From Chiloscyllium plagiosum (Eukaryota): a stretch of DNA of 64,000 nucleotides. Within the stretch, counting starts at the first letter, position 1. The number at the start of each line of letters is the position of its first letter. Made by a program: the position numbers and the translations under genes. The DNA is taken from assembly GCF_004010195.1 (NCBI RefSeq), contig NC_057731.1:17822720-17886719 (forward strand), written 5' to 3'. The notes beneath the pieces are model-generated. The model had not been told where the DNA came from. It worked only from the letters and a program-made list of their open reading frames with translations, and searched no databases. Below are positions 1 through 64,000 of this stretch, one piece after another.

Positions 1-221
1 TTTAATTTGCAAAGTTCAAGTCACAAGTGCAATGGTTTACTCATGATTTATCTGGATGGGTACTGTCACAACATCAGTGAAGAAGTTTGACACCAACCAG
101 CATAAAGCAGCCTTTGCTCCTTCTTCCAAAGTTTATCAGAGTAACTAGAGATGGACAATAAGTATGAATTTGTCAGAATGTCATACCTTCAGAAAGATTT
201 GAAAAAAAAAAGATGCTTGTT

Positions 222-1900
222 AATATAGAACATAGAAGAATACAGCGCAGTACAGGCCCTTTGGCCCTCGATGATGCGCAGATCCAAGCCCACCTAACCT
301 ACACTAGCCCACTATCCTCCACATGCCTATCCAATGTCCGCTTAAATGCCCATAAAGAGGGAGAGTCCACCACTGCTACTGGCAGGGCATTCCATGAACT
401 CACGACTCGCTGAGTAAAGAACCTACCCCTAACATCTGTCCTATACCTACCACCCCTTAATTTAAAGCTATGCCCCTTCGTAATAGCTGACTNNNNNNNN
501 NNNNNNNNNNNNNNNNNNNNNNNNNNNNNNNNNNNNNNNNNNNNNNNNNNNNNNNNNNNNNNNNNNNNNNNNNNNNNNNNNNNNNNNNNNNNNNNNNNNN
601 NNNNNNNNNNNNNNNNNNNNNNNNNNNNNNNNNNNNNNNNNNNNNNNNNNNNNNNNNNNNNNNNNNNNNNNNNNNNNNNNNNNNNNNNNNNNNNNNNNNN
701 NNNNNNNNNNNNNNNNNNNNNNNNNNNNNNNNNNNNNNNNNNNNNNNNNNNNNNNNNNNNNNNNNNNNNNNNNNNNNNNNNNNNNNNNNNNNNNNNNNNN
801 NNNNNNNNNNNNNNNNNNNNNNNNNNNNNNNNNNNNNNNNNNNNNNNNNNNNNNNNNNNNNNNNNNNNNNNNNNNNNNNNNNNNNNNNNNNNNNNNNNNN
901 NNNNNNNNNNNNNNNNNNNNNNCCGGCCAATTCCTAATCCAAACCTCCAACTCACCCTCAATGCCATAGCTCCGTATTTTTTGCAGTAGTCTACCATGGG
1001 GAACCTTATCAAACACCTTACTAAAGTCCATATACACCACATCTACTGCTTTCCACTCGTCCACCTCTTTAGTCACCTTCTCAAAGAATTCAATAAGGTT
1101 TGTGAGGCACTACCTGCCCTTCACAAAACCATGCTGACTATCCTTGGTCACATTATTCCTATCCAGATGTTCATAAATCCTATCCCTTACAATTCTCTCC
1201 ATGATTTTGCCCACAACAGAAGTGAGACTCACCGGCCTATAGTTACTAGGGTTATCCCTACTCCCCTTCTTGAACAAGGGAACCACATTTGCTAGCCTCC
1301 AATCTTCTGGCACTACTCCTGTAGACAACGAGGACATAAAAATTAAGGCCAATGGCTCTGCAATCTCCTCCCTTGCTTCCCAGAGAATCCTAGGATAAAT
1401 GCCATCAGGCCCAGGGGACTTATCTATTTTCACCCTTTCCAGAATTTCCAACACCTCTTCTCTACATACCTCAAAGTCATCCATTCTACTTAATTGTGAC
1501 TCAGTATTCACATTGACAACAATGTCCTGTTCCTGATTGAATACTGACGAAAAGTATTCATTCAGTGTCTCCCCAATCTCTTCAGCCTCCACACGCAACT
1601 TCCCACTACTATCCTTGACTGGACCTATTCCTACCCTAATCATTCTTTTATTCATGACATACTTATAGAAAGCCTTTGGGTTTTCCCCAATTCTACCAAC
1701 TAAGGACCTTTCATGTCCCCTCCTTGCTGCTCTTAGCTCTCTTCAGGTCCTTCCTGGCTACCCTATAACTCTCAATCGCCCCATTTGAACCTTCACGCCT
1801 CATCTTTACATAGGCCGCCCTCTTCCCTTTAACAAGGGATTCCAATTCCTTATTAAACCACGGCTCCCTCACACGACCCTTTCCTCCCTGCCTGACAGGT
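222..1900 (-). mobile_element. CR1/HER1 LINE, 5'-truncated ORF2 plus 3' tail, spanning an assembly gap
   Basis: ORFs read KSPGPDGIYPRIL..VPEDWRLANVVPLFKKG..NYRPVSLTS, VDVVYMDFSKVFDKVPH and GHSFKLRGGRYRTDVRGRFFTQRVV. Confidence 0.95.
493..922. other. Assembly gap (N run)
   Basis: Run of n. Confidence 1.
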
Positions 1901-3567
1901 GTTAATAAAGATTGCATCAGTAGTCAGTCATAGAAAAAAGTGAAGTTATGGGGATAAAGGCCACCTGTGCACTATTAATGCCCCAAGTTGATCACTTACA
2001 ATTGTATCTGTGAAGTGAAGTGAATTAAGTCAGTAAGGTAAGAGGTTGTTTTAGGGGACAATTTCATAGAGATTTAGAAGATAGTACATCCTAGAACTCA
2101 CACTAGAAAATGGTGTTGTATTGATGTCCGAAAGAGAATAGAAAAATGCCAGATATTTGAAAGCAAATGTACACAGTGAATTTTGGAGAACCAAGTACAG
2201 GTGCACAGAAAATAAAATTTGTTTTAATTTAATGCTTATGTTGGGCAGGAAACCTGGCCAACCGAAGCAACTCGAGATGAGAGAGTTTGAAATCATGAAG
2301 AAGCAACAGTTTGTCAGAGAATGAAAGTGCAACATTAAGCAGGAGATAAATGGAATAATACCTGGCATCCACACAGTTACAGATTGCTTTTCTGAAAGGT
2401 TGTGAGACTGAAGCAGGGGAGACCTGACCGTACGTGTGCAGTCCAGAAGAATAACCTGCTCCTTCTGTCCGCACAAGGAAAGAAAGAAACAAAAGTTGAA
2501 AGATTTGACTCAACAAAACATTTGTCACCCAGGCTCATCTTTCCATTGGGCTGAAAAGCTACTTACTCTTCAGAAATATGGTTATAATACAAGTTAGTTC
2601 ATAATGATGCCTTATCAACATTAAAGAGATACAGCTCGAATTCCCAGCAGGTAGCCTTCTTAAACTCTCAAACACAGGTTAAAAGTGAAGCAGGTGGTTG
2701 GTTAGCAGGTCAGTTATTCAGGTAATTGGTATTGCCTGTCCAACTTTTACAATGGCCCCACATATCACCCTTGGGAGGACCTGAGCATAAATATGATCAT
2801 GCAACTTTAGAGTTAAACTTAGTTTTCAAAGGGTTAAATATTCAACCTGTCAGAACTGAGAGAGTAAGATTAGAATTAAAGCAGGTTGGTTTTTTTCCAA
2901 CTTGAAACTGACATGAGAAGGAATGAAATAAAAATGAATAGAGAGTCCCTCATGTAAGAAAGCATAGCATGTTTTGTCATTACAGGAAACGATGTGGAAG
3001 ACCTTTATAATCATCAGCCACTGTTATTTTTGTTTATTCTGCTTCAAAATAAATCAGCAACTTGACTTGACATCAACCTCAGCTTTAACAGAGGCATCTT
3101 CAGCTCTGCTCATTGAAACACTAGAAAAGCTTAAGCACTCAGACTAATGTGCAAAAACCACAACGTTGTCACTGAACCCATGAAATTGTCCAGCAAAGAC
3201 ATTTCCTTTGTAACAGCAGATTTTTTTTTAAAAATGTTGCAGCTAACTTTGTTGTTTATTGGCCAAAAATGGAAGTTTGGGATACTTAGGTCATGTCTCC
3301 CATAGAAATGTCTGGACAGTTTTTAACATGGACCTTGTACAAACCCTTTTTTAGCAAGGTAGCAATGTGATGGACACACAAGATGGTGAGAGATATTTAA
3401 AATGTGGTGTTGACAGTTGCTCAATATAGAAATCCAATCAGTGAACAATTCATCCACAAATGTCTGGCCACTTAAGAAGGAATCTAGCATTTTGTTGTCG
3501 TCAACCACTTTGGATCTCCACTAGCCATTGAAGAAAAGGTTTTAAATAACAAGGCAAAGACATAGTA

Positions 3568-3867
3568 GGGACAGCACAATGGCTCAGTGGTTAGCACTAC
3601 TGCCTCACAGCACCAGGTTCAATTCCACTCTTGGCAAGTTGAGTTTGCACATTCTCCCAGTGTCTTTGTCAGTTTCCTCTGGGTGCTCTGGTTTCCTCCC
3701 ACAGTCCAAAGATATGCAGGGATGTGCATGCTAGGTGAGTGAGCCATGGGAAGTGCAGAGTTACAGAGATAGGGTATGGTGGTAGGTCATGGTGGTATGC
3801 TGTTCAGAGGGTCAGTATGGACTCCATGAGCTGAACGGACTGCTTCTGCCTGCAGGGATTCTATGAA
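3568..3867 (+). mobile_element. HE1-like tRNA-derived SINE
   Basis: A-box TGGCTCAGTGG, B-box GGTTCAATTCC, and the core gagtttgcacattctccc..ggtttcctcccacagtccaaaga shared with other copies. Confidence 0.85.
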
Positions 3868-6149
3868 TTTTGGGTAGGACGCTATAAGTGAGTGTGAGTT
3901 CATGGGTTTACATTAGCTGAAAGACCCACTGAAGTTAGTGCTCATGTGTATTACTGTAATATCTGTGGACTGAAGCTATACTAATTGCACCACGTTTTAC
4001 AATGAATGAAGAAAGCAGTAGATCAATCAAACCAAGTGTTTCTGTGTCTACTATTAAAGTACTATTAAACAAGCCTGCCCTCAAAGATTGAAGAAGCAAA
4101 AATAGAGTAAGATATGAAAGATCCAGTCTAGAACACAAGGGAGTATCATTGCTACATTCCTGGTGTCTTCTCCTGAGATATTCAATTTAAGGCAATGTGA
4201 GTCACTGTCTTCAAGAATTATTGAACCCGAAGAGATATCTGCGTGGCAGATCTCAACTTATAACTACATGCTATGAGCAGAATCTTTAGCAAAACATGAT
4301 CAATTAAATCTCATGAACCAGGAAAGTTTAAAACTCCTAATAAATACCATTCTATTGAAGCAGTTGCCAAAAGCCCAGTATTGACATAGTTCAAGAACTG
4401 TGTTCAGCAAAAAGTTAAGATGAGTGAAATAAAGCCCAATGTCTACATTTTTCATTAAAATGAGCAAAGACAGGAAATGAAGCCACTTCATGTCTCCAAT
4501 CTGCACTTTTATGTTCTATTACTTCCTTACTGAGGCAGCAACACACTTGATAAATCTTTATAAGTCGGCACAATAATTATTCTGGGAGCCAGTTCACATA
4601 CTTGATGAATCTTCAACTTGTGGTATTTTATCATTTGTTCTTGTTCTAATGCTTCCATCACAATGTAATCAGATATAATTTAGTTGGATGTTGAACTTTA
4701 CACAACAAAGCAGCTTAACATCATTCTAAAATTAGAGGAACTTGAAGGGAAAGTAGTTACTGTGCAATAGGGAAAGAGCAGATGAGTGTAACTAATTGGA
4801 TAGTTCTGCCAGAGAGCTGGCACAGGCACAAAGGCCCAAATTGCCTGCTTGGTGCAGCACAATACAATGAACTATTGTGAGAATTATTTCAGATTATAAA
4901 GCTGGTATTGATAGAGAAATGGCCAGAGAATGGTAACAAAGCACTGGGGTTCCGAGGGTTTGAAAAGGGTGCATTTGAAGAGTCGAAATGTCAGGGCGAC
5001 GCAGGGCAGAGCTTTATGTCTGCAAGAGTAGAGTGTGTGTACCGACTGAACTAGGGAGGAGCTGAAGTGTTGCTTTCCCTGTGGCAGTGTGGAATGCAGA
5101 GATTAAGCCAGGGGTGTGTTTGTGACAGGCCTCATGCTGTACTTGTCAGATATTTGCACGTCACAAACACTCCTTCATTGGGAGGCACATCAAATTCAGT
5201 CCAACCTTCAAGATCAAGTCAGTGGTGGGCAGGAATCTTGTGCTTCCCGTTTCTTGACAGCTTAAATATGGCGTGCATCAGCCAAGGTTGTTCAGTTGTT
5301 AGATCACAGGTGAGGTTTTTGTCTCAGCAGCACAGGGATGGTACCAGGAGGAAATACTGGGAAAGACCAACTGGGATTGGAGACCCTGGTGTCCGTGTCT
5401 TCAAACGGTGCATCAGTCGGGTAGGCAAAAGGGTGGGGTTGTGTCAGGGTCCTGAAGCAGTAGCACAGCAAGGCACTGGCAAGTTTGGGATAGATATGTG
5501 AAAGCAGCCAGGCTCTGGTCTACTGGATGAGATCCATCACTGCAGTAGATTCATCCTGTGTCTTTAAGGGAGGCAGTGAACCACAGATGGCAACTCAACA
5601 GACAAGGCAGAAACACTGAATCTGAAGCAAGGCACAACCAACATTAGCATCACAGTGTTATCATCCGTCAACGTAGAAGGAGGACTTGAAGTCAAGCCTT
5701 CTGCCTCTGAGATAGGGATATTACCACTAAATCACAAGAGTCCACTTGGAAATGGCTGCTAAGAAACTGCTACATTGATAGAGATCAGGTGCTGCTCATA
5801 GATATTCACTTTCAAGGAGACCAGAGGTCATAAGACAAGGCTATTGTGGACTGGGTAGAGTTCTAGTTGTGGTCCATGCAATGGTCACTCTTTCTCATTG
5901 GTTCCACTGTATCTGCTCAAGGCGTGAAAGCCTTGTAACAGAGATGCTTACAGTATTGCCTGGCATCCCCTCCCAGTTCACTCTGTGCATTTGTAAGGAG
6001 TCTTATGCACTCAACCCTTCTGCAACTCGGGTGATGTAGGAGAGGTTTCACCACAGTAGGACCTTGGTTACACAACAACATAGGCTACAATGCCTTCAAT
6101 CAACAACAGGGAGGTTCAGAAGGAGACACCGAGGTCTGTGTTCAATGGT

Positions 6150-7030
6150 ATTCAATTGGCTGGTCAGCACATTTTCAGAAAATACACTAGTTGGAGATGT
6201 CGAAGGCTTTCATGGGAGGCAGTCACTGACTTGAGGCCACCCCTGCAACAAGATGTGCAGCCCTCTATTGCAGGGAAGTCTACACCAGTCACCCTCCAGG
6301 GAACGAACGCCCTGAACTTCTACACATGCAGCTAATTCCAGTGCTCCAGAGAGGCATGTGTGGCATTGCTCAGACTACAACACATTGATGTGTATGGGAT
6401 GTGACAAAAGCCCTGTTCAGAGCACCACTACATTCATCAGATTCACAACAGATGCTGATAGCCAGGCCACCGGGGAAGAGCTGTGGGACCACAGTGCGAT
6501 TTCTAGACGTACAGGGTATATTTAACTGCACACACATTTGAGCTCCTGGAGACCAGCCAGCCACATTTGTAACTCAGAAAGGATTTCCCTCCCTTCACAT
6601 TCAAGTTGCCTGTGACCCTGGGGAAGCAATGTGCTCATTTCTCAGGGAGTTCTCACAACACACACATCTGAAAGATACCCATAGATACCACAGTTTTTTG
6701 AGGCCCCTGACCAAATGCAGGATTGGATCCGGGCTGACAAGGGCTATCCCCTCAGATTGTGGATAATGATAACAGTGTGTCATTGGGGGAAGGAGTGTTA
6801 CAATATGGTACACTGCTTTTCAAGGTCAAGCATAGAAATTGCATAAAAATGTGGCCCCAGTATCTTGACCGGTCCAGCGGGCTTTTACAATATGCACCAC
6901 AGAACGTATCCAGAACGGTTACATCTGTTGTGTCTCGCAAAAAGTGGTACTGCAAAGGGAAGAAGAATTGATGATCAAGGATGTGGAGGAGCAGTTAACC
7001 TCCTCAGAGGAAGATAACAAGGAGGAATGT
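6150..7030 (+). mobile_element. Decayed PIF/Harbinger (HARBI1-like) transposase
   Basis: Across frames: RLSWEAVTDL..ALNFYTCS*FQ..CGIAQ..CVWDVTKALF, VQGIFNCTHI (GAIDCTHI), FVTQKGFPSLHIQVACD (NRKGFHSxNVQxVCD) and GSSHN (GSxHD). Contains stops and frameshifts. Confidence 0.85.
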
Positions 7031-7809
7031 ATGCTAGCCTCCTATCCAGAGCTATCTCACTACACATGCTCTCTCTCCAGTAGGTTGCCAAGGGAGTGCG
7101 TCAGATAAAAAGAGATAATGCCCCTGGGGTACCAGCTTTGCACTGAAGCTCAAAATCACTGACACCACCATGTGCTATGTCTTAGTTCCTTGCCCATACT
7201 GCTAAGACCATGATTGCATGAGAAACAAATTACTTCTTACACTTATTGGTGACCATTCTAGTTGTCAAGCCGTTTGTGAGGATGCCATCAGATGCACTGC
7301 ATGCAGATAGTTTGTGTAACATTGGGATGAAAATTCGCATCAAATACATTACCATCTAATAAATACTGACCTCTAACACACTGTACATCAATGCTTATAC
7401 AGGTGAGATGTCCCTCAGACTCTTTCGTTCAAAGACTGCCAAATAGGAAACATAAGTGAAATATACCTTCCAAAGGAGGATGTCCCAACAAATTAGCATG
7501 ACGCACCTGACAGTCAGCTGTAAAAAACATATTTGGAATGCTATATATGTGTTCTATAACAGTATCTCAGCACCCGTGGCACTACTGCAGCCTAACATTT
7601 CTTCTATGATCACTGCACCTTATTGCAATCCCAACCTAAGGAGGCAGGCTGCCGGGAGTGATCCCCAACTGATAATTACAAATGGGACACGTTTCCACCA
7701 CACACACTTAAAATTTACATTGAGATTGTGAGCATTGTGCTCCTAGCATGGAAGTGGAAGTGGCACCCAATTTCTGTCCCACTGTTGGGAGCCATCATCT
7801 TCATATTAA

Positions 7810-8330
7810 ATTTTGTCTATTATGTTAAATTTAGATAGAACTTTGGTTCAGGTAAAACTAAAGTACTGTGCACAGTTTTGGTCTCTTATCTTGCAAAACA
7901 AAAGACATTCAGGCACTCCAGAAGGTGCAAAAATGACTTCTGTTCCAAAATTGCGAGGTTATACACATTAGGAAAGACTAAATAGACTGGTGATCCTTTC
8001 TCCAGTGAAGGCAAGCTGGCAGGATGACCCATTGGTGTTTAATGAAGGTTTTTCATAAGTTAAACATAGCAAATATTTGTGTGTGTCAGGAAATCCAAAA
8101 CTAGTAATAAATACAACTGTCAATAGTACAGCTAATGAGATACTCAGGAGAAACATCTTTACCCACAGAATGATTTAAATGAGGAACTAGCTGTCACATG
8201 GAATGGTTAAGGCTAATAGCACTGATATGTTTATTAGGAAGCAAGATAATTATGAAGGAGAAAGTTTTACCAAGGTATTCTGATAAGATTAGATAAAGTC
8301 AGATAGGAGGAAGCTTGTCATGGAGCAAAA
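7810..8330 (+). mobile_element. Old CR1 3' fragment
   Basis: Degenerate YRTLVR..LEYC.QFWS and aggagaaacatctttacccacaga (FFTQRVV) region. Confidence 0.7.
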
Positions 8331-8349
8331 ATGTCATGGTCTAGTTAGA

Positions 8350-8750
8350 TATTAAGACAGAGGCAGAAATAGACCACTCAGCCCATCAAGTCTGCTCCAC
8401 CATTAAATAGATCCATAGGCTGATGTGGTAAACCTCAACTCCATGTTTCTGTCTTTTCCCCATAACCCCGATTCTCTTACCAATTAAAAGTCTTTCTTAG
8501 CCTTGAATACACCAAAGAACCCAACCTCTAGAGCCTGCTGCAGTAAAGAATTCCATAAGTTCACTACCCTGAGAAGAAATTCCACCTCATCTCTGTCTCA
8601 AATGGGCAACCCCTTACTCTGAGATTAAGATCATTGGCCTTAGATTCTCCCACAAGGGTAGCCAATCTCACTGCATTGACTCTGTCAAGCCCCCTACCAA
8701 TCTTATTTGTTTAAATAAGGTCACCGGTCATTCTCCTAAATTCAAACAAG
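8350..8750 (-). mobile_element. CR1 3' end fragment
   Basis: Reverse complement of the CR1 tail (ctctgagattaa..ctagattctccc, gaagaaattc..ctcatctctgt), as at 20226-20710 and 28395-29090. Confidence 0.75.
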
Positions 8751-10139
8751 TTGGATCAATGACCCATTTCTATGCTGTAAACTCTACAGAATTCTGTGTG
8801 CTCTCTGGCCATATTATTGGCAAGAGACCAGTGATTTCCGTATTGAAAGAGATGTTTAAAGCTTCTTCATGCTGTTTATCCAAATTTCTGCTAATCGTTT
8901 GCTGAAAAATATTTGCAAGATTTCCATGCATTGGAACTTCATCTACAAGTGGTACACAGTGACTTTGGGGGTTTTACTCTGATTCTTAGTTGAACTATAA
9001 ATGCAAAAGTAAATTGTTTTTTCACAAATGTTCAAATTTGTAAGTCTACAGTATCTGGAAAACATTGGGTTAGGTCGCGAACTGGTTTCCCAGACATAAA
9101 ACTGGTGATACTGGTGTTGTCGATTGGTTGTTCTGTTATGGAAACTTCTGGAATTTTATTCCCACAATCTACAATGTCTGGCTCAGAAGTTGAAAATCTA
9201 ACAGCAAAATTCTACACGGTGCAAATATGCAAACAACAATGACTGGAGCAATCCTCATGAACCTATCAACATAAGGTGCCACTGCACCCTCCTGAATTGG
9301 AGAGCAACTTTAGGAGATTGCACTCGAACGATTAGACTTCTTCATAGGATGAGCTGTTTTTATGACTATAATCATATCGAAATCACTGAACTATTGAAAA
9401 TTTGCCCCTTCACAATTTAAAAAGAAACCTTGAGCAAACTGTAACCTGTTGAATGAGTTATAACTGCTTTAATCGCAAACTGATCTGATAACCACTGAAC
9501 AGGCTTCACTGACCCAGAAAAATTACCTTCATATTTGTGAAACAGATTTATGACTAAACCAATTACAATTTTAATTTAATGCTTTTTTTAAAAAAAAAGT
9601 TTGTTTCCTCTACTTCAGCTTCAACCTCAATCCCCCATATAAGTCTCAATTATTTATTTCACCCTGTTAAATATTAACTAAAATCAAAACACATTCCTGG
9701 TTTTCTAACTGTGTAAGTACATCAATGACCTTGTCTGTTGATCCTGCTTGCTAACATCATTGTTGTTTCATACCCGATGATCCAAATGACTTGGTAGTAG
9801 ATTCAAGTGCAGATCACAAAATGGGAAATCCACACCATAGAGAGCGTTAGATCTTTGTGTGTTTATTTTTTAATAAGAGGCTGTGTGTGAGAACTCCTAA
9901 TTTTTCCTGACCCTTATGTTTCTCTAACTATTCATCCTGTTCAAGCAGGTTGAATGTTCCAGCATTTTTATTTAACTGACTTTGAAAATCTATTCCTAAG
10001 TCTTGAACATATGGGAAAACAATATGGCATATAAGCAATACAGTTTCCTAAAAAGAATCATTTAATTGATTTCCCTTTTTATTGAGAACTCTTAACTGAG
10101 TGACAATTCTTGATCGCTGGTCTCCATTCTCATGCCCAT

Positions 10140-10525
10140 AAATTTCAGGTCACTCAAAACTATCCCCCTTCTCCTAAGTCATACTAGACTTGTCCCCTCA
10201 AAACCACTGGACTCACTGATCAGCACTGACTTATGGTGAAGCAATGCAGAATTGAACAATTCTTGTTCTTGAGTTTTAAACTCCATCATGGCCTCTTCCC
10301 TCCCGATTTCTGTATTGTCCTCTCACCCCACAACCCTCTGAGACACCCATGCACCTGCAATTCTGGTGTCTTGAGCCTCCCTGATTGTAATCACACTGGT
10401 AGTCTTCAGCAACCAGGATCCTAACATCCAAAATTCACTCCCTAAACATCTCCCCTTCTCCTTCCTCCTTTAAGAATCTACTTAAAACCTATCCATTTGA
10501 TCAAGACTTTATTTAATCAGCTCTA
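10140..10525 (+). mobile_element. L2 LINE 3' end
   Basis: VKQCRIEQFLFLSFKLHHGLFPP..HNPLR..NSGVL resembles the L2 C-terminus (PVxQRIxFKILxLxFKxLHGLAP..LRS). Confidence 0.7.
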
Positions 10526-10529
10526 TTAT

Positions 10530-11193
10530 CTACTTTTTGTCATTTTCATAAATGATTTGGATGGGAGCATAAGAGGTACAGTTAGTAAGTTTGCAGATGA
10601 CACCAAAATTGGAGGTGTAGGGAGTTGGGAGGTCATGTTGCGGCTGTACAGGACATTGGTTAGGCCACTGTTGGAATATTGTGAGTAATTCTGATCTCCT
10701 TCCTATCTGAAAATATTGTGAAACTTGAAAGGGCTCAGAAAAGATTTACATTAATGTTGCCAGGGTTGGAGGATTTGAGCTACTGGGAGAGGCTGAACAG
10801 ACTGGGCTGTTTTCCCTGGAGCGTCGGAGGCTGAGGAGAGCCTTATAGAAGTTTACAAAATCATGAGGGGCATGGATAGGGTAAATAGGCAAAGTCTTTT
10901 CCCTAGGGTGGGGAAGTCCAGAACTAGAGGGCGAGAGGGGTGAGAGGGGAAAGATATAAAAGAGACCTACGGGGCAACTTCTAACAGAAGGTGGTACACG
11001 TATGGAATGAGCTGCCAGAGGAAGTGGTGGAGGCTAGTACAATTACAACATTTAAGAGGCATTTGGATGGGTATATGAATCGGAAGGGTTTGGAGGAATA
11101 TGGGCCGGATGCTGGCAGGTGGGACTAGATTGGTCGGCATGGACGGATTGGACCGAAGGGTCTGTTTCCATGCTGTACATCTCTATGACTCTA
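10530..11193 (+). mobile_element. CR1/HER1 3' part with an internal deletion
   Basis: INDLD..SKFADDTKIGGV is joined directly to SWEVMLRLYRTLVRPLLEYC. Tail ctctatgactcta. Confidence 0.9.
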
Positions 11194-11409
11194 TCTCCTT
11201 AAATAGTGCAGTGTTAAATTTTATTGTATTACAATCTTGTGAAGCATCTTGGATGTTTAATGACATTAGGGATTCAGTAAAAGTACAAGTTGTTGTTAAG
11301 TGGGGTATTTTATGTTGTGGAGCTGCAACGTAAAAAGAAGAATGTTTTAACCAATGCTACATTGTATTGTACCACGTGCAATACTGTGAAATGTGATTCT
11401 TTGAACAAT

Positions 11410-14400
11410 GCATGAAACATTAACCTCTGGTTTACTCCCAGTGCCAACCTTGAAAGAGGGAAAGAATAAAAGGATAAAGGAGATTATACAATCTCTTCAG
11501 CCATTGAATTATGTTCAAGGATTGAGGTTCTTAGATCATTGAGGTCTCTTCTGGGGCAGAAAAGACCTGTTCATAAATGATCAGTTTCACCTGTCCTGGA
11601 GAGAGACTAATATCCAGCAGGAAGATTTTCTCATTCTGTTACGGGAAACTCTCAACTATTAAGAAAGGGTTGGACGGGATTAGAAGTAGTGTCAGAGTAA
11701 AAGAAAAGTAGACGAGGTGGTTTTGAGCCTGAAAAGAACAATTTAATTAGATAATTCAGATAAGAGCATTTCAGATAACAAAGTAACTCTGCATTAAACT
11801 GCATTTATTTCAATGTAAGGGGTCTTACAGGTAAGGCTGAAGAACTCAGGACATGTTTGGGATTGGTATATCATAGCTATTACAAATATCTGGCTGAGGG
11901 ACAGACAAGAGTAGCAGCTCAATGTTCAGTGTTTCAGAAGCTTTAGGAAGGATAAAAAGAGAAAGAGGAGGAGGGGGTGGCATTTTTGATTAAGGAAAAT
12001 ATTACTGCTGTTACTAGAGAAGATGTTTCTAAAAAAATCATTTTGTGAAAACATATGGGTTGAAGTTAGAAATGATAAAGGAATGATCACTTTGATGGGA
12101 TTGTACTATACACCCCTTAATAGCCAGAGGGAAATTGAAGAACAAATATGTAGAGATCCCAGAAACATGTATGAATAATAACATTGTAACAGTAGATGAT
12201 TTCAATTTACCTCTCATTGACTGGGACTACCATAGTGTCAAATGTCTGGATGGTGAAGAATTTATTAAATGTGTTCAATAAAATTTTCTTTGTCAATATG
12301 TAAGTGTTCCTAATACAGAAGGAGCAAAATTTGTCCTCTTGGGCAATAAGGCAGGGCAAGTGACTGAAATGATAGATGGGGATCATTTTGGGCCTAGTGA
12401 TCATAATTCTATTTGTTTTAAAATAGTTATGGCAAAGGATGAGCCTTCCATAAAAGTTAAAGTTTTTAATTGGAGTAAGATAAATTTTAATAGTTTGTGA
12501 CAAGAAATTTCAAAGTTCATTGGAGTAGACTGTTCAAACAATAGAGGGGATTTCTTATGAGTAGGAGGCTTGATAACAAGAGCTCAGAGTCATTATGTTC
12601 CTTTTAGAGTGAAGGGTAAGGCTGGTAGGATTAGAGAACAATGGATGAATAAAGATATTGAGGTTCTAGTCAAGAACAAAAAAGAATCATATTATATATA
12701 AACAACTGGGTTCAAATGAATCTCTTGAACATAAACAGTTTTAGGGCATTTTTAAGATGGAGATCAGGAAAGTTTAAAGAGATGATATGAGATAGCCTTG
12801 GCAAATAAGGTGAAGGATAATATTCTATAAACACTGAGAATAAGAGAGTAACCACAGAGAGAGAGAGAGAGAGTAGGGCCTTTTAAAGACCAATGAGGTC
12901 TTCATGGTGTTAAACTTCAGGAGATGGGACAGATATGATAGGAATATTTTACATCAGTTTTTACTGTTGAGAAAGAAATGGAGGCTAGAGAACTCCGGAA
13001 AATAAATATTGATATTTTGAAAGCAGTTCACATTACAGAAGAGGAAGTATTGAAGGTCTTAAAAAACATAAATGTTCAGGACCTGATCGAGTGTATTCCA
13101 GGACACTGTGGGACCCCTTGCAGAAATATCTGTATCATCCAGAAACACAGGTGAGGGGCTGGATGACTGGAAAGCGACTAACGTTGAGCCTTTGTTTAAG
13201 AAGGGATGTAAGGACAAATGTGGGAACTACAAACCTGTGAGTCTGACTTTGGTGTTGGGCAAGTTGTTTGAGGTGACTCAGAGACTCAACAGTATTTATA
13301 TGCATTTGGAGAGGCAAGGAATAATTAGGGATAGTCAGAATGGTTTTTGTGAGGAAAATCATGTCTTACAAACTTGATTGAGTTTTTTGAGGAACTAACC
13401 AAGAAGATCGATGAGGGCAGAACGGTAGATGTTGTTTACTTGGACTTTAATAAAGACTTTGACAAGATTCCACATGGTAGACTAATTAGTGATATTAGAT
13501 CACATGGGATTCAGGGTGACCTTGTGAATTGGATACATGATGATAGGAGACAGTGTGATGGTGGAGGGTTGTTTTTCAGATTGGAGGCCTGTGACAAGCA
13601 GTGCTGGATCCACTTTTGTTTATCACTTACATAAATGATCTGGATGAGAACAGAGAAGGCATGTTTATTACATTTGTGGATGACACTAGAATTGGTGGCA
13701 TAATGGACAGGTTATATAAAATTATAAAGCGATCATCTGGATCAATGGACTAAACAGTGGTAGATGGAATTTAATTTGGATAAATAGGAGGTATTTCATT
13801 TTGGTAAAACAGAACAAGGGCAGGACATATAAAATTAAAAAGAGGGTCTTGGGTACTGTTGTAGAACAGAGAAATACAGGGTTCAAGTACATAATTCTTT
13901 GAAGTTTGCATCACACGTAGACAGGGTGGTTAAGAAGTTGTTTAGCACACTTGCCTTCATTGCTAGGCTCTGAGTGTAGGAGTTGGGTCCTAATGTTGAA
14001 GCTGTACAGGATGGTGGTGGGACTTCTTCTGGCTGTTCTGGGCTCCCTGATATACCAAGGATATTAGTAAGCTGGAAAGGGTTCAGAAGAGATTTACCAA
14101 GATGTTCCCAGGATTAGACGGTTTGAGTTACAAGAAGAGGCTAGACCTTTTTTTCACTGGAGCACAGGAGGTTGAGGGGTGACCTCATGGGGGTTTTTAA
14201 AATCACGAGGGGTATAGATTAGGTGAATGGCAGGTGTCTTTTCCCTAGAGTGGGGGATTTCAAGACTGTAGGCATTTTTTTTAAAGGTGAGAACAGTAAG
14301 ATTTTAAAAAATATGGAGGGCATTTTGTCTTACACGGAAAGCAGTTTCTGAGTGGAATGAATCTCCAGAGAAAGTTGTGGATGCGGATACAGTTACAATA

Positions 14401-14542
14401 TTTAAAAGGACATTTGGATAAGTTCAAGAATAAGAAATATTTGGAGGTATATGGGCCAAGTGCAGGCAGGTGGAACCAGTTTAGTTTGGAATCATGGTTG
14501 GCATAGACTGGGGGCCTGTTTCTATGCTGTATGACCCTATAA
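11410..14542 (+). mobile_element. Long decayed CR1: ORF1 esterase C-terminus, ORF2 (APE and RT) and 3' tail
   Basis: SGLLPVP..GKNKRI and LRFLDH*GLFWGRKDLF (CR1 ORF1 esterase). APE start at about 11800. RT segments NYKPVSLT and VDVVYLDFNKDFDKIPH. Tail ctgtatgaccctat. Confidence 0.9.
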
Positions 14543-14633
14543 AGAAGCAGGTAAGTTTAAAACCCCACCAAGGATAAATAAAGATGACATTTCAACTTTA
14601 CTTGGGAAAGTATACTTTTATCATTAAACTTAC

Positions 14634-14696
14634 CAAAAACATTGTCCCGGATATTTTTTGCCTTTCCACCACACTGGCAGGTTCACTTAAATTATT
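14634..14696 (-). CDS. BLNK: Coding exon 2 (63 nt) of the same SLP-76-family gene (SAM domain continued)
   Basis: Acceptor ccttatttatacacag|AAT gives NNLSEPASVVERQKISGTMFL, then donor TTG|gtaagt; phase 0-0. Matches the SAM pattern '..+.....I.G..FL' (LCP2: LNYKDCEKAVKKYHIDGARFL). Confidence 0.8.
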
Positions 14697-15133
14697 CTGT
14701 GTATAAATAAGGAACAAGGAAATGTTTAGCTTCAAATGTTAGCTTGTCCAAAGATTAGAAAACAAATCATAATTGATTTAAGGCCAGAGATATACTTGAG
14801 ACAAAAACTTGCATAATTGACAATATGCTTTAGGTTAATAAGTGGAATAACAGCGCTGTCAACTGAAGTCATATCTCATCCTCCAATGACACTCCTTGGC
14901 CACAGTAAATTTTTTTCCTGAACAATTAAGTAACCTTTCAGTACTTCCTGGATTGCCTTAAATACTTAAACATTTATTGACGTTTTCTCTGTTTACTCTC
15001 ATTTATCTTGTCACCCTTTTGTGATCAATCGCGGTGCATTAACATTTTCCAAAGAGAAATAAAGGCGATGTTTCAACGGTTATTTATGTATGTATGAAAT
15101 TTGTCTTTAAACGGGAAAAAAGTTCCGTCTTAC

Positions 15134-15208
15134 CAGTCGCAGGAATTCTGCTAGTTCCCGAGGTCTCCAACTTTCAAACTCTTCTCGAGTTGGTAACTTT
15201 GTGGCCAT
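15134..15208 (-). CDS. BLNK: Coding exon 1 (75 nt) of an SLP-76-family adaptor, probably BLNK; start of a SAM domain
   Basis: Reverse strand acaATGG (good Kozak) gives MATKLPTREEFESWRPRELAEFLRL, then phase-0 donor CTG|gtaag. It resembles the SLP-76/LCP2 N-terminus (P.R.E...W....LA.+). It sits in a CpG-richer, repeat-free patch. BLNK is the divergent neighbour of DNTT in other vertebrates. Confidence 0.8.
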
Positions 15209-15480
15209 TGTACACCTCAAAGAACACAGTCTCAACCTTTGATCTAATCGTTGTGTTTTACTTCTGAGAACTTATTCCTGCTCCACTCTTTCCCAGCTCA
15301 AGGCGGAAGTTTTCAAGATTTGAAGTTGTCAGTGTGCAATGGGACTCCTCCACGCCTATTTTACCACGACGCAATCATGTGTTAATCTGACCGAAATGAA
15401 GGGCAGTGAAAGAAAAGATTGGAAATCATACCTGCAATTGGAGAGAAAAACCATTGGCTGCTAGAGTGCGGGGTGTTCAT
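15209..15480 (-). promoter_or_regulatory. Putative BLNK 5'UTR and proximal promoter
   Basis: Directly upstream of the ATG and locally CpG-enriched. ETS core CGGAAGT at 15304-15310, TTCCTG at 15275-15280, CCAAT (ATTGG) at 15453-15457. Confidence 0.5.
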
Positions 15481-15834
15481 CATTGCGCTTGTTATACATT
15501 ACAGTTAGAAATATTGACATATTTTCTAACATCATGCTTTTTCGCTGATTTCATTTTCATCGTGCAAACGAAATGCGCAAATAGTTTTCGAACTGCTTTA
15601 ATTAAATGCAGTTATTTGTATTTTTTTTAGTTGTCCGTCTAAGTTGGCATTTATATGCCATTTACTGTATATGTAATAAACCTTAGCCTTAACCTACACA
15701 GTGCCTGTGGTATATGCTCCCTCTAAATGCTCTTAATAGATTTCGGGAGGTGAACGTGCACTAAACTTGCGTAAGACGAAATTGAGTAAGGTCACACCGC
15801 TTAGATTTACTGCACTTCTCTAACAGTTTCCCAC

Positions 15835-16435
15835 TGTCAACATCCTGCAGGTTACAGACCAGAAACTTAACTGATCAATCATGGAGATTTGTCTACAAGA
15901 ACAGGTCAGTGACTGGAAATTCCAAAGAATTTACAAGTCATGAGTGCGATGGAGTACTCTTGCATGGTAGAGTGCTGCTCCTGCAACACTCAAGAAGCGC
16001 GACACCAAGCAACCATTTTGATTGGCACCCCATCCCCCATGATTAACATTTATTCTGTCCACCACTGACCCACAGTGCCAGCAGTGTCTACCATCTACAA
16101 AATGCATTGCGTCAACTTGTCAAGGCTCCTTCAACAGCATTTTCCAAACCAACAGACTCTGTCATTAGAAAACACATGTCTAGTAGATGCACAGGAACAC
16201 CACTGCATGCAATTTCCTCTTAAATCCACACACCATTCCTGATTTGGAACTATATCACCATTTCTTCACTACCACTGAGTCAAACTCCTGAACTCCATTC
16301 CTGAAAGTTTTCTGGGTATGCATACTCCCAAGGATTATAGCAGTTCAATAAGGCAACCCACCACCGTCTCCAAAGCTATTAGGATGGGCCTTTGATGTTG
16401 GCTCACCCAGCAATACCAACATCCTGTGAATGAAC
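15835..16435 (+). mobile_element. 3' end of a CR1/L2-group LINE (same family as 35480-39580)
   Basis: Shared motifs gtgatggaatactc, caacactcaagaagc and ccatctacaaaatgcattgc, and the tail ..catcc(c/t)gtgaatgaa. Confidence 0.7.
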
Positions 16436-17199
16436 AAAAAAATATATACCTTTATGCAAACAATTCCATTTGCCAATTCCTGAGTGGCTTATGCAGCATT
16501 CCACAGTGACTTCAATGTCATGTGCAGGTGCATTCTCTTGCATCTGAATACCATGAATAGTCACTATCACGAGCACACTGATGTACATGGGCTAATATGA
16601 TCTAATGTCATGTCAGGTGGCTGGCAGCATATTTGTTATTCACTGCTGAAGTATCAAATATTATGAACTAAGACGATCCTGTACTGGTTCCATTTAAAGA
16701 ATCACTAAGAAGATGCAGGTGAGGTGTTTTAACTAACTTAGTTTATGGAGACACAAATTATTTGCTGGAGATTCTTGTTCTACAAAGGTCGGGAGGAAAA
16801 AACAATGCATTGCATAATTATGTGGCAGTCATTGCAGTAACATTTGGTCTGCAACATTATCAGGTCATGGAAAGGAAGAGGCAGAGAGGAGACCACGTGC
16901 TCCCATGCAACTGGACATGATGCATTTGCCTGCTACTTCTCCCATTGAATCCAAAAATGCAGCAAAGGCATGGCTGAACAAATTTCTCTCGCATTGTTAG
17001 GGGCTGACACATTAATCCAGATCTCACTTTCTCACTGCTATGTGGTAGTGACAACTACCACATAGCAGTGATTTTTCGTGATTTGCCACAATCTTTGTTT
17101 TGTGATATAATTGCTTTTTGCATCCATTTATACTGTGAAAGCTAATGGCATCTGTGGAGATTATAATATTCAAGTGCATGGTGTTCCATTATTTGTTAT

Positions 17200-17810
17200 G
17201 ATTGATTCTGCAGCAATAAGTAAGAATGTTTTAATAGGTCAGTCAAATCAGTTCAAGGTCCACTGGACTGTGGTTAAAGGGTCAGTTTTAGTCATAGAGA
17301 GAGGAATAATCATTGAAAAAGGTGACTCCATTTCAAATTGTGCTTTTTAGGACTCTTCTTGACTTTTTTTTGCATGATTATATTGATATTGGGGTTTCTT
17401 TTAGGATTTAAGCAGCTTTTTACTCACTTTTTTTGTGGACGTACTCCTGTAGTAACATTAGCTTCTGAAGTTGTGTCAACATATGGGGTATCTGGGCTCA
17501 CAAAGAAGCAGAATTAAAACAATTCATCAATATCCACAATTCTCCTTTGTGCTCCCTTAAACATGATGCTACAACTCTGAAGGAAATAATTAACTCTCTT
17601 GACATTATAGTAATTAAAGGTAATAGGACGAAGGTAGCAACTTTTTTTTCCTCAAATAATCATTCTGAATTATACTTTTACGCAGAAATAGCCATTAATC
17701 TAAACATACTTCCCATGGACTTGTGAGATCAATGCTATATAGTTATACGTATGGCTCCAACATAGTCAATACATTTCTCATACTTCACAGCATGTTGAGA
17801 TGTTTTGAAA
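17200..17810 (+). mobile_element. Old Penelope-like RT relic
   Basis: Degenerate GIW.HxEAELKQFINIHNS..SLK..INSLDIIVIKG resembles the PLE RT region downstream of YIDD. Confidence 0.45.
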
Positions 17811-17819
17811 TGTGGTAAT

Positions 17820-18041
17820 GCAATCAGTTCTGCTATAACACGACAGTTCCGTTCTTGTGCAATCCCGTGTTATGAGAAAATCATGCAATAGCAGCACCAT
17901 TTAAACTAATTGGGCTAAAATCGCATTATAATCAATACACATTTTAAAACTTTGCGCTTTAGAAACAGTGTCCCCAATTTATCAATCATGTTATAGCAAA
18001 TTCACATTAATGAAATGCGTGTTATAGCAGGATGTCCTGTA
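17820..18041. mobile_element. Tigger/Tc1-mariner-like MITE
   Basis: Terminal inverted repeats ctgctataacacg ... cgtgttatagcag; right end ctgta. Confidence 0.75.
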
Positions 18042-18049
18042 CATTGATT

Positions 18050-18625
18050 TATTATTGTTATGTACTGAGATAGAATAAAAGTTATTATTTGGTGTGCTAG
18101 CAGGTTTTAAGTGTGCTAACCAGACATTTCATACTTTACATAAGTACATCAGGGTAAGAGAACAGTGTAAAATAGTGTTACAGTGACAGAGAAGGTGCAG
18201 ATAAAGATCAACTTTATGAATGAGAGGTCCCTTCATAAGTCTGATAAACTGTCTTGAAAGTCTATCAGTATGTATTTTCAAACTTGTCTATCTTCTGCCC
18301 AACAGAAGTTGGAGGGGACTTTGATGTTGGCTATTATTTTGAGGCAGCAGGGAGTGAGACAGCGTCAATGGAAGCAAGGCTGTTTTTTGTGATGAACTGG
18401 GCTGCATTCAGACCTCTCTTGGGCAGAGCAGTTGCCACACCATGCCAGGATGCATACAGATAGGATGCTTTCTATGGTGCATCTGCAAAAATTGGTAAGA
18501 GTGATTGTGGACATGCCGAATTTCCTTAGCCTTCTAAGGAAGGAGAGGAGTTAGTGTGCTCTCTTGACTGTAGCGTCAATGTGGATGGACCAGGATAGAT
18601 CTTTGGTGATATTTACTCCTAGGAA
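18050..18625 (-). mobile_element. Rex1/Babar LINE 3' fragment
   Basis: Reverse strand reads TLTNFCRCTIESILSVCI..WCGNCSA (Rex1 motif FYRCTIESILT.C...W.GNCS). Confidence 0.75.
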
Positions 18626-19229
18626 AATGAGATTGAACAACTGGGAGGTGACAGCCATTGAGGTAATGTGAGTTGGGCCTACCTTTGAGGAAATTTGGAG
18701 GTTACATCATCAGAAGTGAAGAATTGAATTGGATTGTGAAGGAGGTAGTTTTAATGAGCTTTTGTAATGCACAGTATCATTAAGATTTGGGTAGGCTGCT
18801 GAGAAAGCCTTGGATCTGTCACAACCACATCTGCCATTTTATAGGGACTGTGGGGTTGTTCAACCACAGCTTTTCTGTTAATTTATGTTTTATTAAATGT
18901 TCATTGTAAGTGTTAGAAGATAAGCCATATATATGTTGTACATTGTTTACTTTTCAAATTGTATATTCTGATGTTTTTTGTTGTTTGTTTAGAGCTGTAG
19001 AATCTTGTGCCTTAGTAAGTATTTGGGATTTTAACCCTTACCTACTTTAAAAATATAGTTATTGTTCACTAACCAGATTGCAACTGTTGTCAAATACTTA
19101 CTGACTTAGGTTTTCAGAAGTCTGAGGTGTTAACCCAGGATCTGTTCATCAATGGTGGCCTTTTGAAAGAGGCGGCTGTCTAGGCATGGGAAGTGCTCAA
19201 TATACTTCAACATCTCTCCTGTGACTTAT

Positions 19230-19532
19230 TTTTTTTTTTCGTGTGTGTGCAGGTGGGAGACACAGTGAAAGACACAAAGTGCACAAATATTTATTCAATT
19301 TCCACCACCAGGAAGATAGGAAAACACCCAGGTGGCCAGTGACAAACACTGCCCTTCACATCAAAGGGCAGTGCTGTGTGATCCAAAACAGTGAAGGGGA
19401 GGGTAGGGACTAAATCAAAATAGAGTTGGAGGGAGAAATGATGCACTCCACTCCCGGCGGCGCCCACCTGTCCCTGAACAACTCCAGGGTGTTGGTGGAC
19501 ACCGCGTGCTCCTTCTCCAAGGACACCCGGGC
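19230..19532 (-). mobile_element. Young 5'-truncated Tx1-like LINE insertion with poly(A) and a 17-bp TSD
   Basis: Reverse strand reads ARVSLEKEHAVSTNTLELFRDRWAPPGVECIISPSNSILI*. T-run at about 19229-19239. TSD tctctcctgtgacttat at 19213-19229 and 19533-19549. Confidence 0.85.
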
Positions 19533-19559
19533 TCTCTCCTGTGACTTATATGGGACACG

Positions 19560-20225
19560 GGCTATTCAACTGACCAGCTGTAAGTTAATATGAGTATTAC
19601 TTTGGCAACATTCAAGGAAAGGCTATGTTTCTTCTGTGCAGAATTGAAGAGATCTAAAATGGCTTACAGATCTGAGGCAGAGTGGGCAGCAGTACTGCCA
19701 TCATTCACAAACTGTGGATTGTACATGCCCACTGTGGTCAATTTAGTTTTGGCATGGAGATTACTGAGGTTTCATGCCTAGGTGTATTTCATACTGACAC
19801 GAGAGCAGTTGATCTTTGCTGCGATGATTTGCCACTATCAGGTAGATTGCAAATAGAATGGGGGCTGTCTCACAACCTTGCTTGACAGGTCCATATTTTG
19901 AAGACTATCCATTTCAGATCTTTGTAATTACGTTACATCATGAACCACTTTTAGGATTGTGACGACATTTCTTGCACATCCTTTGGAACTGAATCCACAG
20001 AGATGCTCCACGTTCTGAGTTGAATACTTTGGTCAGTTTGTTTTCCTTCCAAATTTTCAGCATGAGTGCATAGAGTCTTGATGTGAGTAAAAATTCACAA
20101 ACTTTGAAGATTTCAGCTGAAATACCGTTGGCGTTGCAGGCATTGTTATTAGCCATCTATTTGAGTGCACTTTAACTCTCTTCCATTGATGGTGATCTAC
20201 CCATGGATTGCACCACAGGGTACAC
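19560..20225 (-). mobile_element. RTE-like LINE relic
   Basis: NGISAEIFKV..LTSRLYALMLKIW matches RTE DGIPAEIFK...L..L...IW. Confidence 0.65.
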
Positions 20226-20710
20226 AATAGACAATAGGTGCAGGAGTAGGCCTTCGAGCCTGCACCATCATTCAATATGATCATGGCTGATCATCCTTAA
20301 TCAGTATCCTGTTCTGCCTTCTCTCCATAGCCCTTGATTCCACTATCTTTGAGAGCTCTATTCAACTCTTTCTTAAATTAATCCAGAGACTGGGCCTCCA
20401 CTGCCCTCTGGGGCAGAGCATTCCACACAGCCACCACTCTCTGGGTGAAGAAGTTTTATCCTCATCTCTGTCCTAAATGGTCTACCCCGTATTTTTAAGC
20501 TGTGTCCTCTGGTTCGGCACTCACCCATCAGCGGAAACATGTTTCCTGCCCCCAGAGTATCCAATCATTTAATAATCTTATATGTCTCAATCAGATCCCC
20601 TCTCAGTCTTCTAAACTCAAGGGTGTACAAGCCCAGTTGCTCCAGTCTTTCAGCGTAAGGTAGTCCTGCCATTCCAGGAATTGACCTTGTGAACCTACGC
20701 TGCACTCCTG
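20226..20710 (-). mobile_element. CR1 3' end
   Basis: ORF GNMFPLMGECRTRGHSLKIRGRPFRTEMR, plus tail. Confidence 0.9.
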
Positions 20711-20940
20711 TAATACCTGGAGAACATTGATTATCATTGTGCATACCCAGTTGAGAAGTTGTTGAAATGATTCTTCCAGCATTAACGGATCCTATCTTAT
20801 CTGTAAGAAGAGAAACCCCATTCTGTGAATGAAGGGGACTTTATCGATCTGATTTGGGCCTATATATAGTCTGATATCTTTCAGAAAAGCTTTATAATTT
20901 AATTTGATGAGCATTATCTTTTGATATCATCATAGAATCT

Positions 20941-21230
20941 TAGATATCATAGAATTCCCACAGTGTGGAAACAAGCCCTTAGGCCCAACAAGTTCACACC
21001 GACTCTCTGACCAGTAACCTACCCAGACCCATTCCCCTACCCTATTATGTATTTACCCCTGACTAATGCATCTAACCTACACATCCCTGAACACTATGGG
21101 CAACTTAGCATGGCCACTTCACCTAACCTGCACATCTTTGGATTGTGAGAGGAACTCGGAGGACCCGGCGGAAACCCACGCAGACACGAGGAGAGTATGC
21201 AAACTCCACACAGACAGTCGCCCGAGGCTA
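20941..21230 (-). mobile_element. HE1-like SINE (5'-truncated)
   Basis: Core gcaaactccacacagacagtcgcccgaggct and tail cagtgtggaaaca. Confidence 0.85.
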
Positions 21231-22539
21231 TCTTTGGATGTCACTCTTGAGCTGTTGGAATGCTGTCTTCTTGACATGTAATGTTGGGTTGTTTGCCAGG
21301 AAACTAAGGTGCTTTGTATCTGGTTGAGCAAGTTACACATATTTCTGCACTGCTTTCACAAACCCAATGGTTTAAATGTGGGACTTGAGTACAGCTGACT
21401 GTATTTGATTCCACAACAGAGTAGGTGGATTAGCCATGGGAAATGCAGGGTAACAGGGATAGGGTAGGATAGGGTAGTGGGTCTGGTGGGATGCTCTTTG
21501 GAAGGTCAGTGTGGACTCGATGGGCTGAATGGCCTGCTTCCACACTGTAGGAATTCTCTCATTTTATAGATGGCACACAGCAACTTTGCATTGGTTGGAA
21601 AAGGAGTGATTAGGTAAGGCATGTTTGGGACTCTAACAGTTTGCTTTGTCTTGGTTCATACCATCATAGCAATAAAGTGTAAATAATCAAGTTTCAATTT
21701 CCTTCATCTTTATTTTAATACCTAGTACATTTAGCAACTGAAATGGTTTCAGCAAGGAAAAATTACTGACTTAAGAATGGTCACAGTGATCATCTGATCA
21801 CAGGTTGAGCCTAGCTTTCATCATTAAACAGGAAATAGTCTGAACTGAAAAAAAAACTTCTTTTTCAGAAGAGACCGAAACCATTCAGGTTCGAAGAAGC
21901 CTATAAGATCCTGATCCATTTACACCCTTATCTCCAAAATGTAAACTTCTCATGAAAGAATGAGTTATCTACAATTCTCCAGCTTAGAGACAACGAACCT
22001 TGACAAATACATGAATGAGTTGTATTTCAGGAAAAGTTTCTGTCCTTCTGCCTGCTTTCTCAGGAAGGATAAAGTCTATTGACAAAGTGAATTAAAGAAC
22101 CATCTTAACACTAATGATTCCAAGATATTTATAACATTCATAGCCATGACTAAGCCAGGACATTGCTAACCAACATCTCAGGTTAAAATCTAACACCTTG
22201 AGAACACCCTAAAACACCAAACTGCCCATTTTCTTATCTTTTTGTATTTTACATTATTAGTCCTGTAACTTTGTAACTGTGCTTGCATGTGATTTTGATA
22301 TTATATCTATATCATTTTCCTTGGGATTAGTGAGTAATAAAATTGTTGTTTTTGTTAAACCTTGTAACTGGTTCCTTATTGTTTGTACTGAACTACTCAA
22401 CTGCATTTCAATGAGAGTAAGGTATGGCTGGGTGCTGAAAAGAACATAACGTCTTTGTTGCTCCCAAACGAGGAGGTTAAAAAGAATGGAGTCGCTTCAT
22501 CGCTCCTTACCTGGTTTTAACAGTAAAGTCTAGCTTCTT

Positions 22540-22870
22540 GATTGCTCATAGAGTGAAGTCAAGTGGAGAACATTCCATTACTAGCTTGACTTGTGTCTTG
22601 TAGATGGCTTTTGGGGAGTGGAGAGGTGAGTTATTTGCCTCAGAATTCCTAGGCTCTGACCTGTCCTTGAGGCCACAGTATGATTGTTTCAGATCAGTTT
22701 ATGACCAACTGTAACTCCCAGCATATTGACGATAGGTAATTCAGCAATGGTAATGTCAATAAACATTAAAGGGAAATGCCTTGATTCTCTCTTGGTGCTC
22801 TCCTGGCACTTGGATATTGTAAACTACTTGCTACTTAATAGTCTAAACTTGGATGTTGTCTAAAGTCTAT
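22540..22870 (-). mobile_element. CR1/L2-group LINE fragment
   Basis: Similar to 35890-36220. Confidence 0.6.
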
Positions 22871-23329
22871 TTGTGAAGAATACACGGAGACCAAAATGCT
22901 TTGTTGGAGATGACTAATTGCTTACCAAGGTACTTAAACACACTCTAAACATTTATTCCCCCTATCTTATTCAAAAGAAATGTAACTAATCCTCTTTACT
23001 TTCCCTCCTGAATCTGTGAGAAGCAAGAGATTAGAAACAGTTTAGACTCTCAAGAGCAATTCCTATGAGTTAGTTAAAGGTCCACATGATGTGATTTTGT
23101 TGTCCAACCACCATGCCTCCAGCCTTATTTTGAAGGACAATCTTTTCTTGATTTTCATAAACTTCCATCTGAGCTCTTCAATCTACTCCACATTTTAACC
23201 ACCCAAAATTATGGTGGGGGTCATTACTTGAGTCTGCAATTAAGGATAGAGTGGTGGAACATCTTGACAGCTTTCACCCATTCAGAGTGCATCACACAGC
23301 GGTTTGTAATGCATAGACTGGCCTGATGG

Positions 23330-23970
23330 ATGAGCTTGAATTCTTTAAAAGTTGCCTTAAGTAAAGGACAAGGGACTGTTTGAAGACATATTATGGTCTT
23401 CCTGAAGGCATTTGATAAAGTCCCACTCAAAAGACTGATAGGAAATGTTGGAATTCATGGAATTGAAGGCAAATTATTGGTCTAATTAGTAAAGTAATTG
23501 CGTGTGGGAGATACCAATTAGTGATAATGAGCAGGCAATCAGGAGGTGGTTCATGGTGTGTCGCAATGTGCTGCAATATTTATAATGATTTAGATTGTGG
23601 GATAGAAAGCCTCATATCCAGACTTATCAATGACTAACCACAAGCAATATAGTTTAAAGCATAAAATTATAAAGATATATTAATAGATTAAGTGAATGGA
23701 TAAAACTGGCAAATGCATTTCAGATAGGAAATGTGAGGTAATTCACTATGTTACTGAAAAAGATAAAACAAGGCATTTTCTAAGTGGTCTAAAAGTAGGG
23801 ACAGTAGAAGACCTCAGAGATTTGAGAATCCCGGTTTAGAGATTATTAAAATACCATTAAATGATATAAAGAATAATCAAAACGGCTAATGGATGGCTAG
23901 CTTTTTTTTCTCTTGAGTACAGTATATGGAACTTATATTCTAATATAAGGGGTAGAAATAAATGTTGGCA
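23330..23970 (+). mobile_element. Old CR1 RT fragment
   Basis: aaggcatttgataaagtcccac (KAFDKVP), followed by degenerate NDL and W.M.F...KC regions. Confidence 0.7.
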
Positions 23971-24534
23971 ACACTGGATGGTGTTTCAAGGCTAATTTCC
24001 AGGTTGTGACCACAGTAGCAACCCCAGATCACTAACTTCATTGGTCATTGACATGTCTTAGCAAAATAAATGATGGTGAAAGCTAAGCACCACTATTGTT
24101 GATTAGAAAGGATTATTTTGTTTAATCAGTGTAAATTAGAATAGTGATTGTATATTTTAAGATTCAGCTCAATGGGCACTCTTATGATCTATTCTCCTGT
24201 GAACCAGTATGTCTTTCACTGGTATTGTCTAGAAAAATATTACCAGATTTGGAGATTAAACATGGTACCCTTGCCACTATATTATAATTGATGGAAATAC
24301 AATATGTGAGTCTCTTATCATCAGTAGGTAAGTGAATATATACAATTTATTAGCTCTGATCCACCTGAGAAATTGGAAAATACTTCTATTAAGACTGAAT
24401 AGGTAAATGAACATTATTCAGTGCAGATGTCTTTCAAACTTAGATATCCTCCTCTTGAAGATTCCCAACTTGAAATGTTCTGCTTTTGTTCTCCTACCCT
24501 AACAGCAATAGTACTTATTTTTCCCCAGCACCCA

Positions 24535-24735
24535 TGTCGTGTGAGTGCAGGTGTCAGACACAGTGAAGAACAACAGGTGTTTAAATCTTTATTTGTATTC
24601 CACCACCAGGAAGAAAGGAAACACCCGAGTGGCCAGTGACAAGCAGTGCCCTTATGAAAGGGCAATGCTGCGTGATCAAAACGGTGAAGGAGACGGCATG
24701 GATAACATTAAAATAGAGTTGGAGGGAGAAATAAA
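24535..24735 (-). mobile_element. Older copy of the Tx1-like 3' end seen at 19230-19532
   Basis: Shared sequence gcaggtg..agacacagtgaa..ccaccaccaggaaga..aaacaccc.gtggccagtgacaa..aaaatagagttggagggagaaat. Confidence 0.8.
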
Positions 24736-25870
24736 ACACTGAATTGTTCTGCTATTGAAAGCTGTGATGTCAGCTGCTTGGATCTTAAGCTCTGGAATTT
24801 CCTCCTTGAATTTCTTTGACTTCTCACCCTTTCAGGCATTTCTTTAAAAACTGTATTTTTGGTTCAGTTTTTGGCCATATGCCCTAATGTTTTTTGGTGC
24901 CTTTGTTCATATTTTGTTTGATAATGCTCCTGTCTGACATGGGGAATATACTGAGCTCAAGTATAAAGGAGGTTACAGGAAAATCTGTGCAACAGAACCT
25001 TCCCTTGCTGGAGGTGATGGTAAGAGAGCACACTGAGCAGGACAGCTGGAGCAGTTGAATAAAGGAAGCCCGATGAGAGAAGATCAGACAAATAAAAGAT
25101 TTCCTCAACTGGATGTAAACCACAGGTTTCCAATTTAAATACTGTGCCTTCTTTCTTAACTTTAATTTCCCTTCATATTTGTAATGACCTGATACCAGTG
25201 GAATAAAGAATCCTTGCTTCATGATCTTTAGGCTGTCCATACATTCATATCTCATGGGTGAGCGCAGTGAGCTATGGTGTGATCTGTGGCAGAATAGGAT
25301 GAGAAATCTGCTAAGGTCCATCTCAATGTTGTGAGCATTTTGCTGCATGTTTAATGCTTTCCACAAATGGTCTGCTGCATTTCTCACTGGGCAACGGTGA
25401 CCTGCAATTATAAGGGGGTTATTGCTTGTTAACTGTCTCATTTATAGCTCCACTCACCTCAGTGACATTCAGCTTTCTGTCTTACCAAACAAGACAAGTG
25501 TAGAATAACCAAGGTAGAGGCCAGAGCAGATCTGGCACCTTCAGCTCATCGATTGCTCCGAATGACCTCCACGTTGGATACCGGGCAGCAACATCCAAGG
25601 GCGTGCGGATACGCCCCACACTCAAAGACATTGACAGCTTCCAAGTATCCTCATAACACATCTCTGATTCAATTATAGCTCACTTCTGCATTTCAATGCT
25701 GCACCTCTGGCTGCAGCAAGAACAGTTTGAGCTTGGGCATGCACCCAGCTCATGAACTGGACCAGACTGCATCCCTGGGCTCTTTGCTTGCTGTCATAGT
25801 GCTCACTCACTCTGAACCTATCTGGATGATCGCAGTCTCCCTGCCTTATACTGCCTTGCCCTGTCTTGTC

Positions 25871-26636
25871 TGTTACGACATGGCAGTGAACCCTTCTATT
25901 AATTAAACCAAACACGCAGTAAAGCTCACCTCACCTTGTAATCTGTTAAAATATCAGTGACAAAGAACTCCCAAATACCACTATTTATAGAAACTAACAT
26001 TAATTTATTTTTTAACTCTAAAAGTGGGCATTAAGCAAATATTCAAACTCTAAGCCTCCCCTTTCTCTTAACTGCTTATTACCTGCCCCCAACTTGATAA
26101 CAATATGCTGTTCCAATAAGACATTTATTAAAACTACATCAACTTAATTTCAAAACCACACAGCTACTGTTGTCTTCTGTGACTTAACTCTTCTAGCTGC
26201 TGAATTCCCTGGGTCATCTTCTTTCTTTTTACTGCAACTATGTTTCATATGAAAAGTACCTTTGATAGAGAGGGTTTTCTAATCTCTTGGGTCTCTCTTG
26301 ATGGCAGTTGCTCTCTCTCCAATTTTCAAAATGCCTGCATTTTTATATCTCCAACATCATCTCATTGGTTTGATGTTGGCGAAAAAATAAATTCAAACTC
26401 CATTGGGCTTAGTATACTGGGGCATAATTTAAACTGATTGGTTAAATTCAAATTATTGTCAATACAGCAACCAAAATTCAGGTATCCATTTCACAGCCAA
26501 ATTTTACATATTTTCAAATTTTCCAGTACACTCTGGGAATGCCATTTAGTCATTTACCAGGTGCTTGTAAGCTCTCAGTTCAGAACAACACTCACTCTCT
26601 CTTAAAGGTACAGTACACGTCTTCAACTTCATAACA
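25871..26636 (-). mobile_element. Solo LTR (probably Gypsy-type)
   Basis: Termini TGTTACGA...TCATAACA (TG..CA, inverted). Flanks are tgtc and tgtt (near-4-bp TSD). AATAAA on the - strand. Confidence 0.7.
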
Positions 26637-27419
26637 TGTTTTTCTGCACTTTGTTCCCTCCACCAAAGGTGCCAGGTTACTGCTGTCACACTCACTCTAT
26701 CTGTGTTACTGTATCCACATTCCACAAAGACACATGTTCCACCACTACTTCTGTCTTGTTTTGTTGCTTGTCACAAATACAGAGGAAAGAAGCTTATTGT
26801 GGTTGTCAGCAGTCCCCTGTTAAGTCGAAGGGATCGTTTTCACTTAGCGGGTCCTGACACAATAAGTAAAAGGAAGCCTTCAAATCCAGTGCAGGGGCTT
26901 GGACATGGTCAGTCAGCCACTCAGGGCAGTCAGAGTCAGGATCTTCCTGACATAAGTGGGGAAAGAACCAAATGTCAGGCAGCCCACCACCAGTCTTGAC
27001 TCCGTTTCTCTTTCAGTGGCTGTTTTCCTCCTGGAATGAGAGAGAAGCAGGTACAAAGGGTGATGAAAGTGGGTACTTTTGGTGCAGGTGGGAAGATATC
27101 CTGAACAAGTGAGTAGACAGCACATAGGGCATACAGGGTTAGTGTGATGCAGCTTGATGGGTGACAGTGAATTGCAGGCAGTTATGAGAGCAGTGGAATG
27201 TGGGTGCAGTAACAGAAATAGAGTGCATATGAGGTATCAGAGAGAAAAAGGTGAAGAGACTAACCTTCTTCCAAGCATTTGGCAAATTGCAGCAAGAGAA
27301 CTGATCAGGCCTCACAGCAAATCAAAACCCTCCAAAAACCTTCACACAAACTCAGACTTAGCCTAAAAAAACATAAGATTCAGCCCCATTTTACCTCTTC
27401 GAACAGTCAGGCAGTGTCA

Positions 27420-28390
27420 GTATGGTTCTGACAAAATTGTGTTGATCTAATTTATTGGAATTATTAAGGATATAACAAATGAGGTAAATAAAGGGGAATA
27501 TGTGGATGTGGTGATCTTTAAATTTCTGGAATGCATTTGGTAATGGGCTCATCAAAAAGTTACTACATAAAATAAGAGTCCATGCTGTAAGAATAAATCT
27601 ATCGGCCTGGATAGAGGAATCGATTAGCAGAGAGGAGGAATAAGTGGGTCAGTTTCAGGTTGTCATGATGTGACGAGTGCCACATGGATCAGTCCTGGAG
27701 TCTCAGCTCTTTGCAATCTATGTAAGTGGCTCAAAGTCTCTGAATGTGTAGTGGCTAAATTTATTCATGACACAAAGGTAAGAAGTAACTATGTTGTGAA
27801 GAGAACTTAACGAGTCTACAAAGGTAGGTTCTGTGAGTGCATAAAAAATGGACAAATTAAGTATAATGTGGGAAATGTGATTTTGACAAGAAGAATAGAA
27901 AGCAGGTTATTATTTAAATTGAAAGAGATTTTAGAAATCAGCAGTGCGGATGGACCCGGATATCCTAGTACATCGATCACAGGTACGCAGGTACAGAAAA
28001 TAATTAGAAAGGCAAATGGAATGTTGGCATTTATTGCAAAAGGAATGGAATATAAATGTAAGGCCAGGTTGTTCCACCTTTCCAAAGTCTTGGTAAGATG
28101 GCATCTGGCATTTTGTGTGCAGTATTGCTCTCTTACGTATGGACATAGTTGCATTTGAAGCAATTCAGGGAATGCTCATTTGGTTGATTCTTTGGATGAA
28201 GGAGTTATGAGGAAAATTTGGGCCTTTCCCCATTGGAATTTAGAAGAATGAGAGAGAATCTTATTAAAACAAGTTAGCTTCTTAGGGGAGTTGACAGGGT
28301 GGATACTGAGAGGACATTTCCCTCTTTGGGAGACTCCAGCACTCGGATATTCAGTTTAAAAAGTAGACCGTTTAAGACCAAGGTGATGAG
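27420..28390 (+). mobile_element. Old CR1 RT and 3' region, continuing at about 29110-29320 after a nested CR1
   Basis: QVQKIIRKANGMLAFIAKGMEYK..LVR.HL.FCVQY. Confidence 0.8.
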
Positions 28391-28394
28391 AAAT

Positions 28395-29090
28395 ATAGAA
28401 ATGCAGAAGATAAAAACAGGAGTAGATTATTCAGCCCTTTGAGCCTGTTCCGCCATTCAGTATGGTCATAGCTAATGATCTAACTCAGTACCTTGTTTCC
28501 ACTTTCTCCTCATACGTTTTGAGCCTTTTAGCCCTAAGAACTATATCTCACTCCTGCTTGAAAATCGTCAATGTTTTGACCTCAACAGCTTTCAGTGGCT
28601 GAGAATTCCACAGCTCACCATTCTCAGGATGAAGAGATTTCTCCTCATTTCAGTCCTAAATGGCCTATCCCATATTGTTAGACTGTGATTCCTGGCTGTG
28701 GACTTCCCAGTCATTGGGAACATTCTTTCTCTGTTTACCCTGTGTAGTTCTGTTAGAATTTTTAGACACTTCTATGAGATCCCCACTCATTCCTCTAAAC
28801 TCCAGTGAGTGTAATCTTAACTAATCCAGTCTCTCTTCATATGTTAGTGCTGCTAACCCTGGAATCAGTCTGATAAACCTTTACGACACTTCTTCCATAG
28901 TCAGAGCATCTTTCTCCAGGTAAGGAGACCAAAACTCCACAGAGTACTCCAGGTGTGATCTTACCAAGGCCCTGTGCAATCACACAAGATATCCCTGCTC
29001 CTTTATTTGAAACCTCTCGCAAGAAGGTCACCATACTTTCTGCTTGCTTCATTGTCTGCTCCACCTGCTTGTTTACTTGGTACAAGTACT
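28395..29090 (-). mobile_element. CR1 3' end nested in an older CR1
   Basis: Reverse strand has a KQVEQ..K.ESMV.F region and a CR1 tail. Confidence 0.8.
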
Positions 29091-29570
29091 TCCTGATAAA
29101 ACAGAAATCTTTTCTCTTGGAGTCATTTGTCTGTGGATCTGTCTTCCCCAAAAAACCATAGAGGCTGGATCAGTGAATATATTAAAGGCTGAGTACAGGT
29201 TAGTGGGCAAGCTGGTAGGAAATAAGATTTGAGGCCAATCAAATCAGCCATGATTTTATTGAACAACAGAGCAGATTCAAGGGACCGAATGGCCTACGTC
29301 AGCCCATATTTATTCTGTTCTTGTGTTCTTCATAAAAATGCACTAATACCACACCCAGGGCAATGCCCATGGAACTCAGGAAAATTGTGTCAGATTTGAT
29401 TTACATTGGTTTCAATGTTAAACCATTAAGCAAACATCTGTCGTCTTTTCACAACATTGTGCTGAAATTAGCCATAATTGAACATGAATTTTAAGATTAT
29501 AAAAATCAGAATACGTATATTCATATTTAAAATACCGACTTGCTTGAAGTGTCAAAGGAGTAAATATATA

Positions 29571-29858
29571 TTAGATTCCCTACAGTGTGGAAACAGGCCC
29601 TACAGCCCGACCCTCTAAAGAGTAACCCACCCATTTCCCTCTGACTAATGCACCTCGCACTATGGGCAATTTAGCATGGCCAATTCACCCACCTGCATAT
29701 CTTTGGACTGTGGGAGGAAACCAGAGCACCCAGAGGAAACCCACACAGACACAGGGAGAATGTGCAAACTCCACACAGACTGTGACCCGAGGCTGGGATC
29801 AAACCTGGGACCCTGATGCTGTGAAGCAGTAGTGCTAACCACTGAGCCACCATGCCAC
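29571..29858 (-). mobile_element. HE1-like SINE
   Basis: Reverse strand has ggcatggtggctcagtggttagcac (A-box) and ggtttgatccc (B-box), plus core and tail. Confidence 0.9.
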
Positions 29859-31984
29859 GCATTTTCTAAGTAGCAAGCCTTTAATTCACCAGACGAACAA
29901 ATGGAATATGGTTTATTTGTAATCTGAGATCAATTATTTTGAGAATATTGACTATAGTAAAATTGAAATATTTCTTTGGACTTAAGGGGGAATAAAAGAA
30001 CTCAAGGCAAGACTACAGATCTAAAGAGAACAAAATGCGTAAGGATAAAGGAAACACTGATGTTGGACCTGAGAGAGAAAAGATGGACCTTCAGCAAAAT
30101 AGTGTTCTTTCCCTCTTTGCAGAACAGTTGCCGGCCCGACCTTTAAGCTCTGGTTAACTGCTGGGCAATATTTGGCTCTTTTACAGCATTCAAGAATTGT
30201 AACAAGTTTTAGCTGTCATTAGACTGGTTTTGGTTGTCTTCCAAATAGTTCTATTGCAGTTATGGTGGTCTGTCTTTAGGGCTGGAGGACGATGAGGAAC
30301 AGAAAAGATTACAAAATAGAACTGAGGATAACAGGGGACTGGAATACATGGCATAGACTATCAAACATTCATTAGATTTTCAGCAAGCATTTCTACTATA
30401 TCAGGGTCAACGTGTAAAGTGATTCCACTTCACCATGGCATTTTACCATAATTGGAACCTTAAATTCGGCATGGAGCATCCTAGCTGAAGCAGTCAGTCT
30501 TTGTAGCTTAGAACATTTAGATAACGGGGTCCTTTCAGTTGCAGTAAGTGATGTCAGATTAATTTCATGTAATCTGGTGCAAATACAATCCTTCATACAA
30601 ATTCATTCATTGTTTTATTTTCTGTATAGTTATGTACCTTGAAAAAATTAACGTGCAGTAATACAAGACAGAGAGATAAATGTTCAATTGAATTTTGATT
30701 GCAGGAAAAAGACTGAAGCATTGGCAGCCAGAACAAAAATCTGTTTTGCACTTTAGATGGGTACCTTTCTTTATTTCTATCCCTGATCTTGAATCAATAG
30801 ATTTTTACTTCAGCCATTCTAAGGGTAGCAAAGAAACAATAGAAGAGTAGGTATCGTCAGAAGTATGTGATATTTTGAAACAAAAAATTTTCCAAGTAAT
30901 ATGCGGAATTAACAGTGAACTCAACAGACTGAACATCTAAGAAAATAACTTCCAAGTTAACTTTTAAAAGGTGATATGTTATAATGAATAACTGAAGGAA
31001 CAGGAAATAATTGAATCTGGTTTTTGGTTATGAACCTGTGGAAGGATAATTGTATATTACAAAAAACTTAAGTGGCACAGAAAATTGCATGGTTGTGCCC
31101 AATTAAATTAAGTGATACTGTATTCAAATAGAAGCTTGAGTACAAAGTCATGGATGTCCTGGTTTTATGACTTGTTCAAGGAAGGTTGAGCTTTGAGCCA
31201 TAGACTCATTTATCTCTGAATGTGGTGACTTTTATAATTATTCAGTTCTTATTCATCATTAGAAACTGAAAAAATATTGGTATGAGGAAGATAATCATGA
31301 TTTGAACTCTGGGGAAGCAAATGAGTGAAGAATTGTAATTCAGTGACCTGAGACAGAGGCACGCATCAAACATAAGTTTCATATAAAGAATGAAAATCAG
31401 ACTTATGAACTTAGGCAGAGGGCTGGGAATTGTGCAGAGATCACAAAGCGGAATGACTTAAAATATTAAATACATAATTTAAGGCAACAACTTAAGGTGT
31501 CACTTGTTCTGGAAATGGAATGCTGCAAGCACAAGAAACTAGATTTTGTGTAAAGTTAGCAATTGATGTGAGATTTTTTAAAAAAATCTACTTGGGGCTG
31601 AAAGTTGGCTAGCTGTATTTTTTTACATGCTGAAGTTGCAATTTGAGATCCGCTGCACCTGTTTAGATAGAGGAGGCAGCACAAGATTTTACTGCACCTA
31701 TCTCATCGGAATGATTGTACCATTGGTCCAAGTGGAGCTTGAGATTTCCCAAACACTGCTGCAGCATTTCTGCTCTGCGGAGCAGAGAACAGCATTATTT
31801 GAAAAGGATGTGATCCAGCTGGTCTTCCCTAATATAAAAGGCTCTCTATTAAATAGAAGCCTTACAGCTGAAGTGAAGGAAGCTGGGACAGTAAACTGTG
31901 CAAACTGCAGGAAGCAGAATGTTGCAGCTCACAAAGTGAAGTTTGCCTGGCACCAAGAATGAAGCAGCATTTCCAGAAAATGTA

Positions 31985-33710
31985 CCTTAATGATTTTTGA
32001 GAAGATTTGTAGCCCAGGTTGATGGTAAGTATGTAAGTTAGCTCGTTGAGCTTGGAGGTTTGTTTTCAGATGCTTCGTCATCATACTAGTGAACATTATC
32101 AGTGATAGTCTCTGATGAAGCACGAGTGGTATGTCCCGCCTCTCTCTTTATAGATCTTGGTTTCTTAAGGTGGGTGATGTCATTTTGGTTCTTTTTTCAA
32201 GGGAATTCAGATAGGATCTAAATTGATATTGACTTCTGGTTAGAATGCCATGCCTCTGACAACCACCTGATGAAGGAGCAGCACACCGAAAGCTAGTGTT
32301 TCCAAATAAACCTGTTGGAATATAACCTGGTGTTGTGTGATTTTTAACTTTTCACACCCCAGTCCACCCCAGTCTGGCATCTCTAAATCATGCCTCTAAG
32401 AATTCTCATGTGTGTCTTTGTTTTGCCTGTTGCGTGTATTGTCCCATTCAAAGTGGTGTCCTTCTTTGTCTGTATGTATAGAAACTAGTGATAGTGGGTC
32501 ATGTCTTTTGGTGGCCAATTGGTATCCTGGTGGCAAATTTCCTGCTAGTTTGTCCGATGTAGTGTTTTTTATAGTTCTTGCACGGTATCTTGTAAATGAT
32601 GTTTGTTTTGTGGTGGTATCTAATGGATCCTTTAGGTTTATTAGTCGCTGTTTAAGTGTGTTGGTAGGTTTGTGGGCTACCATGATGCCAAGGGGTCTGA
32701 GTAGTTTGGAAGTCATTTCTGATATCTCTGAATGTGGTGACTTTTATAATTATTCAGCTCTTATTCATCATTAGAAACTGAAAAAATATTGGTATGAGGA
32801 AGATAATCATGATTTGAACTCTGGGGAAGCAAATGAGTGAAGAATTGTAATTGTGGCTATAGATTTTGATTGCATTGTGTCTGCTTGTTTGGGTTTGTTT
32901 CTGAGGAATCGATGGATTGTGTTTATTGGGTACCTGTTTTTCTTGAAAATGTTATATAGATATTTTTGTTCTGCTTTTTATAGTTATTGGGTTCTGCAGT
33001 GTGATGTAGCTCATTGAAATAATGTCTTGACGCAGCTCTGTCTATGGGTCTTGGGGTGATTGTTTGTGAAGTTAAGTATTTGGTCCTTGTGTGTTGTTTT
33101 TCTCTAGACACTGGTTTGAAGCTCTCTGTTAACTATACGTTCAACTGTCACGTCGTGGATGGGAGTCTGTTGTCGTTCTCCTTTTTTATGAATTTTATGT
33201 CTGTCAGGATATTGTTGATGGTGTTGTATGTTTCATCTAATTTGTTCTGTTGGGCGATGACAAAGGTGTCATCTATGTAGCAGACCCAAAGTTTGGGTTG
33301 GATAGGTGGGCGGGCAGCTTGTTCAAGTCTCTGCAATACTGCTTCCGCTATGAGCCCTGATATTGGTGATCCCAGAGATGTTCCGTTGACTTGTTTCTAT
33401 GTTTTGTTATTGAATGTGAAGTGAGTGGTGAGGCACAGGTTCACTAGCTTGAGGATGTTGTCTTTGCTAATGAAGTTGGTGCTGTGTGGTATTTGTGGTC
33501 TTGGTTTTCCTGGGAGTTATGCCAAAGTTTCTTTGGACAGGTCGATGTTAATTGATGTGAAAAGGGCTGTAATGTCAAAGGAGACCATTATTTCATCCTC
33601 TTCTATCTTGTTGTGTTTGGTGTTCAGGTATTCTTCGGTGGAGTGAATGGAGTGGTGTGAATCTTCAATTAGGTGTTTTAGTTTTTGGTACAGTTCTTTG
33701 GCCAGTCTAT
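31985..33710 (-). mobile_element. Penelope-like element (RT and GIY-YIG), decayed, with nested insertions
   Basis: Reverse strand reads GTSLGSPISGLIAEAVLQRLE..QPKLWVCYIDDTFVI (RT) and YKIPCK..KHYIGQTSRKFATRI..KRHDPLSLVSIH (GIY-YIG). Degenerate hammerhead at 32067-32104. Confidence 0.9.
32258..32388 (+). mobile_element. Short Penelope-terminus insertion carrying a hammerhead motif; 9-bp TSD
   Basis: cac CTGATGA a ggagcagcacacc GAAA gcta gtg at 32264-32298, followed by the AATAAA-containing terminus. TSD catgcctct at 32249-32257 and 32389-32397. Confidence 0.8.
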
Positions 33711-34269
33711 GTATATATGATCAAGGTATTAATTGTAATTCATACATCACCAATCTCTTATTTTGTTCAGTATAGAGGGCTATCATTTATCAACAAGCAG
33801 TGCAGCCTGGTGCTCATCACTCCCATCTAACATTTACACATTACAAACTTGCACACATTTACAAATGCTGCCAGCATCACATTGAGTGTTCCCTCTAACT
33901 TTTCTGGGGCATATGCAGAACCTGAATTAGTCTGAGTGGCACACTGTATCCATTGAGCTGAAATCATGTTGCAACTTTTCTTAGTTTATTTACTGACAAT
34001 TAAAAGCATGTATTTTTGTTATTTTACAACATTCTACCTGCATATTGCAACTTTTCACAGGGTTAATTAATAAAGATAGTATTTATGTTATTTTACAATT
34101 GCAAGTATTCTACCTGCTAAAATTATTTGCTTGGCTCAGAAGTCTGAGGACCTGTATGGTGGTGGTATGTGTATACCACATAAACTAGGTGACCAAAAGA
34201 GGACACGAGTAACTTATTTGTTGGCAGCTTTTCACACCTGTCTTTATTTGCGGCATAATGATTACAAAC

Positions 34270-34385
34270 GGGTCACCGGACTCGAAACTTTAACTCTGCT
34301 TTCTCTCCACATCCAGACCTGCTGAGTTTCTCCAGCAAACTATGCTTTTTTTCAGATTTCCAGTATCCACAGTTCTTTGTTTTAT
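34270..34385 (+). mobile_element. Short Penelope-terminus fragment of another family, with a partial hammerhead (stem II and GAAA only)
   Basis: gggtc-accg-gactc-GAAAC then ...ccagacctgctgagtttctccagca, related to the termini at 49723 and 56150. Confidence 0.6.
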
Positions 34386-34429
34386 TGTTGATTGCAAATT
34401 TGATATTTAGTCCAAATGAAATATACGAC

Positions 34430-35435
34430 TTGATATAATCTGTCAAATTGTCCATGTGATCTATTTCTAATCTCTTTTTGGATTTACTTTTAATCAAGTT
34501 CATGAGCCTAAATTAACACTCACCTGATGCCTGAAATGTTGTACAAATGTGCTGAAGAATGGACACTTCTTGAAGCATTTTTTAGAGCATAGACACCAAA
34601 TCACTGACTTTATGAATGGAACCAGTTGAGAGTTTTCCGACAACCATAAATTTGAAATCAGCATATTCCTCATGTATCTTTGTGGCTAAACTTTCACCAT
34701 TGATTGGCATAAAAGTAAAATGTTTCAATATCAATCACACAGCCCTGTCTGTTCCAAATTCATAATATTCCGTCCTGGTGATTGCAGCCTGATCAAATAC
34801 ATGCCACTCTCGCAATGCCGGTTCTGGAAGTCTGCTTTTCAGATAGTCACATGGCAGTTGAATAAACTGAAGGATTGCAATAGTGTCCCCACATCATTGT
34901 CGAGAGCAGCCAGAATCTTCATTACTCCAATAAACGTTCACCTTAATACTGAATCTTCAGTTGATTAATCATGGCCTTTGCAAATTGTGTAGCTTCAATC
35001 TTTGCCAAACAGCTTCTTTACAAGAATTTGCACAGAGATGTCAGTTCTTGAGGGCATAGTTCAGCGCTGTCAATGCAACGTGCTATTGTGGTTTTGTGAG
35101 CATTTTCAGGCAATATTTATTTATTGGATCACTGCACCTATTCACCTGTTTTCTACAGGACTCAATCAAGGCACTGCAGTTTCACGTTAGTGCACACATT
35201 GCAAAGTGTCTTGACTGCCCTCTCTCTTCATTCAGAGGTTGAAATACCACTGCATCACATGCTGTGACTTTGGGAAAATCTTCAAATTACCCTTTCTTCA
35301 CAATTGTCCTGCTGAACATGCACCATTCTGAGAAAGACTTCAATACCTTGTATAATCCACTCCTGTGTCCAAGCATCATGCATTCCCAGATTTTCTCTGT
35401 GAACAACACAATGCTGTTCTGAGTAATGGTTGATT
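34430..35435 (-). mobile_element. hAT (ZNF862-like) transposase relic; its N-terminal part probably lies at about 39600-40260
   Basis: EQHCVVHRENLGMHDAW matches the hAT motif HCxAHRxxL. Split by the LINE at 35480-39580. Confidence 0.7.
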
Positions 35436-35479
35436 TTTATTTTTTTATTCATTTTGTGGGATCTGGGCATCACTGGCCA

Positions 35480-38400
35480 CAGTTTTATTGCCTGTCCCTA
35501 GTTGCCCCTGAGAATGGGGTAGTGAGCTGCCTTCTTGAATCGCTATAGAGCACCTGCTGTGGGTTGACCCAGAATGCCATTAGGGAGGGAATTCCAGGAT
35601 TTTGACCCAGTGACAGTGAAGGAATGACAATACATTTCCAATTCAGGATGGTGAGTGGTTTGGAGGGCAACCTGAATGTTCCCATACATCTGCCCTTGTC
35701 TTTCCAGATGGAAGAGGTAGTTGGTTTGAAAGGTGCTCTTTGAGGATCTTATAGATAGTACGCACAGCTGGTTCTGAGCATTAGTGATGGAGGGAGTGAA
35801 TGCTTGTGGATGTTGTACCAATCAAGCCGGCTGCTTTGTCCTGGATGGTGTCAAGCTTTTTTTAGTGTTGTTGGGACTGCACTCATCCAGGCACGTGGGG
35901 AGTATTCCATCACACTCCTGACTTGGGCATTGGAGATAGGCTTTGGGGAGTCAGGATGTGAGTTACTCACTGCAGTATTCCTAGCCTCTGAGCTGATCTT
36001 GTAGCCATTGCATTTGTGTGATGAGTCGAGTTGAGTTTCTGATCAATGATAACTTCCAGGATGTTGATAGTGGGGGATTCAGTGATGATCACACCACTAA
36101 ATGTCAAGGGCAGTGGTTAGATTGTCTCTTATTGGAGATGGTCATAGCCTGGCAATTATGTGGTACGAATGTTTCTTGCCACTTGTCAACCCAAGTCTGA
36201 ATATTGTCCAGATCTTGTTGGCATTTGGACATATATTGCTGCAGTACCTGAGGAGTCAGGAATGGTCTGAACATTGTGCAATCATCAGCGAACCTTATGA
36301 TGGAGGGAAGGTCATTGATGAAGCAGCTGAAGATGGTTGGGCTGAGGACACTACCCTGAGGGACTCCTGCACAAATGTTCTGGAGCTGAGATGACTGACG
36401 TCCAACAACTATGACCATCTTCCTATGTGCCCGGAATGACTCTAAGCATCAGAGAGTTTGCCCCCTGATACCCACTGATTCCAGCTTTGCTAGGGTTCCT
36501 TGATGCCACATTCATCAAATGCAACCTTGATGTGAAGAGCTGTCACTCTCACCTCACCTCTGGAATTCAGCTCTTTTGTCCATGTTTGAACCAAGGCTGT
36601 AATGAGGAGCTGAGTTGTCCTGATGGAACCCAAACTGGGCATCAGTGAGCGGGTTACTGCTTGATAGCACTGATCATGACACCTTTCATCACTTGACTGA
36701 TGATTGTCAGTAGATTGATGGGGCTGTAACTGACTGGGTTGGATTTGTCCTGCTTTTTATGTACAGGACATACCTGGGCAACTTGCCACATGTGGGGTAG
36801 ATGCCAGACTTGAAACTGTACTGGAACAGCTTGGCTAGGGGAGCGGCATGTTCTAGTGCACAAGTCTTCAGGACTATTGCTGTAATATTGTCAGGGCTCA
36901 TTGCCTTTGTAGTATCCAGTGCCTCCATTCATTTCTTGTTATCATGTTTCATGAATCGAATTGGCTGAAGACTGGTATCTGTGATGCTGGAGACCACCTG
37001 AGGAGCCTGAGGTGGATTATCCACTCGTCCCTTCTTGCTGAAGATTGCTGCAAAAGCTTCAGCCTTATCTTTTGCACTGATATGCTGGGCTCACCCATCA
37101 TTGAGGATGAGATATTTATGGAGCTTCCTCCTCCAGTGTTTAATCATCCACCACAATTCACAACTGGATGTGGAAGGAATGTGAGATTAGTTCTGATCTG
37201 TTGGTTGTGGGATTGTTTAACTCTGCCTATTGCTTCCTGTTTATGCTGTTTGGCGTACCAGTAGTCCTGTTTGGTTGCTTTACCAGGTTGACACCTCATC
37301 TTCAGGTATGTCTGGTGCTGCTCCTGGCATGTCCTTCTGCACACTCCATTAAAGCAGAGTTGATCTCCTGGCTTGATGGTAATGGTTCAGAGGGGGATAT
37401 GCCAAGCCATGAGATTACAGATGGCTCACAGCACCTCATGGATGCCCAGTCTTGAGTTACTAGACCTGTTCAAAGTCTGTCCCATTTAACACAATGATGG
37501 TGCCATACAACACAATGGAGGTATTCTCAATGTGAAGGTGGTGGCCACTATTACCAATACTGCCATTGACAGATGCATCTGCAGCTGGCGTATTGGTGAG
37601 GATAAGGTCAAGTATGTTTTTCCCTCTTGTTGGTTCCCTTACCATGTGCTACAGACCCAGCCGAGCAGTTATGTCATAGAGTCATAGAGATGTACGGCAT
37701 GGAAACAGACCCTTTGGTCCAACCATCCATGCTGACCAGATATCCCAACCCAATCTAGTCCCACCTGCCAGCACCCCGCCCATATCCCTCCAAACCCTTC
37801 CTATTCATATACCCATCCAAACGCCTTTTAAATGTTGCAATTGTACCAGTCTCCACCACTTCATCTGGCAGCTCATTCCATACATGTACCACCCTCTGCG
37901 TGAAAAAGTTACTCCTAAGGTCTCTTTTATATCTTTCCCCTCTCACCCTAAACCTATGCCTTCTAGTTCTGGACTCCCCCACCCCAGGGAAAAGACTTTG
38001 TCTATTTATCCTATCAATGCCCCTCATAATTTTGTAAACCTCTATAAGATCACCCCTCAGCCTCTGATGTTCAAGGGAAAACAGCCCCAGTCTATTCAGC
38101 CTCTTCCTACAGCTTAAATCCTCCAAACCTGGCAACATCCTTGTAAATCTTTTCGGAACCCTTTCAAGTTTCATACCAGCTTTCTGATAGGAAGGAGACC
38201 AGAATTGCACACAATATTCCAACAGTGGTCTAACCAATGTCCTGTAGAGCCGCAACTTGACCTCCCAACTCCTGTACTCAATACTCTGACTGATAAAGGA
38301 AAGCATACCAAACACCTTCTTCACTATCCTATCTACCTGCAACTCCACTTTCAAGGAGCTATGAACCTGCACTCCAAGGTCTCTTTGTTCAGAAACACTC

Positions 38401-39580
38401 CCTAGGACCTTACCATTAAGTGTATAAGTCCTGCTAAGATTTGATTTCCCAAAATGCAGCACCTCTCATTTATCTGAATTAAACATCATCTGCCACTTCT
38501 CAGCTCATTGGCCCATCGGATCAAAATCCTGTTGTAATCTGAGGTAACCTTCTTCGCTGTCCACCAAACCTCCAATTTGTGTCATCTATAAATTTACTAA
38601 CTATACCTCTTATGCTTACATCCAAATCATTTAAATAAATGACAAAATGTAGTGATCACAGGCCTCCAGTCTGAAAAACAACCACTATCACTACCCTCAG
38701 TCTTCTATCTTTGAGCCAGTTCTGTATCCAAATGGCGAGTTCTCCCAGGATTCCATGAGATCTAACCTTGCTAACCAGTCTCCCATGGGGAATTTTGTCG
38801 AACGCCTTACTGAAGTCCATATAGATCACATCTACTGCTCTGCCCTCATCAATCCTGTTTGTTACTTCTTCAAAACTCAATCCTTTAGGACCTGATGAGC
38901 TTGATCAGTAATGCTGCTGCTGAGTCACTCTTGGTGATGGACATTGAAATCCCCCACCCAGAGTACATTTTGTGCCCTTATCATCCTCAGTGTTTCCTCT
39001 GAGTGTTGTTCAACCTGGAGGAGTACTGATTTATCAGCCGTGGAAGGACGGTATGTAGTAATCAGCAGGACATTTCCTTGCCCACGTTTAACCTGACGTT
39101 ATGAGACTTCATAGGATCTGGAGTCAATGTTGAAGACTCCAGTACAACTCCCTCCTGACTGCATATCGCTGTGCCATCACCTTTACTGGGTCTGTTCTGC
39201 TGTCCTGATGGGACAGGACATCTCTAGGGATGGTGATGGTGATGGTGGTGTCTCGGACATTGTCTGTAAGGTATGATTCCATGAGTATGACCTGTCAGGC
39301 TGTTGCTTGCGACAGCTCTTCCATTTTTGACACAAACTCCCAGATGTTATTGAGGAGGACTTCATAGGGTTGGCAGAGCTGTTTCATTTCGGATGCTAGG
39401 TCAATGCCAAGTGATCTGTCCAATTTCATTTCTTTGATATGCTGCAGTGATTGCTACAAATGAGTGGCTTGCTGGGGCAATTGAGAGTCAACCACATTGC
39501 TGTGGATCTGGAATCACATGTAGGCCGGACCATGTGAGAACGGCAGATTTCCTTCCCCAAAGGACATTAGTGAACCAGAC
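35480..39580 (-). mobile_element. Long CR1/L2-group LINE interrupted by a CR1 at 37675-38882
   Basis: VREPTRGKNILDLILTN (APE), KAMSPDNITAIVLKTCA..LAKLFQYS and GVPQGSVLSPTIFSCFINDLPSII..FADD (RT). 3' tail with AATAAA near 35485. Confidence 0.9.
37675..38882 (-). mobile_element. Young CR1/HER1 3' part
   Basis: A 235-aa ORF LHFGKSN..RDLGVQVHSSLKV..LVRPLLEYCVQFWSP..FFTQRVV, plus VDVIYMDFSKAFDKIPH. Tail (ctatgact)n. Confidence 0.95.
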
Positions 39581-42284
39581 GGTTTCAGGCTGCCAGGTTG
39601 CAACTACTCCATTTCTCTTTCCTAGCAGAAAAGAGACTTTGTATGAGGTAAATAGGACCATCTTCTGTAAATCAAAGTCATTGCTAACATAAAGTTACAT
39701 AATTGCTGTCACAAAGGAGGCACTGTTGCAAGCAGTCAGTTCCTGCAAAGATAGTCTTTTAAGCAAGTTTAGATTTTGGTCAAAATTTGATGTACAAAAT
39801 CAACACTTGTTTTACGGAAATGTCCATATCAAATCATGAAAAGGGGATTTGCAAAATTCATCCAGGAGTTCAGTGTGGTGAAGATGGTATACTTGGAAAA
39901 TTCTAAGGCATAATTCTTGCTGTGCCAGCTCTCAGTAATTCCTGTGCACTTCACCGCATGATCATCAATGTTTTGCAGGAAAGCGTGGATTGTTCATCTT
40001 TCTCACAAGTATGACATTATCAGTGAGAACTTTCACCACATCATGATCATCCATTTCAAGATGATTGAACATCTCTCCAATTCATTCATTCTGTTTCTGC
40101 ATTGAAGACTGCATTTCAGTTTTGAAGAATTCTGAAAGCCATTCCCTTTCAAAATGTGCACAGGATTTCTTTTTTGAAGATTGATTTGCTTTTCTTCTGG
40201 ACATGTTTTAAACTTACGAAGAAAACAAGCTTTAAATTTGGAAAGATAAATATAAGCTGCCATTTGAGTCAATGGTTATTTCCTTCTGGAGTGGATGCCT
40301 GCTTCCTTGGAGCTAGCTCCCGATCCTCCAGGTCACTGCTGAGATGACTACAAGCTTCCCAGCAATCTCCGACCCTGTTCTTACAGGATTCAACTTGGTT
40401 CCCTGACTGGAGGTGATGTGACCTGGCATTTTCCCCTTCCGAGAATTGCTTCACTGACCACAAGTTTATGAAATTTGCCTGGAGCTGGAAGCAATTGTGT
40501 GGTTGAGGACTGAATTGTGAAATCCTGCATTTCGTTCTGACCCCTGGTGGATCCTGGGATTCATGGGCCATCTTACACGGCGGTTGGAAAGTGCTTTATG
40601 AGGGTCTGAGGAGGATTCCTTCGTTGGCCGTTTGGGTGCAGCCCATCCGGTGTGTGGACAAGCACAGAATGTATGTGGATTTTGTTTTCTTGGCGCATGG
40701 CTGTGAAAGCACACAACCAACAGGGAGTGTTGGTCACATCCACGTTTCTGTGCACTTCTCCAGCATGCCAACTATCACAGCCACACAATCAGTGACAGCC
40801 TACCTGTGTGTTGCAAGGGAGGTCATGCCTCACATCAGGCAGACCTAGAAAGCAGAAGATGGTGCTTTAGTGGGGTGGAAGTAGTTTTTGGTGATGGTGC
40901 CTGCATTACTGTATTCCCTGAGCTTCCTCCTGGAGATGGTGCTCCAAATCAAGGGTCTCAAGGTTGCACAAGTCTGTTGGCCCTTCTGAGCTTCCTCCTG
41001 ACCCTTGTTTTGAGCTGTGGTATTACATAGTAACTACAGGTGGAGTGACTTTGGAATGTTTGCTTTCCTCCGCATTGACATCCTACACTCCACTTCAACC
41101 ATTTCCTTTTAATTGTATATTTTCAGATACTCAAGTCCTGGTCTTTGGACATAACTCTTTGATGTTTGTTAAATTGGGTGTGTTGTTTAATAAAGATGTT
41201 TGTGAAATTTTTGTTGAAGACTTTTGTTGTTGACCGATGGCCAAGGGAACATTGTGTTAGAGAGTGTGAAATGAATATGTGGGTTTTGACTGGTGAGCCC
41301 ATGATTGAATGCAGATGTTATTGAAGTGAAAGCAGAGTCTCACAACATTTTTATATACAATCCAACCTTTTCTCCAGGCAGTGGATGCTCCTCACTGCCG
41401 CTTCTTCCTATCTACCCTCCTAGCCTTATCCATTCCATTTTGTGGTCATTTGCAGCAACTGGGCCTATCCCAGGGTCAGATTATCCCCTCTCCTCCTCAG
41501 CTGTGTTGGAGACTGGCCAAAGGAATCTCCAGGTTTATCTAAGTAAAAGTGATTCAAAAATACCTTGCCATAAATTCAAGGAGTGGCCCTTTAATTAGCC
41601 CAAATTCCGATCCTATCTTGCAGATACCAGGTCGGTGAATGTTGCACAGATTCATAACTTGGATCTAAAATGTCTAAGCTTAGAACCATGTGACTCAGTT
41701 AAACTGTTTGAAATCAAATGCTGCTGATTTGAGTGCAAATCTGAGTCTGTAATAATCAGAATTTACACTCTTTGGAGATATCCGTATGTGTCCCTTCTCA
41801 TTTAGAAAATCTCTTCAGGTCACACTGAGAGCAGATAACAATGCACGCAGCACAAAAAGACATGTATATTCTGCACAACACCACTTTCTCCAAAGCATTG
41901 CTACAAGTGGTGCTAGACAAGGAAATTTCCAGCTTCACTGTTTTATGTGAAGGTATAAATAAAACAAGTCTTTCAAAATTTTCCGTGTAATGTTTTAGAT
42001 GGATTACTGATTATAATTGATGCAGTATTAGAAAAATGCTTCTTAGAGCGATAACTTTGATTATTAATTATGTGTTCGTTAATTCTAAGTCATTGCAGTA
42101 GTATTAAACAACCAGAACAATACCTGTATTGACATAAACATCTCAAGGCTCTTCACAAAAAACCTGATCAAGGAGATGGGTTTTAGGCAGCTTCTTAGAA
42201 GAGCCATAGAGAGCCTGAGAAGTTCAGGCAAGAAATTCTTCAACTTATAGATCTCAGACTCCTGAATTTAATGGGAGTTTTATT

Positions 42285-42346
42285 TGTATGTGTGTGTTTT
42301 TATGTGTGTCTATGTGTTAATGTGTATGTTTATGTGTGTGTGTGTG
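42285..42346. repeat. Imperfect (TG)n microsatellite
   Basis: tgtatgtgtgtg...tgtgtgtgtgtgtg. Confidence 0.8.
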
Positions 42347-42759
42347 TTAGGTCACTTAAGTGTAGTGGTTAGGTGGAGTTATCATGAAACTTGCAATAAA
42401 GTAACCCAATTTTACCTCAAAGCTCACACTTAAAGAATGGCTACATGACTGAAATGGATTGTCTATCTCCATGAGAATTCAATGTTATTGAGATAATGGG
42501 AAAGGAACATTGGTATGGAAAGCATTTCTGTAGTAATCCTGTCTCAATTTGAATGCATTTGTTTTGGATTAAAACAAACTTTTTGCTTGATCTAACTTTT
42601 CTGCATACACATGGATATTCGACATATATCCTATAAATCACCTTTCCAAGACAGAAAAGAAGAAAAGTTGAAATTTTTGTTGACATCCCAAGATCTGCAA
42701 GGTTATGAAACAATTATGTAAATTATTTTTCAAAAGTTATAGAAGAAGACGTTTTTTTC

Positions 42760-42984
42760 TGAAGTGATGCTGCAGGAATCCCCAAAGGGTTGAAATCAAT
42801 AAACTTTCTTCTGACGCTTGTGCAAAACTCAGTGACCCAATTCTTTAATTGGTTTGCAGAGTTTGTTTAGAAAATCAAGGGAGGTGACATCACTGAAAGA
42901 CGTTTAACTAAGTGCAGAGAAGGTGCAGGTGACAGAGACAGTTGAGAGCAGATAGTGTAACTTACATTAAAGCAATCCCAAAAA
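42760..42984 (+). promoter_or_regulatory. Putative DNTT proximal promoter and 5'UTR
   Basis: Repeat-free sequence upstream of the ATG. ETS-like CAGGAA at 42773-42778 and E-box CAGGTG at 42926-42931. No obvious TATA box. Confidence 0.45.
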
Positions 42985-43196
42985 ATGAGCTCAACAGGAA
43001 ACCTGGGAGGAATCGGAATCATACCAAAGAGGAAAAGGCAAAAAGTGACAGAAGTCTGCAGTTCACAAAGTAAGCACGAAGTCAGATTTCAAGATCTGAC
43101 CATATTCGTTGTAGAAAGAAAAATGGGATCGAGCAGAAGAATGTTTCTGATGGATTTAGCACGCAAGAAAGGATTCAGAGTCGACGATGTCATGAG
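42985..43196 (+). CDS. DNTT: DNTT (terminal deoxynucleotidyl transferase) coding exon 1: NLS and first part of the BRCT domain
   Basis: ATG at 42985 gives MSSTGNLGGIGIIPKRKRQK...FQDLTIFVVERKMGSSRRMFLMDLARKKGFRVDDVM. This has a PKRKRQK NLS and the TdT/Pol-mu motif ExKMGxxRRxFLMxLARxKGFRV. Phase-2 donor AG|gtacac at 43196/43197. Confidence 0.96.
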
Positions 43197-43345
43197 GTAC
43201 ACATTGTAGTTGATGTACTAGCTTACGTATTATCTTCTTAAAGTACCTACCTGAAATTATGTGATGGGGGCAAGCAGTTGGTGTGATGATATTGATCAAT
43301 TACAATTTTAAACATGCTATTCAGAACATCTATGAAAATGCACAG

Positions 43346-43745
43346 CTGAAAGAGATTTGTCGCATGCTAAACATGACTACAGTTGTACATTTTGTTACTT
43401 GCGATTTTTGTATATGATCCATGACACATTCTCTAAACATAAAGAACCTATTGAATATAAAAATATTAACCATGCCTTGCCTCACTTTTCTCTAATGAAA
43501 CAAAACATTTTATATGCATTCTGCAAGTGGTTTGAAACTTTTTCTGAAAGAGATTTGTCGCATGCTAAACTTGACTACAGTTGTACATTTTGTTACTTGC
43601 GATTTTTGTATATGATCCATGACACATTCTCTAAACGTAAAGAACCTATTGAATATAAAAATATTAACCATGCCTTGCCTCACTTTTCTCTAATGAAACA
43701 AAACATTTTATATGCATTCTGCAAGTGGTTTGAAACTTTTTCTGA
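43346..43745. repeat. Tandem duplication with a 198-bp unit in DNTT intron 1
   Basis: 43346-43543 is repeated at 43544-43741 with two substitutions seen. ctga at the junctions. Confidence 0.95.
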
Positions 43746-46635
43746 TATATGAAGATAAACTCAAACCACAATGAGAACCATTCTGATCTCTTACTCATAC
43801 CTTGTGAATCCATTACTTGTAGTCAAGGGAGTCATTTGCTTCCAAGTACTTATTCTCCTTTCAAAGGAAATTTATCTGACAAATTAACTTTTTAAGGATT
43901 TACTTCTGAAGAATGTTTACACAATACATGAATGAAAAAAGATAGTTTGATTTGAATTGCAGAAAATAATAAAATATTTCATTATCTCAAACATCATTGG
44001 TGTGACCAGTAGATTGCTTAGCATGATGAAAACTATGCTGGCATGCTTTTGTTTTCCATGCATGAGAGAAACGCTTGCAGTTATTTGGTGTCTTTTTTGT
44101 GTTTTTTTCTACACAGTTTAGAATGTTGCCACAATGCTATATTTTGTGCCAAGTACAACCACAGACATGAGTGCAATGTAGAAATGATGGATCAAGCCAG
44201 ATGTCAAAAATCCCCAGTGGTATAGCTGGGGTGTATGTGACAGGAAGATAGGGGCTTAATAATTGTAAATTATTTTTCTCCAAATAAAACCACAGGAAGA
44301 CACACTATGAAATTTCAAACTGTAATTTTACACATGAAGTATTACTTCAAACTGAAAGAATTATTTATCTCAGTGAATTTTAACCACCTGGCATCAAGGT
44401 AATCAAACAAATATGATTTTTTAAAATTAAAATTACAGCAAAAAAATTACTTGTACAATTTTAGAATTTTAAAATGTGTGAGAAAAAGCAGACTAAATAT
44501 TATGTCATTATGATTTTCCATTTTACCTTTCTTTCAAATTATAGTTTGTTTATTTGCAGTTCCCTTAAAACTGGGAAATGTTAGTTGTGGTGAAATGTAA
44601 TATATATGTCCTTGAGGAAAGGCAGCAATGGTTTATTAGACTGTTTCCTGGCATGTGGAATGTCTTTTGAGAAGGTATTATAAAAACTAGACCTATATTC
44701 ATGAAGTTTAGAAGAGGTGATTTTGTTAAAAAGGACTGATTATTAAGCGTAAGGTTCTTTGATGATTGAGTGGGTAGTGACACAGGACTAAGGAGCAAGT
44801 GTAGGTCACTTGGCCCTTCAAGGCTGCTCCACCAATCCATAAGATCATGGCTGATCTGGTTGTGGTCTCAACCTCTCTCTGCTGTCTGTCCCCTATAACC
44901 CTTATCAATCAAAAATATGTCCAACTCAACCTTGAATATATTCAATAATCCAAACTTCATTGCTTTCTGAGGTAGCTAATGACACTCTGAGAGAAAAATA
45001 AATCTTCCCATCTTTAAAAGTGAGACCTGTTACTGTTAAACGAGGCCCCTAGATTGAGCCACTCCTACAAGGTGAAACATTCCCTCAGAATCTATATCTT
45101 TGGTAATTTTTGCCCTTGTTGGTATTCTGGGCGCTGTCCCAAAAATGGGCTATGTCTGCATCCAATCCTGGCCACCACACATAACGTCATGCCAACATCT
45201 TCATTTTGGAAACCCCCTGGATGACCCCGGTGGAGTTCAGCCAGTATCTGGGTGGCGAGCTTTGCTCAGGACAATCACTCTTGTTCCCCATAATAATATG
45301 CCGTCCCCTACTATGATCTGGTTTTGCTGGGTCCAGAAAGATTTCTATTCTAGCTGTGATGGCTCTTTTGTTTCCGCCATCACTACCATCTGTTTTGGTT
45401 TTGCCAAGATGCGACCTTTTTGTACCCACAGTTTGATATTGTCAGCAATGACTGGAACGGTGTCCAGAATGTTTAAAACCAGAAAGGACTCTTCTAGTGG
45501 AGAGACCACCTGTGGTGTATTTGCCTGTGAAGGTGGCTCAATCCATCTGCATTTACCACTTGGCCTCCCAGATGGTGTTCCACTTGTAATTATATACGCT
45601 CAGAATAAGAGCCCACCACTGAATTCGACCTGAAGCTATGGCCCTGTCCTCTTTAAGTAGCCTTAGCAGGGGTTTGTGGTCTGTTCCTATTACAAATTTA
45701 CGTCCATAAAGTTATTGGTGGAACTTTCTCACACCAAAGATGACATTCCTCTCCGCTGGGCCAATGGTGAGCCTTCACTACCCGGATATGGAAAGTGAGG
45801 CATTTCATGTCAGCAGCACACCTCAGCTGGAATCGTAGTCTGGCAACACCTTTTACGATAGCTGCTGTGTCACTTCCGTAAAGGCTACATCTTGTCTCCG
45901 TGACCATTTCCAATGCTGACCCTTTTTCAATAGCAGCTATAAGGATGCCAGGTTGTAGGCCAGGTTTTTATGAAGTTTGTGTAATAAATCACCAGCCCAA
46001 GGAAAGACCTATACATCAGTACAGACATGGAAGCAGGAGCACCTTTGATCACCCTCACTTTATCTTCCTATGGGTGTAACCCAGTCTAAATGGCTCTGTA
46101 GCCCAAGCAGGTCACTTGGGCTGCCTGGAACATACATTTCTGTCCTTACATGTACATCTGCCTGGGAGAAATGTCGAAGGACTATATCCAAGTTCTCTAA
46201 ATGCTCTTTATTGCTCTTCCTGGTTACTAGCGTGCCGTCCAAATAAAGGGTGACCTGGGGTAGTCCTTGTAATATGCTCCTCATCATCCACTGGAAAATG
46301 ACACAGGTTGATGATATCCCAAATGGCAGTCTAGCATACTGATACAATCCCTTATGGGTATTAATTGTGGCATAGCTGCTGCTCTCCCTGCAAAGGCTAA
46401 CTGACCCATTGGTCTTCACAGTTGGTGCTGCCCATTCCACAAACTGTACTGGTTTGATTACCCCGTCACTTTCCACCCTCCTGATTTCTGCTCCTACTTT
46501 TACACATAAGGCAAATGGCAGTGGGCTGGCCTTGTCGAATCATGGAATTGCTTCCTGGTCAACATGCAAGGTGGCCTTGGCTCCTTTGATAGCCCCTATA
46601 CCTTCCTGAAAAACCTCCATGTATTGATTAGATTA

Positions 46636-47870
46636 AGTTAAAAATCACACAACACCAGGTTATAGTCCAACAGGTTTAATTGGAAGCACACTAGCTTTCG
46701 GNNNNNNNNNNNNNNNNNNNNNNNNNNNNNNNNNNNNNNNNNNNNNNNNNNNNNNNNNNNNNNNNNNNNNNNNNNNNNNNNNNNNNNNNNNNNNNNNNNN
46801 NNNNNNNNNNNNNNNNNNNNNNNNNNNNNNNNNNNNNNNNNNNNNNNNNNNNNNNNNNNNNNNNNNNNNNNNNNNNNNNNNNNNNNNNNNNNNNNNNNNN
46901 NNNNNNNTGTGTGTGTGTCTGTCTGGGGTGGGGGTTATGACTGTGAGAAAGTGTGTGTGTTTGTAATGAGTGCAGAGTGTCTTAAGTCTGTGACGGGGTG
47001 CATGTGTGAGTCTGGGAGTGTGTGTCTATAAAGGTGTGTGTAGGTGTCTGTGCACGTCTGTGTATACCTGTGTCCATGTGTATGTGAGAGTGTGTGTATG
47101 TAGGAATGTCTGTGTGTGTGTGTGTGTGTGTGTAGTGCAATGGTGATCACCTGTAATGTGACATGAACCCAAGGTCCTGGTTGAGGCCCTCCTTATGGGT
47201 ACCGAACTTAGCTATTAGCCTTTGTTCGGCCACTTTTCTCTGCTGCCTGTCCCGAAGTCCGCCTTGGAGGATGGTCACCCAAAGGTCCGAGGCTGAATGT
47301 CCTGGACCACTGAAGTGTTCCCCAACTGGGAGGGAACCCTCCTGATTGTTGTGCGGTGCCCATTCATCCGTTGTCGTAGCCTTTGCTCGGTTTCCCCAAT
47401 GTACCATGCCTCTGGGCATCCTTGCCTGCAATGTACAAGATAGACAACGTTGGCTGAGTCACATGAGTACCTGCCATGTACAAGGTGGGAGGTGTTCCCA
47501 CGTGTAATTGTGATATCTATGTCTACAATCTGACGTGTCTTGCAGCGTTCACCGTGACAGGGTTGTATGGAGTTGTCCTGAGAGCCGGGCAGTTCGCTAC
47601 AAACAATGATCTGTTTGAGGTTTGGCGGTTGTTTAAAGGCAATTAGTGGAGGTATGGGGAAGGTCTTTGTGAGGTGCTCATCCTCATTGATAATGTGTTG
47701 CAGGTCACGAAGAACGCTATAAATTCTGTGTTACGATCGAGCCCTCCACTATCACCTAATGAAGGAGCGTCGCTCCGAAAGCTAGTGTGCTTCCAATTAA
47801 ACCTGTTGGACTATAACCTGGTGTTGTGCGATTTTTAACTTTGTAGACCCAAGTCCAACACCGGCAAATC
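46636..47870 (-). mobile_element. Penelope-like element 3' part (GIY-YIG) with an inverted terminal repeat; 12-bp TSD
   Basis: Reverse strand reads CDSANVVYLVHC..WYIGET..PVGEHFSGPGHSASDL.V.ILQGG..AEQRLIAKFGTH..GLN.D.GFMSHY. Termini 46636-46701 and about 47775-47842 are inverted copies. TSD ttgattagatta at 46624-46635 and 47871-47882. Confidence 0.9.
46702..46907. other. Assembly gap (N run)
   Basis: Run of n. Confidence 1.
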
Positions 47871-47871
47871 T

Positions 47872-48525
47872 TGATTAGATTAGATTACTTACAGTGTGGA
47901 AATAGGCCCTTTGGCCCAACAAGTCCACACCGACCCGCCGAAGCGCAACCCACTCCCCTACATTTACCCCTTCACCTAACACTACGGGCAATTTAGCATG
48001 GCCAATTCATCTAACCTGTACACTTTTTTGAACTGTGGGAGGAAACTGGAGTACCCGGAAGAAACCCACGCAGACATGGGGAGAATGTGCAAACTCCTCA
48101 CAGTCAGTCGCCTGAGGCGGGAATTGAACCCGGGTCTCTGGCGCTGTGAGGCAGCGGTGCTAACCACTGTGCCACCGTGTCGCCCACTAAATTTTTAATA
48201 GATTAGATTAGATTACTTACAGTGTGGAAACAGGCCCTTTGGCCCAACAAGTCCACACCGACCCTCCGAAGAGCAACCCACCCAGACCCATTCCCCTACA
48301 TTTACCCCTTTACCTAACACTACGGGCAATTTAGCATGGCCAATTCACTTGACCTGCATGTTTTTTTTGGACTGTGGGAAGAAACCGGAGCTCCTGGAGG
48401 AAACCTTCATAGACATAGTGAGAATGTGCAAACTCCACACAGACAGTTGCCTGAGGTGGGAATTGAACCCAGGTCTCTGGCGCTGTGAGGCAGCAGTGCT
48501 AACCACTGTGCCACCATGCCGCCCA
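47872..48525 (-). mobile_element. Two HE1-like SINEs in tandem (about 47872-48186 and 48200-48525)
   Basis: Each has a (gatta)n tail, the core, and A/B boxes on the reverse strand. Confidence 0.92.
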
Positions 48526-49722
48526 TAGGGACAATTTAATTTGGACTCCACTCAGGCAGCCATTTTGTAATTGAAACATTTTAAGTCAAGCAAGGTGAAT
48601 CTTTCTCAACCAATTTTGCCCCATCAGGCTTGGGCCTGAGCCTTTTACCATAATCAATGGTAACTGAACCAGCTGCTTCTCATAAGACTCTGGAACCAAA
48701 GTTGTATCCTTAATCTGTAGGGGTTCCCCAGTGTAGGTTCTCAGCCCAGCTGAGCTTTACACAGACTTAATGGTTGGAATTCAGAGCAAATTTTGTTAAA
48801 AGACTGGTTCTGCGATCACTAATACAGCCACCTCAGGTTTGACCTCCATTGGAACTGGATGACCATTTAATCAGTCATTTATTTTGATTGCGTCTGATTT
48901 GGATGTCACTAAGCAATTTCATTGTTCCAAACAAACTATAGGTGGATTTTCCAGGTTGTGCACTCTCTTAGATACTGGCATTTGAGTTCTCTTTACTCAG
49001 TTTAGGCCCTAGTGGGACTCTTTTTGCTGTCTCAAGTCCACATAATGACAGAAACTACAATGACCTGCGAGCCTGGATTCTCGAGAAAATCATTTGGCTG
49101 AGGCTTGGATTTGTTTTGAGGCTTTGCAATAGGCTGACCTAGAGTCCCACTGTTCAGAATATGTCTAGAGTGAGTCTATGCAATTGCCTTCGCTCAAGAG
49201 CCATCCCCCAAGCTCAGTCAGCCTGGCAAGGGTGTTCACGTCCGTTGGAATCCATCTGCTCCACTTGCCTCATTTTTTAATGACAAAGCCAGTTGTAATG
49301 CCTGTTTGAAGTCCAGTTAGGCTTCAGCCAGTAAGTGTTTTTGCATGGTCACATCATTAATCCCACATACCAATGATTTCTCAGCATCTCACTAATATTA
49401 AACCAAAGTCACATGCCTCTGCCAATCATCAACCAAATCCGTCAACTCTTGAAAAGTTTTAGTATCTGGTGTCTCAGGGAAAGTTACGCTCCTAATAACC
49501 GAAGAAACTGCGAATATGAAAGCTGTGAGGAGAATTACTCATTGCTTTACGTCTGCCCCAATATCAGAAAAAAAACGCATTCTATCCATAAACTGGGCCC
49601 AATGTTCATCGGCAGATTGAACAAGTCAAGCTTCCCAAATAGTGGCATGATGCCGGAAATGCGTACCCCGACTCAAAGATGACAGGGGTGTATATTTCTC
49701 TCATTGCCATTGAAATAACTCC

Positions 49723-49915
49723 GAGGAGAAAGTGAGGACTGCAGATGCTGGAGATCAGAGCTGAAAATGTGTTGCTGGAAAAGCGCAGCAGGTCAGGCAG
49801 CATCCAAGGAGCAGGAGAATCGATGTTTCAAGGGCTTATGCCCGAAACGTCGATTCTCCTGTTCCTTGGATGCTGCCTGACCTGCTGCGCTTTTCCAGCA
49901 ACACATTTTCAGCAC
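49723..49915. mobile_element. Palindromic Penelope-terminus mini-element; 12-bp TSD
   Basis: Inverted arms gctgaaaatgtgttgctggaaaagcgcagcaggtcaggcagcatccaagga and their reverse complement. Centre gggcttatgcccGAAACGTC. TSD tgaaataactcc at 49711-49722 and 49916-49927. Confidence 0.9.
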
Positions 49916-50147
49916 TGAAATAACTCCACAAAGATCGGTATCCTGTCACTCAGTCTCCCTTTATTTACATCTGCTTAGTACATGACACTGACCCAGCTAG
50001 CTCAGAGCTGGCTCCTTGAGGGAACATAACTCCTGACACTCCTGTTCATATTTGTCAGCCACGGCTTCCTGAACAGACCAGCCCCAATCAGGGAACGCAT
50101 ATTCTATGAGGTCAACCTGGCTGACCTTGTTCCAGTCACTTCACGTA

Positions 50148-51390
50148 GAAACATAGGAACACAGGAATTAGGAGCAGCAGAAGGCAATTCAGCACTTCAA
50201 GCCTGCTTGCCATTTAACATGATCATGGCTGATCTTAACCTGGTCTCAATTCAACTCCACTTTCCTGCCTGCCCCCCATAGCCCTTTATCCTGCTTTTCA
50301 TCAGAAACATATCTATTTCTTACTTGAATCTATTGATTGATTCTCCCTCCACTGTACTCTGGGGCAGTGAGTTCCACAGATCTACAACCCTCTGACAGAA
50401 GTAGTTTCTCTTCATTTTGAACTTTCCTCCTGTCACTCTATATCTATGACCTCTTGTTCAATACTGTCCCACAAGGGGAAACATCTATCCCATATCCACC
50501 TTATCAATCCTCTTTAGCATTTTATATTCCTCAATCAGATTCTCCTCTCATTCTTCTGAACTCAAACAAATACAAGCCCAAATATTCAATCGCTCCTCAT
50601 ACAACAGTCTTTTCATCCCTGGAATCAATCTGGTGAACCTTCTCTGTACTGTCGCCAGTGGCACCACCTCCTTTTTCAAGTAAGAAGATCAGAACTGGAT
50701 ACAATATTCCAGATATGGTGTCATCAACACAATTATATAATTGTAACAACACTTCTTTCCTTTTATAATCCAGTTCTTTTGCAGTAAATGTCAGGATTCC
50801 ATTTGCTTTTCTTATTATGTGCTGCATCACATACTCACTTTCAGCGATTCATGCACAGAGATGCCTACATCCCACTGCACTGATGCACTTTGAATTTGCT
50901 TCCCATTTAAATAATAACCTGCTCTTTTATTTAATGGCTCAAATGGACAACCTCGCATTTACCCACATTCAACTCCATCTGCCATGTTCTAGCCCATTCT
51001 CCAAGCCTGTCAATATCCATCTCTAAACTCTTTTAGCTCTTTAGCCTGCTTTCATTGCCCGCTTTCCCACCTATTTTAGTATCATCCATAAACTTTGCTA
51101 TGTTGCATTCTGTCCCTGCTTGCAGATCATTTCTATAGATTGTAAATAGTCGAGGTCCAAGAACTGAAACTGCAGCACTTCACTAGTTACAGTTTGCCAT
51201 CCATAGAAGGACCCATTTATCCCAAGCATCAGTTTTCTGTCAGCCAGCCAATCCTCTATCCAAACCAATAGTCTATCCTTAACCTTCTAGATCAGTCTTT
51301 TTTATGGCACCTTGTCAAATACGTTCTGGAAATCCAGATGCACCACCTCCACCAGATCCCCATTATCTACCTTGCTGGTTGCATCCTCAA
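50148..51390 (-). mobile_element. CR1 RT and 3' end
   Basis: QHIIRKANGILTFTAKELDYKRKEVLLQLY, a DFQNVFDKVP-like segment near 51310-51340, and a tail. Confidence 0.85.
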
Positions 51391-51950
51391 AGTACCTTCA
51401 AAGGACACTTAACAGGATAGATACAGAAATGTTGCTTCCCCCTAAGGGAGAGTCTAGGACCAGAGGGCATAATCTCAGAATTAGGGCTCACTTTTAAAAC
51501 AAGATGAGGAGGAATTTCTTCTCTAAGTGGGTATTGAATCTGTGAAATTCTTCACTACAGAGGGCTACAGAAGCTCAATATATTCAAGGCCGAGATACAC
51601 AGATTTATAATCAGTGGGCGAACCAAGGGTAGAGGGAAAAGGCAGGAAAATTGACTTGAGGACTATCAGATCATAGAAACGTAAAGGTGTATAGAATAGA
51701 GCAGGAGTAGATCATCCAGCCCTTTGAACCTTCTCTGTCATTCAATATGATAATGGCTGATCATCCAACTCAGTACCATGTTCCTACTTTCTCTCCAGCC
51801 ATTTTCATCTCTTTATACCTAAGAGCTATATCTAGTTCCTTTTTGAATGCATTCAGTATTTTCTCAACTGCTTTCACTAGCAAAGAATTCTACAGGCTCA
51901 TCACTTTCTGGGTAATAGAAAAATTTTCTGCTCCTCTCAGTCCTAAATAG
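51391..51950. mobile_element. Two CR1 3' fragments in opposite orientation
   Basis: + strand GESRTRGHNLRIR at about 51400-51670; - strand tail at about 51680-51950. Confidence 0.7.
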
Positions 51951-53959
51951 CATCCCCAAAGATTATTCATGTTCTCATTGAATGATAGACTGGATGGCTT
52001 GAATGGCCCACCACTGCTGCGATGGTTTATGATCTAATTTAACACGAATATGAGGAGAAACGTCTTCACATAGTCAGTGGACAATCTTTAGCGTTCACTT
52101 CCCCAAGGGTATTTAGATGTTGAGTCGGTGCACTTTTTAAGACTGAGATTGATACAATTTTGGGCAGTAGAGGAATCAAGGAATAGGGAAGAAAAATGGA
52201 AATTGTGTAGGAGTTTAGCCACCATCTTATTAAATGGTAAAGGAAGTTTGAAGAGCCTTATAACCTACTCTGCTCCTACTTCTTATATTTTCAATGTTTA
52301 CTTCATAACTTATGTTTAATATTCAGAGAGAATTCTCGATTGAGCAAAGACAAGGTAATTCTGTGTTCATAGAATTTTTCTTGTAGCTATTATGTAAGTG
52401 AGAGCCATATATATGAAAAATAGAAATCCCAATCTTAATACAGATTATTACATTGTGCATTGCATGATGGGATAGTCCTTCTTCTGAAATGTTTTCTAGC
52501 TTTGCCTCGAGAGAGAAAATTAGAAAGAAAAATAACTCATGCATGTTTCATAGAAATTAGAAAAAAAAAAGGAAATAGAATGAGAGGACCAAAGAAGCTA
52601 CACTTTTAATGGCATTCCGATATTACTGCAGTAAAGTGAACAAAAGGCATACACTAAGGAAAACTTCCAGCTGATCACTCTCAAAACCTCAGCAGTTGCA
52701 ATGAGCTATAACCTAACAACACTGAAGAACTTAGAAATCACATGGTATGCTTCATCCTTGTTCTCATTATATAGGATCAATCACTGTTCTTCAGCTATCC
52801 ATAAATTGAAGGTGAGTCCAACATATGGGTTTTCACATAAATATGTAAGAAATTTTCATGGTATCATTTTGAAGACCAAGTTGAATATCTTGAATGCAAA
52901 ATGTTCCCAACTCTTTGTTCATCTGCAAGATACATGACATATTACAATGGCTTTGGGAAGAAACTACACAAATTCCATGCATATAACTTATGACACGTGT
53001 TGCACACAAGGCTGTGTAAAGAAAAGCAATAAATCACAGGGACGTACGAAAACTGTATGGCGATACTTCAGTTAAATAAATATCAATTTGTATAATGTTA
53101 GAATAAATAAATATTCAGTATGTCCTCAGGTTAATAGAAAAGGAGATATTGCTAGTGTTGGGAGAGTAACTGAGGGGAGCTGTGTTATGTAAGAGGGATC
53201 ATTATACCATAAGATTTAGATTAATGATGGAAAAATAATAAATGTTAATAAAAGGTCAAATTGGAAGGGGACTTTGGAAATGAAAATGGACTCCTTTCAA
53301 TGACATGAGAATGGACCTAGCCAGGGTAAAATTGATTCAAAGGCTAATGGTGATAACTGTAATGGGGCAATCTTTCTTTAAGGAAGAGATGGTGCAGGTG
53401 CAAGCTAGGTACGTTGCAACAAGAGAGAAAGGCAGGGGACCCAAAGCAGCACTCCCTGAATGAAGACAGAAATCAAAACAGAAAAGAGAGGGTCTACAAT
53501 GCATGTAAGCTAAATTCTTCAAGTGAGAACCAGGTTTGGTTCAATATTTTGAGAGGTGAATTGAAGAAGAATATAATACTGGCAAACAGAGAATATGACA
53601 ATAAGAATATGAGAATAGAATAGCTGCTAACGTAAAAGGGAATCTGACAATCTTCTACCAGAATGTAAAGAGGTGAAGTGGCTCCTACTAAAAATAAACA
53701 AAGTGATAAATTGTCAGAAATGTTGGAAAAAGTTAAAATACTTAATGAGTATTTTGTATCAAAGTTTATTAAGGAAGAGGAATCCTAAAAATATTAATAG
53801 AAATAGAGATTGTCGATGCAATAGATAAATAAAAATTGAGAGAGATGAACCACTGGAAAGATTGGCTATGTTTAGGGTAGGTAAATTATCTGGTCAGGAC
53901 AGATTGCATCCCAGTTTTCTAAAGGACATGGAAGTGCAGTTCATGGAAGGTGTATAATG

Positions 53960-54288
53960 TATAGAATCCCTACAGTGTGGAAACAAGCCATCTGGCCCAT
54001 CAAGGCAAACCAACCCCCTGAACAGCATCCCATCCAGATCCATCCTCCTAACCTATAACCCCACATTTCCCATGGTTAATGCGCCTAACCTACACAAATC
54101 TGAACACTGTGGGCATAATTAGTATGGCCAATCCACCTAACCTGCACATCTTTAGACAGTGGGAGGAAACCAGAGCACCCGGCGCAAACACCAGGAGAAA
54201 GTGCAAACTCCACACAGACAGTAGGACTCGAATCCGGATCTCTGACACTGTGAGGCAGCAGTGCTAACCACAGTGCCACCATGCCACC
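53960..54288 (-). mobile_element. HE1-like SINE
   Basis: Reverse strand ggcatggtggcactgtggttagcactgctgcctcacag, plus core and tail. Confidence 0.88.
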
Positions 54289-54435
54289 CTGAATGGTCTG
54301 CCATCATCTTCCATATGGGGGTGTTATCAGTGTATTGGAGAGTGACAGATGTGACATCCTTATTCAAGAAAAGATGTAAGAACATTCCCAGAAACCATAA
54401 GTAATTAACTGAGGATAGTCAGCATTGATTTCTAA

Positions 54436-54522
54436 GCAATCTGATGAAGGAGCAGCCCTCCGAAAGTGAGTACTTCCAAATAAACCTGTTGAATATAACC
54501 TGGCATATGTGATTTTTTAACT
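54436..54522 (+). mobile_element. Short Penelope-terminus insertion with a degenerate hammerhead; 11-bp TSD
   Basis: CTGATGA a ggagcagccctcc GAAA gtga at 54441-54469. TSD ttgatttctaa at 54425-54435 and 54523-54533. Confidence 0.8.
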
Positions 54523-55147
54523 TTGATTTCTAAAAGGCATTTTCTGATTAAGTAAGAGAGAAGGTTGACTTAAAGGAGTGTGGTGTTTGTTGTCTCTACA
54601 GAATTTTAAAAAAGCATTTGACAAAGTACCATATAATGGCAGGAAGTGAGGCTTGTGGTATCAGAGAGTCGCTGCTCTATTGCATAAAATAATTCACTGA
54701 GGGACAGGAGACAGTGAGTTATATAAATGGTTCTTTTCACACTGAAGGGTGGGTTGACAGTAGAGCTTTTTCAGGGTAAATGGTGGGACACTGTTTTTCT
54801 GAATGTAAAGTAGAATTTCAAAATTTACCGACTATATCAAACTTGGAGGAGTTATGGAAGACGGCAGCCACTGGAGGAGGCAAGCTGGGTATATTGGTGC
54901 TAGTCCTGAATCTGCAAAAGTAGAGAGTTAGTAGCAGGATATATATATTCTGTTTTTTTTCTGTCAGTCCCTGAAGTGAGGAGATTCTGAATCCCCTGTT
55001 AAAACTACTCATCAAAACCAAAATTATTATTAATGTGAAAGTGATTGACCAGCTTTCTGATTACCTCATTGCAACATGAGGAAATGGTAAAGAGGAACCA
55101 ATCAAACTAGGAGAAGGAGCAAACTGTTAAATGAATTGTCGGTACAG

Positions 55148-55480
55148 GATTAGATTAGATTAGATTAGATTAGATTAGATTCCCCTACAGTGTGGAAACA
55201 GGCCCTTTGGCCCAAAAAGTCCACACCGACCTCCGATGAGTAACCCACCCATTTCCCTCTGACTAATGCATCTATCATTATGGGCTTTTCAGCATGGCCT
55301 ATTTACCTAACCTGCATATCTTTGGACTGTGGGAGGAAACCGGAGCACCCGGAGGAAACCCACGCAGACACAGGGAGAATGTGCAAACTCCACACAGACA
55401 GTCGCCCGAGGGCTGGAATTGAACCTGGGTCCCTGGTGCTGTAAGGCAGCAGTGCTAGCCACTGAGCCACCATGCTGCCA
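55148..55480 (-). mobile_element. HE1-like SINE with a (gatta)n tail; a second partial copy follows at about 55500-55680
   Basis: A/B boxes on the reverse strand and the HE1 core. Confidence 0.9.
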
Positions 55481-56030
55481 AAACACTTTGAGCCATTGAG
55501 TCCGTACAGTGTGGATGCAGACCATTCAGCCCATTGAGTCCACACCGACCTTCTGAAGAGCATCCCACCCAGACTCACCCTTCGACGCTATCCCTGTAAC
55601 CCTGCATTTCTCATGGCCAATCCATCTGACTTGCACATCTTTAGACTTTGGGAGGAAGCTAGGACACGCAGACATGGGAGACTATATGAAGTTTGCACAT
55701 TCTCCCGTTGTGGGTATAATTATGTTTAAAAGACATTTGGATAGGTACAGGAATAGGAAAGGTTTGGAGGGATATAGGCCAGGAGCAGAAAGGTGGGGCT
55801 AGTTTAGTTTGGGATTATGTTTGGCATGGACTGGTTGAATCAAAGGGTCTGTTTCCATGCTGTATGACTCTATGACTAAGTGACAGATGGGATTTAAAAT
55901 AGAGAAGTGCAATGTGATGCTATTTGGCAGAAAGGATAAGGAAAGGCAAAATAGGATTAATGGCACAATTCCAAACAGTATGCAGGAGCAGAGGGATTGA
56001 GGGTGCAGGTACATTGACCTTTGAAGGTGT

Positions 56031-56121
56031 AGCTGAAAATGTGTTGCTGGAAAAGCGCAGCAGGTCAGGCAGCATCCAAGGAGCAGGAGAATCGATGTTT
56101 CGGACATAAGCCCTTCTTCAG
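56031..56121 (-). mobile_element. Single-arm Penelope mini-element with a hammerhead motif
   Basis: Reverse strand ttc CTGAAGA a gggcttatgtcc GAAA catc. Flanking repeat gaaggtg at 56023-56029 and 56122-56128. Confidence 0.85.
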
Positions 56122-56149
56122 GAAGGTGATAGGACATAATAGGAGAATG

Positions 56150-56360
56150 AAAACGTGTTGCTGGAAAAGCACAGCAGGTCAGGCAGCATCCAAGGAACAG
56201 GAGAATTGACGTTTCGGGCATAAACTCTTCTTCCTGAAGAAGGGCTTATGCCCGAAACGTCGATTCTCCTGTTCCTTGGATGCTGCCTGACCTGCTGCGC
56301 TTTTCCAGCAACACATTTTCAGCTCTGATCTCCAGCATCTGCAGCCCTCACTTTCTCCTC
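56150..56360. mobile_element. Palindromic Penelope mini-element with an intact + strand hammerhead; 15-bp TSD
   Basis: Inverted arms. TSD cataataggagaatg at 56135-56149 and 56361-56375. Confidence 0.9.
56231..56264 (+). ncRNA. Minimal type I hammerhead ribozyme motif (intact core)
   Basis: uuc-CUGAAGA-a-GGGC uuau GCCC-GAAA-CGUC^gau. All core bases are present, with palindromic ACGU in place of stem III; stem I is weak. Predicted cut after C56261. Confidence 0.75.
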
Positions 56361-57739
56361 CATAATAGGAGAATGGTTAACTATGCGTCTGGATCTTTGC
56401 CTTCATGGATAGAGGCATTGTGTATAAAAGCAAGGAAGTTATGTTGACCCTTTATGAAGCATTGGTTAGATTCCAGCTGGAATTCTGTGTCCAGTACAAG
56501 TCATAACGTCTGAATGTGAGGATCCTTAAGAGAGTTCAGAAAGATTTTGTAAAATATTCCAGGGTGGGGACTTTAGTAAAAAGGTTAAGTTGAAAAGGCT
56601 AGTGTTGTCTTCCTTTTTGATTTATTGAGGGGAGATTTGATAGAGGTGCACAATAACATGGCAGATTTGGATAAAGTAGATGTGGAAAAACTGTTTGCAT
56701 TAGCTGTTCGAACAAGGACAGAGGGGATACAGGATTCTTATTCTTGGGAGACAAGTGTGAAATACAACATTTTTTAAGCAGTAAGTGCCAGGAGGGTGGT
56801 GGAAGAAGAAACAATGATTTCAAAAAGAAGTTGATTAAGTCCCTAAAGGAAATAAAATTGCAGAGCTCTGGGGATTGAGTGAGACCCACTGGATTGCTTG
56901 ACAGAGAAGTTATATGATCTGAATGGGACAAATGGCCTCTTTCTGTGGTGTAAACATTCCTGGACATGAAATTCCTATTGTTCACTGTTGTAAAGTCTTC
57001 CCACTGTCAGTGGAGATATGAAAGGCTTGCTAGATGTAATAAGATTCCCCCTCTTATCTCCCGTTGTCTGAGCCAGGGTCACCAATATGACATTAGAGAA
57101 CCTGAAGTTTTCAGCCATTTTGTCAATGTCAAAAGTTCCTCTGAAACCAATGTATATCCCCTTTAAGAGATACTCACTGCCTCAAAGTGATACAGTGTGG
57201 ACATGAATGGCTGCATGTTTGAATTGTTATATTGGTCTGCAGCTTTAACATGGTCTCTGGATCAATGTTAAAGCAGCACGTTTGGTGTACACCCTATATT
57301 CCTCTTTTCCAATCTCTTGGCCGTTACGGTAAATCTAAATCACAAAGCTAGCAATCTCATACCCATCAAATCAATCTGAGGACAAAAATTGTTCATTGGT
57401 TTTCGTAACTTGTGAGCCCATTTAAAATAAATAGGCAGCAAGTGTCAGCACCAATGCATGAGGTTACATCCTGACCACTTTCAGCACAACCCATGTCGAT
57501 TGCTTCACTTTTGACAATGATAATATCGACATTACATACAGTCATCAGAGTCCATATAAAATGCTAATTTGACACAGGACCTGCCATTTTCATCACATTA
57601 GTTGACACCCTCTCTTAAAAATGTACATCTCAACAAGCAATCACCTGCATGAAGTATATCCTTGACCCTTAAAGGCATCCACCCTCGAAATTCTAGGAAT
57701 TCTGTAGCAAGTAATTCATTTCCTATCTCCCTAAAATAT

Positions 57740-58270
57740 GTCCAATATCCACAAAGCACAAGTCAGGAGTGTGATGGAATACCCTCTGGATGAGTGCAGC
57801 TCCAACAACACTCATCAATCTCAACACCATCCAGACAAAGCCGCCTGCTAGATTGGCACTCCAACCACCACAATAAGCATTGACTACCTCTATAATTGAA
57901 ACACAGTGATGGCAGCAGTGTGTGCCATCTACAAGATGCACTGCAGTAACTCATCAAGCCTCCATCGACACCACCTTGCAAGCACGTGACCTCTACCACC
58001 TAGAAGGGCAAGGGCAGCAGATGTATGGGAGCATTACTACATGCAAATTCTCTGCCTAGTCATATACTGTCCTGACTCAGAACTATATCACTGTCCCTCC
58101 AGTGTTGCTTAGTCAAAATCCTGAAGCTCACTTCTTAACAACACTATGGTTGTCCCTACACACAAAGAGTGAACAATTCAACAAGGCAGGCCAATTCTCC
58201 AGGACAATTAGGGTTAGGGAGTAAGTGCTGGCCCAGTCAGTGATACTCACATCCCACGAACTAACCAAAA
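57740..58270 (+). mobile_element. CR1/L2-group LINE 3' end (family of 35480-39580)
   Basis: aagcacaagtcaggagtgtgatggaatac..gcagctccaacaacactc..ccatctacaagatgcactgcag. Confidence 0.8.
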
Positions 58271-59783
58271 ACATTTAGGTTATTTGCTAGCTATTTGTTT
58301 TGTCTCAGAGGATCATAAGTCCTTGGAATTCTGTTCCTCAAAAGGTGGTGGCAGTAGAATCTTTGAATATGTTTAAGACAGAGATGGATAGATTCTTGGG
58401 AAGGGGGTGAAAGGTTAACGTCTCATAAATAGAGTGGCCTGGGTCATCTGATCTCCCATTTATGTTGCAATGTATTTGGGCTTACAGTGATAGAAAATGA
58501 TCTGCACACTTCCAAGTTGCTTAAATGCTTTATATTGCCAGTCAAGTGAACTGGTTTTAAAATTACCTGGTAAGTCCTCAGTAATTAGAACCAAGAGATG
58601 ATTTTGGCTTACCTGTGACTGAATAAAAGAGGTGGTCAAAACTCAGTAGCTTGTTCTGCATCTTTCTCAATTTTGATGTCCAGCAACTTCTTTAACTAGT
58701 CTATAAAAAAGCAAATTTTTCTTTATGTCTTGTTCAGGATGGCTGCATGCAGATCGAAGGTAGATAATGAAAGGCATTGTAGATGTGAGTGGTGGTGTGT
58801 AGAAGCTACATTATACAAAGATAGAAGAGGCTTGATGGACCAACTGGTCTTTGTTCTATTTCTGTACATTCCTGTAGTCTGGCAAATGGAGTTGCAATTC
58901 CCTGTCTAAGATCATGTGACTTTGTCACTGGCACCACCAGAGTCAGGAGGTCTGTGGGCTTTAGAAAGGCCTTTGACTAGATTCCACATGGTGGACTGGT
59001 TAGTCAGGTTTAGATCACATAGGATTCTGGGCTTGATCATAGGAAATAGAGGATGGTGGAAGAGGGTTTTTGTTCAGACTAGAGGCCTGTGACCAGCAGT
59101 GTGCCACAAGGATTGGTGCTGGGTCTACTGTTGTTCAACATTTATATAAATGATGTGGATGAGACTATAGGAGGCATGATTAATAAGTTTGCAGATGGTA
59201 CCAAAATTGTTGGTATAGTGGACAGTGAATAAGATTATCTAAGAGTATAATGGGATCTAGATCACCTAGGGCCAGTAGATGAGGAATGGTAGATGGAGTT
59301 TAATGCAAATAAGTGCAATGTATTGCATTTTGATAAGACAAACCAGGAAAGGACTTATACAGTTAATGGGGAGTGTCATTGAAAAGAGAGATACATAGTT
59401 CCTTGAAAGTGGCATCACTGGGTGGGTGAAGAAGGCATTTGGTATACTTGCCTTCATTGGTCAGAGCATTGAGTATGTTGGGATGTCATATTTTGGTTGT
59501 ACAGGACTTTGGTAAGGCCACGTTTGGAGAACTGTGTACAATTCTGTATGCCCTGCTCTCAGAAGGATGTTATTACACTCTTCCAGTCTAAAAAAGATTT
59601 GCAAAGATATTACCAAGACTGGATGGTTTGAGTTATAAAGTGAGGCTAGAATACTGGGACATTTTTCCTTGGAGCATATGAGATTGAAGGGTGATCTTAT
59701 ACAGGCTTATAAGATCATGAGGGGCTTGGCTAAGGTGAACAGCCAAGATCTTTTCCCCAGGGTAGGGGAGTCCAAAACTAGAA

Positions 59784-60117
59784 GGCGGCACGGTGGCACA
59801 ATGGTTAGCACTGCTGCCTCACAGCGCCAGAGACCCGGGTTCAATTCCCACCTCAGGCGACTGACTGTGTGGAGTTTGCACGTTCTCCCCGTGTCTGCGT
59901 GGGTTTCCTCCGGGTGCTCCGGTTTCCTCCCACAGTCCAAAGATGTGCAGGTCAGGTGAATTGGCCATACTAAATTGCCCGTAGTGTTAGGTAAGGGGCA
60001 AATGTAGGGGTATGGGTGGGTTGCGCTTCGGCGGGGCGGTGTGGACTTGTTGGGCCGAAGGGCCTGTTTCCACACTGTAAGTAATCTAATCTAAATCTAA
60101 TCTAATCTAATCTAATC
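59784..60117 (+). mobile_element. Young full-length HE1-like SINE
   Basis: ggcggcacggtggcacaatggttagc (A-box), gggttcaattccc (B-box), core and (taatc)n tail. Confidence 0.95.
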
Positions 60118-60253
60118 TTTTTAGATTTAAGATAAGAGGGCAAAGACTCAAAAAGACCTGAGGGGCAACTTTTTTCATCAGAGGGTGGTGCGTATATGGA
60201 ATGAGCTGCTAGAGGAATGGATAGAGGCGAGTACAATTACAACATTTGAAAGA

Positions 60254-60345
60254 GCTGAAACTTTATTGCTGGAACAGCACAGCAGGTCAGGCAGCATCTA
60301 GGGAACAGAAGATTCGACGTTTCGGGCACATGCCCTTCTTCAGGA
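60254..60345 (-). mobile_element. Single-arm Penelope mini-element; 13-bp TSD
   Basis: TSD aacatttgaaaga at 60241-60253 and 60346-60358, inside a CR1 3' end. Confidence 0.9.
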
Positions 60346-60346
60346 A
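60313..60346 (-). ncRNA. Minimal type I hammerhead ribozyme motif (intact)
   Basis: Reverse strand UUC-CUGAAGA-a-GGGC augu GCCC-GAAA-CGUC^GAA. Stem I UUC/GAA, a perfect stem II, the ACGU palindrome and a GUC cleavage triplet. Confidence 0.8.
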
Positions 60347-62903
60347 ACATTTGAAAGACACCTGGACAGGTACGTAGACAGGCTTAGAGACATATGGGCC
60401 AAACGCAGGCAAATGGGACTAGTTCAGATAACGAAACTGGGTCAGCATGGCTAAGTTGGGCTGAAAGGCCTGTTTCCATGCTATATGACTCTATGACTGA
60501 CAGGAGTAAGAATTCAGTGCTTTAGCGCAATGGATATGGAAGTACCAATGACAGCCAGCTTCTGGGGAAATACCATCTACTCTCCCTTCTCTAAAGAAAT
60601 ATCTTGTGCCCACTTTGTCCCTTTACAAAGTAAGCTATTTTTAAGTCCTTCAGTATTTTTTTAGGTTTCTCACAATTGGAGGTCTCAGCACTGGCCAAAG
60701 AATGGAAATTGAGAGCAGAGCCGAACTAGCATGTATGGGAAGTATGAAGGCCAAGTCTCAGATTGCAGGTGTGTCATGGACCTGCAACAGCATAAGGAGC
60801 GTACTCCAGAAATTCTAAAGAACGTGCCTGACTTATTAGGGCTTTGCTATTTCTATGGGTTTTGGGTGTTATTGTGTGAAACTGAGAGAGCTAGCAAACC
60901 TTTCAGAGCCAACGTATGGGTAAATTTAATTAATTTGGATTTTTCTTTTCTCGTTCTTATGTTATAAATAGTTGTTTTTAAATTTATAAAGTTGGTTGTC
61001 TCATAATAATTACCCATTCAAGGGTTTTGGACAAGTTGTTTGATAAGCTGGTTTGGGTTGTTTTGTAAATAAGAGCTTTTTTTTAAAAAAAGTGCAGGAA
61101 TTTTCATGATTACTTGTTCTTCATAGGTATATTTCCATTTGTAATTTACTCACATTGAGGTGGATTATTAGATACCTGGTCATTTAATGAAAAATAGCAT
61201 CAATTTTGTTACCCTCTCTGGATTTGTGTCGTGATAAACAAATGGCGTTACTCAGGGTCAGATGGCTTTAAGTGTTGTGAAACTCGAAATATATAATACA
61301 CTTAACACATTTAATTATGGAAATAGAAATATTCTATTTTTACATGCATTTGAAGCACTGATTTTGCATGATTGTGTTGTCAACAGGGAACTTTACTTGC
61401 CAGCTATGCATGTAAAGAAAGAAGTATGCAACATTTCATCTTCCTCTGTGCGCAAACTGAGAACTGGCACAGGCACACTGTGCCAAATGGCCTCCTTCTG
61501 TGCTGTGAACTTCAAAACTTCTCTGGTCCTGTAGCTAGCAAAATCCCCTGCTGCCAATGTGGATCAGGAATGTTATCACAGCATTGAACAGATTTCTCAT
61601 GTGCAGATGCTTTGTTTTAATTATTATATAATGAGATCAAGAAGCAGATGAGAAGTACTGTTATATTTAAGGAACTGTCATTTATGAAGGAAAGACATGT
61701 GCCACTGTATAACTAAAACATGCTATATGCACATATTTATTTTGGTAAGTCTGATGTGTTTACGTACAATATGTGAGAGACACCAATATTTGTAGGTTAA
61801 AAGGCTTGTATATATGCATTTTGTGTTTTTATTTCATACTTCTGGGCACTGATGAAGAAACTCCACATGGAGTTCTAACTACCATTGCTAAAAGTATTTT
61901 TAGTGGTGTTATTCAATCCTTGTTTCTTGGATCTTTGATATCCTTATGTTATTTATCTTCAAGAATCTTCTCAATAGAATGTTTTTGTCTACATAACACC
62001 ATGGTGTACTGCTATTTAGCATTTAAGATTTTTAAGAAGATGTTGACTCAGGAAATAGATATGTACACCAATGAAAATATGAAGGTCACTGATATAGAGG
62101 GGAAAATAGTGAAAGGAAATATACGATACATGGTTGGGAGAGTGCGAAAAATACCAAAGTAAGTTTTGAGATGAGTTGAGAAGATGGGAGATGACAATAA
62201 GACAAAGTATCTGGGAAATAATGAAGATTAGAAAGGAAGGCTGGAAGATAGACTTTTAATTCTTTCTGTGAGAAATGTGAAAAGAGTTAAGTTTGTTTAT
62301 CATGTAAATGGAAAGTTAAGTACTGTCTGCACCGGTAATACAGTGCTAATTTAGTTCCCTGCATACCAATGAAAGCTGAAAATAAACACTGTATTCTGCT
62401 TCCTGTCTGATAGAGTTTGAATGGCTAAAATTAAATTGTGGTGCTACAACGTTTAGCTTGAATCATAAGAAAGTAAATTCATTGAATTTTGCAATCCTTA
62501 ATCTTGACTTTGCATTTTACTGCATTTCCTTCAGTAATTTGTTCTCTGACAAGTTGATTTATACATACATGTCCCTAATTTGAATAATTATTTTTAAAAA
62601 GTCAGTTGCAGCTGTCTTGGATCATTGCTGACAATTAAATTGCAAAATTATCCCCATTTTGTTTTGCAGTTCTAGCAAAACACAGTAACACCTTAATAGA
62701 AGCATGACCTGAGTAGGGAGTGTAGACTTCAGGGCAGCTATCCTTCGTGGTTATGATGCTTCAGCTACTTTCACTCCAGTAATAAACTGCACTTTTTCCT
62801 CTGAAGGATTACCTTAGTAACTTGCATTGATGTTGTAATACCATTCACTACAAGTCACAAAATGACAGATAATATTCTAATTGTTATGCTTTCCTTTCAA
62901 TAG

Positions 62904-63078
62904 TGATTCAGTCACGCATATTGTGACAGAGAATAATTCTTGGAATGAAATTTGGGACTGGATTCAAAACCTGAAGCTGTCAAATGCAGACAAGCTTAAG
63001 ATGCTCAATATCTCCTGGTTCACAGACAGCATGGCTGCTGGAAAGCCTGTGGAGATAGAGGAACGGCATAAGCTTCAG
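62904..63078 (+). CDS. DNTT: DNTT coding exon 2 (175 nt), rest of the BRCT domain
   Basis: Acceptor ttcctttcaatag|T completes Ser (AG|T). Reads SDSVTHIVTENNSWNEIWDWIQNLKLSNADKLKMLNISWFTDSMAAGKPVEIEERHKLQ, then donor CAG|gtaaat. Phase is compatible with exon 1; SDSVTHIV.ENNS and SW..+M.AGKPV are TdT hallmarks. Confidence 0.96.
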
Positions 63079-63399
63079 GTAAATGTTACCTTCCAGAACC
63101 ATCTGTGGTGTCTAGTATAATGCATGTTTACTGTAAGGCTTGTCAGCATTCTTGAGTGCGTTAGGTTATTTTGTTTCTACACCAGAGAGATTAAAGGCAG
63201 CTGATCATTCTGCACAAATCGAGCGTGTGCTGTAAAATAGTTTAAACTGAATAAAAGTGAGATCTTATTCTGACAAGTCAGTTGTTAATGGCTTCTGATC
63301 CAGATAGCAATAAGTTCCAAGCATATTGATAAGAAAGAACAACTGAAAGTATACGTGCAAACAATATTTATATGACAGACTTGAGATTATTAAATATTA

Positions 63400-63810
63400 C
63401 TCAGTGTCAGGCAACTGATGCACTTAAACAGTAAATGAAACTATTGACATCCTCCATCCTCCAACACCTGTCCTCCATTACCCAGTCTTGTCAGTCTGTC
63501 ATTCCTCCTCCCATTCCTACTCAATCATAATCAGAATATCATTTGTAATGGCTTCTCTTTGACTTCTATAAAGTTGCGTCGCAAGCTCCTAAGGATCTAT
63601 CCTTGGCTCTGTCTGGTTTTTAATCCATTAGCTGTTCCTTAGTGACACTGTCTGAAAACACAGTGCCAGTTTCCACAAGTATGCTGTTGATATTCTAATT
63701 CAAACTCACCGCCAACTGTCCTAAGCTCTCCACTGGCTTTAATTTGTCATGCTGCTTGTCAGACTTCCTCTGCTGGATGCAAAGAAATTTATTCTAATTA
63801 AATATTGGAA
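63400..63810 (+). mobile_element. L2 RT relic
   Basis: QGSILG..F.....L....KH..SFH.YA.D resembles L2 RT domains. Confidence 0.6.
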
Positions 63811-64000
63811 AGGCATGGTGGCTCAGTGTTAGCACTGCTGCCTCACAGCACCAGGGACCCAGGTTTGATTCCAGCCTCGGGTGACTATTTGTGTGGAGTT
63901 TGCACATTCTCCCCGTGTCTGTGTGGGTTTCCTCTGCTTGTTCCGGTTTCCTCCCACAGTCTAAAGATGTGCAGGTTAGGTGAATTGGCCAAGCTGAATT
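63811..64000 (+). mobile_element. HE1-like SINE, cut by the window end
   Basis: ggcatggtggctcagtgttagcactgctgcctcacag..ggtttgattcc, plus core. Confidence 0.9.

What the first reader, a model, noticed from the sequence alone, without database searches (positions are those of the whole stretch)
14634..15208. Hidden SAM-domain exons: this BLNK appears to begin with an SLP-76-like N-terminus
Seen: two small exons (75 and 63 nt, both phase 0, canonical splice sites, 437-nt intron), too short for the ORF track. They encode MATKLPTREEFESWRPRELAEFLRL/NNLSEPASVVERQKISGTMFL. Known: SLP-76 (LCP2) starts with a SAM domain of this pattern, whereas mammalian BLNK starts with a short leucine-zipper/coiled-coil and no SAM; BLNK neighbours DNTT. 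Inference: the ancestral gnathostome BLNK kept a SAM module, implying a different oligomerisation route in shark B-cell receptor signalling. Some fish blnk models may already show this, so novelty is uncertain. I could not find the next exon in the window.
Basis: partly seen in the sequence, partly recalled or inferred. Interest (0 to 1): 0.75.

Follow-up and report, generated by a model that had tools for sequence, protein, structure and literature searches.

The report
Long SAM-bearing form of shark BLNK
These two spliced exons begin a long form of the shark B-cell signalling adaptor BLNK that carries a predicted SAM clustering domain; database gene models show the same form in bony fish, amphibians, reptiles and birds, while mammals likely lost it and kept only its last helix as the membrane-binding tip studied today.

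Summary
The two exons (75 and 63 nt) are real and spliced. They join a third exon 45 kb away and then the BLNK body. Together with the first shared exon they encode an SLP-76-type SAM domain: profile E=3e-18 and structural Z=12.2 to the SLP-76 SAM, with exon sizes 75/63/47/66 against 78/63/47/66 in shark LCP2. The exons are not hidden: RefSeq's shark BLNK models already start with them. They are not shark-specific either: 70 of 118 BLNK-type database rows, from sharks to birds, carry the full SAM. The addition: the locus also has a short first exon giving the mammal-type N-terminus, and both starts splice onto one exon that encodes SAM helix 5. So the mammalian 'leucine zipper'/vesicle-binding tip is largely SAM helix 5, and non-mammals, chicken included, have models of both forms. 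Mammalian loss rests on 4 of 4 rows only. Self-association by this SAM is inferred from SLP-76 and untested. Ten literature searches found no paper stating this.

The parts
15134..15208 (-). BLNK long form, coding exon S1 (75 nt, start codon; SAM helices 1-2)
   Evidence: covered and spliced in contigs of X1, X2, X6; identical to the start of RefSeq P0136
14697..15133 (-). 437-nt GT-AG intron, phase 0
   Evidence: joint 14696-15134 in X1 and X2
14634..14696 (-). coding exon S2 (63 nt; SAM helix 3 and the conserved G..FL motif); spliced onward to exon S3 (47 nt) at G000:C22:17792463-17792417, outside the window
   Evidence: the loose end at 14634 in X1 equals the first 29 nt of S3 (compared by eye)
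15209..15640 (-). transcribed leader contiguous with S1 (likely 5' UTR; true start not shown), with an alternative splice donor near 15432
   Evidence: contigs of X1 and X6 run to 15637 and 15643; joint 14696-15432 in X2; in-frame stop upstream of the ATG
42985..43194 (+). context: first coding exon of DNTT (TdT), head-to-head with BLNK, 27.8 kb from the S1 start codon
   Evidence: best match TdT BRCT chain 2COE, E=6.8e-12

Best explanation
These are the first two coding exons of a long BLNK (SLP-65) isoform whose first 75 or so residues are predicted to fold as an SLP-76-type SAM domain that likely clusters the adaptor by self-association. Shown: S1, S2 and S3 splice onto a shared exon, and a separate short first exon 21 kb upstream of that shared exon splices onto it too. 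Predicted: in the long form the shared exon is SAM helix 5, completing the domain. Inferred: in the short form the same amphipathic helix has no helices 1-4 to pack on, follows a basic leader, and serves as the vesicle-binding tip described for mammalian SLP-65. Inferred: choice of first exon switches BLNK between a SAM-clustered form and a membrane/vesicle-anchored form. Both forms date from the last common ancestor of jawed vertebrates, and mammals likely lost the three SAM exons. My odds by step: identity and splicing 0.97; SAM fold 0.93; shared exon = helix 5 = mammalian tip 0.9; loss in all mammals 0.75; self-association 0.6.
For: Splicing: S1-S2 joint in 3 of 4 runs; S2-S3 loose end in X1. 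A 3,068-nt contig of X2 holds S2 at bases 1-64 and the shared exon at 112-179, the spacing of the 47-nt S3 (taken as one record by equal length and depth). The short first exon joins the shared exon in X6 (loose end 28 of 30 nt alike). Fold: profile of 28 N-termini against SLP-76 SAM 2EAP, E=3.1e-18, ungapped over 73 positions, next hit 1.1e-3. Pfam SAM_2 gives 24 bits against a cut-off of 20.5 for residues 1-85. Model pLDDT 79.7 with a long helix at 61-74; top structural match 2EAP, Z 12.2, rmsd 2.4, 82 aligned. Exon sizes and phases match shark LCP2. BLNK SAMs form one group apart from LCP2 SAMs, 95/96, with lamprey rows outside both. The shared block is 13 of 22 identical between shark and each of two mammals. 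SLP-76 SAM forms dimers and tetramers, and helix 5 alone supports self-association (PMC3795252, passages). The first 45 residues of SLP65 bind vesicles (PMC7016142, introduction and passages).
Against: No protein-level evidence that the long form is made. Whole-protein Pfam scans stayed under the SAM cut-off in 6 of 6 shark proteins (best 19.2 bits), and Foldseek gave no match at E<=0.001 (best 2EAP, 1.3e-3). Identity to LCP2 SAM is only 20 of 73. In 8 of 8 cartilaginous-fish rows two positions that are mostly hydrophobic in bony vertebrates and LCP2 (48 and 53) are polar, and the model has no helix 4 of four or more residues, so the shark domain may be a weaker SAM. The AU test did not reject placing this genome's 52-residue SH2 exon with LCP2 (p=0.237). 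Mammalian absence rests on 4 of 4 full-length rows, with no monotreme seen.
Confidence: 0.72

Rival explanations
1. The SAM folds but does not self-associate; it docks another SAM protein (as ACK1 docks on SLP-76), or simply buries helix 5 so that the long form is a cytosolic, less active or damping isoform.
For: SLP-76 SAM binds ACK1 (PMC5391757, abstract and passages). SLP-76 cut down to helix 5 gave higher activation than the full protein (PMC3795252, passages), so helices 1-4 can restrain signalling. The long N-terminus is less basic than the short one (net 0 over residues 1-62 against +3 for the short first exon).
Against: The only characterised member of this SAM subfamily self-associates (PMC3795252). 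No partner evidence was gathered here.
Confidence: 0.2
2. The long transcript is a minor or non-B-cell by-product of an upstream promoter and the SAM exons are decaying, as the helix-4 changes in sharks might suggest.
For: Polar substitutions at two core-type positions in 8 of 8 cartilaginous-fish rows. Models that skip S2 or stop after S3 exist (P0008, P0051, P0091, P0107, P0193). None of 7 Xenopus laevis models in one cluster has the SAM.
Against: The frame is open and conserved across sharks, rays, chimaera, bony fish, amphibians, reptiles and birds (63% mean column identity over 28 rows, 8 invariant columns). It is spliced in three organisms.
Confidence: 0.06
3. The exons belong to a separate SLP-76-family gene (LCP2, CLNK or SH2D6) or are a stray LCP2 copy next to BLNK.
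For: The middle SH2 exons are missing from the C22 locus, and the AU test on the short SH2 exon was not decisive.
Against: LCP2 with its own four SAM exons is on C14, and two further paralogue SH2 exons lie on C101974 and C42. One contig links S2 to the BLNK shared exon. The missing SH2 exons lie on C15 beside 888 bp that are 100% identical to sequence near the 3,088-base gap of the C22 locus. That exon is 41-42 of 52 identical to mammal and chicken BLNK against 25-27 of 52 to LCP2. DNTT is the head-to-head neighbour.
Confidence: 0.02

Closest known systems
SLP-76 (LCP2) N-terminal SAM domain, PDB 2EAP
   Same: Same position, length and predicted fold; same four-exon layout and intron phases; top hit by profile and structure.
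   Different: Sits on BLNK, not LCP2; 20 of 73 identical; separate branch in the SAM tree; optional here through alternative first exons; helix-4 region altered in cartilaginous fish.
Mammalian and chicken SLP-65/BLNK N-terminal 'leucine zipper' / basic lipid-binding region (PMC4850452, PMC3181483, PMC7016142, passages)
   Same: Same gene; the shared exon and a short basic first exon are present at this locus and spliced.
   Different: The papers read describe no SAM on vertebrate BLNK. Here the shared exon is helix 5 of a complete SAM in the long form.
Invertebrate and lamprey SLP-76/BLNK-like adaptors
   Same: N-terminal SAM plus C-terminal SH2: amphioxus (PMC5431462, passages), sea star (PMC11593052, passages), lamprey P0196.
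   Different: These are outgroup or unresolved family members, not shown to be BLNK orthologues; no short-first-exon form was looked for in them.
Engineered SLP-76 dN57 (helices 1-4 deleted, helix 5 kept; PMC3795252)
   Same: The short BLNK form is a natural counterpart: it keeps helix 5 without helices 1-4.
   Different: BLNK adds a 14-16-residue basic leader, and its tip is reported to bind vesicles; that paper never mentions BLNK or SLP-65 (0 occurrences).

Membership tests
SAM domain, SLP-76 type | Sequence profile match to SAM families above the curated cut-off | tested here: met
   Residues 1-85 of P0136: SAM_2 24 bits against 20.5; 24 of 28 rows match SAM_2 at E<=0.1. Whole-protein scans of 6 shark rows stayed below the cut-off.
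SAM domain, SLP-76 type | Helical bundle with a long C-terminal helix 5, closest to 2EAP | tested here: met
   Predicted model only: helices 8-12, 16-25, 29-37, 42-47, 61-74; Z 12.2 to 2EAP, next 9.0; Foldseek TM 0.74, E=1.3e-3.
SAM domain, SLP-76 type | Intact helix 4 (L-x-x-x-D-L type motif, recalled) | tested here: inconclusive
   Positions 48 and 53 are polar in 8 of 8 cartilaginous-fish rows and mostly hydrophobic in the 20 others; only a 3-residue turn in the model.
SAM domain, SLP-76 type | Exon layout shared with LCP2 | tested here: met
   75/63/47/66 nt against 78/63/47/66 nt, phases 0/0/2 at the three inner introns (LCP2 exon 4 ends read from the printed flanks).
SAM domain, SLP-76 type | Self-association into dimers or oligomers | not testable with these tools
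   Needs a bench test; known for SLP-76 only (PMC3795252).
BLNK (SLP-65) orthologue | C-terminal SH2 of the BLNK clade | tested here: met
   SH2 exon 41-42 of 52 identical to mammal and chicken BLNK, 25-27 of 52 to LCP2; BLNK and LCP2 split 100/100, bootstrap not settled; P0003 matches BLNK SH2 2EO6 at E=3.9e-53. The AU test with the 52-residue exon did not reject the alternative (p=0.237).
BLNK (SLP-65) orthologue | Exons spliced to the BLNK body | tested here: met
   (S1-S2-S3-shared exon). The link onward to SH2 rests on RefSeq models of relatives and on the contig's length, not on a direct lay.
BLNK (SLP-65) orthologue | Head-to-head with DNTT (human arrangement recalled, not checked) | tested here: met
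   DNTT first exon on + at 42985, BLNK on - from 15208.
LCP2 (SLP-76) orthologue | SAM and SH2 group with named LCP2 proteins | tested here: not met
   The C14 locus, not this one, groups with named shark LCP2 P0204; this SAM lies in the BLNK group.

The most novel reading that the evidence does not exclude
In all non-mammalian jawed vertebrates BLNK is switched by promoter choice between two clustering modes built from one helix: a SAM-oligomerising form that primes B-cell receptor signalling without vesicle anchoring, and a short form in which orphaned SAM helix 5 binds curved vesicles. The mammalian reliance on the SLP65-CIN85-vesicle condensate would then be a derived state left by loss of three exons, and chicken DT40 cells would hold an overlooked second BLNK.
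Probability: 0.3. Interest if true: 0.75.

Novelty: new variant of a known kind. Interest (0 to 1): 0.5.

Why it matters
BLNK is taught as the SLP-76 relative that has a leucine zipper in place of a SAM. If the zipper is SAM helix 5 reused through a second first exon, the membrane-binding tip gains an origin, and the two adaptors' clustering mechanisms become one story. It is directly testable: chicken RefSeq has both forms, and BLNK-null DT40 cells are the standard rescue assay. The exons themselves are already in automatic annotation, which limits the surprise.

Tried and rejected
Complex prediction of the SAM homodimer was not available, so no verdict. Run X14 (single-cell raw reads, about 2% read) gave no reads on the exons: no evidence either way. 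No listed holder is on record as RNA. Contig depths cannot rank the long and short forms and were not used. Search for a mammalian SAM form with turtle residues 1-61 gave 24 hits among 36 candidates, all reptiles and birds; it also missed the amphibian and fish long forms known, so the blank is weak. The profile search of 1.84 billion representatives (184 hits at E<=0.001) has no names, and a mammalian long form could be hidden inside a 50% cluster. No convincing SAM exon was found in 170 kb at the C42 paralogue or 45 kb at the C101974 paralogue (best 6.6 bits, while true LCP2 exons scored 5.9-15.7), so this is inconclusive. The genome-wide SH2 family search listed nothing on C22, and the polymerase-palm search did not hit the DNTT locus. 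The first SH2 tree held one mis-cut row (P0026) and was rebuilt without it. I first misread DNTT as minus-strand and tandem; one search corrected this. The earlier-findings index returned nothing.

Full report
Observation. The stretch has one match in the genome, at G000:C22. A profile built from 20 bony-vertebrate rows only picks the shared exon, S1 and S2 as the top three of 24,152 frames in 464 kb around the window (29.1, 25.9 and 15.2 bits; next 7.9), so this is not chance.

Gene anatomy. Positions below are window coordinates continued into neighbouring stretches (genome position = 17822719 + value). tblastn of shark BLNK proteins maps a colinear minus-strand series from S1 to a last SH2 exon at -192,976. 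S3 (47 nt) lies at -30,256, the shared exon (66 nt) at -110,776, a short first exon (41 coding nt) at -89,612, and a candidate third first exon at -41,325. The exons S1-S2-S3-shared give the first 83 residues of RefSeq model P0136 exactly, and short-shared gives the first 35 of P0127. The exons are therefore already in automatic annotation as BLNK isoform X1. The middle SH2 exons are absent from C22, where a 3,088-base gap stands; matching exons lie near the end of C15 beside 888 bp identical to sequence near that gap. Misassembly is likely; a duplicated fragment is not excluded. DNTT begins on the plus strand at 42985, head-to-head.

Splicing. Of 4 runs laid on 14300-15700, three contig sets from three organisms show the S1-S2 joint; the fourth (raw single-cell reads, 2% read) had no reads on the exons. 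The tool marks the three as RNA by guess only. A loose end in X1 equals the first 29 nt of S3. In X2 a 3,068-nt contig carries S2 at 1-64 and the shared exon at 112-179 (same length and depth in both answers). In X6 the shared exon is joined to the short first exon (28 of 30 nt alike). Both starts are thus spliced in close relatives; the long start also in the organism with the best match.

SAM domain. A profile of 28 long N-termini hits the SLP-76 SAM structure 2EAP at E=3.1e-18 without gaps over 73 positions; the next hit is 1.1e-3 and the list continues with other SAM proteins. Residues 1-85 pass the Pfam SAM_2 cut-off, though whole shark proteins do not (0 of 6), which likely explains why most database rows list only SH2 (4 BLNK rows among the 120 listed carry a SAM family). 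The model (pLDDT 79.7, pTM 0.65) has four short helices and a long one at 61-74. Its best structural match is 2EAP (Z 12.2, rmsd 2.4, 82 aligned; Foldseek TM 0.74 but E only 1.3e-3). Shark LCP2 on C14 builds its SAM from exons of 78/63/47/66 nt against 75/63/47/66 here. In a SAM tree of 36 rows, 18 BLNK SAMs are one side of a 95/96 branch against 12 LCP2-like rows, with two lamprey rows outside both; the outgroup was not one side of a branch, so the root is unsure. Against: positions 48 and 53 are polar in 8 of 8 cartilaginous-fish rows and helix 4 is not formed in the model.

Identity as BLNK. The SH2 exon is 41-42 of 52 identical to mammal and chicken BLNK and 25-27 of 52 to LCP2; the tree splits BLNK from LCP2 at 100/100 with an unsettled bootstrap (P0026 left out after a mis-cut). 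An AU test did not reject moving this 52-residue exon to the LCP2 side (p=0.237), so the tree alone is not proof; identity, the contig link and synteny carry the assignment.

Distribution. Of 118 BLNK-type rows (P0003-P0120; the two LCP2 rows left out), 70 have the full SAM, 26 the short start and 22 are partial or other. These are cluster representatives, one isoform each, not a census of species. Full SAM rows come from sharks, rays, chimaera, bichir, gar, bowfin, teleosts, caecilian, axolotl, frog, turtles, lizards, alligator and birds. Short rows come from sharks, rays, bichir, teleosts, turtles, lizards and mammals. Chicken RefSeq has both, and the curated chicken protein Q9YGC1 is the short one. 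All 4 mammalian rows (three rodents, one marsupial) are short; no monotreme was seen, and the targeted search was insensitive.

How it likely works. The shared exon is residues 63-84 of the long form, which holds predicted helix 5. It is residues 17-38 of the mammalian and chicken short form (13, 13 and 11 of 22 identical to shark). It is amphipathic (hydrophobic moment 0.64-0.73 in 10 short forms) and the short leader adds net +1 to +3 charge. SLP65 lacking its first 45 residues does not attach to vesicles, form granules or signal (PMC7016142: introduction read whole, other passages by term search). The SLP-76 SAM forms dimers and tetramers, and helix 5 alone supports weaker self-association, smaller clusters and higher activation (PMC3795252: passages). 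I infer that the long form buries this helix in a SAM and clusters through it, while the short form frees it for membranes. That step is untested; the complex predictor was not available. blnk marks bamboo shark B cells and one T-cell subset (PMC11372145: passages), without regard to isoform in the passages seen.

Literature. Ten searches found no paper that states a SAM on vertebrate BLNK or links the zipper to SAM helix 5. The one paper holding BLNK, SAM domain and SLP-76 together notes a SAM on a sea-star BLNK-like protein (PMC11593052: passages). Amphioxus slp76 has a SAM (PMC5431462: passages). PMC4850452 and PMC3181483 (passages) describe BLNK with a leucine zipper or basic region. PMC5391757 (passages) covers ACK1 binding. 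Kohler 2005 was seen only as a reference title. The library lacks most subscription papers and theses, and I read no supplements, so prior mention is possible. The human BLNK-DNTT arrangement is recalled, not checked.

Verdict. A real, already-modelled but apparently undiscussed long isoform: a new variant of a known kind, interest 0.5.

Noticed in passing
G000:C15:81128000-81133000 (L057) against the gap at G000:C22 about 17633600-17636700: The two middle SH2 exons of BLNK lie near the end of C15 beside sequence 100% identical to the C22 locus; RefSeq models with this locus's sequence (P0136, P0127) end before the SH2. Likely a misassembly that truncates the annotated protein.
   Followed up: partly
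window 15432 (-): An alternative donor in the leader splices straight to S2 in run X2, skipping the S1 start codon; such a transcript could start at the methionine near the end of S2.
   Followed up: no
G000:C22 about 17781394 (window continuation -41,325): Candidate third first exon (four codons plus two bases, then GT) matching RefSeq models in carpet sharks and a catshark; it would leave helix 5 with almost no leader.
   Followed up: partly
G000:C22 about 17708420-17708361 (L013): An optional exon of about 57 nt right after the shared exon is used in run X1 and X6 and is present in shark, fish, amphibian, reptile and chicken models, but not in the 4 mammalian rows seen.
   Followed up: partly
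proteins P0008, P0051, P0091, P0107, P0234, P0158: Models that skip all or part of S2, breaking the SAM in frame, recur in shark, crocodile, teleosts and chicken.
   Followed up: no
proteins P0095, P0386-P0391: None of 7 Xenopus laevis BLNK models in this cluster has the SAM while four other frogs do: a possible second loss, or an annotation gap.
   Followed up: no
alignment A1, positions 48-53: All 8 cartilaginous-fish rows have a distinct, more polar helix-4 region than bony vertebrates and LCP2.
   Followed up: partly
G000:C14:64.64-64.80 Mb, C101974:29.4-29.9 kb, C42:10.46 Mb: Three further SLP-76-family loci: LCP2 (with four SAM exons), and two others that are likely CLNK and SH2D6 (names inferred, no named reference in hand).
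   Followed up: partly
proteins P0276, P0277, P0308: SAM plus SH2-like adaptors of this layout also turn up in a crayfish and a soft coral, suggesting the architecture predates deuterostomes.
   Followed up: no

What the first reader, a model, noticed from the sequence alone, without database searches (positions are those of the whole stretch)
32258..60358. A family of ultra-short, TSD-flanked mobile units built around minimal hammerhead ribozymes
Seen: at least six independent insertions of only about 90-210 bp (32258, 49723, 54436, 56031, 56150, 60254), each flanked by a 7-15 bp direct duplication. Each is essentially CUGANGA-stemII-GAAA-(ACGU or AGCU) plus a short 3' terminus. The single-arm ones all begin within about 10 nt of the CUGANGA core. 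Stem II covaries between families (GGGC/GCCC, GGAGC/GCUCC, GGGUC/GACUC). Known: Penelope-like elements carry minimal hammerheads with a palindromic stem III that are proposed to cleave as dimers. Inference: these are either non-autonomous ribozyme-defined retroelements (retrozyme-like) mobilised by PLE RT/GIY-YIG, or PLE copies whose reverse transcription stalls at the ribozyme. The shared 5' breakpoint is the unexplained part.
Basis: partly seen in the sequence, partly recalled or inferred. Interest (0 to 1): 0.85.

Follow-up and report, generated by a model that had tools for sequence, protein, structure and literature searches.

The report
Ultra-short truncated Penelope element insertions
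These are real insertions, but they look like the stubby 3' tips of Penelope-like retrotransposons in a shark genome, a known kind of debris whose only unexplained feature is that nearly all stop at the same place beside the ribozyme motif.

Summary
All six listed insertions are real and have exact 7-15 bp target-site duplications (TSDs). I found two more: a third family at 34269-34388 and a composite at 46636-47870. That makes 8 insertions and 11 arms from three families.

They fit severely 5'-truncated Penelope-like element (PLE) insertions. The composite joins a family A terminus to a GIY-YIG endonuclease fragment. Its homologues are shark proteins, including an 881-aa ORF with a reverse transcriptase domain. 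Each family has two alternative 3' ends 29-39 nt apart, matching the published PLE "tail". All 3 two-armed insertions carry an inverted arm with the tail on one side only.

The ribozyme appears to be a passenger:
- No arm of families B or C keeps more than 2 nt of the helix I 5' strand.
- 0 of 10 short arms start at the cleavage site.
- No Rfam hammerhead model matches.

A retrozyme-like self-defined element is therefore not supported.

The shared 5' boundary holds in this small sample: 10 of 11 arms end between about -28 and +21 nt of the core. Earlier notes from this scan describe the same elements in other windows.

The parts
32258..32389 (+). Family A single-arm insertion, 132 bp. It starts 9 nt upstream of CUGAUGA (C3 at 32267). 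Helix II is decayed. It has the long (tail-bearing) 3' end. The TSD ATGCCTCT is at 32250-32257 and 32390-32397.
34269..34388 (+). Family C single-arm insertion, 120 bp, related to family B. It starts at the base of helix II (GGGUC/GACUC), so the CUGANGA box is absent. It has the long 3' end. The TSD is imperfect, TGATTACAAA / TGATTGCAAA (9 of 10), at 34259-34268 and 34389-34398.
46636..46701 (-). 3' end of the main body of the composite family A insertion: the hammerhead 3' half from helix II onward, then the short 3' end ...GATTTTTAACTT. It abuts the assembly gap.
46702..46907 (.). Assembly gap (N) inside the composite insertion. It hides the hammerhead core, helix I and part of the 3' UTR of the main body. 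I did not fill it.
46908..47149 (-). 3' UTR of the truncated PLE body. It is CA-rich on the element strand.
47150..47727 (-). C-terminal 199 residues of a PLE ORF: linker with a CX4CxxC-type motif plus the GIY-YIG-like endonuclease. There is one frameshift near 47338-47344. It matches residues 47-245 of P0001 at 66% and 80% identity.
47746..47870 (+). Inverted 5'-truncated family A arm of the composite insertion. The core is CUAAUGA at 47756, helix II is GGAGC/GCUCC, and it has the long 3' end with a 29-nt tail. Its 5' end lies somewhere in 47728-47746. The TSD TTGATTAGATTA is at 46624-46635 and 47871-47882.
49723..49915 (.). Family B fold-back insertion, 193 bp. The left arm is 49723-49829 (minus sense, long 3' end, starts at G12). 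The right arm is 49830-49915 (plus sense, short 3' end, starts at A9). The centre lies on helix II. The TSD TGAAATAACTCC is at 49711-49722 and 49916-49927.
54436..54523 (+). Family A single-arm insertion, 88 bp, with 5 nt before CUGAUGA (54441). Helix III is mutated. It has the short 3' end. The TSD TGATTTCTAA is at 54426-54435 and 54524-54533.
56030..56121 (-). Family B single-arm insertion, 92 bp. It starts exactly at C3 of CUGAAGA (56121) and has the short 3' end. The TSD GAAGGTG is at 56023-56029 and 56122-56128.
56150..56360 (.). Family B fold-back insertion, 211 bp. The left arm is 56150-56233 (minus sense, starts at G5, short 3' end). The right arm is 56234-56360 (plus sense, starts at C3, long 3' end with a 37-nt tail). 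The TSD CATAATAGGAGAATG is at 56135-56149 and 56361-56375.
60254..60345 (-). Family B single-arm insertion, 92 bp. It starts 2 nt (UC) before CUGAAGA (C3 at 60343) and has the short 3' end. The TSD AACATTTGAAAGA is at 60241-60253 and 60346-60358. The empty site is seen in paralogous host-repeat copies.

Best explanation
These are dead-on-arrival, extremely 5'-truncated insertions of at least three Penelope-like element (PLE) families in a shark genome. Family A is tied to a Neptune-like RT/GIY-YIG ORF. Families B and C are related to each other.

**Steps that are shown, or follow from published PLE biochemistry**
- The PLE endonuclease makes staggered cuts, giving TSDs of 7-15 bp.
- Reverse transcription starts at one of two internal RNA sites, not at the RNA 3' end. 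These lie about 54-64 nt and 86-99 nt downstream of the hammerhead cleavage position. This produces the short and the tail-bearing 3' ends.
- In 3 of 8 insertions both DNA ends were extended, giving an inverted arm or a fold-back, with the tail on one side only.

**Inferred step**
- cDNA synthesis ends at the 5' edge of the hammerhead in 10 of 11 arms.
- I think this is because the template there is usually a short RNA whose 5' end lies at that edge, most simply the 5' end of the ordinary PLE mRNA.
- The enzyme starts copying only about 60-100 nt into that RNA, so it runs off almost at once (a "leader copy").
- I put this run-off reading at about 0.4. A stop or template jump at a protein-bound hammerhead is about 0.25.

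The hammerhead is carried along rather than used, and the short copies lack helix I.
For: **Identity as PLE termini**
- One 12-bp TSD encloses a family A terminus, a 3' UTR, and 199 residues of an ORF.
- All 48 homologues at E<=1e-3 that carry a source name (7 of 48) are from sharks.
- A profile of the homologues finds an 881-aa protein (P0049, E 4.9e-86). It has RVT_1 at 40.2 bits, above the cut-off. More distant 850-920-aa relatives have both RVT_1 and GIY-YIG; P0166 scores 23.7 bits for GIY-YIG, above the cut-off.
- The nearest ESM Atlas clusters carry GIY-YIG and HTH_animal.

**3' ends**
- Every family with two or more copies shows two alternative 3' ends. Family B ends at ...UUUUCAGC or 37 nt further on. 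Family A ends at ...UUAACUU or 29-39 nt further on.
- This matches the "two adjacent RT start sites" and the 30-40 bp tail of Frangieh 2024 and Craig 2021.

**Inverted arms**
- 3 of 3 two-armed insertions have one long and one short end. Craig 2021 describes the tail as present "often only at one end".
- Both DNA strands are cleaved and extended in vitro.

**Precedent**
- Cervera 2014 states that most min-HHRs are single motifs, "probably related to truncated PLEs", and that pairs occur on opposite strands 100-700 bp apart.

**5' boundary**
- 10 of 11 arms end between about -28 and +21 of C3. Four family B arms from three insertions end within -2 to +2.
- nhmmer at E<=1 finds no shorter or intermediate copies.
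- Even the best-fitting exponential length model gives p<=5e-4 for arms and p<=0.007 for insertions.

**Run-off rather than stall**
- In vitro product length follows the template 5' end for RNAs starting at -126 or -145, upstream of the hammerhead. Ribozyme mutants do not change the product.
Against: - The sample is one 64-kb window: 8 insertions, 11 arms. The length window used in the test was chosen after seeing the data.
- Families B and C are not linked to a coding PLE inside this window. Their assignment rests on architecture and on the shared hammerhead and tail layout.
- Pfam, NCBIfam and PDB sequence searches did not name the window's own endonuclease fragment or its close homologues. 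Only 1 of 48 close homologues reaches GIY-YIG at E 7e-4.
- In Drosophila virilis Penelope, the transcription start lies 46 nt plus a 75-nt intron upstream of helix I. A start site exactly at the hammerhead edge therefore has no precedent.
- The 5' ends are spread over about 50 nt when all families are pooled. That is looser than a single run-off site.
- No tandem pLTR arrangement is present in the window.
Confidence: 0.8

Rival explanations
1. The 90-210 bp units are a self-propagating, non-autonomous, ribozyme-defined element, retrozyme-like or SINE-like. Short copies would be transcribed, recognised by PLE protein in trans, and copied again, with the hammerhead setting the unit's 5' limit.
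For: - Density is high: 8 insertions in 64 kb, and 7 of 8 have no coding sequence.
- Unit length is tight.
- Earlier notes from this scan report the same kind of unit in many other windows. These are unchecked.
- A 2026 preprint argues that animal non-LTR retrozymes derive from PLE pLTRs.
Against: - There is no direct tandem of hammerhead units in the window. The neighbours 56030-56121 and 56150-56360 are separate insertions with separate TSDs.
- The helix I 5' strand is absent from 7 of 7 family B and C arms, apart from 2 nt in one of them. The copies therefore cannot fold a complete ribozyme.
- 0 of 10 short arms begin at the cleavage site.
- Copies carry inactivating changes in no consistent pattern.
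- In the anole PLE, the RNA needed by the protein extends to +172 of the ORF. That is beyond the RT start sites at +111-118 and beyond the tail, so an inserted terminus should lack part of it.
Confidence: 0.1
2. The shared 5' boundary is produced by the enzyme, not by the RNA end. Reverse transcriptase stops or jumps template at a hammerhead held folded by bound PLE protein or by an RNA dimer. This would be a template-boundary effect like that of its relative telomerase.
For: - The 5' ends fall across the 5' half of the motif (helix I strand, core, helix II) in all three families.
- The 49723 fold-back is centred on the helix II hairpin.
- The anole hammerhead cleaves only when PLE protein is present, so the protein contacts that RNA region.
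- One arm, the composite body, does read through. That fits a stop that is probabilistic rather than absolute.
Against: - In vitro, anole PLE products shorten as the template 5' end is moved. This holds for templates starting upstream of the hammerhead, and no dominant stop at the ribozyme is described.
- Ribozyme mutants leave the product size unchanged. I read the main text only; the supplementary figures were closed.
- The enzyme would already have unwound helices I, III and II before reaching the observed stop.
Confidence: 0.25
3. There is no special boundary. The copies are short only because PLE reverse transcription is poorly processive, and the apparent clustering is a small-sample or detection effect.
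For: - Heavy 5' truncation is a known PLE trait.
- The sample is 11 arms from one window.
- Pooled 5' ends span about 50 nt.
Against: - nhmmer and blastn with the terminal units would detect 30-40 nt fragments, but found no arm shorter than 70 nt (measured to the short 3' end). They found none between 111 nt and about 1 kb.
- The best exponential model gives p<=5e-4 for 10 of 11 arms in 65-115 nt.
- Four family B arms end within 4 nt of each other.
Confidence: 0.12
4. The palindromic units are DNA-level fold-back or MITE-type transposons, unrelated to reverse transcription.
For: Two units (49723 and 56150) are near-perfect inverted repeats with TSDs.
Against: - TSD length varies from 7 to 15 bp.
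- The same sequences occur as single arms with TSDs.
- Arm ends coincide with the two alternative 3' termini of the single-arm copies.
- One terminus is joined to a PLE ORF.
Confidence: 0.02

Closest known systems
Canonical EN+ Penelope-like elements (Penelope/Poseidon and Neptune clades), as described by Craig 2021 and Frangieh 2024
   Same: [quoted passage not shown]
- A CX4CxxC-type linker motif.
- Heavy 5' truncation and an inverted 5'-truncated arm.
- An optional 29-39 nt tail on one side, explained by two internal RT start sites.
- A min-hammerhead close to the 3' end.
- TSDs of variable length.
   Different: - 7 of 8 insertions keep nothing but the last 88-132 nt per arm.
- Their 5' ends cluster at the hammerhead. 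My searches did not find this stated in print. Lünse et al. is not held and supplements were closed.
- No tandem pLTR is present in the window.
- No ORF start is visible at helix II, unlike the anole element.
PLE min-hammerheads (Cervera and de la Peña 2014)
   Same: - CUGANGA and GAAA boxes.
[quoted passage not shown]
- A G10.1-C11.1 pair.
- Palindromic positions 15.2-16.2 (CG or GC) with no loop 3.
- They occur mostly as single motifs attributed to truncated PLEs, and as pairs on opposite strands.
   Different: - The helix I 5' strand is missing from the family B and C copies here.
- Helix II is 4-5 bp here, against 7-8 bp in the Schistosoma families.
- No cleavage data exist for these sequences.
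Metazoan non-LTR retrozymes (de la Peña lab 2020; Li et al. 2026 preprint)
   Same: Short non-coding hammerhead-bearing repeats in a PLE-containing vertebrate, flanked by TSDs longer than 4 bp. The preprint proposes that they derive from PLE pLTRs.
   Different: - Retrozymes are direct tandem repeats of about 150-450 bp, each with a canonical type I hammerhead, and are expressed as circular RNAs.
- Here the units are dispersed single or inverted copies of 88-132 nt per arm, with an incomplete minimal motif.
5'-truncated and twin-primed LINE-1 insertions (recalled, not from a call)
   Same: Dead-on-arrival truncated copies with TSDs, and inverted structures that arise when both DNA ends prime cDNA synthesis.
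   Different: LINE-1 starts at the poly(A) 3' end and truncates over a broad range. Here the start is internal, at two fixed sites, and truncation is concentrated at one place.

Membership tests
Penelope-like element (EN+) | Single ORF with a reverse transcriptase followed by a GIY-YIG endonuclease | tested here: met
   - The window holds only the C-terminal 199 residues (47727-47150).
- A profile of its homologues hits P0049, 881 aa, E 4.9e-86, with RVT_1 at 40.2 bits (cut-off 29.6).
- Relatives P0166, P0164 and P0143 have both RVT_1 and GIY-YIG. P0166 scores 23.7 bits (cut-off 22.6).
- The window fragment itself has no Pfam hit.
- 1 of 48 close homologues hits GIY-YIG at E 7e-4.
- This applies to family A only.
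Penelope-like element (EN+) | [quoted passage not shown] | tested here: met
   - Family B has a short end, or 37 nt more.
- Family A has a short end, or 29 or 39 nt more.
- 3 of 3 two-armed insertions have the tail on one side only.
- The feature is defined.
Penelope-like element (EN+) | Inverted 5'-truncated copy adjacent to the 5' end | tested here: met
   The composite 46636-47870 has an inverted arm at about 47746-47870. The fold-backs at 49723 and 56150 are the minimal form. The feature is described.
Penelope-like element (EN+) | Partial tandem arrangement forming pseudo-LTRs | tested here: not met
   blastn and nhmmer found no direct tandem of family units in the window. This is expected for truncated copies, so it does not exclude membership.
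PLE minimal hammerhead (Cervera 2014 criteria) | CUGANGA and GAAA boxes, a nucleotide between 9 and 10.1, a G10.1-C11.1 pair, and palindromic 15.2-16.2 | tested here: met
   - Five family hits come from my descriptor, and all five have the 1-nt bulge and G10.1-C11.1.
- Two have a perfect core plus a palindromic ACGU. A third (AGCU) has a G5-to-A change.
- The simulated expectation for zero-mismatch hits is 0.08.
- The criteria were read.
PLE minimal hammerhead (Cervera 2014 criteria) | Helix I of about 4-5 bp closing the motif | tested here: not met
   - Family B and C arms start at -2 to +21 relative to C3, so the 5' strand is absent. One arm keeps UC, which would pair with the GA after the cleavage site.
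- The family A copies keep CAC/GUG only.
- The source elements may well have helix I; the inserted copies do not.
Hammerhead ribozyme (Rfam models) | Match to an Rfam hammerhead covariance model | tested here: not met
   There were no matches at gathering score over the whole window. There was no hammerhead match at E<=10 on 54300-60500. Minimal motifs lack helix III, which may explain this.
Hammerhead ribozyme | Self-cleavage after position 17, as monomer or dimer | not testable with these tools
   This needs in vitro transcription. Indirectly, 0 of 10 short arms begin at the cleavage site.
Metazoan non-LTR retrozyme | Direct tandem repeats (dimers to multimers) of about 150-450 bp, each with a canonical type I hammerhead | tested here: not met
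   There are no direct tandems. Units are 88-132 nt per arm and the motif is the minimal PLE type. The feature is defined.
Metazoan non-LTR retrozyme | Expression as linear and circular unit-length RNA | not testable with these tools
MITE / fold-back DNA transposon | Terminal inverted repeats with a TSD of fixed length | tested here: not met
   TSDs are 7, 8, 10, 10, 12, 12, 13 and 15 bp. The same sequences also occur as single arms.

The most novel reading that the evidence does not exclude
The 90-130 nt units are not random truncation products. They are complete cDNA copies of a discrete short stretch of PLE RNA.
- Its 3' limit is the element's two internal RT start sites.
- Its 5' limit is an encoded boundary at the hammerhead. 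This could be the 5' end of the PLE mRNA, so the enzyme copies only its own leader. It could instead be a protein-bound hammerhead acting as a template boundary, as in telomerase.

If so, "leader copies" would be the main product of PLE activity in sharks. At the density seen in this one window they could number in the hundreds of thousands per genome, which is my extrapolation from a single window. They would also give the PLE hammerhead region a structural role in defining the copied unit.
Probability: 0.4. Interest if true: 0.55.

Novelty: new member of a known kind. Interest (0 to 1): 0.4.

Why it matters
How PLEs transpose is still poorly understood. These natural insertions read like an in vivo record of the steps seen in vitro for one lizard element:
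- two internal RT start sites, giving tail and no-tail ends;
- priming from both DNA ends, giving fold-backs with the tail on one side;
- use of uncleaved RNA, since no insert starts at the ribozyme cleavage site.

If the 5' boundary at the hammerhead holds genome-wide, it identifies either the PLE RNA 5' end or a template boundary. Both can be tested directly. It would also explain why single minimal hammerheads are so numerous in vertebrate genomes.

For genome annotation, these units should be labelled as PLE termini rather than as ribozyme genes, microRNA hairpins or a new element class.

Tried and rejected
**Steps that gave nothing**
- Rfam at gathering score and at E<=10 on 54300-60500 gave no hammerhead. 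It gave only weak microRNA-like scores for the 56150 hairpin, far below the gathering scores. I read these as a by-product of the inverted repeat.
- Pfam on the window's endonuclease piece, Pfam on four homologues, NCBIfam and a profile against PDB sequences all gave no useful match.
- To collect more copies I scanned viral contigs (0 matches) and metagenome contigs (48 loci). All 48 loci match only 19-26 nt, so they are chance matches and I dropped them.
- tblastn of 14 long PLE homologues found no N-terminal match in the window. I therefore could not test whether the termini overlap an ORF start as in the anole element.
- Folding the 3' regions gave z-scores of -2.6 and -2.3 for the 47756 copy and about 0 for the others. 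The idea that the short 3' end sits in the loop of an AC-rich hairpin remains only suggestive.

**Readings I rejected**
- Cleavage-defined 5' ends: 0 of 10 arms fit.
- MITE or fold-back transposon: TSD length is variable.
- Retrozyme: there are no tandems.

**Papers**
- Main text read: PMC11167929 (section 3).
- Whole-text parts 1-2 plus passages: PMC4209133.
- Passages only: PMC8557442, PMC6765202 and PMC7229834.
- Sections 16 and 18: PMC2377424.
- Results part 1 and Discussion: preprint 10.64898/2026.07.22.740005.
- Supplements were closed. Frangieh Fig. S2 (genomic insertion ends), the Cervera supplementary alignments of fish motifs and the preprint's tables may bear on the 5'-end question.

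Full report
**What is there.** I read the six listed places. I then searched the window with the units themselves by blastn and with family profiles by nhmmer at E<=1. The window holds 8 insertions and 11 arms from three families.
- Family A: 32258-32389, 54436-54523, and a composite at 46636-47870 with one arm on each strand.
- Family B: 56030-56121, 60254-60345, and two fold-backs at 49723-49915 and 56150-56360.
- Family C: 34269-34388. It aligns with family B over the 3' two thirds.

No further copies or fragments were found.

**Target-site duplications.** Seven insertions are flanked by exact direct duplications of 7, 8, 10, 12, 12, 13 and 15 bp. The eighth (family C) has a 9-of-10 match. 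For 60254, three paralogous copies of the host repeat carry the duplicated word once, with no insert, so the empty site is visible. The insertions and their TSDs are real.

**The assembly gap.** The gap at 46702-46907 sits inside the composite family A insertion.
- To its left is the family A 3' part on the minus strand, starting within helix II.
- To its right are a TG-rich stretch and then an ORF fragment, also on the minus strand.
- One 12-bp duplication (46624-46635 and 47871-47882) brackets everything.

Both sides therefore fit a single insertion. Nothing coding crosses the gap. Its length is unknown and I did not fill it.

**The ribozyme motif.** A descriptor was run with CUGANGA, an optional bulge, helix II of 4-8 bp, and GAAA.
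- With one core mismatch allowed it finds six hits, five of them in families A and B.
- Four hits have a perfect core, against 0.08 expected in 200 simulated sequences.
- All five family hits have the extra nucleotide before helix II and the G10.1-C11.1 pair. Positions 15.2-16.2 are CG or GC in the intact ones.
- These are the features Cervera and de la Peña list as typical of PLE minimal hammerheads.
- Helix II is GGGC/GCCC in B, GGAGC/GCUCC in A and GGGUC/GACUC in C.

The copies are not complete ribozymes, however.
- Family B and C arms begin at -2, 0, 0, +2, +6, +7 and +21 relative to C3, so the 5' strand of helix I is missing.
- 49723 has no CUGANGA box at all.
- The family A copies carry changes in the core or helices.
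- Rfam has no hammerhead match.

**Link to Penelope-like elements.**
- In the composite insertion, the minus strand from 47727 to 47150 encodes 199 residues with one frameshift. They match residues 47-245 of P0001 at 66% and 80% identity.
- All 48 homologues at E<=1e-3 are short predicted proteins. The 7 with a source name are from five shark species.
- A profile search without a length limit finds 3334 proteins at E<=1e-3.
- These include P0049 (881 aa, E 4.9e-86), which carries RVT_1 above its cut-off upstream of the matched region. They also include more distant proteins of 800-920 aa with both RVT_1 and GIY-YIG.
- The Atlas look-alikes carry GIY-YIG and HTH_animal.
- Direct Pfam, NCBIfam and PDB sequence searches on the close homologues were blank or weak.
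- The linker has a C-x4-C-x2-C motif in the homologues. Craig 2021 associates this kind of motif with Neptune-type elements.

Families B and C have no coding partner in this window. I assign them by architecture.

**The two 3' ends and the inverted arms.**
- Family B copies end either at ...UUUUCAGC, 62-64 nt after the cleavage position, or 37 nt further on, at 99 nt.
- Family A copies end at ...UUAACUU, 54-57 nt after it, or 29-39 nt further on.
- Both fold-backs and the composite have one long and one short end.
- Frangieh et al. show that an anole PLE starts reverse transcription at two adjacent internal RNA sites, 111-118 nt into the ORF, with the hammerhead cut site at +26.
- In the same paper, the 30-40 bp "tail" of genomic copies is the stretch between those two sites, and both DNA strands are cleaved and extended.

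The shark copies fit this closely.

**Prior knowledge of short copies.** Cervera and de la Peña already state that most minimal hammerheads occur as single motifs "probably related to truncated PLEs". They also note pairs on opposite strands 100-700 bp apart. The basic object is therefore known.

**The 5' boundary.**
- Relative to C3, the ten short arms begin as follows. Family A: -9, -5, and between -10 and -28. Family B: -2, 0, 0, +2, +6 and +21. Family C: +7.
- The eleventh arm, the composite's body, reads on for more than 1 kb.
- Measured to the short 3' end, the short arms are 70-111 nt long.
- No arm is shorter, and none lies between 111 nt and about 1 kb, although the searches would detect 30-40 nt fragments.
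- Under the most favourable constant-fall-off model, 10 of 11 arms in 65-115 nt has p<=5e-4, and 7 of 8 insertions has p<=0.007. I set that length window after seeing the data, so the test is indicative only.
- None of the ten arms starts at the cleavage site. This agrees with the report that uncleaved RNA is the main template.

**Mechanism for the boundary (inferred).**
- In vitro, the anole enzyme's product length tracks the RNA 5' end for templates that begin upstream of the hammerhead. Ribozyme mutants do not change it.
- That argues against a strong stop at the motif. It favours run-off on RNAs whose 5' end lies at the hammerhead edge.
- Copying starts only about 55-100 nt downstream of the motif. 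An ordinary PLE mRNA beginning there would therefore yield exactly these stubs. Only read-through transcripts from upstream copies would give long insertions.
- Against this, the Drosophila virilis start site is 46 nt plus a 75-nt intron upstream of helix I.
- A protein-bound hammerhead acting as a stop or jump point remains possible.

**What I could not do.**
There is therefore no RNA evidence and no presence/absence test in the related species.
- The metagenome scan found only chance matches.
- The boundary claim therefore rests on this one window.

**Literature searches on the boundary.** Six searches turned up no paper stating that PLE 5' truncation concentrates at the hammerhead. Lünse et al. 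is not held and supplements were closed, so I cannot say it is not in print.

**Verdict.** The best reading is extreme 5'-truncated PLE insertions: a new member of a known kind in a shark, with one detail worth following up.

Noticed in passing
window 32523-33717, minus strand: A second, older and more diverged PLE coding remnant. The RT region matches P0164 residues 440-578 and P0145 residues 273-445 at 26-33% identity, and there is a short endonuclease-region match at 32523-32642. The family A insertion at 32258-32389 lies just beyond its 3' side and may have landed in its 3' part.
   Followed up: partly
TSDs at 34259, 46624, 49711 and 54426: 4 of 8 duplications begin with (T)TGA followed by two A/T bases, and 6 of 8 are at least 67% A+T. 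This is loosely in line with the AT-rich cleavage preference reported for the anole PLE.
   Followed up: no
window 47278-47344, and proteins P0007, P0010, P0017, P0018: The window's endonuclease fragment has a frameshift whose out-of-frame reading (...GNTSVVQDIQPRTFG) also appears at the C-terminus of predicted "proteins" from other sharks (Hemiscyllium, Mustelus). P0001 and P0002 keep the in-frame reading. A frameshifted subfamily seems to have spread, and these fragments are annotated as genes.
   Followed up: no
window 56150-56325: The fold-back gives weak matches to several Rfam microRNA precursor models (20-34 bits, against gathering scores of 81-104). Such hairpins could be mistaken for microRNA genes.
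   Followed up: no
window 46702-46907: The assembly gap begins exactly inside the hammerhead helix II of an insertion that has an inverted arm about 1.1 kb away. Craig 2021 notes that such PLE structures often disturb assemblies.
   Followed up: partly
window 60150-60470, 37700-37900, 10990-11170 and 55650-55850: Several of the insertions sit inside copies of another abundant interspersed repeat. Its paralogues in the window serve as empty-site controls.
   Followed up: partly
window 32300-32389 and 47790-47870: In both tail-bearing family A copies, the short 3' end lies in the loop of a predicted hairpin whose 3' strand is the AC-rich tail. The z-scores are -0.7 and -2.3. This resembles the AC-rich stem-loop where the anole enzyme starts.
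   Followed up: partly
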